This document shows positions 1-53,799 of a stretch of 53,799 nucleotides of DNA, piece after piece; the first letter of the stretch is position 1, and each line of letters starts with the position of its first letter. The DNA comes from a virus. Taxonomy: Duplodnaviria > Caudoviricetes. The notes under the pieces were generated by a model. That model did not search any database. It had not been told where the DNA came from and worked only from the letters and a program-made list of their open reading frames with translations. Location: IMG/VR virus record IMGVR_UViG_3300018049_000024, positions 1-53,799 of that record; one strand, given 5' to 3'. The translations under genes were made by a program, and so were the position numbers.

Positions 1-3000
1 AACTATGTTCTCAAGCAACACCTCATAGTAGATAATAAATCGCTAACTAAACTACATGAATATGATAAGCCACCTTTAAAAACATCAAACTTGTATGATA
101 TTGAAGTTGATTTGCGAGCAGATTTAGATCAGTATGGAACATCAAGACTTGAGGAAGCAAAAGTAATACTAGATATTGTAGACGGCAGAATTGATTCTGT
201 TCTTATAACAAATCCAGGCAGAGGTTATTTTGTATCCCCATCATATCATATTAAGAGCAGAGGACAAGATGCTATAATTGAATTTGATTTAAATTCTGTT
301 GGATCACTAATCCGTGCTCATGTTATCAACGGTGGTAAAAATTATCATGATGGTGCTGAGATAGAACTAAGACGATTTACAGCACTAGTTCGAAATGATG
401 AGACTATAGAAGGCAAATGGGCACTATATGAGCGAGATCGTAACGCAGATTCGTGGCGTAGAATACAAAGTCAAGGTTATGATGTTAGATTGTATTGGGA
501 TTATATAGATTGGTATAAAGCAGGATTTAGTGAGGTATCAGCAGTAAAGCATATTGTGCAGTATTCATATGAGTTACCAAGTGTAGAAGATTCAATAGGT
601 GATCTTGTAAAAATTAATCATATTGGATCAGGCGGTTGGTTGTTGTTGCGAAAAATAGACAATCAGCTAAATGTAGATTATACTGTAAATTATGAAACTA
701 TTGGGCGTGAAAAAGGAACTATAGAATTTAAGTCCTCATTATATGATCCGTTTGCTGGACTTGTAAATTTTGATATTATAAACTATGATATCAATTTTTA
801 TGATGGATTACCAAGTAAAGAAATTCGATATATAGCTCAAGCAATAAAAGAAGATATTTTTATAGATGATTTAGCAGTAGAATACAATAAACTATTTTTT
901 GCCGCTATTCGTTATGTGCTAACAGAAGGAACTAATGTAGATTGGTTATTCAAAACATCATTTATTAGAGCCAAACACAATGTTGGAACATTGAGAGAAG
1001 ATATTACATTCAATAATGATAACTTGTCTAGTTATCAAGATTATATTAGTGAAGTAAAAGCATTCAAAGCAAAAATTAGGGAATATATTTCTTCATACGA
1101 AAAAACTGACTCCACTGTTAGTAGAATTACAGACTTTGACTTGCCTCCATATTATAGTCCAGAGCAAAAGAAGATTGTACCACATGCAATAAAAATATGG
1201 GATGATAACTTATTAGGGGCACAGTTTGTTGATACATATCCAAATAAAAATTGGTATGATAATAGTTCATATGTATTAACAGAGGTTCGTATTGTAGATC
1301 CGGGCTATGGTTATCAAAGCCCTCCACAAGTAGTGCTAACTGGAGGAGGTGGCAGCGGTGCTAAGATTAGGACTCATTTAGGATCTAACGGAATAGTACG
1401 ATTAGCAGAGATTATAGATGAAGGCAAAGGCTATTATTCATTACCAAAGATTACTATTAACGGATCGCTTGAAGAAGGCGGGCGTCCTGTAATATTGAGT
1501 GTAAAGATTGGCAGAGCACTACCAAGAAGTCTCAAAACAGATATTAAGTTTGATAGAATTACAGGAAAATATTTTATTACAGAATTAGAAGAAACTGATA
1601 ATATTATATCTTCAGGATCGCAATATGTATTTGATTTAACTTGGCCTATGAATTTGCGTAGGGGTTTTACTAAAGTTTACGTAGATGATAATGCTTTGCT
1701 TACAAGCCAATTTACATACAAAAATGTTTTGGATACAAGTAAGAGCTATGACAGGTATCACGGACAAGTTACATTTACAGTGCCTGCCCCAAAATATTCA
1801 AAAATAAGAATAGAATATATTAAAGACGCAGAATTACTTTCAGCAGCAGACAGAGTTAATTTATACTACGAGCCAGAGGTTGGACAGTTTGGAAAAGATT
1901 TGTCGCAGCTAATGGACGGAGTTGATTATGGAGGAGTTGAAGTAAAAGCATTTGACTTTGGAAATAAAGTTGGGTGGGATACTGAGAATTGGTATGATAC
2001 ATCTTGGGATTCATATGATTTGACATTTACAGATCAGTCTTTCAAAGTTATTCCTAATATACTGCTTTTCCCGCAGCTAGGATATAAACTTTGGATTAAT
2101 TGGGGACTCGTTGGTAGAGATATAAATTTTGCTAAAGATCCTCTAAATCTTCCTGCTATGGCAAGCCCAAGTTTTATCAATATTTACAACAAAGGTAGCC
2201 AGTTTGAAATGGCAGATTTGATCCATGGCGAGGATGTTCAAAAATATGCTTTGGGAACACTAACAGATCCAGATGCGTTGAGCGTGATAGACAATTATCT
2301 AATACCTAGATTTGGTGAGCTAACAGCAGATGAGATTGACGAACTTATCAAAGATGGATTGCTAAAAGAGATTGCTTTTGAAGCACAGCAGCCATTAGAA
2401 AATGGTGAGATATATAATGTTTATTACAACGGCATACGGATTGATGATGAGCAATATGGAACTGGCAATGAGACAAATCCAAACGCCAAAATAAAAACTA
2501 TTACAGGTGATGGAACAAATATTAAGATTTTGTTAAGAGATGTTGGTATTGATCCAGAAGTAGATGATATGTTTGTGTTACGCAAGCCTTCATCTGATGG
2601 TAGCTTCCTCCCAAGTGAGTTTGATTATGATACTATGCTATCTGGTGGTAGTTTGACATACGCTAATGCTAAAGGTATTACTGCAGAAGAGATTGTAGTA
2701 GATGGTGATAATTTTATTACACCAATGACTAGCAAAGGACCAGAGGAGCAAGTGCCAGGACACTTGGTTGATACACTAGACATTACAGTATTTGAACGTC
2801 CTACGCCAGGCGTTAGCACAATCACTAGCCGCAACTTTACTACAGACGGCACAAATAAAATTTATCCAATAGGTGTGTCTCCTCTAACAGAACACTCACT
2901 CATGGTAAAAGTAGATGGGAAGCTGAAGAAAGTAAAAACAGATTATAAAATAAACTCAGCGGATCAAACAATAGAATTTACAAGAAAGCCTAGAGCAGGA

Positions 3001-5148
3001 AGAAAAGTAAGTCTTATTACATTAGATTACAGCGGCACTGATATTTTAGATGTAGATACTATTATAGCTGATGGAGTATCAGTAGGTTATTACATTAATG
3101 TTAGATGGAGTGAGGACTTATCAAGCCAAGTGTCTGTAAATGCTGAGAATCAAGATTATACACTAGTAAAATCAGATGACTCATCTTACCCAACGCCAGA
3201 CAATGTAGTTATACAGTTTGCACTTCCTCCACCTAAAGGATCTATTATACGCTACGCAATATTCAAAGGCGATGAAGGAAAATATAGTACAGTAACAGTT
3301 GATACATTTACAGCAGATGGATCTTCAATTGAATATCAGCTATCACAAATACCAGAGCAGCAAGAGCCAACAGAATGGTACACAATGGTATTGCTAAATG
3401 GAGATTTACTAAATCCAGGTTATGTTGAGACTATTACGCTAACAGATGCTAGGGAATATAAGTTGAAGTTATATCAAGTTCCACTATCCTCAGTTGATGT
3501 AAAGCAAATGCGAGTATTCCTAAATGATCACGAGTTGGAAAATATTAAGGAATGGAGATATAGTTCATTAGAAGAAATTGATCCATTGCTACACCCAGAT
3601 CAACAAGCAGGAAGCCTAATACAATTACAACGTGGAACTGGGCAACCTGGTGACATAATGAAAGTGTATGTAACAGGACAAGAGCATCATGTAAAAGACG
3701 CAGTAAGCTCAGGTGGTGATTATAGGTATGGATATTTTGATAAGTTTGGAGAGTTTGTAAAAACGCCAGGCATACTTTATATTAACAAGCCGCATAACGC
3801 AGGTGATGAAATTATGGTATATCAATTTAGCAACCATGATAGCCAAGGGATTGATTGGCAATCCTTCGACATTGAGGAGCGGACAGCATTACGACAAGGC
3901 TACATAGAAAGCTCAGCAGTGTTTATCGTTCCACACCCCACCTCAGATATTACTTTGGATTTTGAGCTGGAGTACGGGTCCTTATATAGCGTCACACTAA
4001 ACGATATTCGCATTGATGACATAAACTATGGATCAGACGACCCAGTAACAAACCCATTCGCAAAAATCAAACCAATAGAAGGTGATGGCACTAACATACT
4101 GCACCTACCAGATATTGGACCGTTCATCAAAGAGAACGATTTTATGAGGATTGAGAAAATAGGAGCTGAGATGATACACGATGCTAGTTCAAAAGATTGG
4201 TATGAGTTTAGATTGATGCAGAATGGATTTATCCCACTTAATAAGCCAGCTATTGAGGTATATTATGTTTGGGTAGCAGTAAATGGTAAACTATTAGCAC
4301 CAAGTGTAGATTATCGCTTGACAAATGATAAAAAATATATTAAACTAGCAAAGAACTTGCTCATAGGCGATAATGTTCAGACAATACATTTTAGTAATCG
4401 TCCGCAGTCAGGAAAACTTGGATGGAGGCAGTTTAAGGATGTTCTTAATAGAACTCATTATATGATTATTGATGGAACAAAAAATATCGAGCTAGCACAA
4501 GATTTGCATTGGAATGATAAGACAGTAGAGCTTGTTGATGCTTCTCATTTGCCAGATCCAGGCAAAGGCGCAAAAAATCCAGGCGTAGTGTTTATCAATA
4601 AAGAGAGAGTTGAATACTTTGAGCGTGTAAATAATAGGCTACAACAGTTGCGTCGAGGAACATTAGGAACAGGAGTCAATGCTGTTGTTCCTGCTGGAAC
4701 TGAGATTTATAATGGCTCAGTGACAATGATGTTGCCTTACAAGGATGAAACAAAAACGTTAACACATATAGCAGATGGGATATCTAATGAGTATGAATTA
4801 GATTTTGTTCCTAACAGTGTAAATGAGTTTGAAGTATATGTAGCTGGAATACGGTTGCGTAAAACACCTTTAGAGTCATATCAACTCAACAGTGATTTAC
4901 GAAAACAATATGCTAAAGACGGACAGCTAGTAGCACAAGATTCTCCTGAAGGTGATGTAACATTGCCTCCAGAGTTTGCAGTAGATGGCAATAAGTTAAT
5001 ATTGTTACATACTCCTGAGAAAAATCAACACATTCATATAATAAGAAAGCTAGGTGCTCCTTGGACAGAAAAAGGAAAGGCACTAGGCGAGAGCGAGACC
5101 CTAATAGCAAGAATGATCAAGTCTGCACAGGTGGATCTGCCTAGATAA
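1..5148 (+). CDS. Giant virion structural protein, baseplate wedge-like (5'-truncated, at least 1715 aa)
   Basis: Frame is open from base 1, so the true start is upstream. Repeated (N/D)xGxGY motifs (ITNPGRGY, VDPGYGY, IDEGKGY) and Ig-like beta segments resemble large myophage baseplate proteins; it precedes tail fibre genes. Confidence 0.7.
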   Translation, partial: NYVLKQHLIVDNKSLTKLHEYDKPPLKTSNLYDIEVDLRADLDQYGTSRLEEAKVILDIVDGRIDSVLITNPGRGYFVSPSYHIKSRGQDAIIEFDLNSVGSLIRAHVINGGKNYHDGAEIELRRFTALVRNDETIEGKWALYERDRNADSWRRIQSQGYDVRLYWDYIDWYKAGFSEVSAVKHIVQYSYELPSVEDSIGDLVKINHIGSGGWLLLRKIDNQLNVDYTVNYETIGREKGTIEFKSSLYDPFAGLVNFDIINYDINFYDGLPSKEIRYIAQAIKEDIFIDDLAVEYNKLFFAAIRYVLTEGTNVDWLFKTSFIRAKHNVGTLREDITFNNDNLSSYQDYISEVKAFKAKIREYISSYEKTDSTVSRITDFDLPPYYSPEQKKIVPHAIKIWDDNLLGAQFVDTYPNKNWYDNSSYVLTEVRIVDPGYGYQSPPQVVLTGGGGSGAKIRTHLGSNGIVRLAEIIDEGKGYYSLPKITINGSLEEGGRPVILSVKIGRALPRSLKTDIKFDRITGKYFITELEETDNIISSGSQYVFDLTWPMNLRRGFTKVYVDDNALLTSQFTYKNVLDTSKSYDRYHGQVTFTVPAPKYSKIRIEYIKDAELLSAADRVNLYYEPEVGQFGKDLSQLMDGVDYGGVEVKAFDFGNKVGWDTENWYDTSWDSYDLTFTDQSFKVIPNILLFPQLGYKLWINWGLVGRDINFAKDPLNLPAMASPSFINIYNKGSQFEMADLIHGEDVQKYALGTLTDPDALSVIDNYLIPRFGELTADEIDELIKDGLLKEIAFEAQQPLENGEIYNVYYNGIRIDDEQYGTGNETNPNAKIKTITGDGTNIKILLRDVGIDPEVDDMFVLRKPSSDGSFLPSEFDYDTMLSGGSLTYANAKGITAEEIVVDGDNFITPMTSKGPEEQVPGHLVDTLDITVFERPTPGVSTITSRNFTTDGTNKIYPIGVSPLTEHSLMVKVDGKLKKVKTDYKINSADQTIEFTRKPRAGRKVSLITLDYSGTDILDVDTIIADGVSVGYYINVRWSEDLSSQVSVNAENQDYTLVKSDDSSYPTPDNVVIQFALPPPKGSIIRYAIFKGDEGKYSTVTVDTFTADGSSIEYQLSQIPEQQEPTEWYTMVLLNGDLLNPGYVETITLTDAREYKLKLYQVPLSSVDVKQMRVFLNDHELENIKEWRYSSLEEIDPLLHPDQQAGSLIQLQRGTGQPGDIMKVYVTGQEHHVKDAVSSGGDYRYGYFDKFGEFVKTPGILYINKPHNAGDEIMVYQFSNHDSQGIDWQSFDIEERTALRQGYIESSAVFIVPHPTSDITLDFELEYGSLYSVTLNDIRIDDINYGSDDPVTNPFAKIKPIEGDGTNILHLPDIGPFIKENDFMRIEKIGAEMIHDASSKDWYEFRLMQNGFIPLNKPAIEVYYVWVAVNGKLLAPSVDYRLTNDKKYIKLAKNLLIGDNVQTIHFSNRPQSGKLGWRQFKDVLNRTHYMIIDGTKNIELAQDLHWNDKTVELVDASHLPDPGKGAKNPGVVFINKERVEYFERVNNRLQQLRRGTLGTGVNAVVPAGTEIYNGSVTMMLPYKDETKTLTHIADGISNEYELDFVPNSVNEFEVYVAGIRLRKTPLESYQLNSDLRKQYAKDGQLVAQDSPEGDVTLPPEFAVDGNKLILLHTPEKNQHIHIIRKLGAPWTEKGKALGESETLIARMIKSAQVDLPR

Positions 5149-5151
5149 ATA
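5145..5151 (+). promoter_or_regulatory. Putative late promoter ATAAATA
   Basis: T4-late-like (TATAAATA) motif 17 nt before the 5169 start; recurs upstream of several genes. Confidence 0.45.
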
Positions 5152-5168
5152 AAATAACGGGATATAAT

Positions 5169-5771
5169 ATGAAAGACAACAGTGGAATATTAGTTGAAGG
5201 ATATATCAAAATTTATGATCCAGAAACTGAGCAAGTATTTATAGATAAAAGAAATGCTATTCATTATGAGAATATGAGTATAGCACTTGCTCAAAGTTTA
5301 AGTAACGCAGGATCAGGTTTTATATATTCTATGAGTTTTGGTAATGGAGGAACAAGTGTTGACCCAACAGGAATTATTACCTATCTTACTCCAAATTCTA
5401 CAGGAGTTAATGCGTCTCTTTACAATGAGACTTACTCAAAAGTAGTAGATGATAGAAGCATTAATAATACAGATCCATATAGAAATAAAACAGAAGTAAG
5501 GCATGTTAGTGGCACAAATTATACAGATGTGCTTGTAACTTGTTTGTTAGATTATGGCGAGCCTGCAGGGCAAGATGCTTTTGATACAGCATCTGATAAT
5601 AATAATTTATTTGTATTTGATGAACTAGGCTTACGAAGTTGGAATCCAGATGGGCAAGGACTACTTATTACTCATGTATTATTCCACCCAGTACAAAAAA
5701 GTCTAAACAGATTGATTCAAATTGATTATACAGTGAGAGTACAAAGTCTCTCAGGATTGATAGGAGAGTAA
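5169..5771 (+). CDS. Conserved virion structural protein (baseplate/tail-associated), 200 aa
   Basis: Beta-rich protein between baseplate-like and fibre genes (motifs FGNGG, FDELGL, HPVQKSLNR); function inferred from context. Confidence 0.55.
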   Translation: MKDNSGILVEGYIKIYDPETEQVFIDKRNAIHYENMSIALAQSLSNAGSGFIYSMSFGNGGTSVDPTGIITYLTPNSTGVNASLYNETYSKVVDDRSINNTDPYRNKTEVRHVSGTNYTDVLVTCLLDYGEPAGQDAFDTASDNNNLFVFDELGLRSWNPDGQGLLITHVLFHPVQKSLNRLIQIDYTVRVQSLSGLIGE

Positions 5772-5772
5772 T

Positions 5773-7905
5773 ATGCCATATCAGATTTTATTTACAGATT
5801 ATGTAAACAAGTTAGGCATAGTAGTAGAAGACGGAACTATCAATCAAGAAACCTCACTAAAATTACCAGGGCGAAATGCTACTGCTTACGGCACAGTAAT
5901 TGCTGAAAACTTTTTACATTTATTAGAAAATTTTGCTGCTTCCACAGAGCCATCCGTTCCTGTTCAAGGACAGTTGTGGTATGACTCAGGTGATGACGCA
6001 GGAGAGCTAAGAGTTTATAACGGCACTGACTGGGTAACTGTAAATGGTGTAAACAAATCATTAGAGACTCCTACAAATCCTAGAGAAGGTGATTTGTGGA
6101 TTGATAGAAACAATTTACAACTAATGATGTTTACGGGTGAAGAAAAAGGCGCTGAGTGGGTGTTGATTGGACCGCAATTCCAAGGCGGTGTTGTAACAGG
6201 ATCAACTCCAAAAGCAGTTGTTGGCATTGACGATAATACTTATAATATTTTACAAATAGACATCAATGCTATGCCAGCAATGATTATATCTACATATGAG
6301 TTTACACCTAAAGTAAAAATACCAGGTTTTGTTACATTATATCCTGGTATGAATATGAGCACAAGATATGAGCCAGGGCAAAAGCCACTAAAGTATTTTG
6401 GAGTATCTGAAAAAGCTGAAAGTCTTATCGTAAATAACCAATCAGTTCCTGCTGGTAACTTTATGCGTAAAGATGAGATTAGCTCAACTTCGTTTTATTT
6501 GAATGTACAACATGATACTGGAATCAATTATGGACTAAATGCTGCTCTTAATGTAGGCGTTGATGGACAAGTAGGTGTTGTAAAAAGTAAAGTAGCAGGT
6601 GCTGGAGTTGATATTAGAGTTCGAGGCGATTCCTCTGACTTGTATGCTGTTAGAGCTACATCAGCAGAGTCACCAGTAACATTTACACAAGTAATTAGAG
6701 TTGGTATCAACAACAGAAACCCATCTACTACATTAGATGTAGCAGGCGATGTAAGAATATCTATACCAGTAGAAGATGCAACACAAGGAAACTTAGTTAT
6801 TGATAGCACTAAAGATAGTACCTTAATCAGCAATGGATCTATTGTAACTGCTGGCGGTATTGGTGTTGCGAAAAGTATTACTATTGGTGAAAAACTTAAA
6901 GTTGGATTTTTGGGTGCTAGTTATAATGATGGTGAGATTGAAACACGCAGAGTTATACCAGATAAAGACGCCTCACAAATTATTGACAAAGCAAATGATA
7001 TGTCATACATTGGAACTAAGGATCTAAAGTATGGCGAGATACACGCTCAAAACTTTTATGGAGATTTGACAGGTACTGTAAATGGATCAGTATCAGGTAG
7101 AGCAGGTTCAGCAAATCAACTGGCAGCAGCAAGCACATTCTCATTCGCAGGTGATGTAGAGCTTGAAGATGAAGTTATATTTTTAGGTAAAGGCGGATTA
7201 GTTCCGTTTGTTACAAGACTTAGTAACGGATTTATATCGTCAAAAGAACCTGTGGAAGAGATACAAAGAGATGATGAGCTTCTAGTCAATAGAATTAGAA
7301 CTGACATTGGTGTTAAAAAAGTAACAGTCCAAAAATTGCTTAGTGCGGTTCCAATTATGCCTATTGGTAGTATTGTTCCGTATGCAGGTGAAGAATCACC
7401 TCCAGGATGGCTGTTATGCGATGGACGAAAAGTGTTAAGATCAGATTATGTAGAGTTATTTGAGACTATTGGATTTTTATATCAAGGTGGAGTAGCAAGC
7501 ACAGATGGAATGTTTACTTTGCCAGACTTGAGAGGAAGATTTCCTTTAGGGATGCATAACATGGGCGGAATTGCTCCGTATGTTGAGGTTGTAGGAGAGT
7601 CTGCTGCTGAGGTGTTGGGAGCGCATGGCGGTGCTGATGAAGTAGATATTTTAGAAGAAAATTTACCAGATCACAAGCATACCTTGTTCCACAATAATAT
7701 GCAGTATTATGCTTTAGCTCAAAAGCAATATAACATTGCTGATTCTGAAGTAGATGATTATCACTTCTACACACAAACATCAGGATCATTAGATGGTGTT
7801 GGTATGAAGAATACGCAAGGTATAAAAACAACAGGATCTTTAGGGCAACCAATTAATAAAATGAATCCGTTTTTGACATTGAATTATATTATATACGCAG
7901 GATGA
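5773..7905 (+). CDS. Tail fibre protein with C-terminal tail collar domain, 710 aa
   Basis: N-terminal ENFLHLLENFA...GQLWYD module shared with the next two genes; collar motif PIGSIVPYAG..PPGWLLCDG..LFETIG..LPDLRGRFPLG. Confidence 0.8.
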   Translation: MPYQILFTDYVNKLGIVVEDGTINQETSLKLPGRNATAYGTVIAENFLHLLENFAASTEPSVPVQGQLWYDSGDDAGELRVYNGTDWVTVNGVNKSLETPTNPREGDLWIDRNNLQLMMFTGEEKGAEWVLIGPQFQGGVVTGSTPKAVVGIDDNTYNILQIDINAMPAMIISTYEFTPKVKIPGFVTLYPGMNMSTRYEPGQKPLKYFGVSEKAESLIVNNQSVPAGNFMRKDEISSTSFYLNVQHDTGINYGLNAALNVGVDGQVGVVKSKVAGAGVDIRVRGDSSDLYAVRATSAESPVTFTQVIRVGINNRNPSTTLDVAGDVRISIPVEDATQGNLVIDSTKDSTLISNGSIVTAGGIGVAKSITIGEKLKVGFLGASYNDGEIETRRVIPDKDASQIIDKANDMSYIGTKDLKYGEIHAQNFYGDLTGTVNGSVSGRAGSANQLAAASTFSFAGDVELEDEVIFLGKGGLVPFVTRLSNGFISSKEPVEEIQRDDELLVNRIRTDIGVKKVTVQKLLSAVPIMPIGSIVPYAGEESPPGWLLCDGRKVLRSDYVELFETIGFLYQGGVASTDGMFTLPDLRGRFPLGMHNMGGIAPYVEVVGESAAEVLGAHGGADEVDILEENLPDHKHTLFHNNMQYYALAQKQYNIADSEVDDYHFYTQTSGSLDGVGMKNTQGIKTTGSLGQPINKMNPFLTLNYIIYAG

Positions 7906-7909
7906 ATAA

Positions 7910-9958
7910 ATGAGTTATAGAATTAATAGAACTGATGGCGAGTTACTAATTGACTTGACGGACGGCGTCATAGATAAGTCTGTAACGGATCTTACACTAA
8001 TTGGTAAAAACTATAAAGGGTTTGGTGAATGGCTCAATGAAAACTTCATCAAACTACTAGAAAATTTTGCCTCTACATCACAGCCTCCCAATCCTCTGAC
8101 TGGACAGTTGTGGTATGACAAGCAGGATCAAAGGCTAAAGATTTTTAATGGAACTTATTTTCGTTCAGCAACAGGCACTATAGTCAATAGCAGCCAGCCT
8201 ACAAATTTAGTAGCTGGTGATATATGGATTGATAACGCAAATAATAGATTATACTTATACGATGGTGTAGATTTAACACTAGTAGGTCCTACTTATGATG
8301 TAGGACAAGGGCGTACAGGTTTTGAAGCTGATACACAATTAGATATCAATAATACAGCACATACCATTATGAAAATGTTTATAGGTGGTAAATTAGCTGG
8401 AATATTAGCAACAGAGGAATTTTGGATACCATATGATCACATTATTCCTACTTTAGATCCAGACCCAGAGGATACTTTCAAACCACCACGACAAAGACTC
8501 AAAAAAGGTTTCAATGTTGTAGATAAAGAAGCAGAATCTGGTGTAGATGGATTTTGGTGGCGGGGGACTTCGGATCAAACCAAGGCGTTACTTGATGATT
8601 ACGGTAATAGAAAAGAGTCTAAGCACTTTTTGCCAACAGATGGAGATGCTATTACAACAGGTTATATATCAATTAAGAACTCACAGGGTTTGATTATTGG
8701 TGTAGGTGATAGGCCTCATATTCAAACAAAAATATTTGGTAATACTACTTACATGGATAATTTAGAGGTTGATGCGAACTTTAGCTTGAGAGTAAAAAAT
8801 GCTCAATTTAAAAATAGTAACATTGAAGCATTTAGAGTTGATGCTTCAGAATATAAAGTGACGATGTTTGCTGATTTGCCTATTACATATCAGCCCTTAA
8901 CTAATTTGTATGATTTTAGTTTATTGAGTGCTCGCCCTAAATTAGAGTTTTGGGGAGATGCCTTTTTAGCAGGTAATCAACACTTTGCTGGAAATGTCAG
9001 CATACAGGGCGATTTAGATGTTGCAGGTACTACAGTTTATGTTAATACTGAGAATTTGTTTATACAAGATAAGAATATTGAGTTAGCTATTGATTCTGAT
9101 GGCAATATAGTAAATGATGCTTTTGTAGATGAAGGCGGGTTTATTCTAAAAAGTCTCGATGGCGATAAACAATTTTTATGGGATGTTACTTACAAAGCAT
9201 GGGAAGCTAATCAGCATATAAATCTTATAGCTGGGCCTAGTATTACCGATCCGTCTTTTATGATAGATGGTGTACCAATTTTATCAGCTACTGCTTTAGC
9301 AGCATCTGTAACAATAGCACCAGGTATGACAAAGCTAGGAACATTGACTGACTTGACAGTTGATAATGTTTTTATAAACGAAAACAAAATAGAAACTGTA
9401 GGGGTTGGTGTATATGGGCTTAAGATAGACCCAAAAGGTGATATTAGTGTAACATCACAGAAAATAGTTGATCTTGGGGATCCAGTCAATGACAAAGATG
9501 CTGCTCATAAACAGTATGTAGAAGAAACTATAGCAAGCCAAGGCGTTGTATTAGCATTTGACATCAATGGTTTGATGGTAGGTAACGATCCTCGAACAGC
9601 ACCATATAATGCTGGTACGATTGAGAATGTAAGAATAATAGCAGAGCAGATGAGATCAGCTACATTAGTATTACCAGGAACAGTGCTAAAGGTGTTGGCA
9701 ACATCTATCAAAGAGATTTCAGCTACAATTCCTGTAACAATTGGGTATGGCGATGATACTACAATACAGTTATCTAAAGTAACAGTTAGAAATTTTGATA
9801 ATACTGGGACAGTAAATGTTATTGAGGATATTGCAGCTAATAGTACAAGTGATGGCGTTAGTGCGGACATCAGTTTTGAAGTTGATCGGTTTGTTTATAA
9901 ATTTGAAAGCGATGGTTTTAACTGGATCAATCCTGAAGTAGAACAGTTAGTTATCTGA
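7910..9958 (+). CDS. Tail fibre/baseplate-associated structural protein, 682 aa
   Basis: Same N-terminal module (GKNYKGFGE..ENFIKLLENFA..GQLWYD); fibre motifs GDLDVAGTTVYVNT..DKNIEL and DPVNDKDAAHKQYV. Confidence 0.7.
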   Translation: MSYRINRTDGELLIDLTDGVIDKSVTDLTLIGKNYKGFGEWLNENFIKLLENFASTSQPPNPLTGQLWYDKQDQRLKIFNGTYFRSATGTIVNSSQPTNLVAGDIWIDNANNRLYLYDGVDLTLVGPTYDVGQGRTGFEADTQLDINNTAHTIMKMFIGGKLAGILATEEFWIPYDHIIPTLDPDPEDTFKPPRQRLKKGFNVVDKEAESGVDGFWWRGTSDQTKALLDDYGNRKESKHFLPTDGDAITTGYISIKNSQGLIIGVGDRPHIQTKIFGNTTYMDNLEVDANFSLRVKNAQFKNSNIEAFRVDASEYKVTMFADLPITYQPLTNLYDFSLLSARPKLEFWGDAFLAGNQHFAGNVSIQGDLDVAGTTVYVNTENLFIQDKNIELAIDSDGNIVNDAFVDEGGFILKSLDGDKQFLWDVTYKAWEANQHINLIAGPSITDPSFMIDGVPILSATALAASVTIAPGMTKLGTLTDLTVDNVFINENKIETVGVGVYGLKIDPKGDISVTSQKIVDLGDPVNDKDAAHKQYVEETIASQGVVLAFDINGLMVGNDPRTAPYNAGTIENVRIIAEQMRSATLVLPGTVLKVLATSIKEISATIPVTIGYGDDTTIQLSKVTVRNFDNTGTVNVIEDIAANSTSDGVSADISFEVDRFVYKFESDGFNWINPEVEQLVI

Positions 9959-9998
9959 TTTGGGGTAAATACAATATAATAGTTAGGGGTAACACAGA

Positions 9999-11543
9999 AT
10001 GGCGTATATTATTAATACATATAATACTGCTCAACTTACAGTAGTTGAAGATGGAACGATTGACCAAACTACTGATTTGAAGCTAGTAGGTAAAAATTAT
10101 GCAGGTTACGGTGAGATACAAAATGAGAACTTTGTATTCTTGCTTGAAAACTTTGCTGGAAATAATGAGCCACCTAAAGCCTTACAAGGACAGCTTTGGT
10201 TTGATGCAGCTAATCTAAAGTTGAAATTTTGGGATGGCAGTAAGTGGCGTTTAGCAGGAGGTTCTGAAGTATCTGAAGTTCCCCCAGCTGGTTTGTCAGA
10301 AGGTGATTTTTGGTGGGATGATAAAAATGATCAACTTTACTGCTGGAATGGTGATGAATACATTTTAGTAGGACCACAAGGAGTTGGTGACAGTATTACA
10401 AGATTCCAAAGCCGTTCCATCAGAGATACGGCAGGAGTTTCTCGCCCAGTTATTTGCTCTGTAGTAGATGATGAAGTAATTCATATTATTAGCGGAGTTG
10501 ATTTTACTATTGGGCCTGAAGACGCACCAAAATATCCAGGCTTTGATGTAATTCACTCAGGGCTTACATTAAAAAATACAGTCCACTCAGCAGCAGGACA
10601 AACATCTACGCATCATAGATGGTGGGGTACTGCTACGAACGCAGATAGATTAGGTGGTTATACACCAGATCAGTTTGTGCAAAAGACAGGGGCTACTTTT
10701 CCAAATATGGTAGGCTTTGGCGATGAAGGTGTTGCTATTGGCGATAGTAATGATTTACGATTGAAAATTATTAATGGCGATCAAGCACTTATTGCTAATG
10801 AGCAAGGTACAAATATGTACTTCCAAGTTAGAGATGTAAGTGGTAATTTAAGAATGCCATTTAGATTAATTGATAACGCAATTCTTCCAGGATACGATGT
10901 AATGTTTAGTCCAGGATCATTGAGCGCTTCGTTTGCTTCCGCAGTAGGAAGATCAGTAGATGTTGGAAGTATATCATATCCATTCCAAAATATGTTTGCT
11001 ACATCTTTTAAAGGAAATGCCGACACTGCATCTAAATTAGCGGTTGGCGCAACATATCATGAAGCATCAGCTACAGCACAAGCCAATTCAATCGCAGCAA
11101 GAAATGCGACAGGAGATTTGGTAGCAAATATTTTCCATGGTGTAGCAACCTCAGCTAGGTTTGCTGATTTAGCTGAAAAATATGAAGCTGATCAAGATTA
11201 TTCACCAGGTACTGTATTAGTATATGGTGGATCAAAAGAAGTAACAATGAGTACTCGAAAAAATGACAACAATGTTATTGGAGTTGTATCAACTAACCCG
11301 GCACATTTAATGAATGATGATATTGACGGTGTTGCTGTAGCATTACGCGGAAGAGTCCCTTGTAAAGTTATTGGACCAGTGAAAAAAGGTGATTTTATCA
11401 TTACATCTGATCGTCCAGGCGTTGGTAAAGCATTTAGCTTCCAAGATACTGGATCAGTCAAACCAGATTTTTATGCCATTATTGGTAGAAGTTTAGAGGA
11501 TAACAATTCAGAAGATATACGGTTAGTAGAAATAGTAGTATAA
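9999..11543 (+). CDS. Tail fibre protein with C-terminal peptidase G2/IMC-like chaperone domain, 514 aa
   Basis: Shared N-terminal module; C-terminal ADLAEKY..PGTVL..GVVSTNPA..VALRGRVPCKV..KGD resembles the peptidase G2 autoproteolytic domain. Confidence 0.7.
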   Translation: MAYIINTYNTAQLTVVEDGTIDQTTDLKLVGKNYAGYGEIQNENFVFLLENFAGNNEPPKALQGQLWFDAANLKLKFWDGSKWRLAGGSEVSEVPPAGLSEGDFWWDDKNDQLYCWNGDEYILVGPQGVGDSITRFQSRSIRDTAGVSRPVICSVVDDEVIHIISGVDFTIGPEDAPKYPGFDVIHSGLTLKNTVHSAAGQTSTHHRWWGTATNADRLGGYTPDQFVQKTGATFPNMVGFGDEGVAIGDSNDLRLKIINGDQALIANEQGTNMYFQVRDVSGNLRMPFRLIDNAILPGYDVMFSPGSLSASFASAVGRSVDVGSISYPFQNMFATSFKGNADTASKLAVGATYHEASATAQANSIAARNATGDLVANIFHGVATSARFADLAEKYEADQDYSPGTVLVYGGSKEVTMSTRKNDNNVIGVVSTNPAHLMNDDIDGVAVALRGRVPCKVIGPVKKGDFIITSDRPGVGKAFSFQDTGSVKPDFYAIIGRSLEDNNSEDIRLVEIVV

Positions 11544-11546
11544 ATA
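11539..11546 (+). promoter_or_regulatory. Putative late promoter TATAAATA
   Basis: Exact T4 late promoter consensus, followed by an AAGGA RBS and ATG at 11563. Confidence 0.55.
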
Positions 11547-11562
11547 AAGTAAAGGATTAAAA

Positions 11563-12540
11563 ATGCCAATTAACTATAAAGCTAGTGGTGCTACCATCTA
11601 TGCCGAAGACTATAACAGGCTTCAAACTAAAGTTGCTGCTATACTTGGACAAGGTGGAGGTATTCACGGAGCAGATTATGGTTACGGACAAACTATAAAA
11701 AGTTCGCAAGTGTCAGCAGTTAATGATTTAGTAACTGTAGAGCAAATGAACAATTTGCGACAAGATATAATGACTTGTTGGTTCCATCAGTCATCCGACG
11801 CATTCCCATTGTTATCAGTAGCTACAACAGATACCATTACTGCTGGAGCAGGAACTACATCAGCTATAATAGCAGAAGCAGTCAATAAAACTTATAATGA
11901 TTATACTTGGGTAGTAAATAAAATTGATATTGATCGATTATCAGCTACTCCTGGTGCTATGAATTTAGTGAATGATAAAGCATCAATGTCATTTAGTAAT
12001 TGGAACTCATACAGAGTGCATGAAGTAGTTGTAACTTTTGTAGACTCTAATCATAAAAGATATTTTTTCAATAGTGGCGGAGAAATTAGACTTCAGTCAC
12101 AACATATTGGATCTTTTTCATCAACGACTAAATCATATGTATGGCAGGAACTATTGTCATCGGCTGGAGTAACTAAGTTCGGTTATGATAATTATATTTC
12201 AGCAACATCAGCACCAAGTGTATTATTGCTAAAAAACCCAAATGCCTCGGCTGTATATGCTGAAAATTATTATAAGATATATTCTAGTTCGCCTTCAGCA
12301 AGCACACTATTATTTAAAATTGTGTTCAATGATGTTGATACTGGTGATAGGCCGGTTAATTCTCCTCCAGGACCATATGGCGCTTTAGTAGATGAGAATG
12401 TTACTGGAACAACTAAGAGCACACTATCAATATATTATCCGTCCATGACTTATGTCGATCCAAGAGCAACAGCAAATAGTTATACTGGTGTAACACTTAC
12501 AGTACCAAATACAACATCTAGACAAGGAACATCCATCTAA
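11563..12540 (+). CDS. Ser/Thr-rich virion structural protein, 325 aa
   Basis: Paralog of 12550 (YNxL..ILG.G..YGYGQ; xRxFFNxGGxIR); tail-module context. Confidence 0.6.
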   Translation: MPINYKASGATIYAEDYNRLQTKVAAILGQGGGIHGADYGYGQTIKSSQVSAVNDLVTVEQMNNLRQDIMTCWFHQSSDAFPLLSVATTDTITAGAGTTSAIIAEAVNKTYNDYTWVVNKIDIDRLSATPGAMNLVNDKASMSFSNWNSYRVHEVVVTFVDSNHKRYFFNSGGEIRLQSQHIGSFSSTTKSYVWQELLSSAGVTKFGYDNYISATSAPSVLLLKNPNASAVYAENYYKIYSSSPSASTLLFKIVFNDVDTGDRPVNSPPGPYGALVDENVTGTTKSTLSIYYPSMTYVDPRATANSYTGVTLTVPNTTSRQGTSI

Positions 12541-12549
12541 GAGATTATT

Positions 12550-13446
12550 ATGCCAATATCAAGTAGAAATACAAGCCAGACTTTGTCAGCAACACATTAC
12601 AATGAATTGAGGAATAAGATTGTAACAATTTTAGGAACTGGTTCAGGTAGCTATGGTTATGGACAAGGGACTACTAGCTCTACAGTTGCTGCAGGAGCAG
12701 GCGGTGGGCATGTATCAGCATCGCAAATGTCGCAACTAAGATCAGACATTTATAAATGTTGGTTACATCAAACAGGATCAACTTTTAGCTTACAAGTACC
12801 AACAGGAGGTACTGATGTATATAGAGCAGGAGGCTCAGGAGATTCGGATTACCAAAAGACACATAATGCTTATATAGCAGCAATTAATTCTTGTGAGACT
12901 AATAGGTTAAATGCCAACCCAACGCAAATGACGCTAGTTACTGGTTTAGCAGGTAAATCAATTGGAGCTAATTGGAACACTTCTAGGGTTATAACACATA
13001 CAGTAACTTTTTCAAACTCAAATCATAGGCGATGGTTTTTCAATGCAGGTGGATATATAAGATTTTCCATAGGAATGTCATATTCAGGATCTCAAACAAA
13101 GACACTTGATTGGGTGAATATATGTTCAAGATTTAATGGTTATACTTATGCCTATTCCCAATGGAATAATGGCTCAGGCACAGGAACACTTTCTACTTAT
13201 ACTGGCGGTAGTGCTAGCTCAGTATATAATGATAATTATGCAAATATGGCAGTGTCATTCCCAAATGCAAATAGCATAACCTTTACACAAAATTATGTTG
13301 ATGCTGATGTTGGAAGAAAATCTGGAAATCCATATTGGGTTGCAGCATATGATGAGCAAGTGTTAGGTACTATAAACTCATCAGTGTCTGTTTATTATCC
13401 AACAGGGTCCTCATCAGTTTCATTAGCTCGCCCTTCAGTAGGATAA
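12550..13446 (+). CDS. Ser/Thr/Gly-rich virion structural protein, 298 aa
   Basis: Paralog of 11563; very rich in S, T, G and N. Confidence 0.6.
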   Translation: MPISSRNTSQTLSATHYNELRNKIVTILGTGSGSYGYGQGTTSSTVAAGAGGGHVSASQMSQLRSDIYKCWLHQTGSTFSLQVPTGGTDVYRAGGSGDSDYQKTHNAYIAAINSCETNRLNANPTQMTLVTGLAGKSIGANWNTSRVITHTVTFSNSNHRRWFFNAGGYIRFSIGMSYSGSQTKTLDWVNICSRFNGYTYAYSQWNNGSGTGTLSTYTGGSASSVYNDNYANMAVSFPNANSITFTQNYVDADVGRKSGNPYWVAAYDEQVLGTINSSVSVYYPTGSSSVSLARPSVG

Positions 13447-13501
13447 CCACTTTTTATACTACCGTTTGTTGAATAAACTATATACATAAAAGGAGTTATG
13501 T

Positions 13502-13849
13502 ATGGACGAACGGCTAGAAAAAGCATTAGAGTTTTCCAATTTTATGGTTACTCTAAACAACCAAAAAAGAATTTTCCAAGAAACATACTATCAAGATATA
13601 CTCCATTATCATAAAGGCGCTCAGTTTTCTGTAAATCAACAGTTAATTTGTTTTGTCAAGATTATGCTAATGGAGGAGCAAGAGTCTGTAGTTTTAATTG
13701 ACGATAATGATCGGCCCGTTGAGATTGAAGATTTGCAAGCGTTCTATGATACAATTTTAAGTGTATATGTTGAAGCTAGTAATTCATATATGAGCAAATA
13801 TAATCATCTAATCAAAAATAGATCAATAGAAAAAATGGTAGAACTATGA
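13502..13849 (+). CDS. Conserved hypothetical protein, 115 aa
   Basis: Strong AAGGAG RBS; its stop overlaps the start of the first glycosyltransferase (ATGA). Confidence 0.7.
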   Translation: MDERLEKALEFSNFMVTLNNQKRIFQETYYQDILHYHKGAQFSVNQQLICFVKIMLMEEQESVVLIDDNDRPVEIEDLQAFYDTILSVYVEASNSYMSKYNHLIKNRSIEKMVEL

Positions 13850-14751
13850 AAAGTCGTGGGGCTCTTGTTGTAGCAAGAAATAACCCAAATATTGATTATT
13901 TAAAACAAGCAGCATTTCTAGCTCAAAGATTAGATCATTATTTAAATATTCCTACATCAGTTATTACTGATAGCCCAGAATGGGTAGTGGTAAATGGTTA
14001 TGCAGATATATTTGATAGAATTATACCAATCGTATGGGAAGATAAAGAATCATTACCAGGTAAAAATGTTATGGCTAGAACAAGCCCTCATTATACTTGG
14101 GAAAATGTTAGGCGATATTATGATGGTGTTTTGTCACATAAAGCATTGCCATTTAAAAATGAAGCTAGAACTTCGGCATATGACGCTACACCATATGATG
14201 AAACAATTCTAATAGACAGTGATATGTTTATTATGAATGATGATTATAAACATTGCTTTGAACAAGATCATAACTTTCTCATCTATGATAAAAGTTATGA
14301 CTTAGCAGGGTTTAGAAACCCAATGGAATTTAAATATATTAGTCAGCCTAGTATTAAGTTTTATTGGGCAACAGTTGTGTTTTTTAGAAAGTCTAAAGAA
14401 AATGAGATCTTCTTTGAGTTGTTAAAGCACATACAAGATAACTGGTATCATTATAGAGCTATTTTCCAAATACCAACAGCTTTATATCGTAATGATTTTG
14501 CATTTAGTATAGCAATTCATATTATGAACGGGTATGAAGAAGGAACATTTTCAATGCCAATGCCAGGCAAGTTATTTTTTACAGCAGATAAAGATATTCT
14601 ATGGGATGCTGACAGGGATCGTATAAATTTTTTATTGGAAAAAGAAGATTATCCAGGAGAATATACAATATGCCAATGGCGTAATGAAAATATTCATGTT
14701 ATGAATAAATTTAGTTTAGAACGATATATTGATAAGGTGTTGCATGTCTAA
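13846..14751 (+). CDS. GT-A fold glycosyltransferase-like protein (GT8-like), 301 aa
   Basis: TPYDETILIDSD (DxD motif), YWATVVFFRK, RNDFAFSIA; paralog of the next gene. Confidence 0.7.
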   Translation: MKSRGALVVARNNPNIDYLKQAAFLAQRLDHYLNIPTSVITDSPEWVVVNGYADIFDRIIPIVWEDKESLPGKNVMARTSPHYTWENVRRYYDGVLSHKALPFKNEARTSAYDATPYDETILIDSDMFIMNDDYKHCFEQDHNFLIYDKSYDLAGFRNPMEFKYISQPSIKFYWATVVFFRKSKENEIFFELLKHIQDNWYHYRAIFQIPTALYRNDFAFSIAIHIMNGYEEGTFSMPMPGKLFFTADKDILWDADRDRINFLLEKEDYPGEYTICQWRNENIHVMNKFSLERYIDKVLHV

Positions 14752-15610
14752 AGGTTTTGTAATATATGCCAGTGGAAAAGAATATGTAAAGCAGGCTTAT
14801 ATTTGTGCTATTAGTATAAAAGAAAAAGGAAACTCATATCCAGTAACAATTGTTACTTGTGATAAGATAGATGACGAGCAGAAAAAGGTATTTGATAGCG
14901 TAGTACCAATACCTTGGCACGAGCATGACAATACTCGATATCAAGTTTTGAATCGATGGAAGACTTACCACGCCTCACCTTATGATGAGACAATTGTATT
15001 AGATGCTGATACTGTAGTAACACAAAATATTGATGATTGGTGGAAGTTTTTTAGTAAGTATGAGTTATTTTTTCCATCTAGAGTTTATACATATCGAGGC
15101 GAGTTAGTTACAGGACATTATTATCGTAAAGCATTTGTAGAAAATAATTTGCCAAGTATATATACAGGAATACATTATTTTAGAAAAGATGATTTGGCGC
15201 ATGAATTTTTTAAATGGTTAGAACTTATATCTAATAATTGGGAATTGTTTTATGGGCAATACTGTAAAGATTATTATCCACCAGCACCAAGTATGGATGT
15301 ATCTACAGCAATTGCAATTAAAATTTTAGAGTTAGATCAAACAGTAACTAATAATAAAACTAATCTTATAAATTTTGTTCATATGAAAGAACGAATACAA
15401 GGTTGGGCAAATATTCGATCTACTTGGTTGAAGCACGTTGGGGTTTATTTAACAGAAGATTTAGATTTAGTGATCGGTAATCATTTTCAAAGAGGTGTTT
15501 TTCATTATGTTGATTCTGATTTTTTATCTAAAGAAATAGTTGATATATATGAAAGGAAATATTTTCCTAACAAAGTTTATGAAGAAATAGTACAAGGTAT
15601 TGTATCATGA
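14744..15610 (+). CDS. GT-A fold glycosyltransferase-like protein (GT8-like), 288 aa
   Basis: SPYDETIVLDAD (DxD motif), FVHMK; start moved to ATG 14744 (AAGGTG upstream). Confidence 0.7.
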   Translation: MSKGFVIYASGKEYVKQAYICAISIKEKGNSYPVTIVTCDKIDDEQKKVFDSVVPIPWHEHDNTRYQVLNRWKTYHASPYDETIVLDADTVVTQNIDDWWKFFSKYELFFPSRVYTYRGELVTGHYYRKAFVENNLPSIYTGIHYFRKDDLAHEFFKWLELISNNWELFYGQYCKDYYPPAPSMDVSTAIAIKILELDQTVTNNKTNLINFVHMKERIQGWANIRSTWLKHVGVYLTEDLDLVIGNHFQRGVFHYVDSDFLSKEIVDIYERKYFPNKVYEEIVQGIVS

Positions 15611-16209
15611 GTTATGTTTGTTTTAATGTTCGAGAAGGAAATATATTAGCAATAACAAATAATAAACCAGATGATTTAGATTTTGACTGTGAATGGAAAT
15701 CTATAATAGTTGATGTTGCTGAGGTTGAAGATATTCTATTAGGAAATGAAGACTACGCAAATTTTATAGTAATATATGATCGAACGTATCTTGGTTATAA
15801 ATTAAAGCGTAAAGAAATTATACCAGTTGATGAATTAAATATACAAGAAATTGTTTATAAAATTCCACAAGTTCATAAGGACTTAGATGCTGATATTAAG
15901 ATAATACAAGATATTGATACAACTTGTTGGAAAGTTTATGTTGGTAAAGATGCCGCTGGAAAACTTAGAGCAGAGTTTGCTAGTTTAAAGTTAGTTTTAC
16001 ATTTTTCAGTAACTCAATATAACAATCCTAATATATTATATCGTATATTAAAAGTAGATTTAGAGAAATTAGTAAATGAGCATCATTGTGTCCTTCATTT
16101 TGAAGAAGACTGGGAATATGATCCATATTTTCCAGTGAGTATTTTTACAGTAAGACGATTTGACAATTACACATATCAAAGAGTAGTGGATTATGGAGAA
16201 AGTATTTAA
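15607..16209 (+). CDS. Hypothetical glycosyltransferase-associated protein, 200 aa
   Basis: Coupled to GT genes on both sides; its N-terminus resembles that of the 19888 radical SAM protein. Confidence 0.65.
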   Translation: MSYVCFNVREGNILAITNNKPDDLDFDCEWKSIIVDVAEVEDILLGNEDYANFIVIYDRTYLGYKLKRKEIIPVDELNIQEIVYKIPQVHKDLDADIKIIQDIDTTCWKVYVGKDAAGKLRAEFASLKLVLHFSVTQYNNPNILYRILKVDLEKLVNEHHCVLHFEEDWEYDPYFPVSIFTVRRFDNYTYQRVVDYGESI

Positions 16210-17122
16210 GGTATTGGATTACGATATAATTTATTTAAGTTATGATGAACCAAATGCTGAACAGAATTATGCTGATTTATGTAAGAAAATACCATGGGCA
16301 AAAAGAGTTCATGGCGTAGAAGGCTCGGATGCGGCACACAAAGCCTGCGCAAATTTATCTGAGACTGATAGATTTGTTACTATAGACGGCGATAATAGAA
16401 TTAGAGAAGATTTTCTTACGCAAGAGATTAATTTTGGCGATCATTATGAGCTAGAAGATAAAGTTATTAGTTGGTGTGGGTATAATGTTATCAACGGACT
16501 TATGTATGGTAACGGCGGAGTAAAATGTTGGCCCAAAGATTTTGTGCTAAATATGCGAACACACGAAAACGCAGATCCAAATAATCCACACGCTCAAGTA
16601 GATTTTTGCTGGGATGTAGAATACATTCAAATGAATTCTTGTTTCTCTGATATTTACAATAACGCAACACCACAGCAAGCATGGCGAGCAGGATTTAGAG
16701 AAGGCGTAAAGATGGCACTAGATCAAGGAGTAAAGCCATCTTTGGAAGACTTCAAAAATAACCACTGGAAAAACCTCCACAGGCTGTTTATTTGGCTTAT
16801 GGTGGGTAACGATGTTGAGAATGGAATGTGGGCGATCTTGGGCGCTAGACAGGGCCTATACAAGACGATGTGCACCGACTGGGATTATGTTCAAGTAAGA
16901 GACTTTACTTACCTAAATAAATTATGGAATGAAGAAGTTAGTAAGCTAACCGAAACAGATGCTGAAGGAGAGATTATTTGGTTTGGCAGATTATTAGAAG
17001 AAGAATTAGATTTACCAATTGATAGAAAACCCTTAACAGAAAAGCAAAGTATATTTTTCAAAACAGTATATCAAAACCCATCTAGGATTTCAAGAGCAGT
17101 AATTGATCCGGAGATAGGATGA
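16193..17122 (+). CDS. Glycosyltransferase-like protein (GT-A/GT2-like), 309 aa
   Basis: SYDEPNA, RVHGVEG, TIDGD (DxD motif), YGNGGVK, WRAGFRE; homologous to the C-terminal domain of 25248. Confidence 0.65.
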   Translation: MEKVFKVLDYDIIYLSYDEPNAEQNYADLCKKIPWAKRVHGVEGSDAAHKACANLSETDRFVTIDGDNRIREDFLTQEINFGDHYELEDKVISWCGYNVINGLMYGNGGVKCWPKDFVLNMRTHENADPNNPHAQVDFCWDVEYIQMNSCFSDIYNNATPQQAWRAGFREGVKMALDQGVKPSLEDFKNNHWKNLHRLFIWLMVGNDVENGMWAILGARQGLYKTMCTDWDYVQVRDFTYLNKLWNEEVSKLTETDAEGEIIWFGRLLEEELDLPIDRKPLTEKQSIFFKTVYQNPSRISRAVIDPEIG

Positions 17123-18543
17123 GAGAAAATCAGCGAGGAGATCAAGTCTCGCTAGTTGAAGGACGATATGTTTCAAAATATTTTAAAGATAGTAAAGAGA
17201 CACTAACGGATCTCAATGCCGTTAGTCCGTCATTCTGCCTAGCAAAATGGTTCAATGTATCAATTCATATCCCAACAGGGCAGACTCACAGTTGTTATCA
17301 TCCCCAGTCTCACGCTATACCATTAGACGAGTTAGCGGCTAATCCAGATGCTATACACAACACTAGCCATAAAATACAGCAGCGGCATAAGATGTTGGAA
17401 GGAGAGCGTCCAAAAGAGTGTAGTTACTGCTGGGATATTGAAGATCAAGGCAATATAAGTGACAGAGCTTACCGCAGCAATGATGTTCAAGAGGAAGGAC
17501 TAATACAAAAAGCATTAGACAACATTCAGCACCCAACTCCACGCTATATGGAGGTAAATTTTAATCAGGCTTGTAACTTTAAGTGTGCATATTGCTCACC
17601 GCATTTATCTACTGAATGGCTAAAGGAGGTACAAGAGTATGGCGGTTACAAATTATCATCAGGAACGCATAATGATAAAGGTTGGGTAGATAGATTAGGG
17701 ATTGACAATAGCCCAGACAATCCATACGTTCAATCGTTTTGGGAATGGTGGCCCACTGTATATAAGGATCTAAAAACATTTAGAATGACAGGCGGTGAGC
17801 CACTAATGGATAAGAATACTTTCAGAGTATTTGATTATGTAAAACAAAATCCAAATCCAGAACTTAATTTGTGTATTACAAGTAATTGTTGCCCACCAGG
17901 CAATCAATGGAATAAGTTTATGGTTGCTATAAAAGAGATAGCAAATGAAGAAACGCTCAATCACTTTCAACTATATTGTAGCTTAGATACTTGGGGAGAG
18001 CAAGCAGAATATATCCGTAACGGTTTAGATTATGAGATATTAAGAAAAAATATTGTACAATTTTTAACAGAGTGCAAAAATCATAGCTTAGGATTTATAA
18101 TTACATCAAATTTGCTCAGTCTTCCTAATTGGTGTAAGTTTATAGAGACTATTCATGAGCTACGATGTAAAGTAAATAAAGAGAGACAACTAATATGGTT
18201 TGATACTCCAATGCTACATCATCCTAATTGGCTAAGTATGAGATTAGCAACTCCAGAGATGTTGAATAATTTACAACTTAGTATAGATTTTATGGAAAAT
18301 AATAAAGAGACTTCCAATAATAGATTTAAAGGTTTTAAGGATTTTGAGATTGATAGAGTAAGACGATTATATGATTGGGCTAAACATCCTTTTAGTGCTG
18401 AAGAAGATGAGAAACATAAGATAGACTTTTATTTATTTTTTACTGAACATGATAAAAGGCGCAATACAAATTTTACAAAAACATTTCCAACTATGATAAA
18501 ATTTATGAACCAGTGTAAGGAGTATTATGAGCAAAGGAGATGA
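17119..18543 (+). CDS. Radical SAM protein with N-terminal twitch-like Cys domain, 474 aa
   Basis: CNFKCAYC, TGGEP; N-terminal FCLAKW..HSCYHP..CSYCW. Confidence 0.9.
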   Translation: MRENQRGDQVSLVEGRYVSKYFKDSKETLTDLNAVSPSFCLAKWFNVSIHIPTGQTHSCYHPQSHAIPLDELAANPDAIHNTSHKIQQRHKMLEGERPKECSYCWDIEDQGNISDRAYRSNDVQEEGLIQKALDNIQHPTPRYMEVNFNQACNFKCAYCSPHLSTEWLKEVQEYGGYKLSSGTHNDKGWVDRLGIDNSPDNPYVQSFWEWWPTVYKDLKTFRMTGGEPLMDKNTFRVFDYVKQNPNPELNLCITSNCCPPGNQWNKFMVAIKEIANEETLNHFQLYCSLDTWGEQAEYIRNGLDYEILRKNIVQFLTECKNHSLGFIITSNLLSLPNWCKFIETIHELRCKVNKERQLIWFDTPMLHHPNWLSMRLATPEMLNNLQLSIDFMENNKETSNNRFKGFKDFEIDRVRRLYDWAKHPFSAEEDEKHKIDFYLFFTEHDKRRNTNFTKTFPTMIKFMNQCKEYYEQRR

Positions 18544-19891
18544 TCACGTTCGAGAAGCAAGAGATGTTGCAAAGAGACTGAATGCAGTAGGTCCAGGGTT
18601 TTGTGCTATGAAGTGGCTACATCAAACTTTATATTTACATACAGGTGATAATCATAGTTGTTATCATCCACGTCCCCATCATATTCCTTTACATACTCTA
18701 AAAGATAACCCGTCTGCTTTGCATAATACTAACTGGAAAAAAGAACAACGAAAAACAATGTTAGAGGGTGGACGCCCTGCTGAGTGTTATTATTGTTGGA
18801 ATATTGAAGATTTAGAAGGAGATCATTTATCAGATAGAATGTTCCATAGCTCTAGCTCGTTTGCTGAGCCAATGATTGAAAAATTAGCAGAGCTTCCTTG
18901 GGATGCTAATATAAATCCAAGATATTTAGAAGTATCGTTTGGCAATGGTTGTAATTATAGATGTGGTTACTGCTGTCCACAAGCAAGCACAATGTGGATG
19001 GAAGAAATTGAGACATACGGCAATTATGATTTGACATATAATCAATATGGAACAGAGTTTTTGCGAAGCGGAAACTACTATGGACCAAATGAAGATAATC
19101 CATATATTGAGGCGTTTTGGAAATGGTGGCCCAGTTTGAAAAATGATTTATGGACACTTCGTATTACTGGCGGGGAGCCACTAATGAATCCTGGAGCTAT
19201 GAAGTTTTTTGATTTATTAGAAAATGAACCATCGCCTAACTTAGAGATTAGCTTAAATAGTAATTTAGGTGTTACTACAAAAAAGATTGATAGGTTGTTT
19301 GATCGGATACGAAGTTTATTAGATCAAAATAAAATTAAGAAATTTAGACTCTTTACAAGTATTGATACATGGGGACCACAAGCTGAGTATATGCGTACTG
19401 GAATGAAGTTAGATCATTGGGAGCGCAATCTTAGAAAAGCAATGGAGATGGAATTTGAAGTAAGTCTTATGTGTACATTTAATGTTTTATGTGTTACAAA
19501 CTATAAATCGTTTTTATATAAAATGAAAGAATGGAGAGCTGATTATGGCAAAGAGGCTATTTCATTTGATGTTCCATATCTTAAAGAACCACCTCATTGG
19601 ATGATTAATATTTTGCCCGAAAGTTTTATGGAATATATGCATGATACTTTAGAGTTTATTAATAGTGACTCTGATTTTTTACCAGCAGAGTATGAGAGAT
19701 TTAAACGAGTCACAAATTATATGAAAACTAATCCAGTTGAGCATAGTAAAATTTTACAAGGACAAAGAGATTTTTATTCATTTTTTACAGAAAATGATAA
19801 ACGATTAGGAACTGATTTGTTAGCTACATTTCCTGAGTATAAAGATTTTTATTATCATTGTAAAGATGTTTATGAGAACTACGAAAAATGA
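18527..19891 (+). CDS. Radical SAM protein with N-terminal twitch-like Cys domain, 454 aa
   Basis: CNYRCGYC, TGGEP; FCAMKW..HSCYHP..CYYCW; close paralog of 17119. Confidence 0.9.
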   Translation: MSKGDDHVREARDVAKRLNAVGPGFCAMKWLHQTLYLHTGDNHSCYHPRPHHIPLHTLKDNPSALHNTNWKKEQRKTMLEGGRPAECYYCWNIEDLEGDHLSDRMFHSSSSFAEPMIEKLAELPWDANINPRYLEVSFGNGCNYRCGYCCPQASTMWMEEIETYGNYDLTYNQYGTEFLRSGNYYGPNEDNPYIEAFWKWWPSLKNDLWTLRITGGEPLMNPGAMKFFDLLENEPSPNLEISLNSNLGVTTKKIDRLFDRIRSLLDQNKIKKFRLFTSIDTWGPQAEYMRTGMKLDHWERNLRKAMEMEFEVSLMCTFNVLCVTNYKSFLYKMKEWRADYGKEAISFDVPYLKEPPHWMINILPESFMEYMHDTLEFINSDSDFLPAEYERFKRVTNYMKTNPVEHSKILQGQRDFYSFFTENDKRLGTDLLATFPEYKDFYYHCKDVYENYEK

Positions 19892-21450
19892 GTTATGTAT
19901 ATTATAATAATGACGGCTCAATAATAGCAGCATCAAATGATTTGTTAACAGATTTTGCAAATGCCAACATTTTAGAAATTGAGTTTGAAAAAATAGAAAA
20001 ATTGTTAGTTGGAGAGCATTTACCATCAGAGTATAATGTTTATAAAAATAAACTAGTCTATAAAAAAGAGAAAGTAGAATCAACATGGAAGTTAAAGGCT
20101 ATTACATTTTTTTATAAATATTTGAGAAGAGTTGAATCATATTATAATACCTATCATGACATACTTAAATATAAAGTAGCATTAATGACAACGACACCAT
20201 ATAGTCCCCCATCTAAATCTCTTTATCATCGTCCCCCATCTAAACCTATTCATCCAACAAGATGTGTTAATCCATATCTAAATTTAACAATACATCCAAG
20301 TGGTAAAGTTAAAGTATGTTGTATGAGTCATAAGTGGCTCACTACTGATTCTGGAGAGACTACTTTAAATAATGCTAGTTTGTTAGATTTTTGGAATTCA
20401 AAAGACAGAAAACGATTTATAAAACAATTAGAGAGTAAAATACAAGTTCCTGAATGTAAGGCTTGTTGGACTGAAGAAGCAGCAGGAAAAGATAGTAAAA
20501 GATTGCGAGATAATGCAGCATACAAACACATACCACACGATGAACAGTCTTTTCCAATAGTATTAGATTTAGGTATGGGAAACTTATGTAATTTAAAATG
20601 TCGTATTTGTTCAGCAGTTCATAGTACACCTATGTTAGCTGAAGAAGCTGAAATGTTGCAGCCAAACGATGTTGTTGGTTATATGAATCAAGATAAGTTC
20701 CGTATTACTCGTGAAAGTTTTGATCCTAATAATTCGTATGTTTGGGAAGATATAAAACCATTTCTAAAAAATGCTATGAGGTTTGATTTCTCAGGCGGAG
20801 AGCCTTTTTATATTGATTCGCATTGGCGTATAATAGATCATTGTGTAGAGAATGATTATGCGAAAGAACAAATAGTTCATTACAATACAAATGGATCAAT
20901 ATTTCCACAAAAGCATATTCACAAGTTAGATAAATTCAAATTAGTTGATATACAAATAAGTTCAGATGGTATAGGTAAACAATTTGAATATTTGAGAAGT
21001 GGTGTATCATTTGAATTGTCAGAACAAAATATAGATAAGTTTTTAGAAAGAAAAAAAGAAAGTAAAACTAATTGGTTATTAGGTGCTTGTCTAAGTGTAA
21101 GTGCTTTCAATGTTTTTGATTTTTTTGAAACTTATGAGCATTATACAGCAAAAGGTTTAGGGGTATATGTTAATTTTGTTCATGATAATGGTGGAATACG
21201 AGTGCTACCAACAGAAGTTAAAAATCATTTGATAGATAAACTTCAAAGGACTGAAAGTAAGTATAACAAAGCAGATTGGCGTAAAGTAAAAAACTCAATA
21301 TCAAGTATATTGAATAATACTGAGTTCGTAGAAGAAGATTGGCTTTGGTTTTGTAATAGATTTCAAAGTTTAGATAAAGTGAGAGAGGAAAGTTTTGAAC
21401 AAACTTTTCCAGAATACTATAAGTTATTAAAGGAATATATAAATGTTTAA
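19888..21450 (+). CDS. Twitch-domain radical SAM protein with extra N-terminal domain, 520 aa
   Basis: CVNPY..VCC..CKACW, CNLKCRIC, SGGEP, YNTNG. Confidence 0.9.
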   Translation: MSYVYYNNDGSIIAASNDLLTDFANANILEIEFEKIEKLLVGEHLPSEYNVYKNKLVYKKEKVESTWKLKAITFFYKYLRRVESYYNTYHDILKYKVALMTTTPYSPPSKSLYHRPPSKPIHPTRCVNPYLNLTIHPSGKVKVCCMSHKWLTTDSGETTLNNASLLDFWNSKDRKRFIKQLESKIQVPECKACWTEEAAGKDSKRLRDNAAYKHIPHDEQSFPIVLDLGMGNLCNLKCRICSAVHSTPMLAEEAEMLQPNDVVGYMNQDKFRITRESFDPNNSYVWEDIKPFLKNAMRFDFSGGEPFYIDSHWRIIDHCVENDYAKEQIVHYNTNGSIFPQKHIHKLDKFKLVDIQISSDGIGKQFEYLRSGVSFELSEQNIDKFLERKKESKTNWLLGACLSVSAFNVFDFFETYEHYTAKGLGVYVNFVHDNGGIRVLPTEVKNHLIDKLQRTESKYNKADWRKVKNSISSILNNTEFVEEDWLWFCNRFQSLDKVREESFEQTFPEYYKLLKEYINV

Positions 21451-22696
21451 TGGTAGCAAATATCAAGTCCATTGGGAACCATCAGATAGATGTAATAGTC
21501 GGTGTCCAATGTGCCCAAGGTATGATGACAGAGGTTATGAGACAAAGCATTTAGCAAATACTGAATGGACCTTAGCTCAGTTTAAGAAAGCATGGCCCTT
21601 AGATTTTTTATCTGTGAATCTTAAGAAAATATTATCGTGTGGTAATTTTGGAGATCCTTGTGCCTGTCGAGAGTTTGTGGATATTTATGAGTATGTTAGG
21701 GAAATAAATCCAACAGTTGGTTTAGCTTGTAACACAAATGCTAGTCTTAGGCAAACAGATTGGTGGGCTAGGTTAGGTGCTGTTATGACAAAAGAGCAAA
21801 ATGCAGGAAACTACTGTACGTTTAGTATAGATGGTTTGAAGGATACTAATCATATATATAGGCGTAATACAGATTTTGATAGGATTATAGAAAATGCTAA
21901 AGCATTTATTGATGCAGGCGGAGTAGCTCATTGGGATTTTATAGTATTTAGGCATAATGAGCATCAAGTAGAAGAAGCTAGAGATTTAGCTCGATCAATG
22001 GGATTTGAAAACTTCAATGTAAAGAAAACAACCCGTTGGCAACGATATGATGATGGTATTGGCAGTTATAAAGTATATCACAATGGCGAATACAAATATG
22101 ATTTGCAACAACCATCTGATAAAGCATTTAGACATCACTTTGAAGATGCTACTATGTTCCAAGGGGAAGAGAGACAATCTTTTAGACCCAGTGATTTTCA
22201 AAATATGGTTGGGAGACATAATTCTGAAAGAAGATGGGTAGGTGATAGTTGGCAAGACATTGATTTACATAAGTTAAATATTGCGTGTCGTAGCTCAGCT
22301 GGGGCTCGTATAAATTATTATAATGAGATTTATATTTCAGCAGATGGAACTGTTCATCCTTGCTGTTATTTAGGAAGTGAGATAGTAAAAAGTCATAATG
22401 AAGTAGCAGATCAAAATTATTTAGATATGTTACAACTTGATGGCGGTTATGAGATGTTTAATATGCATAAGTATAACTTATGGGATATCTTAGATAGAAA
22501 AACATTTAGGGAATATTTACCTAGCTCGTGGGATTTAGAAAAAGGAAATGTTTCAATGCGTCCTCAAAAATGTGGAGCGTGTTGTGGTGTTGAATGGAAT
22601 TGTTTAGATTACGGTGAGCTTGGCGATAAAAATGAAGGTTACTTTGTAAAAGAAGATACAAAAATTGAAGCACAGGAATCAGAAAATGAAATCTAG
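21443..22696 (+). CDS. Radical SAM protein with C-terminal SPASM/twitch-like domain, 417 aa
   Basis: CNSRCPMC near the N-terminus, GNFGDP, FSIDG; C-terminal C..ISADGTVHPCC..CGACC. Confidence 0.9.
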   Translation: MFNGSKYQVHWEPSDRCNSRCPMCPRYDDRGYETKHLANTEWTLAQFKKAWPLDFLSVNLKKILSCGNFGDPCACREFVDIYEYVREINPTVGLACNTNASLRQTDWWARLGAVMTKEQNAGNYCTFSIDGLKDTNHIYRRNTDFDRIIENAKAFIDAGGVAHWDFIVFRHNEHQVEEARDLARSMGFENFNVKKTTRWQRYDDGIGSYKVYHNGEYKYDLQQPSDKAFRHHFEDATMFQGEERQSFRPSDFQNMVGRHNSERRWVGDSWQDIDLHKLNIACRSSAGARINYYNEIYISADGTVHPCCYLGSEIVKSHNEVADQNYLDMLQLDGGYEMFNMHKYNLWDILDRKTFREYLPSSWDLEKGNVSMRPQKCGACCGVEWNCLDYGELGDKNEGYFVKEDTKIEAQESENEI

Positions 22697-23894
22697 CAAT
22701 TATTGCGTACTGCCATTTAAAAGTTTTAGCACAAATCCATCAGGTGAGATCAGAGTATGTTGTAATAATGGACACATGCCAGCCCCGTATCAAAAAATAT
22801 CTGAAACTGAAGATGTATTGAATAGTAGGTTTATCCAAGATATTAGGCAACAGTTTATTAATAATGAAAAACCAAGCATATGTGATAGATGCTGGAAACA
22901 AGAAGAAGCACAAGTTCGTAGTTTTCGTCATTATGCAAATAATGATTTACTTTTTGGTATAAAAGATGATGACGAGTCATCTAAGGCTAACGTTAAAGTT
23001 TCTTTTGAAGATATAGAGTATTGCGATATTAGCATAGGAAATCATTGTAACCTTGCTTGTAGAATGTGCAACCCTTTTAGTAGTAGTCTAGTTGGTAAAG
23101 AATTTGCTTCTATGGAAGGACTTCCAGAACCAAATTTAATAGGCCCAACACCAGATGAGAAGAAAAAAATATATGAGATTTTAGAAAAAGCAGTAAATTT
23201 AAATACTGTTTATTTGTTAGGCGGTGAGCCGTTGATTACAGATTTACATGAAGAAATATTAGATTTATTAATTGATTCAGGTAAAGCTCAGAATGTTGTT
23301 CTTAGGCTTAGCACTAATTTGCAAACAAATAAACTAGATAAGTTTATTGAGAAATGGGTTAAGTTTAGGCAATTAGCGATTCAAGTTAGTATAGATGGTT
23401 ATGACAATATGTATGAGTATATTAGATGGCCCGGCAAATGGAGTAAAATAGATGAGAATTTTAGACATTTGATAGATGCTACAAAATTATCAAAAAGAAA
23501 ATTGCTCCCAAGTATCGCAACTACTATTCAAAATATAAACTGCCATAGTATTTTAGATTTGGTAGAAAATTATTGTATGACAAATAGATATCCAGTATCG
23601 TTTTATTTTATACCAGTAACTTCAGGCGAGGATTTATATATGACTCCAAAGAAGACTTTGATGGAGGTTTTTAAGAGACAAGAAAGGTTACAGCACAAAC
23701 TGGGAGGATATATACCTTTAAGTGATTTAGAAAAATATTTAACAAGTGCTATGAGTCGAAAACCTACTAAAGATGAAGTAACGAAATTTTTTGACAAGTA
23801 TAAAAAGTTTGATATTAGACGAAAACAAAATTTATTTGAGGCTGCTCCTTTTATGGAAAATTTAGCTAAGGAGTTTAAGATTACGACATGGTGA
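22686..23894 (+). CDS. Twitch-domain radical SAM protein, 402 aa
   Basis: YCVLPF..VCC..CDRCW, CNLACRMC, LGGEP, VSIDG; start moved to ATG 22686. Confidence 0.9.
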   Translation: MKSSNYCVLPFKSFSTNPSGEIRVCCNNGHMPAPYQKISETEDVLNSRFIQDIRQQFINNEKPSICDRCWKQEEAQVRSFRHYANNDLLFGIKDDDESSKANVKVSFEDIEYCDISIGNHCNLACRMCNPFSSSLVGKEFASMEGLPEPNLIGPTPDEKKKIYEILEKAVNLNTVYLLGGEPLITDLHEEILDLLIDSGKAQNVVLRLSTNLQTNKLDKFIEKWVKFRQLAIQVSIDGYDNMYEYIRWPGKWSKIDENFRHLIDATKLSKRKLLPSIATTIQNINCHSILDLVENYCMTNRYPVSFYFIPVTSGEDLYMTPKKTLMEVFKRQERLQHKLGGYIPLSDLEKYLTSAMSRKPTKDEVTKFFDKYKKFDIRRKQNLFEAAPFMENLAKEFKITTW

Positions 23895-24547
23895 TAAAAT
23901 CATTAGAAGTTGTAAATAAGAATCCTGCAATATTGCATGTAGAAATTCATCCATTTACTAGTAAAGAGATTTTAGGTAGGTTGATGAATAGAAACAATTA
24001 TGAAACTCAAACCCAAAGGGGTGGATATGGAGAGTTGTCTATATCTTCTTCTAGAATGCCTATGAAGCAAGATTCTGAGTTACACAAAAAAATTAATAAA
24101 CCAGAGTTTAAAAAAGAGTTTGGTTTTGAGGTATCGTGGCAATTCTTACAATTAGAAACTATCCGATACCCAATGACAACGCCTTATAAAAATCGTTATA
24201 AACGATATTATGAGCAATTGTTGGAACATGAGTTTAGAGTAGAACCTACAATAGATTTGTCAGGTTACTATTTAGATTCTCATATAGATAATAGATATAT
24301 AATGTGGTCTGGTAGTATAAATTTAATAGAAAATCAAAACTCAACAGTTCTTTTTGATAAGGATCAACAACTTGGTAATGGACATCTTAACTCAACACCA
24401 ATATATGAAGGAAGTAGAAAACGTTGGGAAGGAACTTGTTGGTTAAACACCGAAATTACTTGGCATGGTGTTACGCCAGTCCCAGAGGGCGCTGATAGAC
24501 ATACACTACTTCTTAATCAGTTTTTAATATCACCGCCCGTCTGTTAA
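23888..24547 (+). CDS. 2OG-Fe(II) oxygenase-like protein, 219 aa
   Basis: HxD (SHID), distal His (TWHGV) and downstream Arg (RHTLL). Confidence 0.65.
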   Translation: MVIKSLEVVNKNPAILHVEIHPFTSKEILGRLMNRNNYETQTQRGGYGELSISSSRMPMKQDSELHKKINKPEFKKEFGFEVSWQFLQLETIRYPMTTPYKNRYKRYYEQLLEHEFRVEPTIDLSGYYLDSHIDNRYIMWSGSINLIENQNSTVLFDKDQQLGNGHLNSTPIYEGSRKRWEGTCWLNTEITWHGVTPVPEGADRHTLLLNQFLISPPVC

Positions 24548-24552
24548 AATGG

Positions 24553-25197
24553 CTAAATCCAGGTACTTCCGTCTTTATTAAATGTTTTGCCATTATCTTT
24601 AGGTTCTATTTTTTCTATAACATTGAGTATTGCTTCAGCATCTTTAACCTCATCACCTTTTGGAAACCAAATAGGATTGATAGCAAAAAATATTCCAGGA
24701 TGTGCAGAGGCAAACCCTCTCATAATAAACAAATGCATAGATTTCATAGATCCGTACCCGGCATAACCCCAATGATTTGGATCCTTCCCGTCAATCAAAC
24801 CTGTTAGCATCCAACCAACTTTTGTTGATTTATTTATAGAGTTTGTTAGCTTGTGAACTAACCGATATGACATCATACTATCTCTTTTCAATATATCTGC
24901 CCAGCTATCTTCTGAAAACATACAGTTAGGCCTAAACCATTCATTGTTAGGACCGCCTCCTCCATTTTGATTAAAGAAAATTAGATCATAAGTTTTCTGT
25001 GATAAGTTTTCAGATATTGTATCAACTACTGGTCCAGTATATTGCTGCCAATCTACTTTGTGAGGATTGACATTTGGAGTGCCTGAGAAATTGTCAGAGC
25101 TTGTAATCAAATCAATGTGATAATTTTTTGTTAGTAAGTAACGGGTAAAGTCTGCTCCCCATTTACTACCACAACCAATTAATAGAGCATTTTTCAT
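24553..25197 (-). CDS. Short-chain dehydrogenase/reductase (SDR)-like protein, 214 aa
   Basis: N-terminal ALLIGCGSKWG Rossmann motif, YGSMK (YxxxK), INP; AAGGC/AGG upstream. Confidence 0.7.
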   Translation of the reverse strand: MKNALLIGCGSKWGADFTRYLLTKNYHIDLITSSDNFSGTPNVNPHKVDWQQYTGPVVDTISENLSQKTYDLIFFNQNGGGGPNNEWFRPNCMFSEDSWADILKRDSMMSYRLVHKLTNSINKSTKVGWMLTGLIDGKDPNHWGYAGYGSMKSMHLFIMRGFASAHPGIFFAINPIWFPKGDEVKDAEAILNVIEKIEPKDNGKTFNKDGSTWI

Positions 25198-25215
25198 TAG
25201 GTGCCTTTCTTCTAA

Positions 25216-25236
25216 ATAAATACTACTATTATTTAT
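25216..25236. promoter_or_regulatory. Pair of oppositely oriented putative late promoters (ATAAATA on each strand)
   Basis: ATAAATA at 25216-25222 (+) and 25230-25236 (-) in the 50-bp gap between divergent genes. Confidence 0.45.
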
Positions 25237-25247
25237 TAAACCTTTTT

Positions 25248-26897
25248 ATGTATGATATATTTTATATAGGCCCAAAGAACGATTCTTACCAAAAGCTAAA
25301 AAATAAAATTCTAACATTACGACAAGCTGATACTTTTGAGAGTGCTAATAAAAAATGCATTACTAAATTCTTTTGGTGTGTTTGGGATGATATTATAATA
25401 GAGGATGATTTTACATTTGATTATGCACCAGATGAGTGGAGTCAAGATGTACCTCATGTTTTTAAGAATGGTGCGTTATATGATGGTGTATGGTTAGTTC
25501 CAAAGAAAAATACTATAAGAACTAAAGAGATTGAGTATAGATTTTTAGTAAGTAAAAAAGAAATCCCAATTGTTGCAAGCACTCCTCGACCTTATGAGAT
25601 TTTTATTATCGATACTATGGAGCAGTATGAGCAAGCATTGGCAAGCTCTAAGACAGAAATGTTTTTTGGTGTTTCATCTATGGTTGATATAATTGATATG
25701 CCTGACGTTTATTTTAGAGTAAGCAAAGCTGAAGAATATAATAGGAAAGAAAATCATGCTTGGTTAAACGATGTATGTGGTGAACTAAAATATGATGGAT
25801 TATACTTATTTTCCAAACATAAACCTGTATCAAAAAAAGAGATAGAATATAGACATCTTGTTTATAAAAAAGAATACGAAACTATAGCAACAAGAGCAAG
25901 TAAATATCCAATATATACAATTGATACATATGATGACTATGAACATGCTCTAAATACTTGTAAAACTGAAATGTTTTTTGGAACAAGTAAGGGCATTGAT
26001 ATATTAGATTTTGATTTTGATATTTTTTATACATATAGGGGCAATGAGTTTGAATATGAAAGAAAAGAAAATCACGCCTTCAAAAATATATGTAACGGGG
26101 AAGAAAAATATAATGGTATATTCTTGTTATCAAAACATAAACAGTTGTCAAAAAGAGAGCTACAATTTAGACATATTGTATATAAAAAGGAATGGAACAT
26201 TGTAGCTAGTAAGCATAAGCCATATGATGTAGTGTTTATGAGTTATGATGAAGAATATGCTGATGAGAATTATGAGAATTTATTAAAGAAAGCACCTCAC
26301 GCTACCCGTGTTCATGGAGTAAAAGGAATTCACCAAGCTCATATAGCAGCAGCAAAACAGTGTTCATCAGAAATGATTTGGATTGTAGATGCTGATGCTA
26401 TAATAATGGATGATTTTAATTTTGAGTTGTTTGTAGAAAAATGGGATAGAGAAACTGTTCATGTTTGGCGCTCTAAAAATCCTATAAATGATTTAGTGTA
26501 TGGTTATGGCGGGGTAAAACTTTTTCCAAGAGAGCTTACAATCAATATGGACACTAGTAAGCCAGATATGACAACTAGCATTACACACAAGTTTAAGGCA
26601 ATGCCAGCAATATCAAATATTACAGCATTCAATACAGATCCGTTCAATACTTGGAAGTCTGCGTTTAGAGAATGTTGCAAGCTAAGTTCAAAAATTATTG
26701 ATAGGCAAAGGGCTAAGGAAACAGAAGAAAGATTACATATATGGTGTACTGTAGGGGATGATAAAGAGTTTGGAGAATATGCTATATCTGGAGCTAAAGC
26801 AGGAGCAGCATATGGCTCTAGAAATAAAGAAAATTTAGAAGCACTAAAGAAAATAAACGATTTTGATTGGTTAAAGAATTATTATAATGAAATCTAA
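25248..26897 (+). CDS. Glycosyltransferase-like protein with three N-terminal repeats, 549 aa
   Basis: C-terminal domain SYDE..RVHGVKG..WIVDAD..YGYGGVKLF..WKSAFRE; three repeats of about 105-115 aa precede it. Confidence 0.7.
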   Translation: MYDIFYIGPKNDSYQKLKNKILTLRQADTFESANKKCITKFFWCVWDDIIIEDDFTFDYAPDEWSQDVPHVFKNGALYDGVWLVPKKNTIRTKEIEYRFLVSKKEIPIVASTPRPYEIFIIDTMEQYEQALASSKTEMFFGVSSMVDIIDMPDVYFRVSKAEEYNRKENHAWLNDVCGELKYDGLYLFSKHKPVSKKEIEYRHLVYKKEYETIATRASKYPIYTIDTYDDYEHALNTCKTEMFFGTSKGIDILDFDFDIFYTYRGNEFEYERKENHAFKNICNGEEKYNGIFLLSKHKQLSKRELQFRHIVYKKEWNIVASKHKPYDVVFMSYDEEYADENYENLLKKAPHATRVHGVKGIHQAHIAAAKQCSSEMIWIVDADAIIMDDFNFELFVEKWDRETVHVWRSKNPINDLVYGYGGVKLFPRELTINMDTSKPDMTTSITHKFKAMPAISNITAFNTDPFNTWKSAFRECCKLSSKIIDRQRAKETEERLHIWCTVGDDKEFGEYAISGAKAGAAYGSRNKENLEALKKINDFDWLKNYYNEI

Positions 26898-27429
26898 ATA
26901 TATTTTTATAACAGGCGCTCCAGGAAGCAAGTGGAGTAGCTACAGCCAAAAAATAAGGCAATGGGATACAATAGATAACTCAGATTGTAATCAGCTTCGA
27001 TCTTATACCCACAATCAATTCTCAGGACATAAAGGGGTGTACTTTGGCCCTGAGATGGAATACGGCGATTGGCTCAAAGATGGGTTTTATCCTAACAAAC
27101 TAGAAGAAGATGTAAAGTCAATATGGACAGGAGATGGGCAAAAAATATTGATGAGCCATAATTGGTGTTATTACTTTGATGAAATTTTATATGCTTATCC
27201 CACAGCAACAATCATAACAGTGCAGAGAAAAAATGATAAGTGTTTTGAATGGTGGAAACAGGCAGGTGGTTGGGGAATTACATACCCTAGCTATAGTTGG
27301 TATAAAAATGATGATAGGATGAAAGAAGAAATTAGTAAGCAAAATAAATGTATTGAAGATTATATTGAGAAACATAAATTAGAGAGAACATATTTTGAAG
27401 ATATAACATCAACTATAAATATAAAATGA
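26887..27429 (+). CDS. P-loop / sulfotransferase-like protein, 180 aa
   Basis: N-terminal IFITGAPGSKWS and IITVQR strand; family call is tentative. Confidence 0.45.
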   Translation: MKSKYIFITGAPGSKWSSYSQKIRQWDTIDNSDCNQLRSYTHNQFSGHKGVYFGPEMEYGDWLKDGFYPNKLEEDVKSIWTGDGQKILMSHNWCYYFDEILYAYPTATIITVQRKNDKCFEWWKQAGGWGITYPSYSWYKNDDRMKEEISKQNKCIEDYIEKHKLERTYFEDITSTINIK

Positions 27430-28130
27430 AAAATATTGAATGGCAAGACGATAGAGATATATATGGAAGAATGTTGTTACTTACAGATTCTTTTTTGTTT
27501 AATGGGTTGCGTAATGCTGTAGATCATTATGATGCAGATTTTACAGATGCATTAACCTGGGGGCAGCTAAAAAGTAAAAGATGGTTATTACAAGAATTGC
27601 ACAAATGCAATAAAGAAGATTTAGGAACTGTCTTTTTATGTGCTGGTTGGTATGCTATTTTAGCTGGTATGCTATTTGAAGATAGTTTTAATATAGATAG
27701 AATATTATCATTTGACATTGATGTAGATTGCGTTCCTATTGCTGAAACAATCAATAAAAAATATGTATCAAAAGATTGGCAATTTAAAGCACTCCAATAC
27801 GATATACATGATATAACATATAAAGATTTTTCTTGGACATTTTGGAGTAATAAAAATAATAGGATGAGCTATCCTATAACTGAATCTGCTGATACTGTTA
27901 TCAATACAAGTTGTGAGCATATTGATAACTTTAAATTGTGGTATGATTCTTTACCTTTTGGCATATTACTAATACTACAAACAAATAATTATTTTGAAAT
28001 AGAAGATCATATTAACTGCTCAGAGTCATTAGAGAATTTTGCAGCCAGTACACCAATGGATAAAGTGTTATATGAAGGTGAGTTAGATTGTAACAAATAT
28101 ACAAGGTTTATGAGGATAGGAATAAAGTAA
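27426..28130 (+). CDS. Class I SAM-dependent methyltransferase-like protein, 234 aa
   Basis: VFLCAGWY (motif I variant), SFDID, DTVINTSCEH; TATAAATA at 27414-27421 just upstream. Confidence 0.65.
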   Translation: MKNIEWQDDRDIYGRMLLLTDSFLFNGLRNAVDHYDADFTDALTWGQLKSKRWLLQELHKCNKEDLGTVFLCAGWYAILAGMLFEDSFNIDRILSFDIDVDCVPIAETINKKYVSKDWQFKALQYDIHDITYKDFSWTFWSNKNNRMSYPITESADTVINTSCEHIDNFKLWYDSLPFGILLILQTNNYFEIEDHINCSESLENFAASTPMDKVLYEGELDCNKYTRFMRIGIK

Positions 28131-29195
28131 ATGTACAAGTATTCAGACATCCGCCAAATCCACTTAGAGGTTACCCAAAAATGCAATGCCTCCTGTCCAA
28201 TGTGCGATAGGAACCAAAATGGGGGTGATATTAATCCACATATAAATCTAGATGAACTAACATTACAAGACTGCCAAAAAATATTTGAGCCAGAGTTTAT
28301 ACAACAATTAGACGCTATGTATATGTGCGGTAATCTTGGAGATCCAATAATTGCTAAAGATACAATAAAAATATTTGAATATTTTAGGGATCATAATGAG
28401 CATATGTGGCTGTCTATGAATACGAACGGCGGCGCACGGGACAGAGAGTGGTGGCAAATGCTCGCTAGGATACTTAGAAAGCCCGCTGTTGTGATTTTTT
28501 CAGTAGATGGGTTAGCTGATACTAATCATTTATATCGTCAAGGTGTGATATGGGAACACGTTGAAATGAATATGAGGGCGTTTATTGAAGCAGGCGGCAG
28601 GGCTCGTTGGGATTTTTTAGTATTTGAACATAATCAACATCAAATAGAAGAAGCCAGGGCATTGGCAGAGAGTTGGGGAGTAGAAAGATTTGTAACTAAA
28701 AAGACAGCTAGGTTTGTGACAGCTAATGCAAAGCCAAAAGAAAACCACCAAGCAGTAAATCGTAAAGGCGAAAAAACACAAGAGCTAAAAAAGCCAACTG
28801 AAGAATACCAAAACGCCGCTGCGAAAAAATTACCAGACCTTATTGAAAAATATGGCACGATAGAAGATTATACATCTAAAGTTCCTATTGAGTGTAAAGT
28901 TAAAAAAGATAATAGTTTATTTGTTTCAGCAGAAGGTTTATTATTGCCTTGTTGCTGGACTGCCGGTAGAATGTATAAATGGTGGTTAGAAAATCCATAT
29001 AAAGAACAAATCTGGGGATATATTAATCAAGCTGGCGGAAAAAGTAGTATCAATGCTAAGAAAGTGGGGATGAAAGCAGTGTTTGAAACAGGAATATTTG
29101 ATTCTATAGAAAAATCTTTTACTAATAATAGAATGAGAGTTTGTGCGCTAAAATGTGGAGTTGAACTTGATTTAGTGAAGTCTCAATATGAGTAA
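28131..29195 (+). CDS. Radical SAM protein with C-terminal SPASM/twitch-like domain, 354 aa
   Basis: CNASCPMC, GNLGDP, FSVDG, LPCCW..CALKC; paralog of 21443. Confidence 0.9.
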   Translation: MYKYSDIRQIHLEVTQKCNASCPMCDRNQNGGDINPHINLDELTLQDCQKIFEPEFIQQLDAMYMCGNLGDPIIAKDTIKIFEYFRDHNEHMWLSMNTNGGARDREWWQMLARILRKPAVVIFSVDGLADTNHLYRQGVIWEHVEMNMRAFIEAGGRARWDFLVFEHNQHQIEEARALAESWGVERFVTKKTARFVTANAKPKENHQAVNRKGEKTQELKKPTEEYQNAAAKKLPDLIEKYGTIEDYTSKVPIECKVKKDNSLFVSAEGLLLPCCWTAGRMYKWWLENPYKEQIWGYINQAGGKSSINAKKVGMKAVFETGIFDSIEKSFTNNRMRVCALKCGVELDLVKSQYE

Positions 29196-30318
29196 TACAT
29201 TTTGTGCTTTGCCATTTGTTCATTCTTGTGTTAGAGTAGGCGGCACAATGTCTCCTTGTTGTAGATTTCATGACTCGGCATATTTAATAGACGGTATGAA
29301 TCCTAGAGAATATTTTGACTCAAGACATCTTGAAGATATTCGTAAGAAAATGATAGCTGGTGAAAAGTTAAAAGGTTGCGCCAAGTGTTATCAAGAAGAA
29401 GAATTAGGTAAAAAGAGTATGAGGCAACATGCAAATAATGAGTATAAAAAATTTGCTGGAACGATATACCCTAACAGAGAAGTTAAGTTTATAGAAGTTA
29501 GTTTTGACAATTTGTGTAATATGGCGTGTGTGTCTTGCACACCGATAGAAAGTTCTAAATGGGGAGAGTATTTAGAAGAACTAAATTATGATAATAAACT
29601 AGGTAGCAGATACAAACAATCTCCAGTTTCAATAATAGACATAGATTATACAGATAATGATTATACTACCACTGATAAAATAAAGTTATTAGGTGGTGAG
29701 CCTTTTTTAAATGTTAAGAATATTGAGTTTTTAGAAAAATTTCAGTTAGAACAATTACATTTTATGATGCACACTAATTGCTCTTTAGTACCAAATAAAA
29801 AATGGAATGAGTTACTTGAAAAAATAAGGTTATTGCAAATAACATTATCTATTGACGGTATGGGTGAGGTAGCAGAGTTTTCGCGATATGGGGTTGAATG
29901 GAATCAGGTTGAACGGGCATTGGATTGGTTTATAAAGTTCAAGGAAAAGAAGAAATATCAAGATATAAAGAAAGGTAAAGGTGTATATCTATCTGTACAT
30001 TCAGTAATTCATATTTTTAACATATTTGATCTTAATAATTTTAAAAATTATCTTATTGATAAACAGTTGAGATATAATTTTGATATACTCAGTAATCCGC
30101 ACCATTTAGATATAAAGATATTACCAAAGCAAATAAAAGAACAGCTAATAGATACAATTGATTATGCTTATATACGAAACTATTTAATAAAAAATATTGA
30201 TTATGTAGATAATGATAGTTTAGATAGATTTTTTATTTACGCAGAACGATTACAAAAAAGACAGCATTTTAATTTTGTAGATACTATAGTAGAGGAGATT
30301 AAAAAATGCAATGGTTAG
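29188..30318 (+). CDS. Twitch-domain radical SAM protein, 376 aa
   Basis: FCALPF..PCC..CAKCY, CNMACVSC, LGGEP, LSIDG. Confidence 0.9.
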   Translation: MSNTFCALPFVHSCVRVGGTMSPCCRFHDSAYLIDGMNPREYFDSRHLEDIRKKMIAGEKLKGCAKCYQEEELGKKSMRQHANNEYKKFAGTIYPNREVKFIEVSFDNLCNMACVSCTPIESSKWGEYLEELNYDNKLGSRYKQSPVSIIDIDYTDNDYTTTDKIKLLGGEPFLNVKNIEFLEKFQLEQLHFMMHTNCSLVPNKKWNELLEKIRLLQITLSIDGMGEVAEFSRYGVEWNQVERALDWFIKFKEKKKYQDIKKGKGVYLSVHSVIHIFNIFDLNNFKNYLIDKQLRYNFDILSNPHHLDIKILPKQIKEQLIDTIDYAYIRNYLIKNIDYVDNDSLDRFFIYAERLQKRQHFNFVDTIVEEIKKCNG

Positions 30319-30842
30319 ATATTTTAAAAAATAAAAAACAAATACATTATTTTAGTAATAGAACAGTTGATAAGCAACTTATTGTAGATATATTAGATGA
30401 GTTGCATGAGTATTGCCCGTCTAAGCAAAATAAAACACCATACACTATCAAAGTTGTTCCATCAGAAGGTAATGAAAGCCTAAAAGAAGCCATATTTTAT
30501 AATACTTGGTGTGATTCACCGAGCCCATCAGATCCAAGAAATACACAAGTATTAGCTCCTTATACTTTTTTATTTAAGACTACTACTTTGGAGCCAATTG
30601 GAATGATCGAGATAGGAATAGCATCTACTTTTATTGCTTACGCAGCAATATCTAGAGGATTGTCAATTGGATTTTGTGAATGCTATAAAAAAGACGATAT
30701 TGATTTGATGTTAGGAATTGGATATCCAATAGTTGGTGATGAGACATTTTATCACCCATTGCAAAAAAAGAAAAAGCAGCATCATTTCGAAGAGGAAGGA
30801 CCAAAAAAGCAAGATAGCTCAGAATATATTTTATGGGTATAA
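30306..30842 (+). CDS. Nitroreductase-family (FMN-binding) protein, 178 aa
   Basis: CPSKQNKTPY (APSxxNxQPW-like), EIGIA..AAISRGL, LGIGY. Confidence 0.6.
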   Translation: MQWLDILKNKKQIHYFSNRTVDKQLIVDILDELHEYCPSKQNKTPYTIKVVPSEGNESLKEAIFYNTWCDSPSPSDPRNTQVLAPYTFLFKTTTLEPIGMIEIGIASTFIAYAAISRGLSIGFCECYKKDDIDLMLGIGYPIVGDETFYHPLQKKKKQHHFEEEGPKKQDSSEYILWV

Positions 30843-30855
30843 TATTAAGATAAAT

Positions 30856-31566
30856 ATGATTATTGCAATTGTTGGGTGTAGTTATACTCACTATAAAGAT
30901 AGCGACTCTTTATTTGGCACTTATCCATATTTTTTATCTAAAAGTTTTCCAAATTATAATATAGTAGATTTATCTACGCCAGGTGGGAGTAATGATAGTG
31001 CATATTTGAGATTACAATGGTATGAGCAGAGATATGGCAAAGTCATTGATAAAGTCATTATGCAAGTTACCCACTTATATAGAACATTTATTCATTCTAA
31101 AGCAGAGGTAAAAAGTATACAGTTAAAAGATATAGATTTATTTGATGAAATAGATACTAAAAATAATTATTTTTATACAAATGGGTCTGTAAATAAAATT
31201 GTTGGAAGACATATGAGTATGAATAGTTCTGAACCAAATTTAAAGTGGATTGACAATCATCTCGGTAAAAATTTTAAACAATCTAAAGAAATAGAGTTAG
31301 CTACGTGGAAATCACAATGGCAAACAAAACAGTCTGTAGATTTGATTAATGCTACATATGATTCTATATTTTTTGATTGGCATAATAGCACAAAATATAA
31401 TATGAGTTTTATGCCTTATCGAAAAGATGTTTTACATTTAGGATCCGTAGAAGATTTATTAGGTACTGATTATTTTGAAAAACACGGCAAAGAGATAACA
31501 TATCATTTTGGAAAAGTAGAGCAGAAACAAATTGCAGATATGATAGGCGAAATACTGTGGAAATAA
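30856..31566 (+). CDS. SGNH/GDSL hydrolase-like protein, 236 aa
   Basis: IVGCSYT (block I), PGGSN (block II), C-terminal His (TYHF); start moved to ATG 30856. Confidence 0.55.
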   Translation: MIIAIVGCSYTHYKDSDSLFGTYPYFLSKSFPNYNIVDLSTPGGSNDSAYLRLQWYEQRYGKVIDKVIMQVTHLYRTFIHSKAEVKSIQLKDIDLFDEIDTKNNYFYTNGSVNKIVGRHMSMNSSEPNLKWIDNHLGKNFKQSKEIELATWKSQWQTKQSVDLINATYDSIFFDWHNSTKYNMSFMPYRKDVLHLGSVEDLLGTDYFEKHGKEITYHFGKVEQKQIADMIGEILWK

Positions 31567-32648
31567 AAATAGATAACAAAGTTCCATTTTGTTTTGCCCC
31601 TTGGGTTGGATTGCATGCAAGAGCAACTCAAAAAATTGATGAACCAAAAAAATTAAGGTATGCGCCTTGTTGTGCTTGGCAAAGTGATTTTGTAGATGAT
31701 ATACAGTTTACAGATATCAAAGAAAAAATGTTAAGACAAGATATCTCTATTATTAAATCCTGTAAAGAATGTATAGATGAAGAAAGAGTTAGCCAATGGT
31801 CCGAGAGGTTAAACTATAAAAGAAAAGTAAATGAAAAAAATTATTTTACTTTAGATAAAATAAATTGGCTAGATGTTCGTCCTTCAAATTTATGTAATCT
31901 AAAATGCATTATTTGTACAGCACATAATTCATCTATGATTGCAAAAGAAGAAAACATTCAATATCATGATGCCTCATTGGATGATTTAAAAAAGTTAGAT
32001 TTATCAGATGTTAAACAGCTTAAAATTTTAGGTGGAGAGCCTACTATACAAGCATCAGCATTAAGTTTTATTGACTATATGTGTGACACTTACGATGTGT
32101 CAAACATGCAGTTACATATTACATCTAATGGAACAAATATAAATGAGAGTTTAATTAATAAGTGTCTTCCATTTAATGAGTCAATTTATACTATAAGCAT
32201 TGATGGTACAGGTAAGGTATTTGAATACATTAGGAAAAATGCAGATTGGGAATCAGTAAGACAAAATATATTATTTTTGAAAGATATGACTACTAAACAT
32301 AAAAATATAGTTTTGGACTTACAATCAACTATAGGAGCTATTGCTTTTGTTACAGTTAATAAATGGCTAGAAGAGTTTATTGGGTTAGATGTACCTTCTA
32401 GGTTTTTTCTCGCTCAAGGTAAAAGAAATTCTATTGCAGCAGTTCCTTTAAAATATAAAAAGAAAGTTAGAAGTTATTTGAAAACAATAAACCACGAGTA
32501 TGCTAATATAATTTATAAAATGAGTGACGCAATCAAATATGATAAGAACAGTTATGAGGCGTTTTATAATCATGTATTATCTAAAGATAAAATAAGAAAT
32601 ACAAACATTTTAGATTTACATCCTTATTTTAAAGAGTTTTTGAAATGA
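31557..32648 (+). CDS. Twitch-domain radical SAM protein, 363 aa
   Basis: FCFAPW..PCC..CKEC, CNLKCIIC, LGGEP, ISIDG; GTG start. Confidence 0.9.
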   Translation: MEIKIDNKVPFCFAPWVGLHARATQKIDEPKKLRYAPCCAWQSDFVDDIQFTDIKEKMLRQDISIIKSCKECIDEERVSQWSERLNYKRKVNEKNYFTLDKINWLDVRPSNLCNLKCIICTAHNSSMIAKEENIQYHDASLDDLKKLDLSDVKQLKILGGEPTIQASALSFIDYMCDTYDVSNMQLHITSNGTNINESLINKCLPFNESIYTISIDGTGKVFEYIRKNADWESVRQNILFLKDMTTKHKNIVLDLQSTIGAIAFVTVNKWLEEFIGLDVPSRFFLAQGKRNSIAAVPLKYKKKVRSYLKTINHEYANIIYKMSDAIKYDKNSYEAFYNHVLSKDKIRNTNILDLHPYFKEFLK

Positions 32649-34030
32649 TATCCCCAACCTTTTGCGCCCTACCCTGGCTACACCTGTCCTCAAGACCCGA
32701 CGGAAAAATGCGAACCTGCTGCACCTCGAATGCAAGTTCCGTGCAAGACCCAGACTCATCTAATAAAATTGGAGGAGGAGAAGTTGGCGTGGTAAAAAAT
32801 GATGATGGTGTTCCTGCTAATTTTAATCATACTAGCTTGGCAGATGCTTGGAACTCATCATATATGCGTAATGTTAGGAAAATGATGTTGCGAGGTGAAA
32901 AACCTGCGTCTTGTCTAAAGTGTTACAAAGAAGAAGACGCTGGGCACAGATCCAAACGCAATTGGGAAACAGAGTATTGGGCAGCACGATATGATTTGCC
33001 TACCATGGTTGAAGCTACTCAAGAAGATGGTAGTATAGAGCCAAAGATTCGTTATATTGATTTGAGGATGGGCACCAAATGCCAGTTAGCTTGTGTTATG
33101 TGTTCACCTCATGACTCGTCAGGTTGGGTAAAAGATTGGCAAGAGATATTTCCACAAATACAAAATGAAAAACTAAAAGGAACATCAGAATGGAAAAATA
33201 AAGGAAAAGTGCATGGAGCATCTTATAATTGGCATTTAGACAACCCTAGATTTTGGAAAGAGTTGATGGAACAAGTTCCACATATGTACCAATTGTATTT
33301 TGCAGGTGGCGAAAGCCTTATTATTGATGAACATTATGATTTATTAGAAGAGTGTATAAAGAAAGGGTATGCCAAAAACATAGAGCTTAGGTATAACTCA
33401 AATGCTGTTGAATGGCGTGAAGATTTATTTGATTTGTGGCAAGAGTTTAAACGAGTAAGATTCCATTACTCAATTGATGCTGATGGAGAAAGAAATGATT
33501 ATATTAGATATCCAAGTAATTGGCAACATCAAGAAGATGTATTTTGGAAATTAGATGAAACTACTGATAATGTTGAAGTTACTACTGCTACGACTATAAT
33601 GTTATTGAATATTGGTTATATACCTGAATTTGTACAATGGAAGGTAAATCAAGGTTTTAGAAAAATAAATAAATGGCCCTTAGGAGCAGGAGGAGTTAAT
33701 ATGCATTTTGCTTACTGGCCTCCACAGCTAAATGTAAAAGTTCTTCCACAAAATATAAAAGAAAAAATTACAAACAAGTATGAGAAAGAATTTTACCCTT
33801 GGTGTCGTGAAAATTGGCAAAAATTTACAGGTGTAACAGAAGCTGGAATAGAGTATGACACTTGGAATGAGGCAGTATATGGAATTAAACGATACCAAGG
33901 ATTAATAAAGTTTATGAACTCAGAGGATTGGAGTTCTAGATTGCCAGAAACTAGAGAATATTTAAAATTAGTTGATTCTCGACGAGGATTAGACTATACA
34001 AAAACATTTCCATTATTAGAGGATTTATAA
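32645..34030 (+). CDS. Twitch-domain radical SAM protein, 461 aa
   Basis: FCALPW..TCC..CLKCY, CQLACVMC, AGGES. Confidence 0.9.
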   Translation: MISPTFCALPWLHLSSRPDGKMRTCCTSNASSVQDPDSSNKIGGGEVGVVKNDDGVPANFNHTSLADAWNSSYMRNVRKMMLRGEKPASCLKCYKEEDAGHRSKRNWETEYWAARYDLPTMVEATQEDGSIEPKIRYIDLRMGTKCQLACVMCSPHDSSGWVKDWQEIFPQIQNEKLKGTSEWKNKGKVHGASYNWHLDNPRFWKELMEQVPHMYQLYFAGGESLIIDEHYDLLEECIKKGYAKNIELRYNSNAVEWREDLFDLWQEFKRVRFHYSIDADGERNDYIRYPSNWQHQEDVFWKLDETTDNVEVTTATTIMLLNIGYIPEFVQWKVNQGFRKINKWPLGAGGVNMHFAYWPPQLNVKVLPQNIKEKITNKYEKEFYPWCRENWQKFTGVTEAGIEYDTWNEAVYGIKRYQGLIKFMNSEDWSSRLPETREYLKLVDSRRGLDYTKTFPLLEDL

Positions 34031-35380
34031 ATGTCAAACTTTTGTCCGTTACCATGGAATAGTGTTAGCACACGAAATAATGGTGATATGAGAGTTTGCT
34101 GTCATGCTAACAGTTATACAGCGAATAGAGGAATACTTCGTAAAAAAGATAATACGCCATATAATGCTGGTGTTGATGATTGGGATGAGGTAAGAAATTC
34201 TGACTTACTGAAAGAAGTTCGCAAAACAATGCTCAACGGAGAGTGGCATCCAGAGTGCGAAAGATGCAGACAAGAGGAAGTAAACGGGTATGTTAGTCGA
34301 AGGATGTATGAGTCTAAAGATTGGGCAGAGTATCATGGAGACTTTACTGAAGATAAAGCCAGACAAGTTACACAAGAAGATGGAACAATAGATGTTGGTG
34401 CTATGTCACTTGATTATATGGATATAAGATATGGTAATTTTTGCAATTTGAAATGTCGTATGTGTGGCCCAACAGATAGTCATCAATGGTATGATGATCA
34501 TGTAAAGTTATATAATACTACATCTTATCCAGAAACAAGTGGCAAAATTCATTTAGAAAAAAATGAAAAAGGAAGATGGACCACATCAGCTTATGATTGG
34601 TTTGTTGGCAATAAGCATCATATCAAAAGTTTGCAGGATAGAGCTAAAAGTTTAAAAAAACTATATATAGTTGGCGGTGAGCCTCTTATAATTCAAGAGC
34701 ATACTGATTTATTGGAAATGCTAGTAGAAACAGGAGACTGTAAACATTTACAATTAGAGTATAATACAAATTTGACTAATATTACAGATAAGGTTTATAA
34801 ATTATGGGAAAATTTTAAACAAATTCGTATAGGTGCTAGTATAGATGGGTATGGTAAAGTATTAGAGTATCAACGCCATCCAGCAAAATGGGATATGATT
34901 TATGAAAATATGGTATTATTAGAGCAAAATGATAAAGTCAATTTGAAGGCTTGGATTGCATATACTATTACTCCGTATAATGTTTATCATTTACCTGAGT
35001 TTATGAAATGGAAATTATGTGATAGTAATCTTACAAAATTTAATCCAAAAACATCGCCTCGCCCAGTAATTAGTGAGCATTTGTGTCATAATCCAAAATA
35101 TTACAATATCAAGTTGTTACCAAAACATCATAAAGAAGCTGTTGTAAAAAAGAATTTAGAGTATTGTGATTGGATTGAAAAAACAGAGTTTGGGGATAAT
35201 ATAAAATCAGCATTCAAAAAAATATTAACAAATGTTAATACTTTTATGATGAGTGAAGATTTGTATGAGAAAGAAGGACAGGAATTTATAAATTTAACAC
35301 TTAAATTAGATAAAATTCGAAATCAATCTATAATAGATATAGTACCTGAATTAGAGGATATGTTTGATGCATATTACTAA
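34031..35380 (+). CDS. Twitch-domain radical SAM protein, 449 aa
   Basis: FCPLPW..VCC..CERC, CNLKCRMC, VGGEP, ASIDG. Confidence 0.9.
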   Translation: MSNFCPLPWNSVSTRNNGDMRVCCHANSYTANRGILRKKDNTPYNAGVDDWDEVRNSDLLKEVRKTMLNGEWHPECERCRQEEVNGYVSRRMYESKDWAEYHGDFTEDKARQVTQEDGTIDVGAMSLDYMDIRYGNFCNLKCRMCGPTDSHQWYDDHVKLYNTTSYPETSGKIHLEKNEKGRWTTSAYDWFVGNKHHIKSLQDRAKSLKKLYIVGGEPLIIQEHTDLLEMLVETGDCKHLQLEYNTNLTNITDKVYKLWENFKQIRIGASIDGYGKVLEYQRHPAKWDMIYENMVLLEQNDKVNLKAWIAYTITPYNVYHLPEFMKWKLCDSNLTKFNPKTSPRPVISEHLCHNPKYYNIKLLPKHHKEAVVKKNLEYCDWIEKTEFGDNIKSAFKKILTNVNTFMMSEDLYEKEGQEFINLTLKLDKIRNQSIIDIVPELEDMFDAYY

Positions 35381-36260
35381 TGAAAATCTAGATTGTTGTA
35401 TAGTTACATTTTTTCTTCATAATGTTTGTAACTATCAATGCTCTTACTGTAGTGAATATCATAATGGCGGAGATCAACGATGGCCAGAGGATTGGAAACC
35501 ATATCTTAATTTCATTAATGAAATAAAGAAACGCAACAAATATGTTTATATTGAAGTTTTAGGCGGAGAGCCTACAGTTTGGCCTCAGTTTCAAGATTTT
35601 GTAGAATATATTAGTGATGATGATGTGTTTATTGAGTTTGCTACAAATGCAAGTAGAACTTTGAGATATTGGAAAGAGTTTAGATTGCATCATGGTTATG
35701 TGTTTTTATCTTGGCATCATGAACAAGCAGATGATGATCATTTTTATCAAGTAGCTGAGATATTGCAAGATAAAGCAAGCGTATCTATTCCTCTAATGAT
35801 GCTTCCTGAAAACTTTGATAGAGGAAAAAAGTTATATGATAGATTAAAAAAGTTAAAGGTAGAAATAACACCAAAATTTACTCGCGTGTCTATACATGGA
35901 TTTCAATATCCTAATTATACAGAGGAACAAACAAGTTGGATCAAGAGTAGTTATTACAATAAGATGATGCCATTTAATATTGATTGGAAAATACCAATAC
36001 AGTTACATTTAGATGGAGTTCCAACAAAATTTGTAGACATTCTTTCAGAAAATCTTCATTATTTTGAGAATTATACTTGCACTGCAGGAATAAAAAGATT
36101 TTATGTAGAGCCAAATGGTAATGTAAAACGGTGCACAAAAAGTGTTGGTGGAATCGTAGCAAATATATTTGAAGATTATACTTTGCCTACTGATCCTATT
36201 GTTTGTGATTATAAGGCTTGCCCTTGTAAATTAGATGCTTTAGTTGAAAAATGGAAATAA
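35367..36260 (+). CDS. Radical SAM protein with C-terminal Cys cluster, 297 aa
   Basis: CNYQCSYC, LGGEPT; C-terminal CTAG..KRC..CDYKACPC. Confidence 0.9.
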   Translation: MHITNENLDCCIVTFFLHNVCNYQCSYCSEYHNGGDQRWPEDWKPYLNFINEIKKRNKYVYIEVLGGEPTVWPQFQDFVEYISDDDVFIEFATNASRTLRYWKEFRLHHGYVFLSWHHEQADDDHFYQVAEILQDKASVSIPLMMLPENFDRGKKLYDRLKKLKVEITPKFTRVSIHGFQYPNYTEEQTSWIKSSYYNKMMPFNIDWKIPIQLHLDGVPTKFVDILSENLHYFENYTCTAGIKRFYVEPNGNVKRCTKSVGGIVANIFEDYTLPTDPIVCDYKACPCKLDALVEKWK

Positions 36261-36808
36261 ATCATTCTATAGGTTGGATTAATAAAGAAGGCATTGAACT
36301 TCATTTAGATTATATGACAAATGATTATGGTAAGATATTAGAAGGAGGCTCTGCCGCTGGAAAATTATTTTATCATTTACATCAGGTAAAACCTAATTGG
36401 GAGTATTATGCTGTGAATACTTGGACCAAAGATGATGTGTTTTTGCAAAAAGATTGGAATGGCAAATATTGGGATAAAGATAATCTTGGTGAACGTGTTA
36501 CTATTGATTTATTTGTAAAGTATTGCCCGTTTTCTAAATATTATGATGGCAGGTTTGAAGATTATAAGATTGACGAAAAGTTTGACATTGTAAGCATTGG
36601 ACAAATTGGTCCTAATATAGATTGGGAGAAGACTTTTACTGTAGCCTATGATTATTTAAAAGATGGTGGGGTTATTATAGGTAGAAATTATAGTCATTAT
36701 CATTATAAAGACCCAATTCGTAAAGCAACTGAAAGGTTTGATGTTTTAGAGATTGATAATAGAAATGATGAATATCCTAATCAAAATTTTATAATAGAGA
36801 AAAAATGA
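36251..36808 (+). CDS. Class I SAM-dependent methyltransferase-like protein, 185 aa
   Basis: ILEGGSAAG (motif I), KFDIVSI, LKDGGVIIG. Confidence 0.6.
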   Translation: MEINHSIGWINKEGIELHLDYMTNDYGKILEGGSAAGKLFYHLHQVKPNWEYYAVNTWTKDDVFLQKDWNGKYWDKDNLGERVTIDLFVKYCPFSKYYDGRFEDYKIDEKFDIVSIGQIGPNIDWEKTFTVAYDYLKDGGVIIGRNYSHYHYKDPIRKATERFDVLEIDNRNDEYPNQNFIIEKK

Positions 36809-37515
36809 AAATAGAACCATTTCTTAGGGCTATGCATAAAAATGAATGTAACCAAACAAAAGATTTTCTATATCCTCGTCAAAAAGAGGAACTTGCTAAA
36901 CATAGAAAATTCTTATCAAAATATAAAGATGGATTATATATTAAAAATCCTGTAACATACACCATAAACCATTTAGGATATCGAACTAGAGACGATATAC
37001 CTACCACTGATTATATATTAGCAGTGGGCTGTAGTCATACATTTGGGATAGGATTACATGAAGAACATAGATTTACTAATTTATTAGAAGATTTTTATAA
37101 GGTCCCAGTGCTGAATGTTTCTATACCAGGTGGATCACCAAATAGCGTTCGAGACAATATAATCCAATTATTATCAAGTGATACTTGTTTACCAAAATTA
37201 GTTATACTACAATGGCCCAGTGATACTAGGCTTACTTTTGGACTTCAGAATCTTGGGCCATGGGCTAGAAGAGATCTTTATTATGCTAGGTTTGTAGCTT
37301 TGAATAAAGATAATATATCTTTATATAGTAAGATAGCAAAAGAGCAAACACCTAGATTACTAACAAAGCATGGTATTCCGTTTATTTCTTTTGATATGAA
37401 GGAGAGAGAAAAACATTTTTTTCTTGATGTAGCTAATGATAGAGATCATTCTGGTATAGAAGGGAACAAGCTAGTTTTTGAGCATTTAAAAGAACAAATT
37501 GATGCAATATTGTAA
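36805..37515 (+). CDS. SGNH/GDSL hydrolase-like protein, 236 aa
   Basis: INHLGYR, VGCSHTFG, PGGS, DRDH (DxxH). Confidence 0.65.
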   Translation: MKIEPFLRAMHKNECNQTKDFLYPRQKEELAKHRKFLSKYKDGLYIKNPVTYTINHLGYRTRDDIPTTDYILAVGCSHTFGIGLHEEHRFTNLLEDFYKVPVLNVSIPGGSPNSVRDNIIQLLSSDTCLPKLVILQWPSDTRLTFGLQNLGPWARRDLYYARFVALNKDNISLYSKIAKEQTPRLLTKHGIPFISFDMKEREKHFFLDVANDRDHSGIEGNKLVFEHLKEQIDAIL

Positions 37516-38026
37516 GAACGATTGTCTTAATGAGCATATAAAGCAACGGAGAGTGTATCATGGTGGAGATCATATCTATAAAACATGGATCAAACCAAAA
37601 ATAACTTATGAGTATTTAAGAAATATGGTGGAGTTGATTGAAAAAGTAGATCCGTCATATGTATTAGATTATGGTATTAATAATGGTAAATGTTGGGCTA
37701 AGTTTCGTATAGTAGAAGGAGAGCTTAGATATAATCCCTTCAAATGGAATGAAGAATCAGTTAGAAACGTTATTAATTTTATTACAAATCATTATAAAAC
37801 TTTTTACCCAATATATCACGGTGATCCTTGTTTAGGAAATATTTTAGTATCAGATGACACTTTTCATTTTATAGATTATGACGACATATGTGTAAATGAA
37901 AATATAAATCAAGTGTTTAAACTTATACAGAATAAATGTTTAGAATCATTTTCAATGGGTGCATTTGCAGGAAAATATAATAACTTGATAAAGTCAGTAA
38001 TAAAAGAGAATAAAAAACTAATATGA
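37502..38026 (+). CDS. Small kinase-like phosphotransferase (APH/choline kinase fold), 174 aa
   Basis: HGDPCLGNILV (Brenner motif HGDxxxxN) and FIDYD. Confidence 0.6.
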   Translation: MQYCKNDCLNEHIKQRRVYHGGDHIYKTWIKPKITYEYLRNMVELIEKVDPSYVLDYGINNGKCWAKFRIVEGELRYNPFKWNEESVRNVINFITNHYKTFYPIYHGDPCLGNILVSDDTFHFIDYDDICVNENINQVFKLIQNKCLESFSMGAFAGKYNNLIKSVIKENKKLI

Positions 38027-38964
38027 AATATGAAGATATGACTTTTGAAGTCTTAGGCACTCATAGACAGCGTCCAATGTATTTGCGTAAATTTACAACC
38101 TTTAGGAGTGAGTTAGATATGGCTACTTATCCTAGAGATCCACATGCATATACAGAAATATTTTTAGATACTATAGACAAATGGATAGCATCTCACAAAT
38201 ATATCAAGTATAATGGATTAGAATCATTTTCTCGACGAGATGTGATTTTAGGTACTACACACCAGCTAGATGAGTTACATCTTCTTCACGGGGAAAATAT
38301 TGTAGTCTATAAAGGCGAATATAAATATCATAGAAGATTAACAAACCATAGTGTAAGGCAGATCAATACATACACTCAGCTTAGAAAGGGAGATGTATTT
38401 ATAGTATCTTATCCAAGTTGTATTACAACAGGCAAAATAGATGAGTTTGATGAGCTTTTAGATTATTGTGCTAAATTGTATATACCAGTTCATATAGATG
38501 GAGCTTGGTTTGGGCAATGTAGAAATATTGAGATTTCTGTAGATCATCCCGCGATTCAAAGTGTAAGTGTAAGTTTAAGCAAAGCATTAGGAATGGGAAA
38601 TCAACGAATAGGTATTAGATATACAAAAGATCGAGTAAATGGACCTATTGCTATTATGAATGATTTCGGTTATGTGAATGCTAGTGATATGTGGGTAGGA
38701 GTAGAAGCAACAACTTATTTTGGTGCTGATTATTGGTGGGCAAATTATGGCGAGTTATATACTAAAGTTTGTAAAGATTTTGATTTGCTAGAGTCCGATA
38801 GTATTCATGCAGCATGGAAAGACAATATTTTGTATGGAATTCGAACCCCGCTACGAATGTTAATAGAAGGTATATACGATGAAAGAGGTACTGATAAAGG
38901 ATTATCAGATATTGAACGAAAAGATAGATCAAATGAAGTTTGGAAATCAATGTCTAGACATTGA
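38023..38964 (+). CDS. PLP-dependent enzyme (fold type I, aminotransferase-like), 313 aa
   Basis: HIDGAW (PLP-binding Asp), SLSKALG (Schiff-base Lys), RIG. Confidence 0.7.
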   Translation: MKYEDMTFEVLGTHRQRPMYLRKFTTFRSELDMATYPRDPHAYTEIFLDTIDKWIASHKYIKYNGLESFSRRDVILGTTHQLDELHLLHGENIVVYKGEYKYHRRLTNHSVRQINTYTQLRKGDVFIVSYPSCITTGKIDEFDELLDYCAKLYIPVHIDGAWFGQCRNIEISVDHPAIQSVSVSLSKALGMGNQRIGIRYTKDRVNGPIAIMNDFGYVNASDMWVGVEATTYFGADYWWANYGELYTKVCKDFDLLESDSIHAAWKDNILYGIRTPLRMLIEGIYDERGTDKGLSDIERKDRSNEVWKSMSRH

Positions 38965-39625
38965 TTTAGATAAATGGATTGAAAAATTTTATAAAATATA
39001 TAAAGATAAATCTGATGATTTTAAAATATCTGGCGCATTTAAAGGAAACACGCATTATAAATTTACATTAGACGATAGAATATCTTTTGCTAAGGATATT
39101 CCATTTATTCGTGATAGTAAGTTGCAATGGTTTTTTGAATTTTTCTATGCTACAGAACCAGTAGGTTTGCATAATGATTATTTACTAACCAACATGTCCA
39201 ATGGTGATATTATAAGGGATAAGATTGGCATACTAATACCATTAGAGTGGAATTCAAAACAACCATATACACTTTTCTTTGATAAATTTACAGAAGATTC
39301 AAAATTAATTTTTCGAAAAGGCGAAATGCGCCATCATAAAACAAATGAAGTATATTCGTATAGACACTCTGATGATATTGATAAAGAAATTGATTTTTAT
39401 CAACCAATAGGATCTAAAAATAGGCGACAATATATAGATTTAAAAATAGTTGATATTTTTACATATAAGAAAAATTATAGTTATGTTTTTGATACGCGGC
39501 AATGGCATTCTGGGTCTTGGTTTATAGATAACTTAACTGGTGAACCAGAAGAAAAAAAGTATAAATTGATTATTTCTGGTTTTGGCTCAGAAATACTAAA
39601 CCCTAAAAACAGGAATAAATGTTAA
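38933..39625 (+). CDS. 2OG-Fe(II) oxygenase-like protein, about 230 aa
   Basis: LHND, ILIPL, FDTRQWH; paralog of 41064. Start uncertain (38879 or 38933). Confidence 0.55.
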   Translation: MKFGNQCLDIDLDKWIEKFYKIYKDKSDDFKISGAFKGNTHYKFTLDDRISFAKDIPFIRDSKLQWFFEFFYATEPVGLHNDYLLTNMSNGDIIRDKIGILIPLEWNSKQPYTLFFDKFTEDSKLIFRKGEMRHHKTNEVYSYRHSDDIDKEIDFYQPIGSKNRRQYIDLKIVDIFTYKKNYSYVFDTRQWHSGSWFIDNLTGEPEEKKYKLIISGFGSEILNPKNRNKC

Positions 39626-40305
39626 CAAAAGATTTTCAGATTAATGATGCTTATAAAAAGATAGGAATCAAATTATCAGGTGGTGCAGATAGTTCTATAA
39701 TTTATTATATGTTATGCGAGCATACTAAAGATAAAGATGTAGATATATATGTTCTATCAATTGGCACGCCTGTGAAACCATGGTATCCTGACGGAGCAAA
39801 ACGTGTAATTGATATTGTTGGAAAGATGACAGGAAAATATCCAAAAGAACATTTGATAAATATGGTCCCGCATTCTGAGTATGTTATAGGACAGGACAAA
39901 TTAGCTGAAAAATTAAGAAATGAATATGGAGTAGATGTCATTTATTCAGGTTTAACTATGAATGTTGAAAACAACAAGTTTCAGAACGTATTGATGTCTA
40001 ATAAAGAACTTTGGAACTTAAATGAAACTGACATTAAGAATAGGCTAGCTACTAGAGATAAATCAAGAGATTATAAAGTAAATAAGAAACAGATACCTTG
40101 GAGACCATTCGGCCACGGTGATAAAATGACTACTTACGAAGCCTATAAAATTAATAATATGATAGATGAGTTATATCCATATACTTATTCCTGTGAAAGA
40201 ATGGATGTACCAATCGAAGAATATAAAGGAATAGAAAATATGGTGCATTGTAATCGATGTTATTTTTGTTTTGAGCGGTGGTATGCGTTTGGGAGGCTGT
40301 TGTAG
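39619..40305 (+). CDS. QueC-like (7-cyano-7-deazaguanine synthase-like) PP-loop ATPase, 228 aa
   Basis: LSGGADS PP-loop; C-terminal TYSC..HCNRCYFCFER zinc motif. Confidence 0.65.
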   Translation: MLTKDFQINDAYKKIGIKLSGGADSSIIYYMLCEHTKDKDVDIYVLSIGTPVKPWYPDGAKRVIDIVGKMTGKYPKEHLINMVPHSEYVIGQDKLAEKLRNEYGVDVIYSGLTMNVENNKFQNVLMSNKELWNLNETDIKNRLATRDKSRDYKVNKKQIPWRPFGHGDKMTTYEAYKINNMIDELYPYTYSCERMDVPIEEYKGIENMVHCNRCYFCFERWYAFGRLL

Positions 40306-41061
40306 ATGGATTATAAAAAATATGATAAAGATGGAAATGAGTTAAATCTAATACCTTTGGCAAAAAGATCAAAGCAAGCAAATTTTTATCAAAAATGGTT
40401 AGATGATCCAAACTCAGTAATGCCAACAGATGAGGATATTAAGTGTGAGCTACAATTGCAAGCACTTAGTTATTGGGAACCTTTATCAATCAAAATCAAA
40501 CGTAAAGTTCAAGAAGAATTAACAGCGTTAGACGATATGTGGCAACCATATTTAAGACGAGAAGGAATAATGAATGATAGGGAAGGTATTCCTTTGTTTT
40601 CTATTCCAGAATTAGATATGAAAAGCGGCATAAGTATGCCTGATGCTACAAAAGCAATGGGTAGGCCTTTATCAGAGTTAGAGTTTTGCCATCCAACAGA
40701 AGCATATCATGCTCTACCTAGTCTCCATACTTTGTTAGATTATTGGCAACCATTAGGCAGAACATTTTTAGTAAAATTAAATGCCGGTGGGTATTTTCCT
40801 CCGCATAAAGACACTCCATTGTTAACAAGAAATACTTTTAGAGTAGTGGCATTTTTATCTGATCAAAATTCACTAGATCAGTTTGAATGGGAAATGGATC
40901 GCAGGCAAGTACCAACAAAGGAATTTACTGCTTATTATTGCGATACAAGGCAAACACATAGAACTCATTCTTGGGCACATAATTGTATTCATTTAATAAT
41001 GAACATTCCTAAAACTTGGGAAAATGTAATGAAGGTAATGAGTGTGACTGATAAGTATTGA
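40306..41061 (+). CDS. 2OG-Fe(II) oxygenase, aspartyl/asparaginyl beta-hydroxylase-like, 251 aa
   Basis: KLNAGGYFPPHKD, DTRQTH, IHLIMN. Confidence 0.65.
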   Translation: MDYKKYDKDGNELNLIPLAKRSKQANFYQKWLDDPNSVMPTDEDIKCELQLQALSYWEPLSIKIKRKVQEELTALDDMWQPYLRREGIMNDREGIPLFSIPELDMKSGISMPDATKAMGRPLSELEFCHPTEAYHALPSLHTLLDYWQPLGRTFLVKLNAGGYFPPHKDTPLLTRNTFRVVAFLSDQNSLDQFEWEMDRRQVPTKEFTAYYCDTRQTHRTHSWAHNCIHLIMNIPKTWENVMKVMSVTDKY

Positions 41062-41063
41062 TT

Positions 41064-41768
41064 ATGAGATCTCGACAACAAATAACCAAATTGAAAAAGG
41101 CACAAAGTCCGCCAGTCTCAATAACTGATATATCAATAGAGGTTGATAAGTATTTAAATTTTTATTATGAAAATAAAAAGCATTGGGTTATAAAAAATAC
41201 AGGCCCTACTTTTTTACAGATAGAAAAAGTAGATAAAAACAATGAGCTATTACAGCCTATAGTTAATAAACTTAAAGATAGGTTTGGATCATTCAAAATA
41301 AGAACTTCTCATATTTTTGATGTTACATCTCCTCATGTTATTCATAATGATGACACTCCAGAATACCCAAATAGTTACAAAGCATTTACTATACCTTTAA
41401 AAATATATGGAAAGTCAAACGATCTTAAATTAGTTTTATTTGATCAATATTATTATCATGGTCCTGCGAAATTTTTTAACGGTGATATCCCCAATAAGCA
41501 TGCAGTCTATTATAATAAACCATTATGTAACTATAAGTATGTTTCGTATAAAAGTAACCTAAAAATTAGTGATGAGATATACAAAAAATATTTAACTCAC
41601 TGTAAAAAAGAATGGTTGGATAATTTATCTATAAATACTTTGTTAGATTGGAAACTAGGAAATATTTTATGCTTTGATAGTTTACAATTACATTGTAGTT
41701 CAAATTTTAGAAATAATAATGTATCTCAAAAGATTGGACTATCAATTTTTACTGTAAAGGATGATTGA
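41064..41768 (+). CDS. 2OG-Fe(II) oxygenase-like protein, 234 aa
   Basis: IHND, FTIPL, FDSLQLHCS, KIGLSIF. Confidence 0.55.
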   Translation: MRSRQQITKLKKAQSPPVSITDISIEVDKYLNFYYENKKHWVIKNTGPTFLQIEKVDKNNELLQPIVNKLKDRFGSFKIRTSHIFDVTSPHVIHNDDTPEYPNSYKAFTIPLKIYGKSNDLKLVLFDQYYYHGPAKFFNGDIPNKHAVYYNKPLCNYKYVSYKSNLKISDEIYKKYLTHCKKEWLDNLSINTLLDWKLGNILCFDSLQLHCSSNFRNNNVSQKIGLSIFTVKDD

Positions 41769-42487
41769 TGGAATGGTTAGAGCTAATAGAAGAAAGACAT
41801 ACAACTTTTGCATGGGATGAAGAGAGAATCCCTAAAAAAGAGCTTATTATAGAAGCGTTACAAGAAGTACACACTCACATACCAAGTAAAAACTTAATGT
41901 TTCCGTATCAAGTAAGATTATATAGACACAATGATGAGGCTAAACGAAAAAGACTTATGGAGATATGTCTTAGAAATGGATCGTTATCTACAGAAGATGA
42001 TCCTGGAAATCCACAAGTTCTTGCTCCGTGGATACTTTTATTTAATTCAAGATATTGTTCTGATTTAGAAGGTAGATTTGATACAAAAAGTCCTAGGGCA
42101 AAATTAGATGGTTTAGGTTCTGGAAAAACTCGTACACCGGGGCATCAAACAACAAAGCAAATTCAAACAGAAAATATTGAGATTGGAATTTTTTCAGCAT
42201 TTATAATGTTAGCCTTGGCAAATAGAGGAATACAAAGTGGCATGTGCCAAAATTTATGTAATGATTATCCTGCAGTTGAAGAAATGTTTCCTATATCTCA
42301 CGATGAAAGAGCGTTAGATCTTCGTTTTTTAATAGGTGTAGGATATGGTAAAGATAGATATGTACATTATGACTATTTTGATCCTCGGGTAGATATAGTG
42401 AAAAAAATACCATATCCTCCTGGTATTGTAGATAAGGTATATGGTAGACCTTCGTTCAACAATATTGTAATAGTGGAAGATGAATAA
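41768..42487 (+). CDS. Nitroreductase-family protein, 239 aa
   Basis: RHTTFAW, IPSKNLMFPY, NPQVLAP, EIGIF..LALANRG, IGVGY; paralog of 30306. Confidence 0.6.
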   Translation: MEWLELIEERHTTFAWDEERIPKKELIIEALQEVHTHIPSKNLMFPYQVRLYRHNDEAKRKRLMEICLRNGSLSTEDDPGNPQVLAPWILLFNSRYCSDLEGRFDTKSPRAKLDGLGSGKTRTPGHQTTKQIQTENIEIGIFSAFIMLALANRGIQSGMCQNLCNDYPAVEEMFPISHDERALDLRFLIGVGYGKDRYVHYDYFDPRVDIVKKIPYPPGIVDKVYGRPSFNNIVIVEDE

Positions 42488-43589
42488 AGATTTAAAATGG
42501 AGTCAATACGACTTTACTAAAATTCCTTTTGATGATATAGTCTCATTAGGACAGCGAACATTATTATATAGAGATTTATTTACAGTGTCGTGGTTGCTAG
42601 GACGATATTGTAACTACAAGTGTTCCTATTGTTGGCCCTATGCCCATACTACAAAAAAGGATCATCGTCCTACAGAGCTATGCCTAAAAACAATTGATGA
42701 AATTAAAAGACAAGCAAGGATTAATGGATTTAATTCATTTCATTTTTCTCTGTCAGGCGGTGAGCCTACATTTCACCCTGGCTACTTAGATATCCTAAAA
42801 TATCTAGCAGATGATGTGCCTAACACAAACTACACATCAATTCATATGACTAGTAACTGCTCCCGCCCCTTAGACTGGTTTAGAACGTATGTAGAGTTCG
42901 CTAAGCCGTTTCATAGAGCATCTATAACTGCTAGCCTACATACAGAACATGTCGCTACTACGGGCGATCTAAGCGACTTTGCGGACAAGCTAGAATTCTG
43001 CCAATCATATGATGTGCAAGTAACAGTCAATATGGTGATGGTGCCTGAATGGTTTGACAAGGACTGGGAGAACGCCCTCTATTTACACAACAGAGGGATC
43101 AACGTTACGCTAAAGCCACAGTCCGACCCCACAGCATCCCGTGTGGTAGATGGCTATACAGAGGAACAATTACACACCTTACACAACGGAATGCCGCAAA
43201 GGGCTTATACAGAGACAAAGCGAGAATGGAAAGATAGGCCTAAAGCAACTTTTGAAGTTCCACAAGGACAAAAAGATGATTCATCGGTACCAGGACATTT
43301 TCAAGTAGAGTTTACAGACTCAACTGGTAAAAAATGGTATATGGATCAGGCAGAAAGATTTAATGCGTTTAATTTTAATAATTTTGAAGGATGGATATGT
43401 AACTCAGGGTATCAAGGAATTATTATTAGAGAACCAGATGGTAATATAAAACGAAGTTATTCTTGTCATGATGAACCGTTGGGGAATATAGAAACAGGAT
43501 TCAAATTGTTTAACAAACCAACGATTTGTACAACTAAATCCTGTGTTTCTAGTGCAGACTCTAAATTGCCAAAATATAAATTAATGTAA
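42480..43589 (+). CDS. Radical SAM protein with C-terminal Cys cluster, 369 aa
   Basis: CNYKCSYC, SGGEPT; C-terminal CNSG..YSC..CTTKSC; paralog of 35367. Confidence 0.9.
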   Translation: MNKDLKWSQYDFTKIPFDDIVSLGQRTLLYRDLFTVSWLLGRYCNYKCSYCWPYAHTTKKDHRPTELCLKTIDEIKRQARINGFNSFHFSLSGGEPTFHPGYLDILKYLADDVPNTNYTSIHMTSNCSRPLDWFRTYVEFAKPFHRASITASLHTEHVATTGDLSDFADKLEFCQSYDVQVTVNMVMVPEWFDKDWENALYLHNRGINVTLKPQSDPTASRVVDGYTEEQLHTLHNGMPQRAYTETKREWKDRPKATFEVPQGQKDDSSVPGHFQVEFTDSTGKKWYMDQAERFNAFNFNNFEGWICNSGYQGIIIREPDGNIKRSYSCHDEPLGNIETGFKLFNKPTICTTKSCVSSADSKLPKYKLM

Positions 43590-45281
43590 ATCTACCCATG
43601 TTCCGTTAGCACTGCCTTGGAATTTATTTACATCAGTATTATAAATAACCATTCCATTTTCTGCAGTCAAGGCATCTCTTTCTACAGTAGTAAGGCTACC
43701 AAATTGAACAAACCCATGTACTTTTGTGTTGCCATGGACTTCTAATTTTTCACTAGCTTTCACATTACTGCCAACATTTAAATTACCTTCAGCTAATGTT
43801 ACATATTCTTCGGGTATTGTTCCATTATTGAATGAGTGACAAAGAATCAAACCTCCAGTATAGGCAGATATATAAACATTTCGCATCTCATTAGGCGTGT
43901 CTAATATACTGGAGGATGTAAATCTAATCATCCCAAGTTTTTCACCTAAAAGTGGTGAGTTTGCAAAGTTGTTAGCAAAAGAAATTGTATTATCAACTCT
44001 TTCCATTCTTAAAGATGATTGCCCAACATATGAGCGAATATCTAAAGAATCAGTTTCAAGCTGTTCAGTATGTATTCTATCTACCTCTAAAGACGATGCT
44101 GTAATCGCAGATGTGCTAGAATTGATAATTACGGTACTATCGGCTGCGATTACATCTCTACTTTCATATGTTGAGCCTGATATCAAGTCTGTAATTACCA
44201 TACCAATCCAATGAAAACCGTCCCAATATAATACACTGCCCATTTCAGGATTGTTTTGAATATATGTATCTGTTAAATCTTGAAGGCTGTTATTTTTTAC
44301 AATAAAATGAAATCCGTCCCATGATAAAATTTGATTCATTTCTAATGGAACAGTTTCATCTATCCAAATATCATCTAGATCAGATAATCCCAATGTTCCA
44401 TTAGTCCATTGAGTACCGTCAAATTTAAGAATTTCATTTGAGCTTGGTGCTGGAACATTTACATTGCTAATATTATCTATTACAATACTAGTTAGATTAA
44501 TATGAGAAACATCAATTTCTTTATGAGTCCAAAAATCACCATCCCAAGTTAGCACCTCATTTGGTTGTAGGGAAGAATTATCAATAAATACATCGCTAAA
44601 TGTTTGGATTGATGATGAACCTAAATAAACTTCACCACTAGCAAGATCAATTAAGACAGAACTATCATCAGCTATAATTTTATTAGATCCAACCCATCCA
44701 TTGCTTGAAGTGTATTGTAACAAAGAATTATTTGGGGGAGGTAATTGGGTTATGGGATCAGTTCCAAATGGCTGTGCATGCCATCCATCTGATTGATATT
44801 GCAAAGTGTCGCCAATTTGTGGATTGACAATCTTGACATCTTGCAATGATTCAAGAGGAGTGAAATTTAGATTAATTAGCTTAGTGTCAACATCTACTAA
44901 AGGTACATCACCGGAAACGACACTTGCAGTAATTATTCCTTGATTTCCATCGACGAGCATAGTGCTGTCGTTCCCAAATAAAGATCCTCGATAGTCTGCT
45001 AAAATAAAATCAGCATTCAATCCACCTTTGATAGTTAGATCACCAACAATGTCAATGTTTCCAACACCTGTAATGTTATTATTATTTAAATCTAGATTAT
45101 TGCCAAGTTGTGGAGTAGTGTCTTCGAGGAGTGATTTGATACCAGTAACAAGATTTCCCCCTACAGTTGATCCATCACCAACGTAGAGCTGTTTTGTATC
45201 AGTAGTGTAAAGAGGCTCGCCTTCTGCAAAAGTAATTGATTGCCTTTCAATGTCAAGCCCTCTTCGTAATCGTAGTGCCAT
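43581..45281 (-). CDS. Tail fibre-like protein with Mtd/hyaluronidase-type N-terminal domain and internal repeats, 566 aa
   Basis: LRLRRG..AEGEPLYTTDTKQLYVGDG, DTTPQLGNNLD, repeated LxDxxI..(N/G)xxLxWDGxxW, C-terminal GMVIYNTD; AGGAG RBS. Confidence 0.7.
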   Translation of the reverse strand: MALRLRRGLDIERQSITFAEGEPLYTTDTKQLYVGDGSTVGGNLVTGIKSLLEDTTPQLGNNLDLNNNNITGVGNIDIVGDLTIKGGLNADFILADYRGSLFGNDSTMLVDGNQGIITASVVSGDVPLVDVDTKLINLNFTPLESLQDVKIVNPQIGDTLQYQSDGWHAQPFGTDPITQLPPPNNSLLQYTSSNGWVGSNKIIADDSSVLIDLASGEVYLGSSSIQTFSDVFIDNSSLQPNEVLTWDGDFWTHKEIDVSHINLTSIVIDNISNVNVPAPSSNEILKFDGTQWTNGTLGLSDLDDIWIDETVPLEMNQILSWDGFHFIVKNNSLQDLTDTYIQNNPEMGSVLYWDGFHWIGMVITDLISGSTYESRDVIAADSTVIINSSTSAITASSLEVDRIHTEQLETDSLDIRSYVGQSSLRMERVDNTISFANNFANSPLLGEKLGMIRFTSSSILDTPNEMRNVYISAYTGGLILCHSFNNGTIPEEYVTLAEGNLNVGSNVKASEKLEVHGNTKVHGFVQFGSLTTVERDALTAENGMVIYNTDVNKFQGSANGTWVDLH

Positions 45282-45308
45282 GTTTGCTCCTAGAGTAGTA
45301 TTTCTATA

Positions 45309-45315
45309 TATTTAT
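45309..45315 (-). promoter_or_regulatory. Putative late promoter ATAAATA
   Basis: Motif in the short intergenic gap upstream of the fibre gene. Confidence 0.45.
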
Positions 45316-45331
45316 CTATGAAATAGAAATA

Positions 45332-45652
45332 CTACTTTTTTTTCTTAAGGAACAAATTAGTGCGTCGTTGAACATCTGTTTTTATTTTCTCAGAATTCAA
45401 CTTGAAGTTAATATGCTTAATGTCAGCTTCGTATTCGTCAAATAGTTTAGTTAACGAATTTTCTACTTCTTCAGGATTTTCTTTTAGATCCTTTTCCTTC
45501 AAATCTATATCCCAAACTTTGCCATCATTAAACTGTACCTGCACGGAATCTAAATAACGTACAGGTATTACTTCAAGTTTAACATCTTTGAAAACTTCTG
45601 GCCAATGTTCAATAACGTCATCTGGAAGCGATGTGTTATACTTCCTCGGCAC
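45332..45652 (-). CDS. Hypothetical protein, about 106 aa
   Basis: Likely GTG start at 45652 overlapping the end of the upstream gene; the longer ORF call would overlap it by 140 bp. Confidence 0.6.
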   Translation of the reverse strand: MPRKYNTSLPDDVIEHWPEVFKDVKLEVIPVRYLDSVQVQFNDGKVWDIDLKEKDLKENPEEVENSLTKLFDEYEADIKHINFKLNSEKIKTDVQRRTNLFLKKKK

Positions 45653-46280
45653 TCTTCTTTTCGTTTCCCCGTCGTTTCTTAGTAGGAACCAATGCTTCAG
45701 CTTGTTCACGCAAGAGCTTTGCTTCTTTGAAAAGTTTGTCTGCTTGTGAACGATAGTTAGCAGCAATCTGCTCATCAGTTAGTACACCGCCCTCAGGGGC
45801 TTGTAGTGGTGCTACGGGTGCCTCAGCTACTGTGGGTTTAGTAACGGGCTCTGACGGGGCTTTTGCAGCTTCAGTTTTTCTCTTCCTTGGTTCTGACGGA
45901 TTTACCATAGCCAACTCGTCTACAGTGACTCCGCGTTGCTCTGCAATCAGTTTGTTCAACTCGTCTAATGATATAACTGTATTAGAGTCGGGTGTCATCT
46001 CAATATCTGTAGTGGGATAACGTGACATCTTTCCTCTTACATGGAAAGCCTGTAACATATTAGCACCATCAGATAGATGAGAACGCATCATCACTTCAGC
46101 AAACTCATCAGCAGCCTGGCCAGAATTTGATTCGACAACCTGCATTAGGCTATCATGATCGGCTGCTTCTAAGCTCTCCGTGGAAATACAAACACAATGG
46201 CTAGGATCATTAGGTAGCGTCTTATACGCTACAATAACTTTCCTTTGATTGTGTCTGAGCCTTCCAATATGTTTTAACAT
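45636..46280 (-). CDS. Hypothetical phage protein, 214 aa
   Basis: AGGA RBS and TAATG coupling; Pro/Ala-rich linker and helical C-terminus. Confidence 0.7.
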   Translation of the reverse strand: MLKHIGRLRHNQRKVIVAYKTLPNDPSHCVCISTESLEAADHDSLMQVVESNSGQAADEFAEVMMRSHLSDGANMLQAFHVRGKMSRYPTTDIEMTPDSNTVISLDELNKLIAEQRGVTVDELAMVNPSEPRKRKTEAAKAPSEPVTKPTVAEAPVAPLQAPEGGVLTDEQIAANYRSQADKLFKEAKLLREQAEALVPTKKRRGNEKKSAEEV

Positions 46281-46549
46281 TATCCTGCCTGCTGAGCTTG
46301 TTGCTGCTGAGCCACAACATTCAAGAATGTTTCTAGACGAGAATAAGTGGTTCCAATAGCAACCATTTCATTTGGGCGGAACGCACCACGTGAGCTGGCA
46401 ATGTCAATAATCTGCTTGAGAGCGCCCAAGTCATTTACTGTAAGCTCTACATTACCTTCGCCTTCTGCGGATTCTGCAGATTCTGGGGTTACTGTAGGTT
46501 GTGTTGGAACTGTAGCAGTTTCTTCTGCTGGTTTTCTTCGATTAGCCAT
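46280..46549 (-). CDS. Hypothetical phage protein, 89 aa
   Basis: AAGGAG RBS; ATAAATA upstream at 46583-46589. Confidence 0.7.
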   Translation of the reverse strand: MANRRKPAEETATVPTQPTVTPESAESAEGEGNVELTVNDLGALKQIIDIASSRGAFRPNEMVAIGTTYSRLETFLNVVAQQQQAQQAG

Positions 46550-46588
46550 TTTTTCTCCTTGTAAGCTAAAAAGTGTGTATATTATTTA

Positions 46589-46879
46589 TTAGTATTTCAA
46601 ATGAGGACACGCTAAAGTGAAGTATGACAACTCTTTAGGTTCCTCAAACCCAATGTATAAAACTTCTGAGATTCCTCTATCAACTGGATCAATTTTTAGC
46701 GTTCGTCCAATATAATATCGTCCTTTCAGATTATCGTGGATCCATTTGTCCATGGATCGCTCTAAATTATAGTGTAACGGAATCGTCATATATTCGAAAT
46801 GAGCAGGCGCCGAGGACGCCTTTCTCACTCCGTAAAAGTTTAGCCGATTCGCTTTTTTTATTTTAAGCGGATTCGTCAT
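46589..46879 (-). CDS. Hypothetical protein, about 96 aa
   Basis: Start moved to ATG 46879, overlapping the end of the vWA gene. Confidence 0.6.
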   Translation of the reverse strand: MTNPLKIKKANRLNFYGVRKASSAPAHFEYMTIPLHYNLERSMDKWIHDNLKGRYYIGRTLKIDPVDRGISEVLYIGFEEPKELSYFTLACPHLKY

Positions 46880-48164
46880 AGTGTGTAGTAAATCCAAATG
46901 GTGCCTCAAAATTCTTATCGTGATGTCCGTGAATAACAAATATGGTATCGCAGTAATCTGGATCACCCCAACTAGCCCACGGATAACCATCGGTAAACAT
47001 AATGAACTTCTTTGGCTGAAAATCTTCGTCTTTCATATACCGCCAATTCACGTCGAAGTCAGTACCACCGCCTCCCATGGGCTCATATGTAGTTATGTCT
47101 TCTCCGTTGTCGGAAGTAAATTCTTGAGTATTGTAAATCTCAGTATCAAAGCACCATACCTTGATGCGGTAGTCTTTGTACTGCTCCATAATGCCTTGTA
47201 GCTCAGACAGCATATCACGTGCCTGCTCGTGCCCTATGGACCCGGACATATCTAAAGCAATAGCTACATCAATAGATTCATCAAAGTTCATGCCGGGCAA
47301 AATAGCGCCCGAATGCCAATTCTTTCGTGATGGACGGGAGAATGTGTAATCAGCCTTGATGGTTGATTGGATCTGTGTTTGGATAATCTCACGCCAGTTC
47401 ATCTTAGGCTCAGTAAGCTCTTGGATGATACGCTTCACCTCACCTGGCACGTTACCAGCACCAGCAGCCTGTGCCGCTTGGATCATGGACTCTTTGATCT
47501 CGTCCTTAATCTTCTTCATCTCCTCCTCAGACATTTGAGGACGTCCTTTGGATGGAGTGCCATCTTGTCCTGGGGATGAACCTGAGCGGCTGTCTGCGGA
47601 ATCATCACCGTCAGTCCAATCAACGTGATCATCTAGCAATTCGCCTTCGCCATCACCAGCTGAACCTTCGCCATTCTCCTCTTCTTGTTTCTTCAAGTCA
47701 TCGTATACGTCCTCCGATGTCCAACCATCATACTTGAAGTCTTGAAAGATTGGAATTTGCGTAACCTTGTGTCCAATACCGTCACGAACCAACAAGTTAT
47801 TGACAATGTAATCTGAAGCAATATTATATAGGCGTGGATCCCTATCGTCGCGGCGTGTGAGGTGATCATAGACACAATGCATGATCTCGTGGGCAATAAC
47901 GAACTCAATTTGTTTCTCAGTTAGGATGTTGAAAAATTGTGTATTGAAGTAAAGGTGGCGCCCGTCAGTAGCAGCAGTAGGACACCAATCGTCACATGAC
48001 TCAATCTTGAGCCGTGTAGCCATATTGCCAAAAAATGGATGACGAAGCAGCATACCTACCCTAGCAACCGTAATCTTATCCTCAACCTCAGCTCGCATCT
48101 TAGCAAGCTCTTCCGGGGACAAATCTTTTGGTTGGAAGCTGGATTTGCTGTTGTCTATGGACAT
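46863..48164 (-). CDS. vWA-domain protein with N-terminal HExxH metallopeptidase-like domain (DUF2201-like), 433 aa
   Basis: TAATDG, HEIMH, acidic linker, MIDAS DMSGS, GGGTDF, FTDGY. Confidence 0.85.
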   Translation of the reverse strand: MSIDNSKSSFQPKDLSPEELAKMRAEVEDKITVARVGMLLRHPFFGNMATRLKIESCDDWCPTAATDGRHLYFNTQFFNILTEKQIEFVIAHEIMHCVYDHLTRRDDRDPRLYNIASDYIVNNLLVRDGIGHKVTQIPIFQDFKYDGWTSEDVYDDLKKQEEENGEGSAGDGEGELLDDHVDWTDGDDSADSRSGSSPGQDGTPSKGRPQMSEEEMKKIKDEIKESMIQAAQAAGAGNVPGEVKRIIQELTEPKMNWREIIQTQIQSTIKADYTFSRPSRKNWHSGAILPGMNFDESIDVAIALDMSGSIGHEQARDMLSELQGIMEQYKDYRIKVWCFDTEIYNTQEFTSDNGEDITTYEPMGGGGTDFDVNWRYMKDEDFQPKKFIMFTDGYPWASWGDPDYCDTIFVIHGHHDKNFEAPFGFTTHYDESA

Positions 48165-48205
48165 AGTATCTCCTGTGTGTTGTTGTTATTTACTGTATAT
48201 TTCTA

Positions 48206-48234
48206 ATTATATATAGAAATATGGAGAAAGTCAA
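48206..48234 (-). promoter_or_regulatory. Sigma70-type promoter TTGACT-17-TATAAT
   Basis: -35 at 48229-48234, -10 at 48206-48211; AGGAG RBS downstream. Confidence 0.8.
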
Positions 48235-48243
48235 GATATTTTT

Positions 48244-49149
48244 TTAGATAAGTATTCTGTTTGATGAGTTGCCTTCACTAACCATGAGGTCTCGATTGTC
48301 TTTGGTAAATTCAGAGGTAACCTTTACAAAGTTATAGCCTTCCCAATCTAATCTTTGAGTAAGGGTATTACCTTTTTGTATAACACTATCATTGGCGGTT
48401 TTTACTAATTTATCCAAGGTAGGATGCCACTCGCAAGAAAAAGTCTTTTTTAGATATTTAAAATGCTCGGATGGCAATGGGTGTGGATCAAAATATTTTC
48501 GTCTATCTACAATATTATCATTCCATACAACTTTATAAAATGAAGGATACAAAGATTCTATAGTTGGTGAATAGATTTTTTTTATTTCTTCATATATATT
48601 GTCAGTTGATGCTATCTCATTTGGCTGAGCTGGATTTTGTAAAAATTGTGTATCTATTTGACACATTTGCAAAAAATGCATTTCGCATTTATCTTTTAAC
48701 AATGATCTAACCAACTCGATGTATGTTAAATTTTTAATCAACAGATCTGAAAACGCAATTTTTTTTAAATTCTTTTTAGGATATAAAGGTGAGGTAAAGA
48801 TGTTACCATACCCCCACCATTCATATTTAGGAATTAATGGTTTGATTCCTTTCTTATCGTTATCAAAATTATCTTTCCTTGCAATATTTGTCCAGCATAC
48901 AATTACTAAATCATCTTTTGTAAAGTTATAAATTAGATTTGCTTGAGATACAAGATTTGCTATAGCTTCATTGCCTATGCCAGTCTTTCCAAAATTATAC
49001 CAAGTTGTACCATAGGATGACTCTAAATGTGCACCAATAATATTAGCCCACGTAGCCCAAAAATACTTCGTAAAGCTACAACCAAAAGCAAAAAATCTTT
49101 TAGGTGGGCTAGTTATGTTGTTAAAAATTTTTGGGAGGTAACAGGTCAA
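48244..49149 (-). CDS. SGNH/GDSL hydrolase-like protein, 301 aa
   Basis: FAFGCSFT, NFGKTGIGN, DPHP (DxHP variant of block V). Confidence 0.6.
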   Translation of the reverse strand: MTCYLPKIFNNITSPPKRFFAFGCSFTKYFWATWANIIGAHLESSYGTTWYNFGKTGIGNEAIANLVSQANLIYNFTKDDLVIVCWTNIARKDNFDNDKKGIKPLIPKYEWWGYGNIFTSPLYPKKNLKKIAFSDLLIKNLTYIELVRSLLKDKCEMHFLQMCQIDTQFLQNPAQPNEIASTDNIYEEIKKIYSPTIESLYPSFYKVVWNDNIVDRRKYFDPHPLPSEHFKYLKKTFSCEWHPTLDKLVKTANDSVIQKGNTLTQRLDWEGYNFVKVTSEFTKDNRDLMVSEGNSSNRILI

Positions 49150-49439
49150 TCTATAATTCTCTCAATTCGGCATGGGTATTCTAAGCATAGTCGAGTAAAT
49201 TTCTTTTTAGGCCTTCCCCGTAGCAATACTTTATAACTTTCTACTTTTTCTTTTACATTCATATATAAAAAATACCATCCTTCGTGTATAGGATCACCAA
49301 ATATAGATGTAATTGTGTCTTCTATATTTTGTTTAGTATATTTTCCTAGTGGTATATCTACAATATAAGAATGTGGAGTCCATCTACTTTGTGCTTCAGG
49401 GTCTGTAATAACTTCATACTCAAACTGGTCTTTTAACAT
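49146..49439 (-). CDS. Hypothetical protein, about 97 aa
   Basis: AGGAG five bases before ATG 49439; ATGA-coupled to the next gene. Confidence 0.55.
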   Translation of the reverse strand: MLKDQFEYEVITDPEAQSRWTPHSYIVDIPLGKYTKQNIEDTITSIFGDPIHEGWYFLYMNVKEKVESYKVLLRGRPKKKFTRLCLEYPCRIERIID

Positions 49440-49470
49440 AAATACTCCTAATAATAAAATATTTAGCTCT

Positions 49471-49914
49471 ATGATTGTTGATAAAATAAATTTTGAAACC
49501 ATATGTAACATATGGTCCAACTATCTTTGGAAAGATAGATTATCGCCTATAAAGCATATTAGTTCTATGCTCTATCTCGGGGGATATGATATGTCAATTT
49601 ATAATAACGAGCCAACTTTTTTTGCTATAAAAGAAAATGACAAAATAGTGGCAGTAAATAGTGGGCACATGACTATAAATGGTTATTATAGAAGCAGAGG
49701 TTTGTATGTTGATGAAACATATAGAGGTAAGGGTTTAACTTACATTCTTTTCAACGAATTATATGAACAAGCAAAAAAGGAATCTGCGAAATATATTTGG
49801 AGTTACCCCAAACAAAGTTCTGTTGGGGCTTATACTAAAAATGGGTTTGCTATTACCAGCACTATATGTGATAACGAGCTTGGTCCTCATTATTATGTTA
49901 GGCGTTCAGTTTAG
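49471..49914 (+). CDS. GNAT-family N-acetyltransferase, 147 aa
   Basis: LYVDETYRGKGL (acetyl-CoA motif A), AYTKNGF; ATAAATA upstream at 49438-49444. Confidence 0.8.
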   Translation: MIVDKINFETICNIWSNYLWKDRLSPIKHISSMLYLGGYDMSIYNNEPTFFAIKENDKIVAVNSGHMTINGYYRSRGLYVDETYRGKGLTYILFNELYEQAKKESAKYIWSYPKQSSVGAYTKNGFAITSTICDNELGPHYYVRRSV

Positions 49915-50941
49915 GCCCATACCAAGTGTTAGGAGCTTCAACGGCCCAGTCTTTAAAATCAATCCAATAGTTTGAAATAGATCCATCTTCAATTCTTTTA
50001 TGAAAGTCAAACATAGAATATTCAAACTGAAGGTTTGTATGCGAAATATTTACATCTCCAGCTGCCATTGCTTTGTGCCATTTCTTTAGCCATTTATGGT
50101 TCTCAAACATTTGAACAGATGTTTTAGGAACTACATATGGTGTAATATCAAAACCTGACGTTAGGCTCCATGCTTTATATTTTAATTCAGGATCAGATAG
50201 CATCTCGCCATTGGACAAATTAAATATATTATCGTATAATATACGTTCTGCAATATCGCCAGCAAAAAAAGCAGATATTGCTTTGGGAGTAGTCCAATAA
50301 GGCCTTGTAGTTCCATTAAGCCCTAAGTTTGTAAAAACTTCCTGTGTATGCTGGTTATCCATTACATTTCTATACATCCAATCATTCTCATATTTTATAT
50401 AACCTGTAAAACCTGGTTCTGAAATAATTGTAAATAACGACGGATCTATTTTTGATGCGGACCATACTTGTAAAGATGAGTCCATTATATTTGTAGAATA
50501 ACCTTTCCATTTTGGATCATTTATCCACTCGTCTAAGAAGTCAGAAACATTGTGCTCTAATACATCGTATTTAATACGATGCTTTCCAGCAAATTTAAAT
50601 GCTTCTTTTACTTCTCTAGCATTACAGATGTGATCGTGATCTTTATAGAGGATAATAGTATGATTTACATCATACCCGCAGGCTAAAAAACCAAAAGCAG
50701 TAGTTAAACTATCACTACCCCCTGATAATAATATGTTGATATCAGAGTTGTGCTTATACATTTTAGGAAGCTCTTCATCTAACCAAATAGTTCTCCAAGA
50801 TGAAGAAAAGTTTGAGTCACAAGTAAATTTTAGCCTCCAGCCTATAATATCTTGTCTAGGATATTGATGATATGTGCCTGAGGCTATTGTTTTATCTTTT
50901 GTATAAAATTGATAATCGGGTTTAGGTAAATTATATGACAT
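49898..50941 (-). CDS. PP-loop (N-type ATP pyrophosphatase) protein, about 347 aa
   Basis: ILLSGGSDS motif; start uncertain because the ORF-track start at 50980 lies in a hairpin. Confidence 0.55.
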   Translation of the reverse strand: MSYNLPKPDYQFYTKDKTIASGTYHQYPRQDIIGWRLKFTCDSNFSSSWRTIWLDEELPKMYKHNSDINILLSGGSDSLTTAFGFLACGYDVNHTIILYKDHDHICNAREVKEAFKFAGKHRIKYDVLEHNVSDFLDEWINDPKWKGYSTNIMDSSLQVWSASKIDPSLFTIISEPGFTGYIKYENDWMYRNVMDNQHTQEVFTNLGLNGTTRPYWTTPKAISAFFAGDIAERILYDNIFNLSNGEMLSDPELKYKAWSLTSGFDITPYVVPKTSVQMFENHKWLKKWHKAMAAGDVNISHTNLQFEYSMFDFHKRIEDGSISNYWIDFKDWAVEAPNTWYGPKLNA

Positions 50942-50952
50942 TATGTAATATG

Positions 50953-50985
50953 AATAAATAGGCGCTATCATAGCGCCCATTTATT
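50953..50985 (-). terminator. Intrinsic terminator after the AAA ATPase
   Basis: Minus strand AATAAATGGGCGCTA-TGA-TAGCGCCTATTTATT: GC-rich stem followed by a U-rich tail, directly after the stop codon. Confidence 0.7.
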
Positions 50986-52064
50986 TATGCTTGTTGAGCC
51001 TTAGTAATAATTTTACCGTATTTCTCATGGAACTCGTCAAAGTTGTCGAGCTCGTCTGGATCTACTGGAAGTTGATATGTAGTGAGTGCCAACTTGACGC
51101 CCATGACAACCAACTCTGGCTCATAGTTGTTCATCATAAATGCTAGGAAGTTATCAACCTTGGTGTTGAACTTCTTATCATTCTTGTCATTAGCTTCTTT
51201 CAATTCGTAGCACAATGACACTGTCAGTGAATACATAGCACTGATCTCTTTGGATGTCATCTCAGTAACCTTGCCATCGAGAATGTCGGTGGGGTTAGGT
51301 AATGTAGAAGCAATCTTGCGATGTGCTTGGAATTTGATAGCCAAGCCCTCACCAATACAGCCGGACACCAAATCCATCATGGAATCTTCGTCAATCTCGT
51401 CTTCGAGCAACTCAGATACAAAGGACCATGAGCGAGGTGTAGCAAACGAGCGTGATGATGACTTAGGATCAAAGTCATACAAATCTTTCTTGGAAAACTG
51501 AAGGAAGCCAACAACATCTTTGTGGATTTTGTTGGTGACAGCCCAGTTGAACCAGTCATCAAAGCCTACAGCAAGCTCGAGGTGAACAAAGCGATTAGCG
51601 AGTGGGCTAGGCATGCGATATACAACGCCTTTGTCAGCGTCACGGTTACCAGCAGCAACGATAACCACGTTGTCTGGTAATACATATGTGCCTACACGGC
51701 GGTTGAGGATGAGCTGGTATGCCGCAGCCTGTACAGCGGGCGCAGCAGAGTTGAGCTCGTCTAAGAACAAAATAATTTTATCGTGCTCAGCAGCCATGTC
51801 AGCGTCTGGCAGCTCAATTGGTGGAGCCCATGTCATCTTGTTAGCATTGGAGTCATAGTAGGGGATACCTTTGATGTCAGTTGGCTCCCATAATGACAAT
51901 CGCACATCAATAACGTGAGCGCCAATGTCAGCACCAATCTGATGAACGACATCGGACTTGCCAATGCCTGGAGGGCCCCAAATAAATACGGGGCGCATCT
52001 TTGTCATGCAGTGTTGAATTCGTGACTTGGCAGCATTTACTGTTACGGTGCGTGTTACGTCCAT
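50985..52064 (-). CDS. MoxR/AAA_5-type AAA+ ATPase, 359 aa
   Basis: Walker A GPPGIGKS, Walker B LFLDELN, AAGNR, ANRF, TPRSW. Confidence 0.9.
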   Translation of the reverse strand: MDVTRTVTVNAAKSRIQHCMTKMRPVFIWGPPGIGKSDVVHQIGADIGAHVIDVRLSLWEPTDIKGIPYYDSNANKMTWAPPIELPDADMAAEHDKIILFLDELNSAAPAVQAAAYQLILNRRVGTYVLPDNVVIVAAGNRDADKGVVYRMPSPLANRFVHLELAVGFDDWFNWAVTNKIHKDVVGFLQFSKKDLYDFDPKSSSRSFATPRSWSFVSELLEDEIDEDSMMDLVSGCIGEGLAIKFQAHRKIASTLPNPTDILDGKVTEMTSKEISAMYSLTVSLCYELKEANDKNDKKFNTKVDNFLAFMMNNYEPELVVMGVKLALTTYQLPVDPDELDNFDEFHEKYGKIITKAQQA

Positions 52065-52122
52065 GGTGTATCCTGTATTGGAGTTGAAGTGTGTAAGCCC
52101 TATTGCTTACTGTATATTTCTA

Positions 52123-52151
52123 ATTATATATCCTATTTCTAGGAATGTCAA
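52123..52151 (-). promoter_or_regulatory. Consensus sigma70 promoter TTGACA-17-TATAAT
   Basis: -35 at 52146-52151, -10 at 52123-52128. Confidence 0.85.
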
Positions 52152-52159
52152 GAAATTTC

Positions 52160-52378
52160 TTAGATATCAATGTCTAAAAGTTCAACAACGTCTTCTGCGG
52201 TGACATCATCATAGTCAACCATCAGTTGATACAAGTAAGTCTCTCGCAGGATTTGGTTAGCTCTGTTGGCTACGTCAGCCAAAGTCTCCATATCAACATA
52301 GTCACGCTCTGGATGAACACGAAGTTCGTATGCTGCGGCTTGGACTGCTACTCTTCTAATTTGTGCTTGGGGCATCAT
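52160..52378 (-). CDS. Small hypothetical early protein, 72 aa
   Basis: AGGAG RBS and its own promoter; resembles 52866. Confidence 0.7.
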   Translation of the reverse strand: MMPQAQIRRVAVQAAAYELRVHPERDYVDMETLADVANRANQILRETYLYQLMVDYDDVTAEDVVELLDIDI

Positions 52379-52422
52379 ATAGTGTCTCCTGTGTGTGTTG
52401 CTATTGCCTAACTGTTCTAATA

Positions 52423-52451
52423 ATTATAACAAAGGGCTGACAAAAAGTCAA
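52423..52451 (-). promoter_or_regulatory. Sigma70-type promoter TTGACT-17-TATAAT
   Basis: -35 at 52446-52451, -10 at 52423-52428; upstream A-tract. Confidence 0.8.
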
Positions 52452-52464
52452 CCCCTTTTTTTAA

Positions 52465-52707
52465 TTATTTTGACATTATTTCAGCGTACCATACTGGATC
52501 AGCATCACGCAGGATGCCTACTGGAGTTTCTCTGTTGCCCAGCTTCTCAAAGTATTCAGCTGGAGTGTGGTTGGCGATGAGCTGCTTGACGAACTTGGCT
52601 TTGGTGATTGGGTTGCGATACTTGAAGCGAGCAACAAACTTTCGCTCATTGTTGACGGTGTAGTACAACCATCCTGCTGAGTAGCTAAACAGTGCCTTTT
52701 CAAACAT
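52465..52707 (-). CDS. Small hypothetical early protein, 80 aa
   Basis: AGGAG RBS and its own promoter. Confidence 0.7.
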   Translation of the reverse strand: MFEKALFSYSAGWLYYTVNNERKFVARFKYRNPITKAKFVKQLIANHTPAEYFEKLGNRETPVGILRDADPVWYAEIMSK

Positions 52708-52750
52708 ATCGTCTCCTGTGTGTGTTGCTATTGCCTAACTGTTAAAATAT

Positions 52751-52778
52751 ATTATAACACACCTGCGAATAAAGTCAA
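52751..52778 (-). promoter_or_regulatory. Sigma70-type promoter TTGACT-16-TATAAT
   Basis: -35 at 52773-52778, -10 at 52751-52756; long upstream A-tracts. Confidence 0.75.
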
Positions 52779-52805
52779 GCCTTTTTCTTATCTTTTTTTA
52801 TTTTT

Positions 52806-52878
52806 TTATGTACGGACCTTATGTACGGACCAACTCCTGTTATGTACGGACCTTATGTACGGACCTTATGTACGGACC
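52806..52878. repeat. Five exact copies of the 13-mer TTATGTACGGACC (2 copies, 8-bp spacer, 3 copies)
   Basis: Copies start at 52806, 52819, 52840, 52853 and 52866. Confidence 0.95.
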
Positions 52879-53159
52879 GAGTATACTTCTTGCCAGTGCT
52901 TCTCATCTATACAGAACAGAGCTTCAAAGATACACTCACGAGTGATGTTGTTTGGGTCCGCCAATGTTCTATCAGTTATCCAAGGTTTGGGTTCAGGTAG
53001 AACATCATCTAGCTGTTGAAGTTCGAGAATCCACTCAGTCTTCTCAATCAGATATGGCATAATTTCAATATCAAAATTCTCAGGACCACCTGTGACACCA
53101 GCTTGATATGCGGCAGCTTGGATAGCAGTTCTGATGATATGGTTTAGATCAGGTTTCAT
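52866..53159 (-). CDS. Small hypothetical early protein, 97 aa
   Basis: AAGGAAG upstream, ATGA coupling; resembles 52160. Confidence 0.65.
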   Translation of the reverse strand: MKPDLNHIIRTAIQAAAYQAGVTGGPENFDIEIMPYLIEKTEWILELQQLDDVLPEPKPWITDRTLADPNNITRECIFEALFCIDEKHWQEVYSVRT

Positions 53160-53272
53160 TTGTCTTCCTTTTCAACAACATATCGCCCATTCATATGAGC
53201 GATAGCCTCATCGCGTGTCATGCCTTGTCGCATAAGAGCAGAAATAATTCTGGCTAATTGATTCCTAGTCAT
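53156..53272 (-). CDS. Very small hypothetical protein, about 38 aa
   Basis: AAGGA RBS before ATG 53272; fills the gap between neighbouring genes. Confidence 0.5.
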   Translation of the reverse strand: MTRNQLARIISALMRQGMTRDEAIAHMNGRYVVEKEDK

Positions 53273-53273
53273 A

Positions 53274-53588
53274 TTAGTCCTTATATTTGTTATGGGAGTT
53301 CTGCTTGAAGTACCACTTCTCAGGTACTGGGTTGCCATTCTCGTCCTCGTCAATACAAATGTAGCAGCGAGTCTTTAGTACCTTGCCATAGCGGAAGCCA
53401 CTGTCCAGTGTCATGCCATTTGAGGCAACCATTGGAGTAGTAACCCAAATCTTGTGTGGGAAGTCTGTGAAGACGCCGTCGTTGTTCTCAGAATATTCAA
53501 ACAACTTACCAGCATCAGCTTCTGTGAAGTTGCCGAGGATGCTGCCGTCGCCTGTGTTGAAGTAAGTTGAGCTGGGAGCAAATGCCAT
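53274..53588 (-). CDS. Hypothetical protein, 104 aa
   Basis: AGGA RBS; co-oriented in the small-gene array. Confidence 0.7.
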   Translation of the reverse strand: MAFAPSSTYFNTGDGSILGNFTEADAGKLFEYSENNDGVFTDFPHKIWVTTPMVASNGMTLDSGFRYGKVLKTRCYICIDEDENGNPVPEKWYFKQNSHNKYKD

Positions 53589-53592
53589 ATAA

Positions 53593-53799
53593 TTATCCTA
53601 CCTGAGAGTCAATAAGTTCAACGAGTTGATCTGCGAAGATACCTTCTACTGATGCTGCTACGGTGCGCTTCACACCACGCATCTTGAAGAACTCAATGTT
53701 ATACAGATCCTGTCCCTCGTCCAGTGTGATTTGAACATAACCTTTCCAACGTACCATACCTGACGACTTGAAGATCAAACCGTTCTTGGTAGCAGTAAA
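53593..53799 (-). CDS. Hypothetical protein (5'-truncated at window end)
   Basis: Frame remains open to base 53799. Confidence 0.65.
   Translation of the reverse strand, partial: FTATKNGLIFKSSGMVRWKGYVQITLDEGQDLYNIEFFKMRGVKRTVAASVEGIFADQLVELIDSQVG

Follow-up and report, generated by a model that had tools for sequence, protein, structure and literature searches.

The window, that is, the whole 53,799-nt stretch of viral DNA analysed here, carries an island of 33 open reading frames (ORFs) at positions 13502..43589, and its genes are labelled by their start coordinate within that stretch (e.g., gene 16193). According to the ORF list, 32 of them lie on the plus strand, as do all features below unless stated otherwise, and one (24553-25197) lies on the minus strand. 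An earlier note on this DNA had claimed about 33 nearly gap-free genes, many of them ATGA-coupled, and this layout is borne out: the only gap of at least 20 nt lies at the divergent junction 25197/25248 and measures 50 nt, 4-nt overlaps occur at 10 of 33 junctions (32 within the island plus one with the adjoining fibre gene), and ATGA is present at all eight named sites (13846, 15607, 17119, 19888, 27426, 32645, 36805 and 38023). No transmembrane segment was detected in any island protein, and all of them are soluble. The island is supported as one co-directional unit made up of glycosyltransferases and tailoring enzymes, all soluble. Promoter and terminator scans gave signal at or below chance, with no timing evidence from promoters, and a single RNA library yielded only 23 small contigs, possibly from DNA carry-over.

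Virion genes border the island on both sides, in agreement with its proposed location between tail genes and a fibre gene, with Collar and baseplate/fibre PHROG matches before it and Mtd_N after it. The upstream anchor is a large virion/baseplate-like structural protein (1..5148, 5' end open; matching PHROG families of virion structural proteins and of the baseplate wedge, E 8e-23 to 1e-5), homologues of which keep an equivalent position in the related contigs G002, G004 and G005. It is followed by a 200-aa baseplate/structural protein of Atu_ph07-/Rak2-type jumbo myoviruses (5169..5771; phrog_11259, E 3e-68), with 54% identity to its counterparts in Sinorhizobium phage Phosso and Agrobacterium phage Atu_ph07; it matches 93 phage records, and all 25 among the matches listed are genomes of 337-490 kb. 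Next come three tail-fibre paralogues with a common N-terminal attachment region (5773..11543, comprising 5773-7905, 7910-9958 and 9999-11543; tail fibre/collar PHROGs, repeat family D1, mutual paralogy E 1e-25 to 3e-33), the first of which has a Collar domain (PF07484, E 4.5e-16). Two further paralogues (11563..13446, comprising 11563-12540 and 12550-13446; 35% identity, E 2e-40) matched nothing in Pfam, PHROG or NCBIfam. Homologues of this pair immediately precede the island in G002, G004 and G005, and the two proteins are candidates for distal parts of the fibre or for acceptors. The downstream anchor is a minus-strand fibre-like protein with an Mtd_N domain (43581..45281; PF18454, E 9.3e-10), convergent to the island and overlapping its end by 9 nt, with a homologue in the equivalent position in G001. 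No template/variable repeat pair was found anywhere in the stretch.

The first island gene encodes a conserved 115-aa protein with no assigned function (13502..13849), homologues of which open the island in G001 (44% identity), G002, G004 and G005. Behind it, the expected three opening GT-A glycosyltransferases were recovered, together with a fourth further downstream. Two are the GT-A pair at 13846..15610 (13846-14751 and 14729-15610), identified through PF11051, paralogy and homologues in the Ralstonia phage RsoM2USA: gene 14729 passes PF11051 (26.5 bits, E 5e-6, cut-off 22), gene 13846 is weakly paralogous to it (23% over 205 aa, E 5.6e-6), and by our own reading of the sequence both carry DxD-type motifs (DSD, DAD). 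Gene 15607 (15607..16209), a 200-aa protein with no assigned function, separates them from the third; it has no family match in Pfam, PHROGs or NCBIfam, and its G005 homologue is 27% identical. That third transferase, gene 16193 (16193..17122), is predicted to adopt a GT-A fold and belongs to a large family without a Pfam model. Its AF2 model (pLDDT 94.8) found ThuS/SunS, the PBCV-1 capsid glycosyltransferase and ppGalNAcT as best Foldseek matches (E 4e-4 to 1e-3), and the VIA comparison gave Z of about 10 against many GT-A enzymes. This '16193-type' family has at least 8000 homologue clusters and 1273 representatives, and among 21 long relatives scanned, 10 have its domain fused to GT-B (GT1/GT28-like) domains. 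The fourth transferase is part of core gene 25248 (25248..26897), in which a C-terminal 16193-type GT-A domain (about residues 326-549; 34% identity to 16193, E 1.9e-29) follows degenerate repeats of a like domain (internal repeat D5), and which reaches 21.3 bits with PF00535, below cut-off.

Radical SAM genes occur in the island at a density far above chance. As had been claimed, there are 12 of them: PF04055 matches 12 of 33 island proteins at E <= 0.01, all 12 with CxxxCxxC. Nine reach the 29.5-bit cut-off, and the remaining three (17119, 19888 and 29188) pass NF033640 at 243-309 bits (cut-off 170). Eight of the 12 are old paralogues of NF033640, an uncharacterised family with an N-terminal twitch domain: three in a row at 17119..21450 (17119-18543, 18527-19891 and 19888-21450; NF033640 309, 310 and 265 bits), one at 22665..23894 (269 bits; PF04055 45.4 bits), one at 29188..30318 (243 bits) and three at 31557..35380 (31557-32648, 32645-34030 and 34031-35380; 166 bits, just below cut-off, 420 and 353 bits). 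The cluster cysteines and a GGE motif are kept in all eight, which occupy separate deep clades and are therefore specialised enzymes rather than recent copies. Gene 19888 has an additional N-terminal extension of ~120 aa, which the first ~70 residues of 15607 weakly resemble (BLASTP 30% over 73 aa, E 0.023, in a single comparison). The other four comprise two paralogous pairs. Gene 21443 (21443..22696; PF04055 32.4 bits) carries a C-terminal SPASM domain (PF13186, 25.2 bits) and is paralogous (30% identity, E 7e-55) to core gene 28131 (28131..29195; PF04055 33.6 bits), which has a Cys-rich C-terminal region. Gene 35364 (35364..36260; PF04055 38.8 bits) belongs to a different type with a weak likeness to STM4011 (NF038073 below cut-off at E 1e-13) and is 26% identical to gene 42480 (42480..43589; PF04055 55.4 bits), the island's last. 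Against the PDB, the radical SAM core gives generic matches, headed by tetraether lipid synthase, SkfB and viperin; the PDB and NCBIfam matches include the sugar decarboxylase BlsE. No described reaction could be found for any NF033640 member, and sugar chemistry is therefore an analogy and not evidence.

The smaller enzymes proposed earlier fared unevenly. Of the two methyltransferases, core gene 27426 (27426..28130) is predicted by fold to be a class I SAM-dependent enzyme (AF2 pLDDT 88.9; Foldseek probability 1.00 to many methyltransferases, best NodS, E 1.7e-7), and 36251 has no family match. For several others a resemblance is present at sub-threshold level only. The P-loop protein 26887 (26887..27429) is sulfotransferase-like (PF17784 E 2e-4, 21.7 bits against a cut-off of 22.8; PF13469 E 0.031), and gene 37499 (37499..38026) encodes a small kinase-like protein of APH type (NF008738 E 3.7e-5 over 59 residues; PF01636 APH E 0.015). 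Gene 39619 (39619..40305) is PP-loop ATPase-like with a QueC-like Cys-rich C-terminus (phrog_1550 E 6.5e-5; PF00733 E 0.018; PF06508 E 0.038; an SGGxDS motif by our own reading). The putative PLP enzyme 38023 (38023..38964) appears fold-type-I-like and aminotransferase-like in the ESM Atlas (feature score 0.99 to viral clusters with PF00155 on 17-24% of members; structural TM 0.80 to a PF00155 cluster), with a sub-threshold family match (PF00282 E 0.009). The two nitroreductase-like proteins, 30306 (30306..30842; PF00881 E 0.011) and 41765 (41765..42487; E 0.0078, 16.8 bits against 23.5), are paralogous (25% identity, E 5e-13), yet below threshold. As a point against a sugar pathway, these two proteins and the SPASM domains are also compatible with peptide chemistry. 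For a precursor-peptide gene there is no room, with zero free ORFs of 20-79 aa inside the island.

The 2OG oxygenase, SGNH and SDR calls, like that of 36251 as a methyltransferase, found no model support. Four genes had been called 2OG oxygenases, none with a family match: the 219-aa protein 23888 (23888..24547; Pfam, NCBIfam and PHROGs, and no homologue among the fetched related loci); the 251-aa protein 40306 (40306..41061; hhalign probability to a 2OG-FeII_Oxy_3 protein just 8%); and 41058 (41058..41768) and its homologue 38879 (38879..39625; hhalign probability 93%, E 2.9e-7 to the 41058 family), which resemble viral DUF6445 clusters (ESM Atlas feature score 0.94-0.95 for 41058, one cluster with PF20043 on 88% of members). 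The putative SGNH genes likewise lacked a confirming match. One is the 277-aa protein 30733 (30733..31566; Pfam, NCBIfam and PHROGs), the true start of which is probably downstream of a 110-nt overlap and which has homologues in L002 and L003 (28% identity). The other, 36805, forms with 36251 a pair without assigned function (36251..37515, comprising 36251-36808 and 36805-37515; at most DUF6473, E 0.046) and with sporadic homologues in related loci. The supposed SDR, the 214-aa protein of the sole minus-strand gene 24553 (24553..25197), has an N-terminal glycine-rich motif by our own reading, no family match in Pfam, NCBIfam or PHROGs and no homologue among the fetched related loci.

In relatives, the island keeps a fixed position with variable content wherever flanks could be seen. 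The upstream baseplate and fibre genes are identical in kind in all three related contigs having upstream DNA, and G001 has both island anchors. The synteny comparison suggested in the earlier note thus places the glycosyltransferase and radical SAM block after tail genes in 3 of 3 such relatives, and again in the RsoM2USA module. Across the 15 related loci, defined as those found via gene 32645, the most conserved core gene (orthologues 61-84% identical), core genes 25248 (49-70% identity), 27426 and 28131 (53-72%) are all present in 15 of 15. Gene 32645 itself has 2212 database matches, the best 120 of which are 67-87% identical, on contigs up to 457 kb, and orthologues of 42480 in G001 and L004 are 77-78% identical. 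The conserved core comprises two GT-A, two novel-family GT-A, a 17119-type N-twitch enzyme, the class I methyltransferase, the SPASM radical SAM enzyme and the 32645-type enzyme, and around it the complement of extra radical SAM paralogues and of small tailoring enzymes varies. Indeed, PF04055 matches number 11, 13, 17, 19, 23 and 25 per related contig. G001 also encodes Fe-S assembly proteins, a ferredoxin, an FNR-like reductase, SOD, peroxiredoxin, rubrerythrin and sugar-nucleotide enzymes.

Bacterial homologues are found chiefly in Bdellovibrionota. Gene 17119 is 32-49% identical to proteins of 75 genome loci, 8 of which have a 27426 homologue. Only four of 15 annotated bacterial loci carry a Pfam glycosyltransferase (L041, L055, L061 and L100), three give weaker carbohydrate or envelope hints (L072, L083 and L029), and eight (L035, L036, L094, L091, L098, L084, L038 and L096) have no glycan gene nearby and up to 8 N-twitch radical SAM genes amid unrelated genes, which counts against the sugar reading. 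In the Bdellovibrionota loci L041, L055 and L061, a 17119-type radical SAM gene occurs with a 16193-like gene, GT2, a DegT aminotransferase and an NAD sugar epimerase/dehydratase, and L055 and L061 additionally have a 27426-like gene. Three points make a sugar substrate plausible: some of these loci combine the novel GT-A domain with GT2, DegT and sugar epimerase genes, other proteins carry this domain as a fusion with GT-B domains, and the twitch region can be aligned with its BtrN counterpart.

The island is best explained as belonging to the baseplate and fibre module with which an uncultured coastal jumbo myovirus recognises its host. The glycan-tailoring claim of the earlier note stands as regards the co-directional transferase/tailoring block and its tail-module linkage, kept across relatives; several of its enzyme-class counts do not. 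On the best reading, to which we give a confidence just short of even, the island encodes a cytoplasmic pathway assembling and radically editing an oligosaccharide tied to host recognition. The transferases would assemble the oligosaccharide from host or phage sugar nucleotides, and the twitch and SPASM radical SAM enzymes may then abstract hydrogen from unactivated sugar carbons. By analogy with BtrN, HygY, NeoN and BlsE acting on sugars, this could lead to epimerisation, oxidation, deoxygenation, decarboxylation or C-C/C-methyl chemistry, and methyl-, sulfo-, phospho-, amino- and amido-transfer-like enzymes would complete the product. We rate the phage's own fibre or baseplate proteins as the likeliest candidate acceptor, with a somewhat smaller share of the total; if so, cassette swapping would alter the surface chemistry of the recognition apparatus. 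Against a fibre or virion acceptor, the protein-glycosylating neighbours of 16193 are weak (TM about 0.3) and tie with many GT-A enzymes.

Among known systems, analogous pelagimyophage islands have been interpreted as serving host O-chain modification (PMC7029224). Of 50,697 cultured-phage records searched, one carries the module; it is absent from all others and is therefore not needed to build such virions. That one is the cultured, distantly related Ralstonia jumbo phage RsoM2USA, with a minimal syntenic module directly downstream of its baseplate, sheath and fibre genes. Its order is a 13502-like gene (ORF354, 29%, E 5e-15), two GT-A genes (ORF353 and ORF352, 32% and 36% identical to 13846 and 14729), an unmatched gene, a 16193-type transferase (ORF350, 45% to 16193), an N-twitch radical SAM gene (ORF349, 38% to 17119), a second 16193-type transferase (ORF348, 44% to 25248) and a 27426-like methyltransferase (ORF347, 31%). 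With regard to chemistry, the twitch domain of BtrN aligns to the N-terminal 4-Cys region of the island enzymes (E about 1e-3); PMC10991966 and work cited in it describe twitch-type radical SAM enzymes that act on sugars, including already assembled pseudo-oligosaccharides.

The window is an entire 53.8-kb viral contig that opens with a block of virion-protein genes on the plus strand (1-13446), upstream of the island. The block encodes a large structural/baseplate-like protein, a 200-aa baseplate protein, three fibre paralogues, one of them with a Collar domain, and two paralogous proteins with no family match. The 200-aa protein is 54% identical to proteins of Atu_ph07 and Phosso and has matches in 93 phage records, with genomes of 337-490 kb for all 25 matches listed. 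The island (13502-43589) comprises 33 ORFs, 32 of which lie on the plus strand, with 4-nt overlaps at 10 of the 33 junctions and a gap of at least 20 nt at one junction only; all eight ATGA sites that the earlier note had read as gene coupling (13846, 15607, 17119, 19888, 27426, 32645, 36805 and 38023) are present. At its 3′ end, the island runs 9 nt into a convergent gene for a fibre-like protein with an Mtd_N domain (43581-45281, minus strand), which serves as the downstream anchor and is followed by genes for a DUF2201 metallopeptidase/VWA protein (46863-48164, minus strand; E 3e-46) and a MoxR-type AAA ATPase (50985-52064, minus strand; 51% identical to a PA5oct protein). Matches to the flanking proteins come from jumbo phages of 284-490 kb and, judged by sequence, the window is of the Atu_ph07/Rak2/PA5oct type of jumbo myoviruses. 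A megablast comparison of 20 kb with 50,697 phage records gave no match, no tRNA genes were detected in the window, and a DGR search revealed neither a template/variable repeat pair near the Mtd_N gene nor a reverse transcriptase in the window.

Several other features of the downstream region were recorded. The DUF2201/VWA and MoxR genes are also neighbours in G001, a contig from a phage relative, and represent a jumbo-phage MoxR-VWA pair; G001 additionally encodes a second Mtd_N protein, with a pectate-lyase-like domain. A GNAT acetyltransferase gene (49471-49914, plus strand; E 2e-10) is the lone plus-strand gene among minus-strand genes and is weakly similar to a gene located where the G001 island ends. 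Two identical copies of a 22-nt AT-rich word (48193-48214 and 52110-52131; chance expectation 0) lie upstream of the minus-strand genes 46863-48164 and 50985-52064, one in each intergenic region, and a 44-nt repeat (52379-52422 and 52706-52749) spans the starts of two small genes. Both are absent from the island and may serve as promoters or leaders for the non-structural genes of the minus strand. At 52806-52878, in the space separating two small minus-strand genes, the 13-nt unit TTATGTACGGACC is present in five exact copies in two tandem groups (chance expectation 0.01 copies) and may constitute a regulator-binding or origin-like array.

Four island genes (13846, 14729, 16193 and 25248, each gene being designated by its start coordinate) encode GT-A transferases, the number given in the earlier note. 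The 14729 protein scores above the PF11051 cut-off and 13846 is its weak paralogue, while a family that has no Pfam model includes 16193 together with the 25248 C-terminal domain. An AF2 model of 16193 built from 70 relatives (pLDDT 94.8) adopts the GT-A fold, with VIA Z scores of 8-10 over residues 2-179, many GT-A enzymes tied, and an rmsd of about 3 Å over about 138 residues; in the 70-sequence alignment, D67 of the DxD-type motif is invariant and D65 nearly so. Foldseek ranked the peptide S-glycosyltransferases ThuS and SunS first, followed by the PBCV-1 capsid transferase (probability 1.00, E 6e-4) and polypeptide GalNAc transferases, all of these matches being weak (E 4e-4 to 1e-3). In a BFVD fold search with the same model, the only close matches were two phage proteins, both uncharacterised, and the rest were generic for GT-A enzymes. 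The family is large, with 1273 representatives at 50% clustering and at least 8000 sequence clusters, and among 21 longer members scanned, a GT1/GT28-like domain was found in 10 and Sel1 repeats in 4. Residues 1-325 of 25248 (25248-26225) look like about three degenerate repeats of the N-terminal half of the protein's own GT-A domain, and correspond to DNA repeat D5. The model of 27426 has the form of a class I methyltransferase and matches NodS best. When the 16193 and 27426 families were searched as profiles against PDB sequences, nothing scored below E 0.3.

The other enzyme classes proposed for the island fared unevenly. Matches below threshold point to one sulfotransferase-like protein, two nitroreductase-like proteins, and kinase-like, PP-loop/QueC-like and PLP fold-type-I-like proteins, while the four suggested 2OG oxygenases, two SGNH proteins, the SDR and a second methyltransferase drew no support from any model. 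Shallow hhalign profiles of the 2OG oxygenase candidates (23888, 38879, 40306 and 41058) gave no link to the Pfam-annotated 2OG oxygenases of G001. Among the best 120 of 326 homologues of 38023, none carries an aminotransferase-type Pfam domain, and one longer protein has methyltransferase families only. No island protein has two or more TM-like windows; single windows above threshold occur only in 30306 and in 27426, which has a soluble-methyltransferase fold.

All 12 radical SAM proteins counted in the earlier note were recovered, nine passing PF04055 and the other three NF033640, with CxxxCxxC in 12/12. The island holds eight paralogues of the N-twitch type (NF033640, with an N-terminal twitch domain), which share 20-34% identity; seven score 243-420 bits against a cut-off of 170, and 31557 falls just below it at 166.1. 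Each has four conserved N-terminal cysteines ahead of a radical SAM core with CxxxCxxC, and in the alignment of the eight, C7, C25, C90, C93, C146, C150, C153 and a GGE motif are invariant. Positions 8-78 of the N-twitch profile align to residues 184-257 of BtrN, its twitch domain (E about 1e-3), and the core has generic structural matches only (tetraether lipid synthase, SkfB, viperin, BlsE and MoaA). Of the remaining enzymes, 21443 has a C-terminal SPASM domain and 28131 is its paralogue, while 35364 and 42480 are radical SAM proteins of another type. In a tree of 183 N-twitch family members (leaving out the duplicate loci L003, L009, L010, L012 and L015, identical sequences, and sequences shorter than 330 aa), viral and cellular sequences are interleaved; midpoint rooting gives 24 maximal clades that are exclusively viral and 32 that are exclusively cellular. 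Because the eight window paralogues fall in separate deep clades of this tree, they are old and specialised. The first ~70 residues of 15607 (15607-16209) resemble the 120-aa N-terminal extension of the 19888 protein (19888-20250), at 30% identity over 73 aa (E 0.023 as a single comparison); on this similarity, the shared region may be a docking or recognition domain.

Homologous islands are carried by other phages. Fifteen IMG/VR loci contain a 32645 orthologue at 61-84% identity, and 25248, 27426 and 28131 have homologues in 15/15 of them, a count conditional on 32645 because the loci were picked through that gene. Contigs of 335-457 kb are on record for this lineage. G001 (179.6 kb, CheckV 50% complete) has a 42-kb island with the same genes at both ends, and PF04055 has 22 matches within that island and one outside it. 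Thirteen G001 proteins score above the NF033640 cut-off, as does no protein of 14 control genomes. Five further contigs contain 13, 19, 25, 17 and 11 PF04055 matches, although G005 and G006 overlap and are not independent. The synteny comparison suggested in the earlier note showed the island behind the same tail genes in 3/3 relatives with upstream DNA, in the order of large protein, 200-aa protein, three fibres, 11563-like gene and island. Elsewhere, G001 encodes Fe-S assembly proteins, a ferredoxin, an FNR-like reductase, SOD, peroxiredoxin, rubrerythrin and several sugar-nucleotide enzymes, a context that fits a heavy demand for iron-sulfur clusters and sugars. The same contig (L016-L024, 1-179647) bears genes for a heme oxygenase, a ferredoxin-dependent bilin reductase, an alternative/plastoquinol-type oxidase, PstS, Hsp20, PhoH and SHMT, its SOD is of the Cu/Zn type, and its Fe-S proteins include an A-type carrier and NifU; this large auxiliary set suggests that the host may be phototrophic or oligotrophic and that oxygen-sensitive enzymes may be protected.

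A minimal form of the island occurs in RsoM2USA (MG752970), a cultured Ralstonia jumbo phage and the only one of 50,697 phage records with a 16193-type transferase. Its ORF354-347 correspond, in order, to 13502 (29%), 13846 (32%), 14729 (36%), an unmatched gene, 16193 (45%), 17119 (38%), the C-terminal domain of 25248 (44%) and 27426 (31%), directly behind same-strand ORFs 364-355, which encode baseplate, sheath, structural and fibre-like proteins. Gene order is thus kept behind the tail genes, at 29-45% identity for 7/8 genes, but RsoM2USA has one radical SAM gene only and no accessory cassettes. In the available text of the paper describing this phage, ORF354-347 are annotated as hypothetical and undiscussed; 'radical' appears 0 times and 'glycosyl' once, for another ORF.

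Relatives of the island enzymes are also found in bacteria. With one genome per species searched, 17119-type enzymes were detected in 75 loci at 32-49% identity, 62 of them Bdellovibrionota by record titles, complete chromosomes included; 16193-like genes are present in 5/75 loci and 27426-like genes in 8/75. Among the 15 loci annotated, L041, L055 and L061 are of a glycan type, with GT2 genes, some membrane-anchored, proteins with 8-9 transmembrane segments, and a flavoprotein, to which L041 adds a DegT aminotransferase and an NAD sugar epimerase/dehydratase. In L100 there is a single GT2 gene, and L072, L083 and L029 carry weaker envelope or carbohydrate hints. The other 8/15 contain only arrays of 3-8 N-twitch genes amid unrelated genes. 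In two Bdellovibrionota loci, L094 (1104-13100) and L035 (7896-16844), 6-8 tandem N-twitch genes sit among housekeeping genes with no transferase nearby. Four loci, L032 (a MAG labelled Neomarinimicrobiota, 153-kb contig), L051, L037 and L090, show the start of the phage island in phage order, with 13502-, 13846-, 14729- and 16193-like genes at 43-69% identity and the whole island start in L032; these are probably phage DNA mis-binned into bacterial MAGs.

From the conserved core of transferases, radical SAM enzymes and a methyltransferase, its fixed site in two very distant jumbo phages, within their host-recognition module, the presence of soluble enzymes only, and the turnover of cassettes, we infer a cytoplasmic pathway in which the transferases would assemble an oligosaccharide and the radical SAM enzymes would edit it via hydrogen abstraction. 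Twitch radical SAM enzymes such as NeoN and HygY are known to act on sugars, assembled pseudo-oligosaccharides included (PMC10991966), and by analogy with these and BtrN, the N-twitch enzymes may be sugar editors. The main weaknesses of this reading are the standalone bacterial arrays and the literature on radical SAM/twitch enzymes, in which we found no characterised member of NF033640 and no assayed reaction. As the acceptor of the glycan, we favour the phage's own fibres, based on their linkage to the island and on the precedent of viral capsid glycosylation.

The main rival acceptor is a host envelope glycan, followed by peptide modification, mixed cassettes, a small molecule and DNA modification. 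Soluble transferases could edit a lipid-linked O-chain or receptor glycan at the inner membrane face, leaving export to host machinery, and so mask the receptor against superinfection or against progeny sticking to debris. Such masking fits the linkage to receptor-binding genes, the membrane-anchored GT2 and 8-9-TM proteins around the homologues in L041, L055 and L061 are typical of envelope glycan loci, and this is the published reading of the pelagimyophage host recognition cluster with its fibres, GT8-type transferases and radical SAM cassettes (PMC7029224). The accessible part of that paper reads the transferases as modifiers of the host O-chain and holds no family-level analysis of the radical SAM proteins. 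We nevertheless consider envelope remodelling doubtful, as the island contains no initiating phosphoglycosyl transferase, flippase, polymerase, ABC transporter or any membrane protein, whereas lipid-linked O-antigen and capsule loci have an initiating transferase, a flippase or ABC transporter and a polymerase. The island is also co-directional and nearly gap-free with the structural genes, while exclusion functions would usually be expected early, and 30 to >60 kb seems much for masking in a lytic phage.

Peptide maturation is the usual role of SPASM and twitch radical SAM enzymes, and the island proteins have many weak NCBIfam matches to such maturases. They might crosslink, epimerise or methylate the fibres or the small, conserved 13502 and 15607 products directly, the sugars added by the transferases being only one of many steps. 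The nitroreductase-like proteins, the placing of ThuS and SunS at the head of the 16193 matches, the weak N-terminal similarity between 15607 and the 19888 extension, and the bacterial arrays that lack nearby glycan genes all accord with this. Even so, direct protein or peptide modification appears improbable. Every maturase match is far under its cut-off; Pfam and NCBIfam found no RRE/PqqD-like domain, YcaO, leader protease or exporter in the island, the 19888 extension and 15607 having no family assignment; and RiPP radical SAM/SPASM systems have an adjacent precursor peptide gene, whereas 13502-43589 contains 0 free ORFs of 20-79 aa (at least half outside called genes), the smallest island ORF being 115 aa. 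Moreover, conservation reaches RsoM2USA only in a part where four transferases predominate.

The island need not represent one pathway at all. A plastic hot-spot in the structural region could gather unrelated cassettes, with a small core forming a glycan module and the rest separate, as in the hyperplastic mixed-gene regions described in T4-like marine phages (PMC7029224). Most island genes outside the core are sporadic, many with 0-2 homologues in the fetched loci, the radical SAM count ranges from 11 to 25 among relatives, and island G+C (0.28-0.37) lies below that of most of the flanking DNA. We give this idea little credence in view of the one-direction, gap-free, translationally coupled packing, the fact that nearly all the genes encode tailoring-class enzymes, and the recurrence of the same families together in phages and some bacteria. 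Sigma-70-like sites (97 vs 104.9 expected) and terminator-like sites (2 vs 6.5 expected) were not enriched across 11000-30999. The late-promoter-like word CTAAATA was not enriched either (16 occurrences vs 20.3 expected). One metatranscriptome yielded 23 small contigs over 24500-44499, covering 16/30 bins; these speak for presence only and could stem from carried-over DNA, and the uncovered parts are uninformative. Near-identical window DNA was present in 19 runs from salt marsh, estuary and seawater (2018-2024), 10 of which are possibly source samples.

Two further products were weighed. Radical SAM enzymes of the BtrN/BlsE/NeoN type, together with PLP, kinase, methyltransferase and transferase classes, are typical of aminoglycoside and nucleoside antibiotic clusters, and a soluble molecule of this kind, made in infection, could act on competitors or host physiology; a cyanophage trio of radical SAM, aminotransferase and amidinotransferase genes has been called 'antibiotic synthesis genes' (PMC12801897). 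This is very unlikely for an island whose core is four transferases, whose tail-module position is fixed across distant phages, and in which neither an exporter nor a self-resistance gene was found. Sugars and other groups could also be placed on phage bases to evade restriction. Kinase-, PLP-, radical SAM-, PP-loop/QueC-like and transferase classes take part in thymidine and 7-deazaguanine hypermodification, and G001 encodes GTP cyclohydrolase I and a PTPS/QueD-like protein outside its island. DNA hypermodification is nonetheless the most improbable of these readings: the window has neither a hydroxymethylase nor a DpdA/TGT entry enzyme, PF01702 (TGT/DpdA) was matched in 0/4 related contigs, all fragments, and the G001 thymidylate synthase homologue, next to DHFR, scores as ordinary ThyA. 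Linkage is to the structural and not the replication module, which in G001 is on the other strand, and 12 to 25 radical SAM enzymes are far above any known DNA pathway.

It is conceivable, albeit rather unlikely, that arrays of up to 25 N-twitch enzymes, anciently diverged, act as a chemical diversity generator for host recognition. Cassette swaps would then change the stereochemistry of a glycan (or of fibre protein) on the receptor-binding apparatus, along with its pattern of oxidation, as a post-assembly, enzyme-encoded counterpart of sequence diversification, with a toolkit common to the predatory Bdellovibrionota, which also recognise prey surfaces. Phages with the island are abundant, and they spend 30 to >60 kb on 11-25 oxygen-sensitive iron-sulfur enzymes. 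The product, once found, would provide chemistry for a large uncharacterised radical SAM family and for transferases that no Pfam model covers, account for a major variable region in the genomes of marine phages, and test whether host recognition can be tuned by chemistry rather than sequence. That the toolkit is common to Bdellovibrionota hints at a wider role in cell-surface recognition.

Parts of this system have known counterparts. The N-twitch proteins agree with NF033640 in score, with seven over the 170-bit cut-off and the eighth at 166, and in retaining its cysteine pattern and GGE motif, but here they form arrays of 8 (13 in G001) deeply diverged paralogues in one operon. BtrN, HygY, BlsE and the epimerase NeoN likewise pair their radical SAM core with a twitch domain for an auxiliary 4Fe-4S cluster, and BlsE is among the weak matches of the island proteins; their twitch domain is C-terminal, however, whereas that of the island enzymes is N-terminal, and the similarity is remote. 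Virion glycosylation encoded by viruses is exemplified by PBCV-1 A064R, mycobacteriophage capsids and tail tubes, and mimivirus fibril glycans. These viruses have their own soluble GT-A transferases and a methyltransferase beside or among structural genes, just as four GT-A genes and a methyltransferase gene, none encoding transmembrane segments, stand directly behind the window's fibre genes. To our knowledge, the PBCV-1, mycobacteriophage and mimivirus systems have no radical SAM enzymes, and we know of no virus-encoded glycosylation system that uses radical SAM chemistry; the window and its relatives differ in having 12-25 of them in a putative glycan system. In the literature on phage radical SAM/twitch enzymes, transferases and fibres, we found no analysis of such arrays, of the 16193-type transferase or of the chemistry of NF033640. 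Twelve radical SAM genes in a T4-like marine genome of 183 kb have been noted in the context of Fe-S metabolism (Nishimura et al., 2017; PMC5332604). The pelagimyophage and cyanomyophage host recognition cluster (Zaragoza-Solas et al., 2020; PMC7029224) is likewise a large hypervariable island of the structural region. It contains tail fibres and numerous glycosyltransferases, along with radical SAM cassettes that are gained and lost among close relatives. In T4-like phages of 132-164 kb, that cluster is flanked by VrlC and the neck gene gp14 (PMC7029224), whereas the island described here belongs to an Atu_ph07/Rak2/PA5oct-type jumbo myovirus and ends at an Mtd_N fibre gene.

Follow-up and report, generated by a model that had tools for sequence, protein, structure and literature searches.

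The question raised by this locus is whether a radical SAM protein of 520 residues carries at its N-terminus a domain that belongs to a smaller protein encoded between two glycosyltransferase (GT) genes, and what such a fusion would say about how these genes work together. Both proteins are encoded in the window (the whole stretch of viral DNA that we analysed, 53,799 nucleotides, from an uncultured marine phage), and the features discussed are collected in Table 1. A sequence-only reading had likened the two N-termini by eye, taken the shared stretch for a possible docking adaptor, and called the fusion the most direct evidence that GTs and radical SAM enzymes act in one pathway. We know of no work that establishes the role of the radical SAM and glycosyltransferase genes among the tail-fibre genes of marine T4-like phages.

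Table 1. Positions in the window of the cassette, its genes, and the domains of the 200-residue and 520-residue proteins
Feature	Position	Strand	Basis
Cassette around 200-aa gene	13502..19891	+	ORFs, domain matches, gene order
115-aa protein	13502-13849	+	ORF
GT301	13846-14751	+	ORF
GT293	14729-15610	+	Mannosyl_trans3, 26.5 bits vs cutoff 22
Stand-alone 200-aa protein ORF	15607-16209	+	ORF list; N-terminus quoted in the sequence-only reading found in sequence
N-domain of 200-aa protein, residues 1-68	15607..15810	+	AF2; N-domain HMM E 7.9e-19
Linker (residues 69-83, low pLDDT) and C-domain (about 84-193) of 200-aa protein	15811..16209	+	AF2, structure search
309-aa protein	16193-17122	+	ORF
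Twitch radical SAM protein, 474 aa	17119-18543	+	N_Twi_rSAM
Twitch radical SAM protein, 454 aa	18527-19891	+	N_Twi_rSAM
520-aa radical SAM protein ORF	19888-21450	+	ORF list; N-terminus quoted in the sequence-only reading found in sequence
N-domain of 520-aa protein, residues 1-62	19888..20073	+	HMM, hhalign, phmmer homology to 200-aa family N-domain
Variable spacer of 520-aa protein, residues 63-123	20074..20256	+	Direct sequence reading
Twitch-type radical SAM body, residues 123-513 plus tail	20254..21450	+	NF033640, Pfam SPASM and Radical_SAM

Taken alone, the pair of proteins is only suggestive: BLASTP of one against the other gives 22/73 identities at E 0.45, and when the first 60 residues are compared by Smith-Waterman the score is 49, where shuffled sequences average 24.1 (z 5.2; reached in 1 of 2000 shuffles), with z 3.4 (19 of 2000) when the entire 200-residue protein is used. 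At the level of the family, the likeness seen by eye proved real. When an N-domain HMM made from 129 stand-alone family members, with no radical SAM sequence among them, is run over all 358 window ORFs of at least 30 residues, it finds the 200-residue protein at E 7.9e-19 and residues 2-52 of the 520-residue protein at E 6.4e-8 (27.2 bits), the third-ranked ORF lying at E 0.11; the same model matches the N-terminus of the orthologous gene in contig L005 at E 2.7e-9 (2168 frames). In the profile-profile alignment that the earlier reading had proposed, support grows with the depth of the 200-residue family alignment: against the two known radical SAM N-termini, hhalign gives 51.7% (E 1.5e-4) with 5 family sequences, 77.2% (E 2e-5) with 9, and a probability of 93.6% (E 2.1e-7) with 129. 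The reverse search, phmmer with the 66-residue N-terminus against 2715 sequences, returns the query and two orthologs and then only family members among the matches listed (the best being P0134, at 5.6e-6, and an ORF of locus L060, at 6e-6). In the N-domain of the family two glycines are near-invariant (G11 and G46 in the numbering of the 200-residue protein), and the radical SAM protein keeps both, as G10 and G42. Homology between the N-domain of the 520-residue protein and the 200-residue family is confirmed by these profile comparisons. That the similarity is a product of chance or composition in an AT-rich genome is a reading that we regard as refuted and to which we give almost no weight: it can point to the non-significant BLASTP match of the direct pair, but the 358 ORFs among which the HMM separates its match from the next are of the same composition, across related phage DNA that is likewise AT-rich (2168 frames and 2228 ORFs) the HMM finds nothing outside the family at E <=1e-3, the hhalign probability is high, and both matches begin at residue 1-2 of their proteins.

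What the two proteins have in common is one domain. The 520-residue protein is not a full-length member of the 200-residue family, profile alignments stop at its residues 51-52, and the motif N-[DN]-P-N-[IV]-L-Y is absent from its sequence. The domain ends at about residue 62, bearing out the size of roughly 60 residues originally suggested; the interval given for it, 19888..20250, does contain the N-domain (to 20073) but takes in the spacer too. A recent intragenomic duplication was rejected as the source, because DNA identity between the two genes stops after the first 11 bases and the resident 200-residue protein is 65th of 129 family members in similarity to the fused copy.

The 200-residue protein is a two-domain, non-enzymatic-looking protein and not a glycosyltransferase. 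AF2 (9-sequence alignment; mean pLDDT 82.5, pTM only 0.55) predicts an N-domain in the order strand, strand, strand, helix, strand, strand (residues 2-7, 13-17, 30-35, 37-44, 53-58 and 63-68), a linker with a pLDDT of 51 over residues 71-80, and a C-domain modelled as a beta-sandwich, which is absent from the radical SAM protein. The C-domain carries the family motif S-[IV]-T-x-x-N-[DN]-P-N-[IV]-L-Y and the near-invariant residues T136, P141, S178, T181 and Y188; in the N-domain only the two glycines and a hydrophobic pattern are kept, with no conserved polar residue, so that no conserved interaction surface is evident. Neither the 200-residue protein nor residues 1-122 of the radical SAM protein could be assigned to a family in Pfam (E <=0.01), PHROGs or NCBIfam. 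Foldseek of the model against the PDB gave no match at E <=0.001, a profile search of PDB sequences gave 0 matches at E up to 10, the ESM Atlas nothing above 0.79, and BFVD three matches, all uncharacterised family members; VIA-align returned weak FN3/Ig-like matches to the C-domain (Z up to 5.4, over residues 93-200). This uncharacterised family has 823 matches in 1.84 billion representative proteins, and each of five whole related records holds one copy. Among the best 150 of the 823 matches are 22 long members (278-637 residues), all 22 of which have an N-domain HMM match at the N-terminus and a C-domain HMM match further on; in about 19 the two are separated by 100-440 unmatched residues, and the other three have two C-domain matches, a C-domain split by an insert, or a C-terminal extension. 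The two-domain model with its low-confidence linker and the varied interdomain spacing of the long members thus support a modular N-domain, and the break of the fusion falls at the natural interdomain linker of the 200-residue protein.

Downstream of the break, the NF033640 model (N_Twi_rSAM) is matched by residues 123-513 at 264.9 bits (cutoff 170) over model positions 2-397 of 398, with the 122-residue N-terminal extension lying outside the model; four window proteins exceed the cutoff of this family, the 474-residue and 454-residue neighbours at 309 and 310 bits. Pfam finds SPASM (E 2.2e-7, residues 126-194) and Radical_SAM (E 2.3e-5). The radical SAM core spans residues 231-395, with the CX3CX2C motif as CNLKCRIC at 234-241, and the N-terminal SPASM/twitch region at 126-194 has Cys 126, 144, 145, 190 and 193, so that curated score, whole model, motif and twitch/SPASM region all agree with membership of NF033640. 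Related ORFs in other phage contigs (356-403 residues) lack the extension in 27 of 27 cases, their match starting at window residues 123-126, and a syntenic ortholog in L003 (52% identical, 400 residues) lacks it as well. The sequence of the enzyme is complete without the extension, because NF033640 is nearly fully covered from residue 123 and the relatives start there. In the spacer, residues 63-100 match no family in Pfam or NCBIfam, nor the N-domain HMM, and residues 101-123, TTTPYSPPSKSLYHRPPSKPIHP, are rich in proline and include a short repeat of PPSK; AF2 of residues 1-121, from an alignment of only two sequences, gave a model of too low confidence to be used (pLDDT 49, mostly helices). 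The start codon of the gene shares bases with the stop of the radical SAM gene before it (ATGA), and an in-frame ATG inside the spacer (M100, at 20185-20187) could yield an enzyme without the N-domain. The predicted protein is a true fusion of an N-module, a variable proline-rich spacer and a complete twitch-type radical SAM enzyme. The claim that the fusion links a GT module to radical SAM chemistry therefore holds as regards a real modular domain on a complete radical SAM enzyme, and fails as regards the donor: since the 200-residue protein is not a glycosyltransferase, it is this protein, not a GT, that is joined to the enzyme.

The fused ORF was found in 2 of the 80 contigs surveyed. Contig L002 carries the same fused ORF (99% identical), and the 90%-identity cluster of the 520-residue protein is recorded on 15 contigs. 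In L005 the N-domain of the ortholog is 76% identical over 66 residues, cannot be aligned past residue 62, and is followed by PLEPEPEPEP at the contig end; the first residues encoded in L013 already belong to a Pro-Glu/Pro-Lys run, at least 57 residues long, after which the frame stays open into a radical SAM body with 81% identity. Because of the L002 copy, the 15-contig cluster, L005 and L013, the fusion is not an assembly artefact. A second lineage carries the same N-domain on a different spacer, a long Pro-Glu/Pro-Lys repeat, and within the contigs compared the fusion is restricted to the window lineage and this one sister lineage. Where the sequence-only reading anticipated a list of fusion partners, radical SAM was the single partner in the 80 loci (2228 ORFs), with no second one, and no ORF with the N-domain only was present there besides the radical SAM genes of the window lineage. 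Word-index searches with residues 1-120 returned, for proteins of 286-910 residues, the cluster of the 520-residue protein itself and no other, and for those of 30-285 residues nothing. As the fusion is rare and no other partner was found in the 80 loci and the five whole records, the N-domain is not a widely used adaptor, although proteins with the N-domain only may exist elsewhere, the family matches listed being the best 150 of 823.

The fused N-domain bears the signature of purifying selection: between the window and L005 its dN/dS is 0.19 over 62 codons of one sequence pair (13.7 synonymous and 15.3 non-synonymous differences), compared with 0.12 for the 200-residue gene and 0.085 for the 454-residue radical SAM gene; no alignment of the two spacers is possible. 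Purifying selection fits a tethered docking or recruitment module. It also bears on the possibility, which we consider unlikely, that the extension is a neutral scar of recombination, left when the 5' end and start codon of a 200-residue-family gene were placed in frame ahead of a radical SAM gene, and kept without a function of its own. The confinement of the fusion to a narrow lineage would agree with a scar, as would the lack of any match for residues 63-100 and the 27 of 27 relatives in which the enzyme family apparently works without the extension; the two genes, moreover, share their first 11 bases and an ATGA in which stop and start overlap, as expected of recombination at gene boundaries. 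A scar would not, however, account readily for the low dN/dS of the N-domain while the adjacent spacer was replaced entirely, for an open frame kept in two lineages with unrelated spacers, for the retention of both family glycines, or for a break exactly at the domain boundary.

The 200-residue gene belongs to a cassette with the order 115-residue protein, two GTs, 200-residue protein, 309-residue protein and radical SAM, and the gene order is the same in contigs L003 and L005-L009. The 129-sequence family alignment has no sufficiently conserved stretch with which to seed a search for related loci, and the seed used was a 17-sequence subset of it. In the 80 IMG/VR loci, the 200-residue gene is flanked by both GTs in 77 and by the 309-residue gene in 78, and a twitch-type radical SAM gene lies at most 4 ORFs away in 73; both GTs, the 309-residue gene and the radical SAM gene are all present in 70. 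The cassette adjoins tail-fibre-like genes and is nearly always preceded by a fibre-like structural gene; in the window, fibre-like proteins are encoded at 11563 and 12550.

Ralstonia phage RsoM2USA (MG752970.1) has the six cassette genes in the same order as ORFs 354-349: a homolog of the 115-residue protein (ORF354), the two GTs (ORF353 and ORF352), a 184-residue family member (ORF351; full-family HMM E 7.3e-20, N-domain HMM weak at E 0.015), a 45%-identical homolog of the 309-residue protein (ORF350), and a twitch radical SAM protein of 473 residues without the N-domain (ORF349). This family member was reached through its neighbouring gene; tblastn of the 200-residue protein against 50,697 phage records gave no match. 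All six genes are annotated as hypothetical, and a term search of the RsoM2USA paper (PMC8504454) gave no instance of 'radical', 'glycosyltransferase', 'ORF350' or 'ORF351'. A search of the literature on phage twitch, radical SAM and glycosyltransferase genes found nothing specific to the cassette or the fusion. Conserved gene order, seen in 70 of the 80 loci and again in RsoM2USA, takes from the fusion the rank of most direct evidence for a common pathway that it had been given: of the two, synteny is the stronger pointer to a link between GTs and radical SAM enzymes.

As an explanation of the fusion, we propose, with a probability of roughly one half for the reading as a whole, a three-part protein in which a captured docking handle tethers an accessory radical SAM enzyme. 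The N-module was captured from the 200-residue family onto one accessory radical SAM paralog; the N-domain of the 200-residue protein would be a protein-binding handle (for docking or oligomerisation) on what is probably a core non-enzymatic member of the cassette; and the extended spacer would tether the enzyme to the partner or substrate complex that the 200-residue protein engages. The idea of a docking adaptor is plausible for the N-domain, and there are hints in these sequences that the 520-residue enzyme and the 200-residue protein may work together. When the complex of the 200-residue protein with the radical SAM N-domain was predicted, without controls and from alignments of 129 and 100 rows respectively, ipSAE was 0.00 in both runs, which counts neither for nor against contact.

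The pattern resembles, by analogy, that of substrate-recruiting domains found free or fused to radical SAM enzymes. PqqD-like RiPP recognition elements exist both as free proteins and as N-terminal fusions with radical SAM/SPASM maturases, and their fold is a winged-helix pattern. In both cases a small domain is mostly part of a separate protein and sometimes the N-terminus of a radical SAM protein, where it would recruit the enzyme to a substrate. Unlike those elements, neither the 520-residue N-terminus nor the 200-residue protein has a PqqD or other Pfam match, the strand and helix order predicted for the N-domain differs from a winged helix, and the free form here is a two-domain protein in a GT cassette, with no precursor peptide evident.

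A special form of docking, which we think distinctly unlikely, would have the N-domain act as a homo- or hetero-oligomerisation module, so that the fused enzyme joins oligomers of the resident 200-residue protein through N-domain/N-domain contacts. One phage carries this domain in both proteins, and small strand-rich N-terminal domains before flexible linkers often serve oligomerisation. However, 64 family members rank above the resident protein by Smith-Waterman (52, against 86 for the best, P0134); it is not especially similar to the fused copy, so pairing by near-identity is not indicated. We hold it very unlikely that the 200-residue protein is instead a substrate or carrier of the GTs and radical SAM enzymes, the fused N-domain being a substrate-like element (self-substrate or decoy) rather than an adaptor. 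No enzyme signature is seen in the protein, and its T136, S178, T181 and Y188 could be acceptor sites, but these conserved residues sit in the C-domain, the part not copied to the enzyme, and the N-domain offers no conserved polar residue.

The sole solved structure with a match spanning the N-domain of the 200-residue protein is the phage Mu tail-fibre chaperone (PDB 5yvq chain B; against model residues 1-69, Z 3.8, rmsd 2.5 A, 54 residues, where Z <8 is chance according to the tool). The cassette too follows tail-fibre-like genes, and there is no sequence match to any PDB chain; the likeness of the modelled domain to the chaperone is a lead only. In marine T4-like myophages, a large variable island among the tail-fibre genes is described as holding GT8-type glycosyltransferases and radical SAM cassettes (Zaragoza-Solas et al. 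2020, PMC7029224). The content of this host recognition cluster, as given in the parts of that paper drawn on here, matches that of the window, and those parts do not name the 200-residue family, the fixed cassette or the fusion; they propose that the cluster modifies the host O-chain, not phage proteins (PMC7029224). Speculatively, and with little confidence on our part, the cassette may both build and tailor a modification of glycan type on receptor-binding fibres of the phage itself, with the 200-residue protein presenting the substrate, its N-domain serving as enzyme dock, and the fused enzyme, on its extended Pro-Glu/Pro-Lys or proline-rich spacer, being an accessory tailoring enzyme caught in the course of recruitment by domain capture.

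A rare fusion by itself says nothing of the chemistry of the cassette. What emerges is that an unnamed 200-residue family has a constant place in a cassette beside two GTs, a 309-residue protein and a twitch-type radical SAM enzyme, that this cassette is carried both by ocean phages and by a jumbo phage from soil, and that one radical SAM paralog has captured the N-domain of the family. With its 62 residues the N-domain would serve as a concrete handle for fishing out a binding partner, which in turn would identify the substrate or scaffold on which the cassette as a whole acts.

The 520-aa radical SAM protein has an ATG that overlaps the stop codon of the preceding radical SAM gene, on a record of 53.8 kb with an estimated completeness of about 15% (IMG/VR). 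Residues 123 to 513 correspond to positions 2 to 397/398 of NF033640, the NCBIfam model for twitch domain-containing radical SAM proteins (264.9 bits; cutoff 170), and the first 122 residues matched no model in Pfam, PHROG or NCBIfam. An N-terminal domain (N-domain, residues 1 to 62) is followed by a spacer, in which residues 63 to 100 matched nothing and residues 101 to 123 are proline-rich (TTTPYSPPSKSLYHRPPSKPIHP). The N-domain ends where the stand-alone 200-aa protein has its own interdomain linker (residues 71 to 80, modeled by AF2 with a low pLDDT of 51), and this coincidence indicates that the fusion took exactly one module.

Positions of the features discussed (window coordinates unless a contig or residues are named)
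Feature	Position	Strand	Remark
Five fibre-like ORFs	5773-13446		in succession
Conserved cassette	13502-19891		
200-aa ORF	15607-16209	+	N-domain and C-domain
Radical_SAM ORFs (12)	17119-43589		starts 17119, 18527, 19888, 21443, 22665, 28131, 29188, 31557, 32645, 34031, 35364, 42480
520-aa ORF	19888-21450	+	
Fused extension	19888-20250	+	first 121 codons of the 520-aa ORF
SPASM/twitch region	residues 126-194		520-aa protein, Pfam
Radical SAM core	residues 231-395		520-aa protein, Pfam
CX3CX2C motif	residues 234-241		520-aa protein
549-aa ORF	25248-26897		GT-like
180-aa ORF	26887-27429		weak sulfotransferase match
566-aa ORF	43581-45281	-	Mtd_N
DUF2201 metallopeptidase-like/VWA-like ORF	46863-48164	-	beyond plus-strand block
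MoxR-type AAA ATPase ORF	50985-52064	-	beyond plus-strand block
RsoM2USA cassette	L010 9328-14311		ORFs 354-349
12-base tandem repeat	L013 1-165		about 14 copies

The sequence-only reading had found the N-termini of the 520-aa and 200-aa proteins alike by eye, and profile methods bear this out, though the pair taken alone is weak (BLASTP, 22/73 identities, E = 0.45). Smith-Waterman comparison over the first 60 residues gave a z of 5.2 (score reached in 1 of 2000 shuffles), which drops to 3.4 against the full 200 aa (19 of 2000), and DNA identity between the two genes is confined to the first 11 bases. Profile-profile support (hhalign) increases with the depth of family sampling, from a probability of 51.7% (E = 1.5e-4) for a 5-sequence family alignment, through 77.2% (E = 2e-5) for nine sequences, to 93.6% (E = 2.1e-7) for 129. 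An N-domain HMM of 77 positions, built from 129 stand-alone members and zero radical SAM sequences, was run on all 358 window ORFs of at least 30 aa; it recovered the 200-aa protein (E = 7.9e-19) and residues 2 to 52 of the 520-aa protein (E = 6.4e-8), with the following match at 0.11. Among 2168 stop-to-stop frames of related loci it found only six 200-aa orthologs and the N-terminus of the radical SAM ortholog on contig L005 (E = 2.7e-9; following match 0.71). In the reverse direction, a phmmer search of 2715 sequences with the 66-residue N-terminus as query gave only family members among the matches listed, the best of these being P0134 (5.6e-6) and an ORF of locus L060 (6e-6). Both near-invariant glycines of the 200-aa family are kept in the 520-aa protein. 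At the level of sequence we take homology of the two N-domains as established; chance resemblance, for all the weakness of the BLASTP pair, is very improbable.

The fused form is present in the window, in contig L002 (99% identical) and in the lineage of contigs L005 and L013, and the 90%-identity cluster of the 520-aa protein is recorded on 15 contigs. The syntenic ortholog on contig L003 (400 aa, 52% identical from residue 124 on) is without the N-domain. We surveyed 80 further IMG/VR loci, 6 kb either side of the 200-aa gene (864,572 bases; 2228 ORFs of at least 50 aa), where the extension is absent from all 27 related ORFs (356 to 403 aa), their matches beginning at residues 123 to 126 of the window protein. 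The N-domain occurs in 81 of the 2228 ORFs, in 79 of them together with the C-domain of the 200-aa protein and in two, the L005 and L002 radical SAM genes, without it. Five related records, taken whole and including RsoM2USA (344 kb), have a single family copy each.

On L005 the genes beside the radical SAM ortholog are 82 to 96% identical to their window counterparts, and the ortholog opens with the fused N-domain (76% identity over 66 residues), diverging completely past residue 62 into PLEPEPEPEP at the contig end. Metagenome contig L013 starts within a run of Pro-Glu/Pro-Lys at least 57 residues long, which the tandem repeat encodes and which continues in frame into a radical SAM body (81% identity to the window body). 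Because these are separate contigs, we infer, rather than observe, that both parts form one continuous gene; each assembly breaks inside the repeat. We take the run to resemble the proline-rich spacer of TonB.

The 200-aa ORF, which sits between GT293 (Pfam Mannosyl_trans3, 26.5 bits; cutoff 22) and the 309-aa protein, received no family assignment. An exhaustive profile search gave 823 family proteins at E <=0.001 (411 at <=1e-10); among the best 150 of the 823, 126 are 181 to 223 aa long, 22 are 278 to 637 aa and two are 112 to 127 aa. All 22 long forms have an N-domain HMM match at the N-terminus and a C-domain match downstream, about 19 of them with 100 to 440 unmatched residues between; P0057 matches the C-domain twice, P0151 has an insert interrupting its C-domain and P0083 is extended at the C-terminus. 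No Pfam family exceeded its curated cutoff in these 22 proteins (within P0057-P0151). The AF2 model of the 200-aa protein is a confident two-domain prediction (pLDDT 82.5, pTM 0.55), with an N-domain predicted as strand, strand, strand, helix, strand, strand and a C-domain predicted as a beta-sandwich weakly resembling FN3/Ig domains (Z up to 5.4). Over the N-domain the sole solved-structure match is the Mu tail-fibre chaperone, at a Z of 3.8 that is within noise.

The first 13 kb of the window hold tail-fibre-like genes. A fixed set of genes, none of them annotated, comes after a fibre-like gene in the window, among the 80 loci (L014-L093) and in RsoM2USA: a 115-aa gene, two paralogous GT genes, the 200-aa gene, the 309-aa gene and a twitch radical SAM gene. 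Upstream of the 200-aa gene lie both GTs (77/80 loci), the 115-aa gene (75/80) and a fibre-like protein related to the 325-aa or 298-aa window ORFs (64/80); downstream lie the 309-aa gene (78/80) and, at most four ORFs away, a twitch-type radical SAM gene (73/80). Both GTs, the 309-aa gene and the radical SAM gene occur together at 70 of the 80 loci and, once identical 200-aa sequences are removed, at 41 of 50 distinct sequences; from gene maps, several loci missing an element appear to reach contig ends. An extra ORF lies between GT293 and the 200-aa gene at 10/80 loci (about 258 to 261 aa) and between the 200-aa and 309-aa genes at 9/80 (seven about 254 to 269 aa), L019, L021, L022, L037 and L042-L047 among them; no window protein matched these ORFs. 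In the Ralstonia jumbo phage RsoM2USA the six genes keep the window order and are all annotated hypothetical, and the terms 'radical', 'glycosyltransferase', 'ORF350' and 'ORF351' are absent from its paper (PMC8504454).

The setting agrees with that described by Zaragoza-Solas et al. (PMC7029224) for marine T4-like myophages, whose 'host recognition cluster' combines GT8 glycosyltransferases with radical SAM cassettes. Twelve window ORFs match Pfam Radical_SAM (E <=0.0011, some under the gathering score), the same number as the radical SAM genes of a T4-like environmental genome noted by Nishimura et al. (PMC5332604). Four of the five radical SAM ORFs run against NCBIfam passed the N_Twi_rSAM cutoff. 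Elsewhere in the window, the first three fibre-like ORFs have N-terminal matches to phrog_15511 and phrog_14394 in common, and their N-terminal YGYGQ motif can be seen by eye in the last two as well (325 and 298 aa). Three repeats, each about 100 residues long (…IEYRFLVSKKE…, …IEYRHLVYKKE…, …LQFRHIVYKKE…), can be made out by eye at the N-terminus of the 549-aa protein, which in its C-terminal part shows homology to the 309-aa protein and a sub-threshold GT2 match (21.3 bits; cutoff 23.3). Directly after it, the 180-aa ORF gives a weak sub-threshold Sulfotransfer_4 match (E = 2e-4, 21.7 bits; cutoff 22.8). The 566-aa protein carries the Major tropism determinant N-terminal domain (E = 9.3e-10).

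Between the window and L005 the fused N-domain has a dN/dS of 0.19, a small sample of 62 codons and 12 amino-acid changes; the values for the 200-aa gene and the 454-aa radical SAM gene are 0.12 and 0.085. Small as the sample is, this argues against a decaying remnant. We consider it unlikely that the extension is a neutral recombination scar. In Smith-Waterman-type similarity to the fused domain P0134 (86) and P0087 (83) exceed the resident 200-aa protein (52), which ranks 65th of 129 family members; the fused copy is therefore either an old duplicate or an acquisition from another phage. We give a probability of roughly 0.5 to the reading that the N-domain serves the 200-aa protein as a putative protein-binding handle. 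As a special case of docking, the fused domain might pair directly with its counterpart in the 200-aa protein; this seems quite doubtful, and a substrate-like role for the fused N-domain improbable. Under the handle reading, the domain would have been grafted through an extended spacer onto one accessory radical SAM paralog, and may tether that enzyme to the partner or substrate complex of the 200-aa protein.
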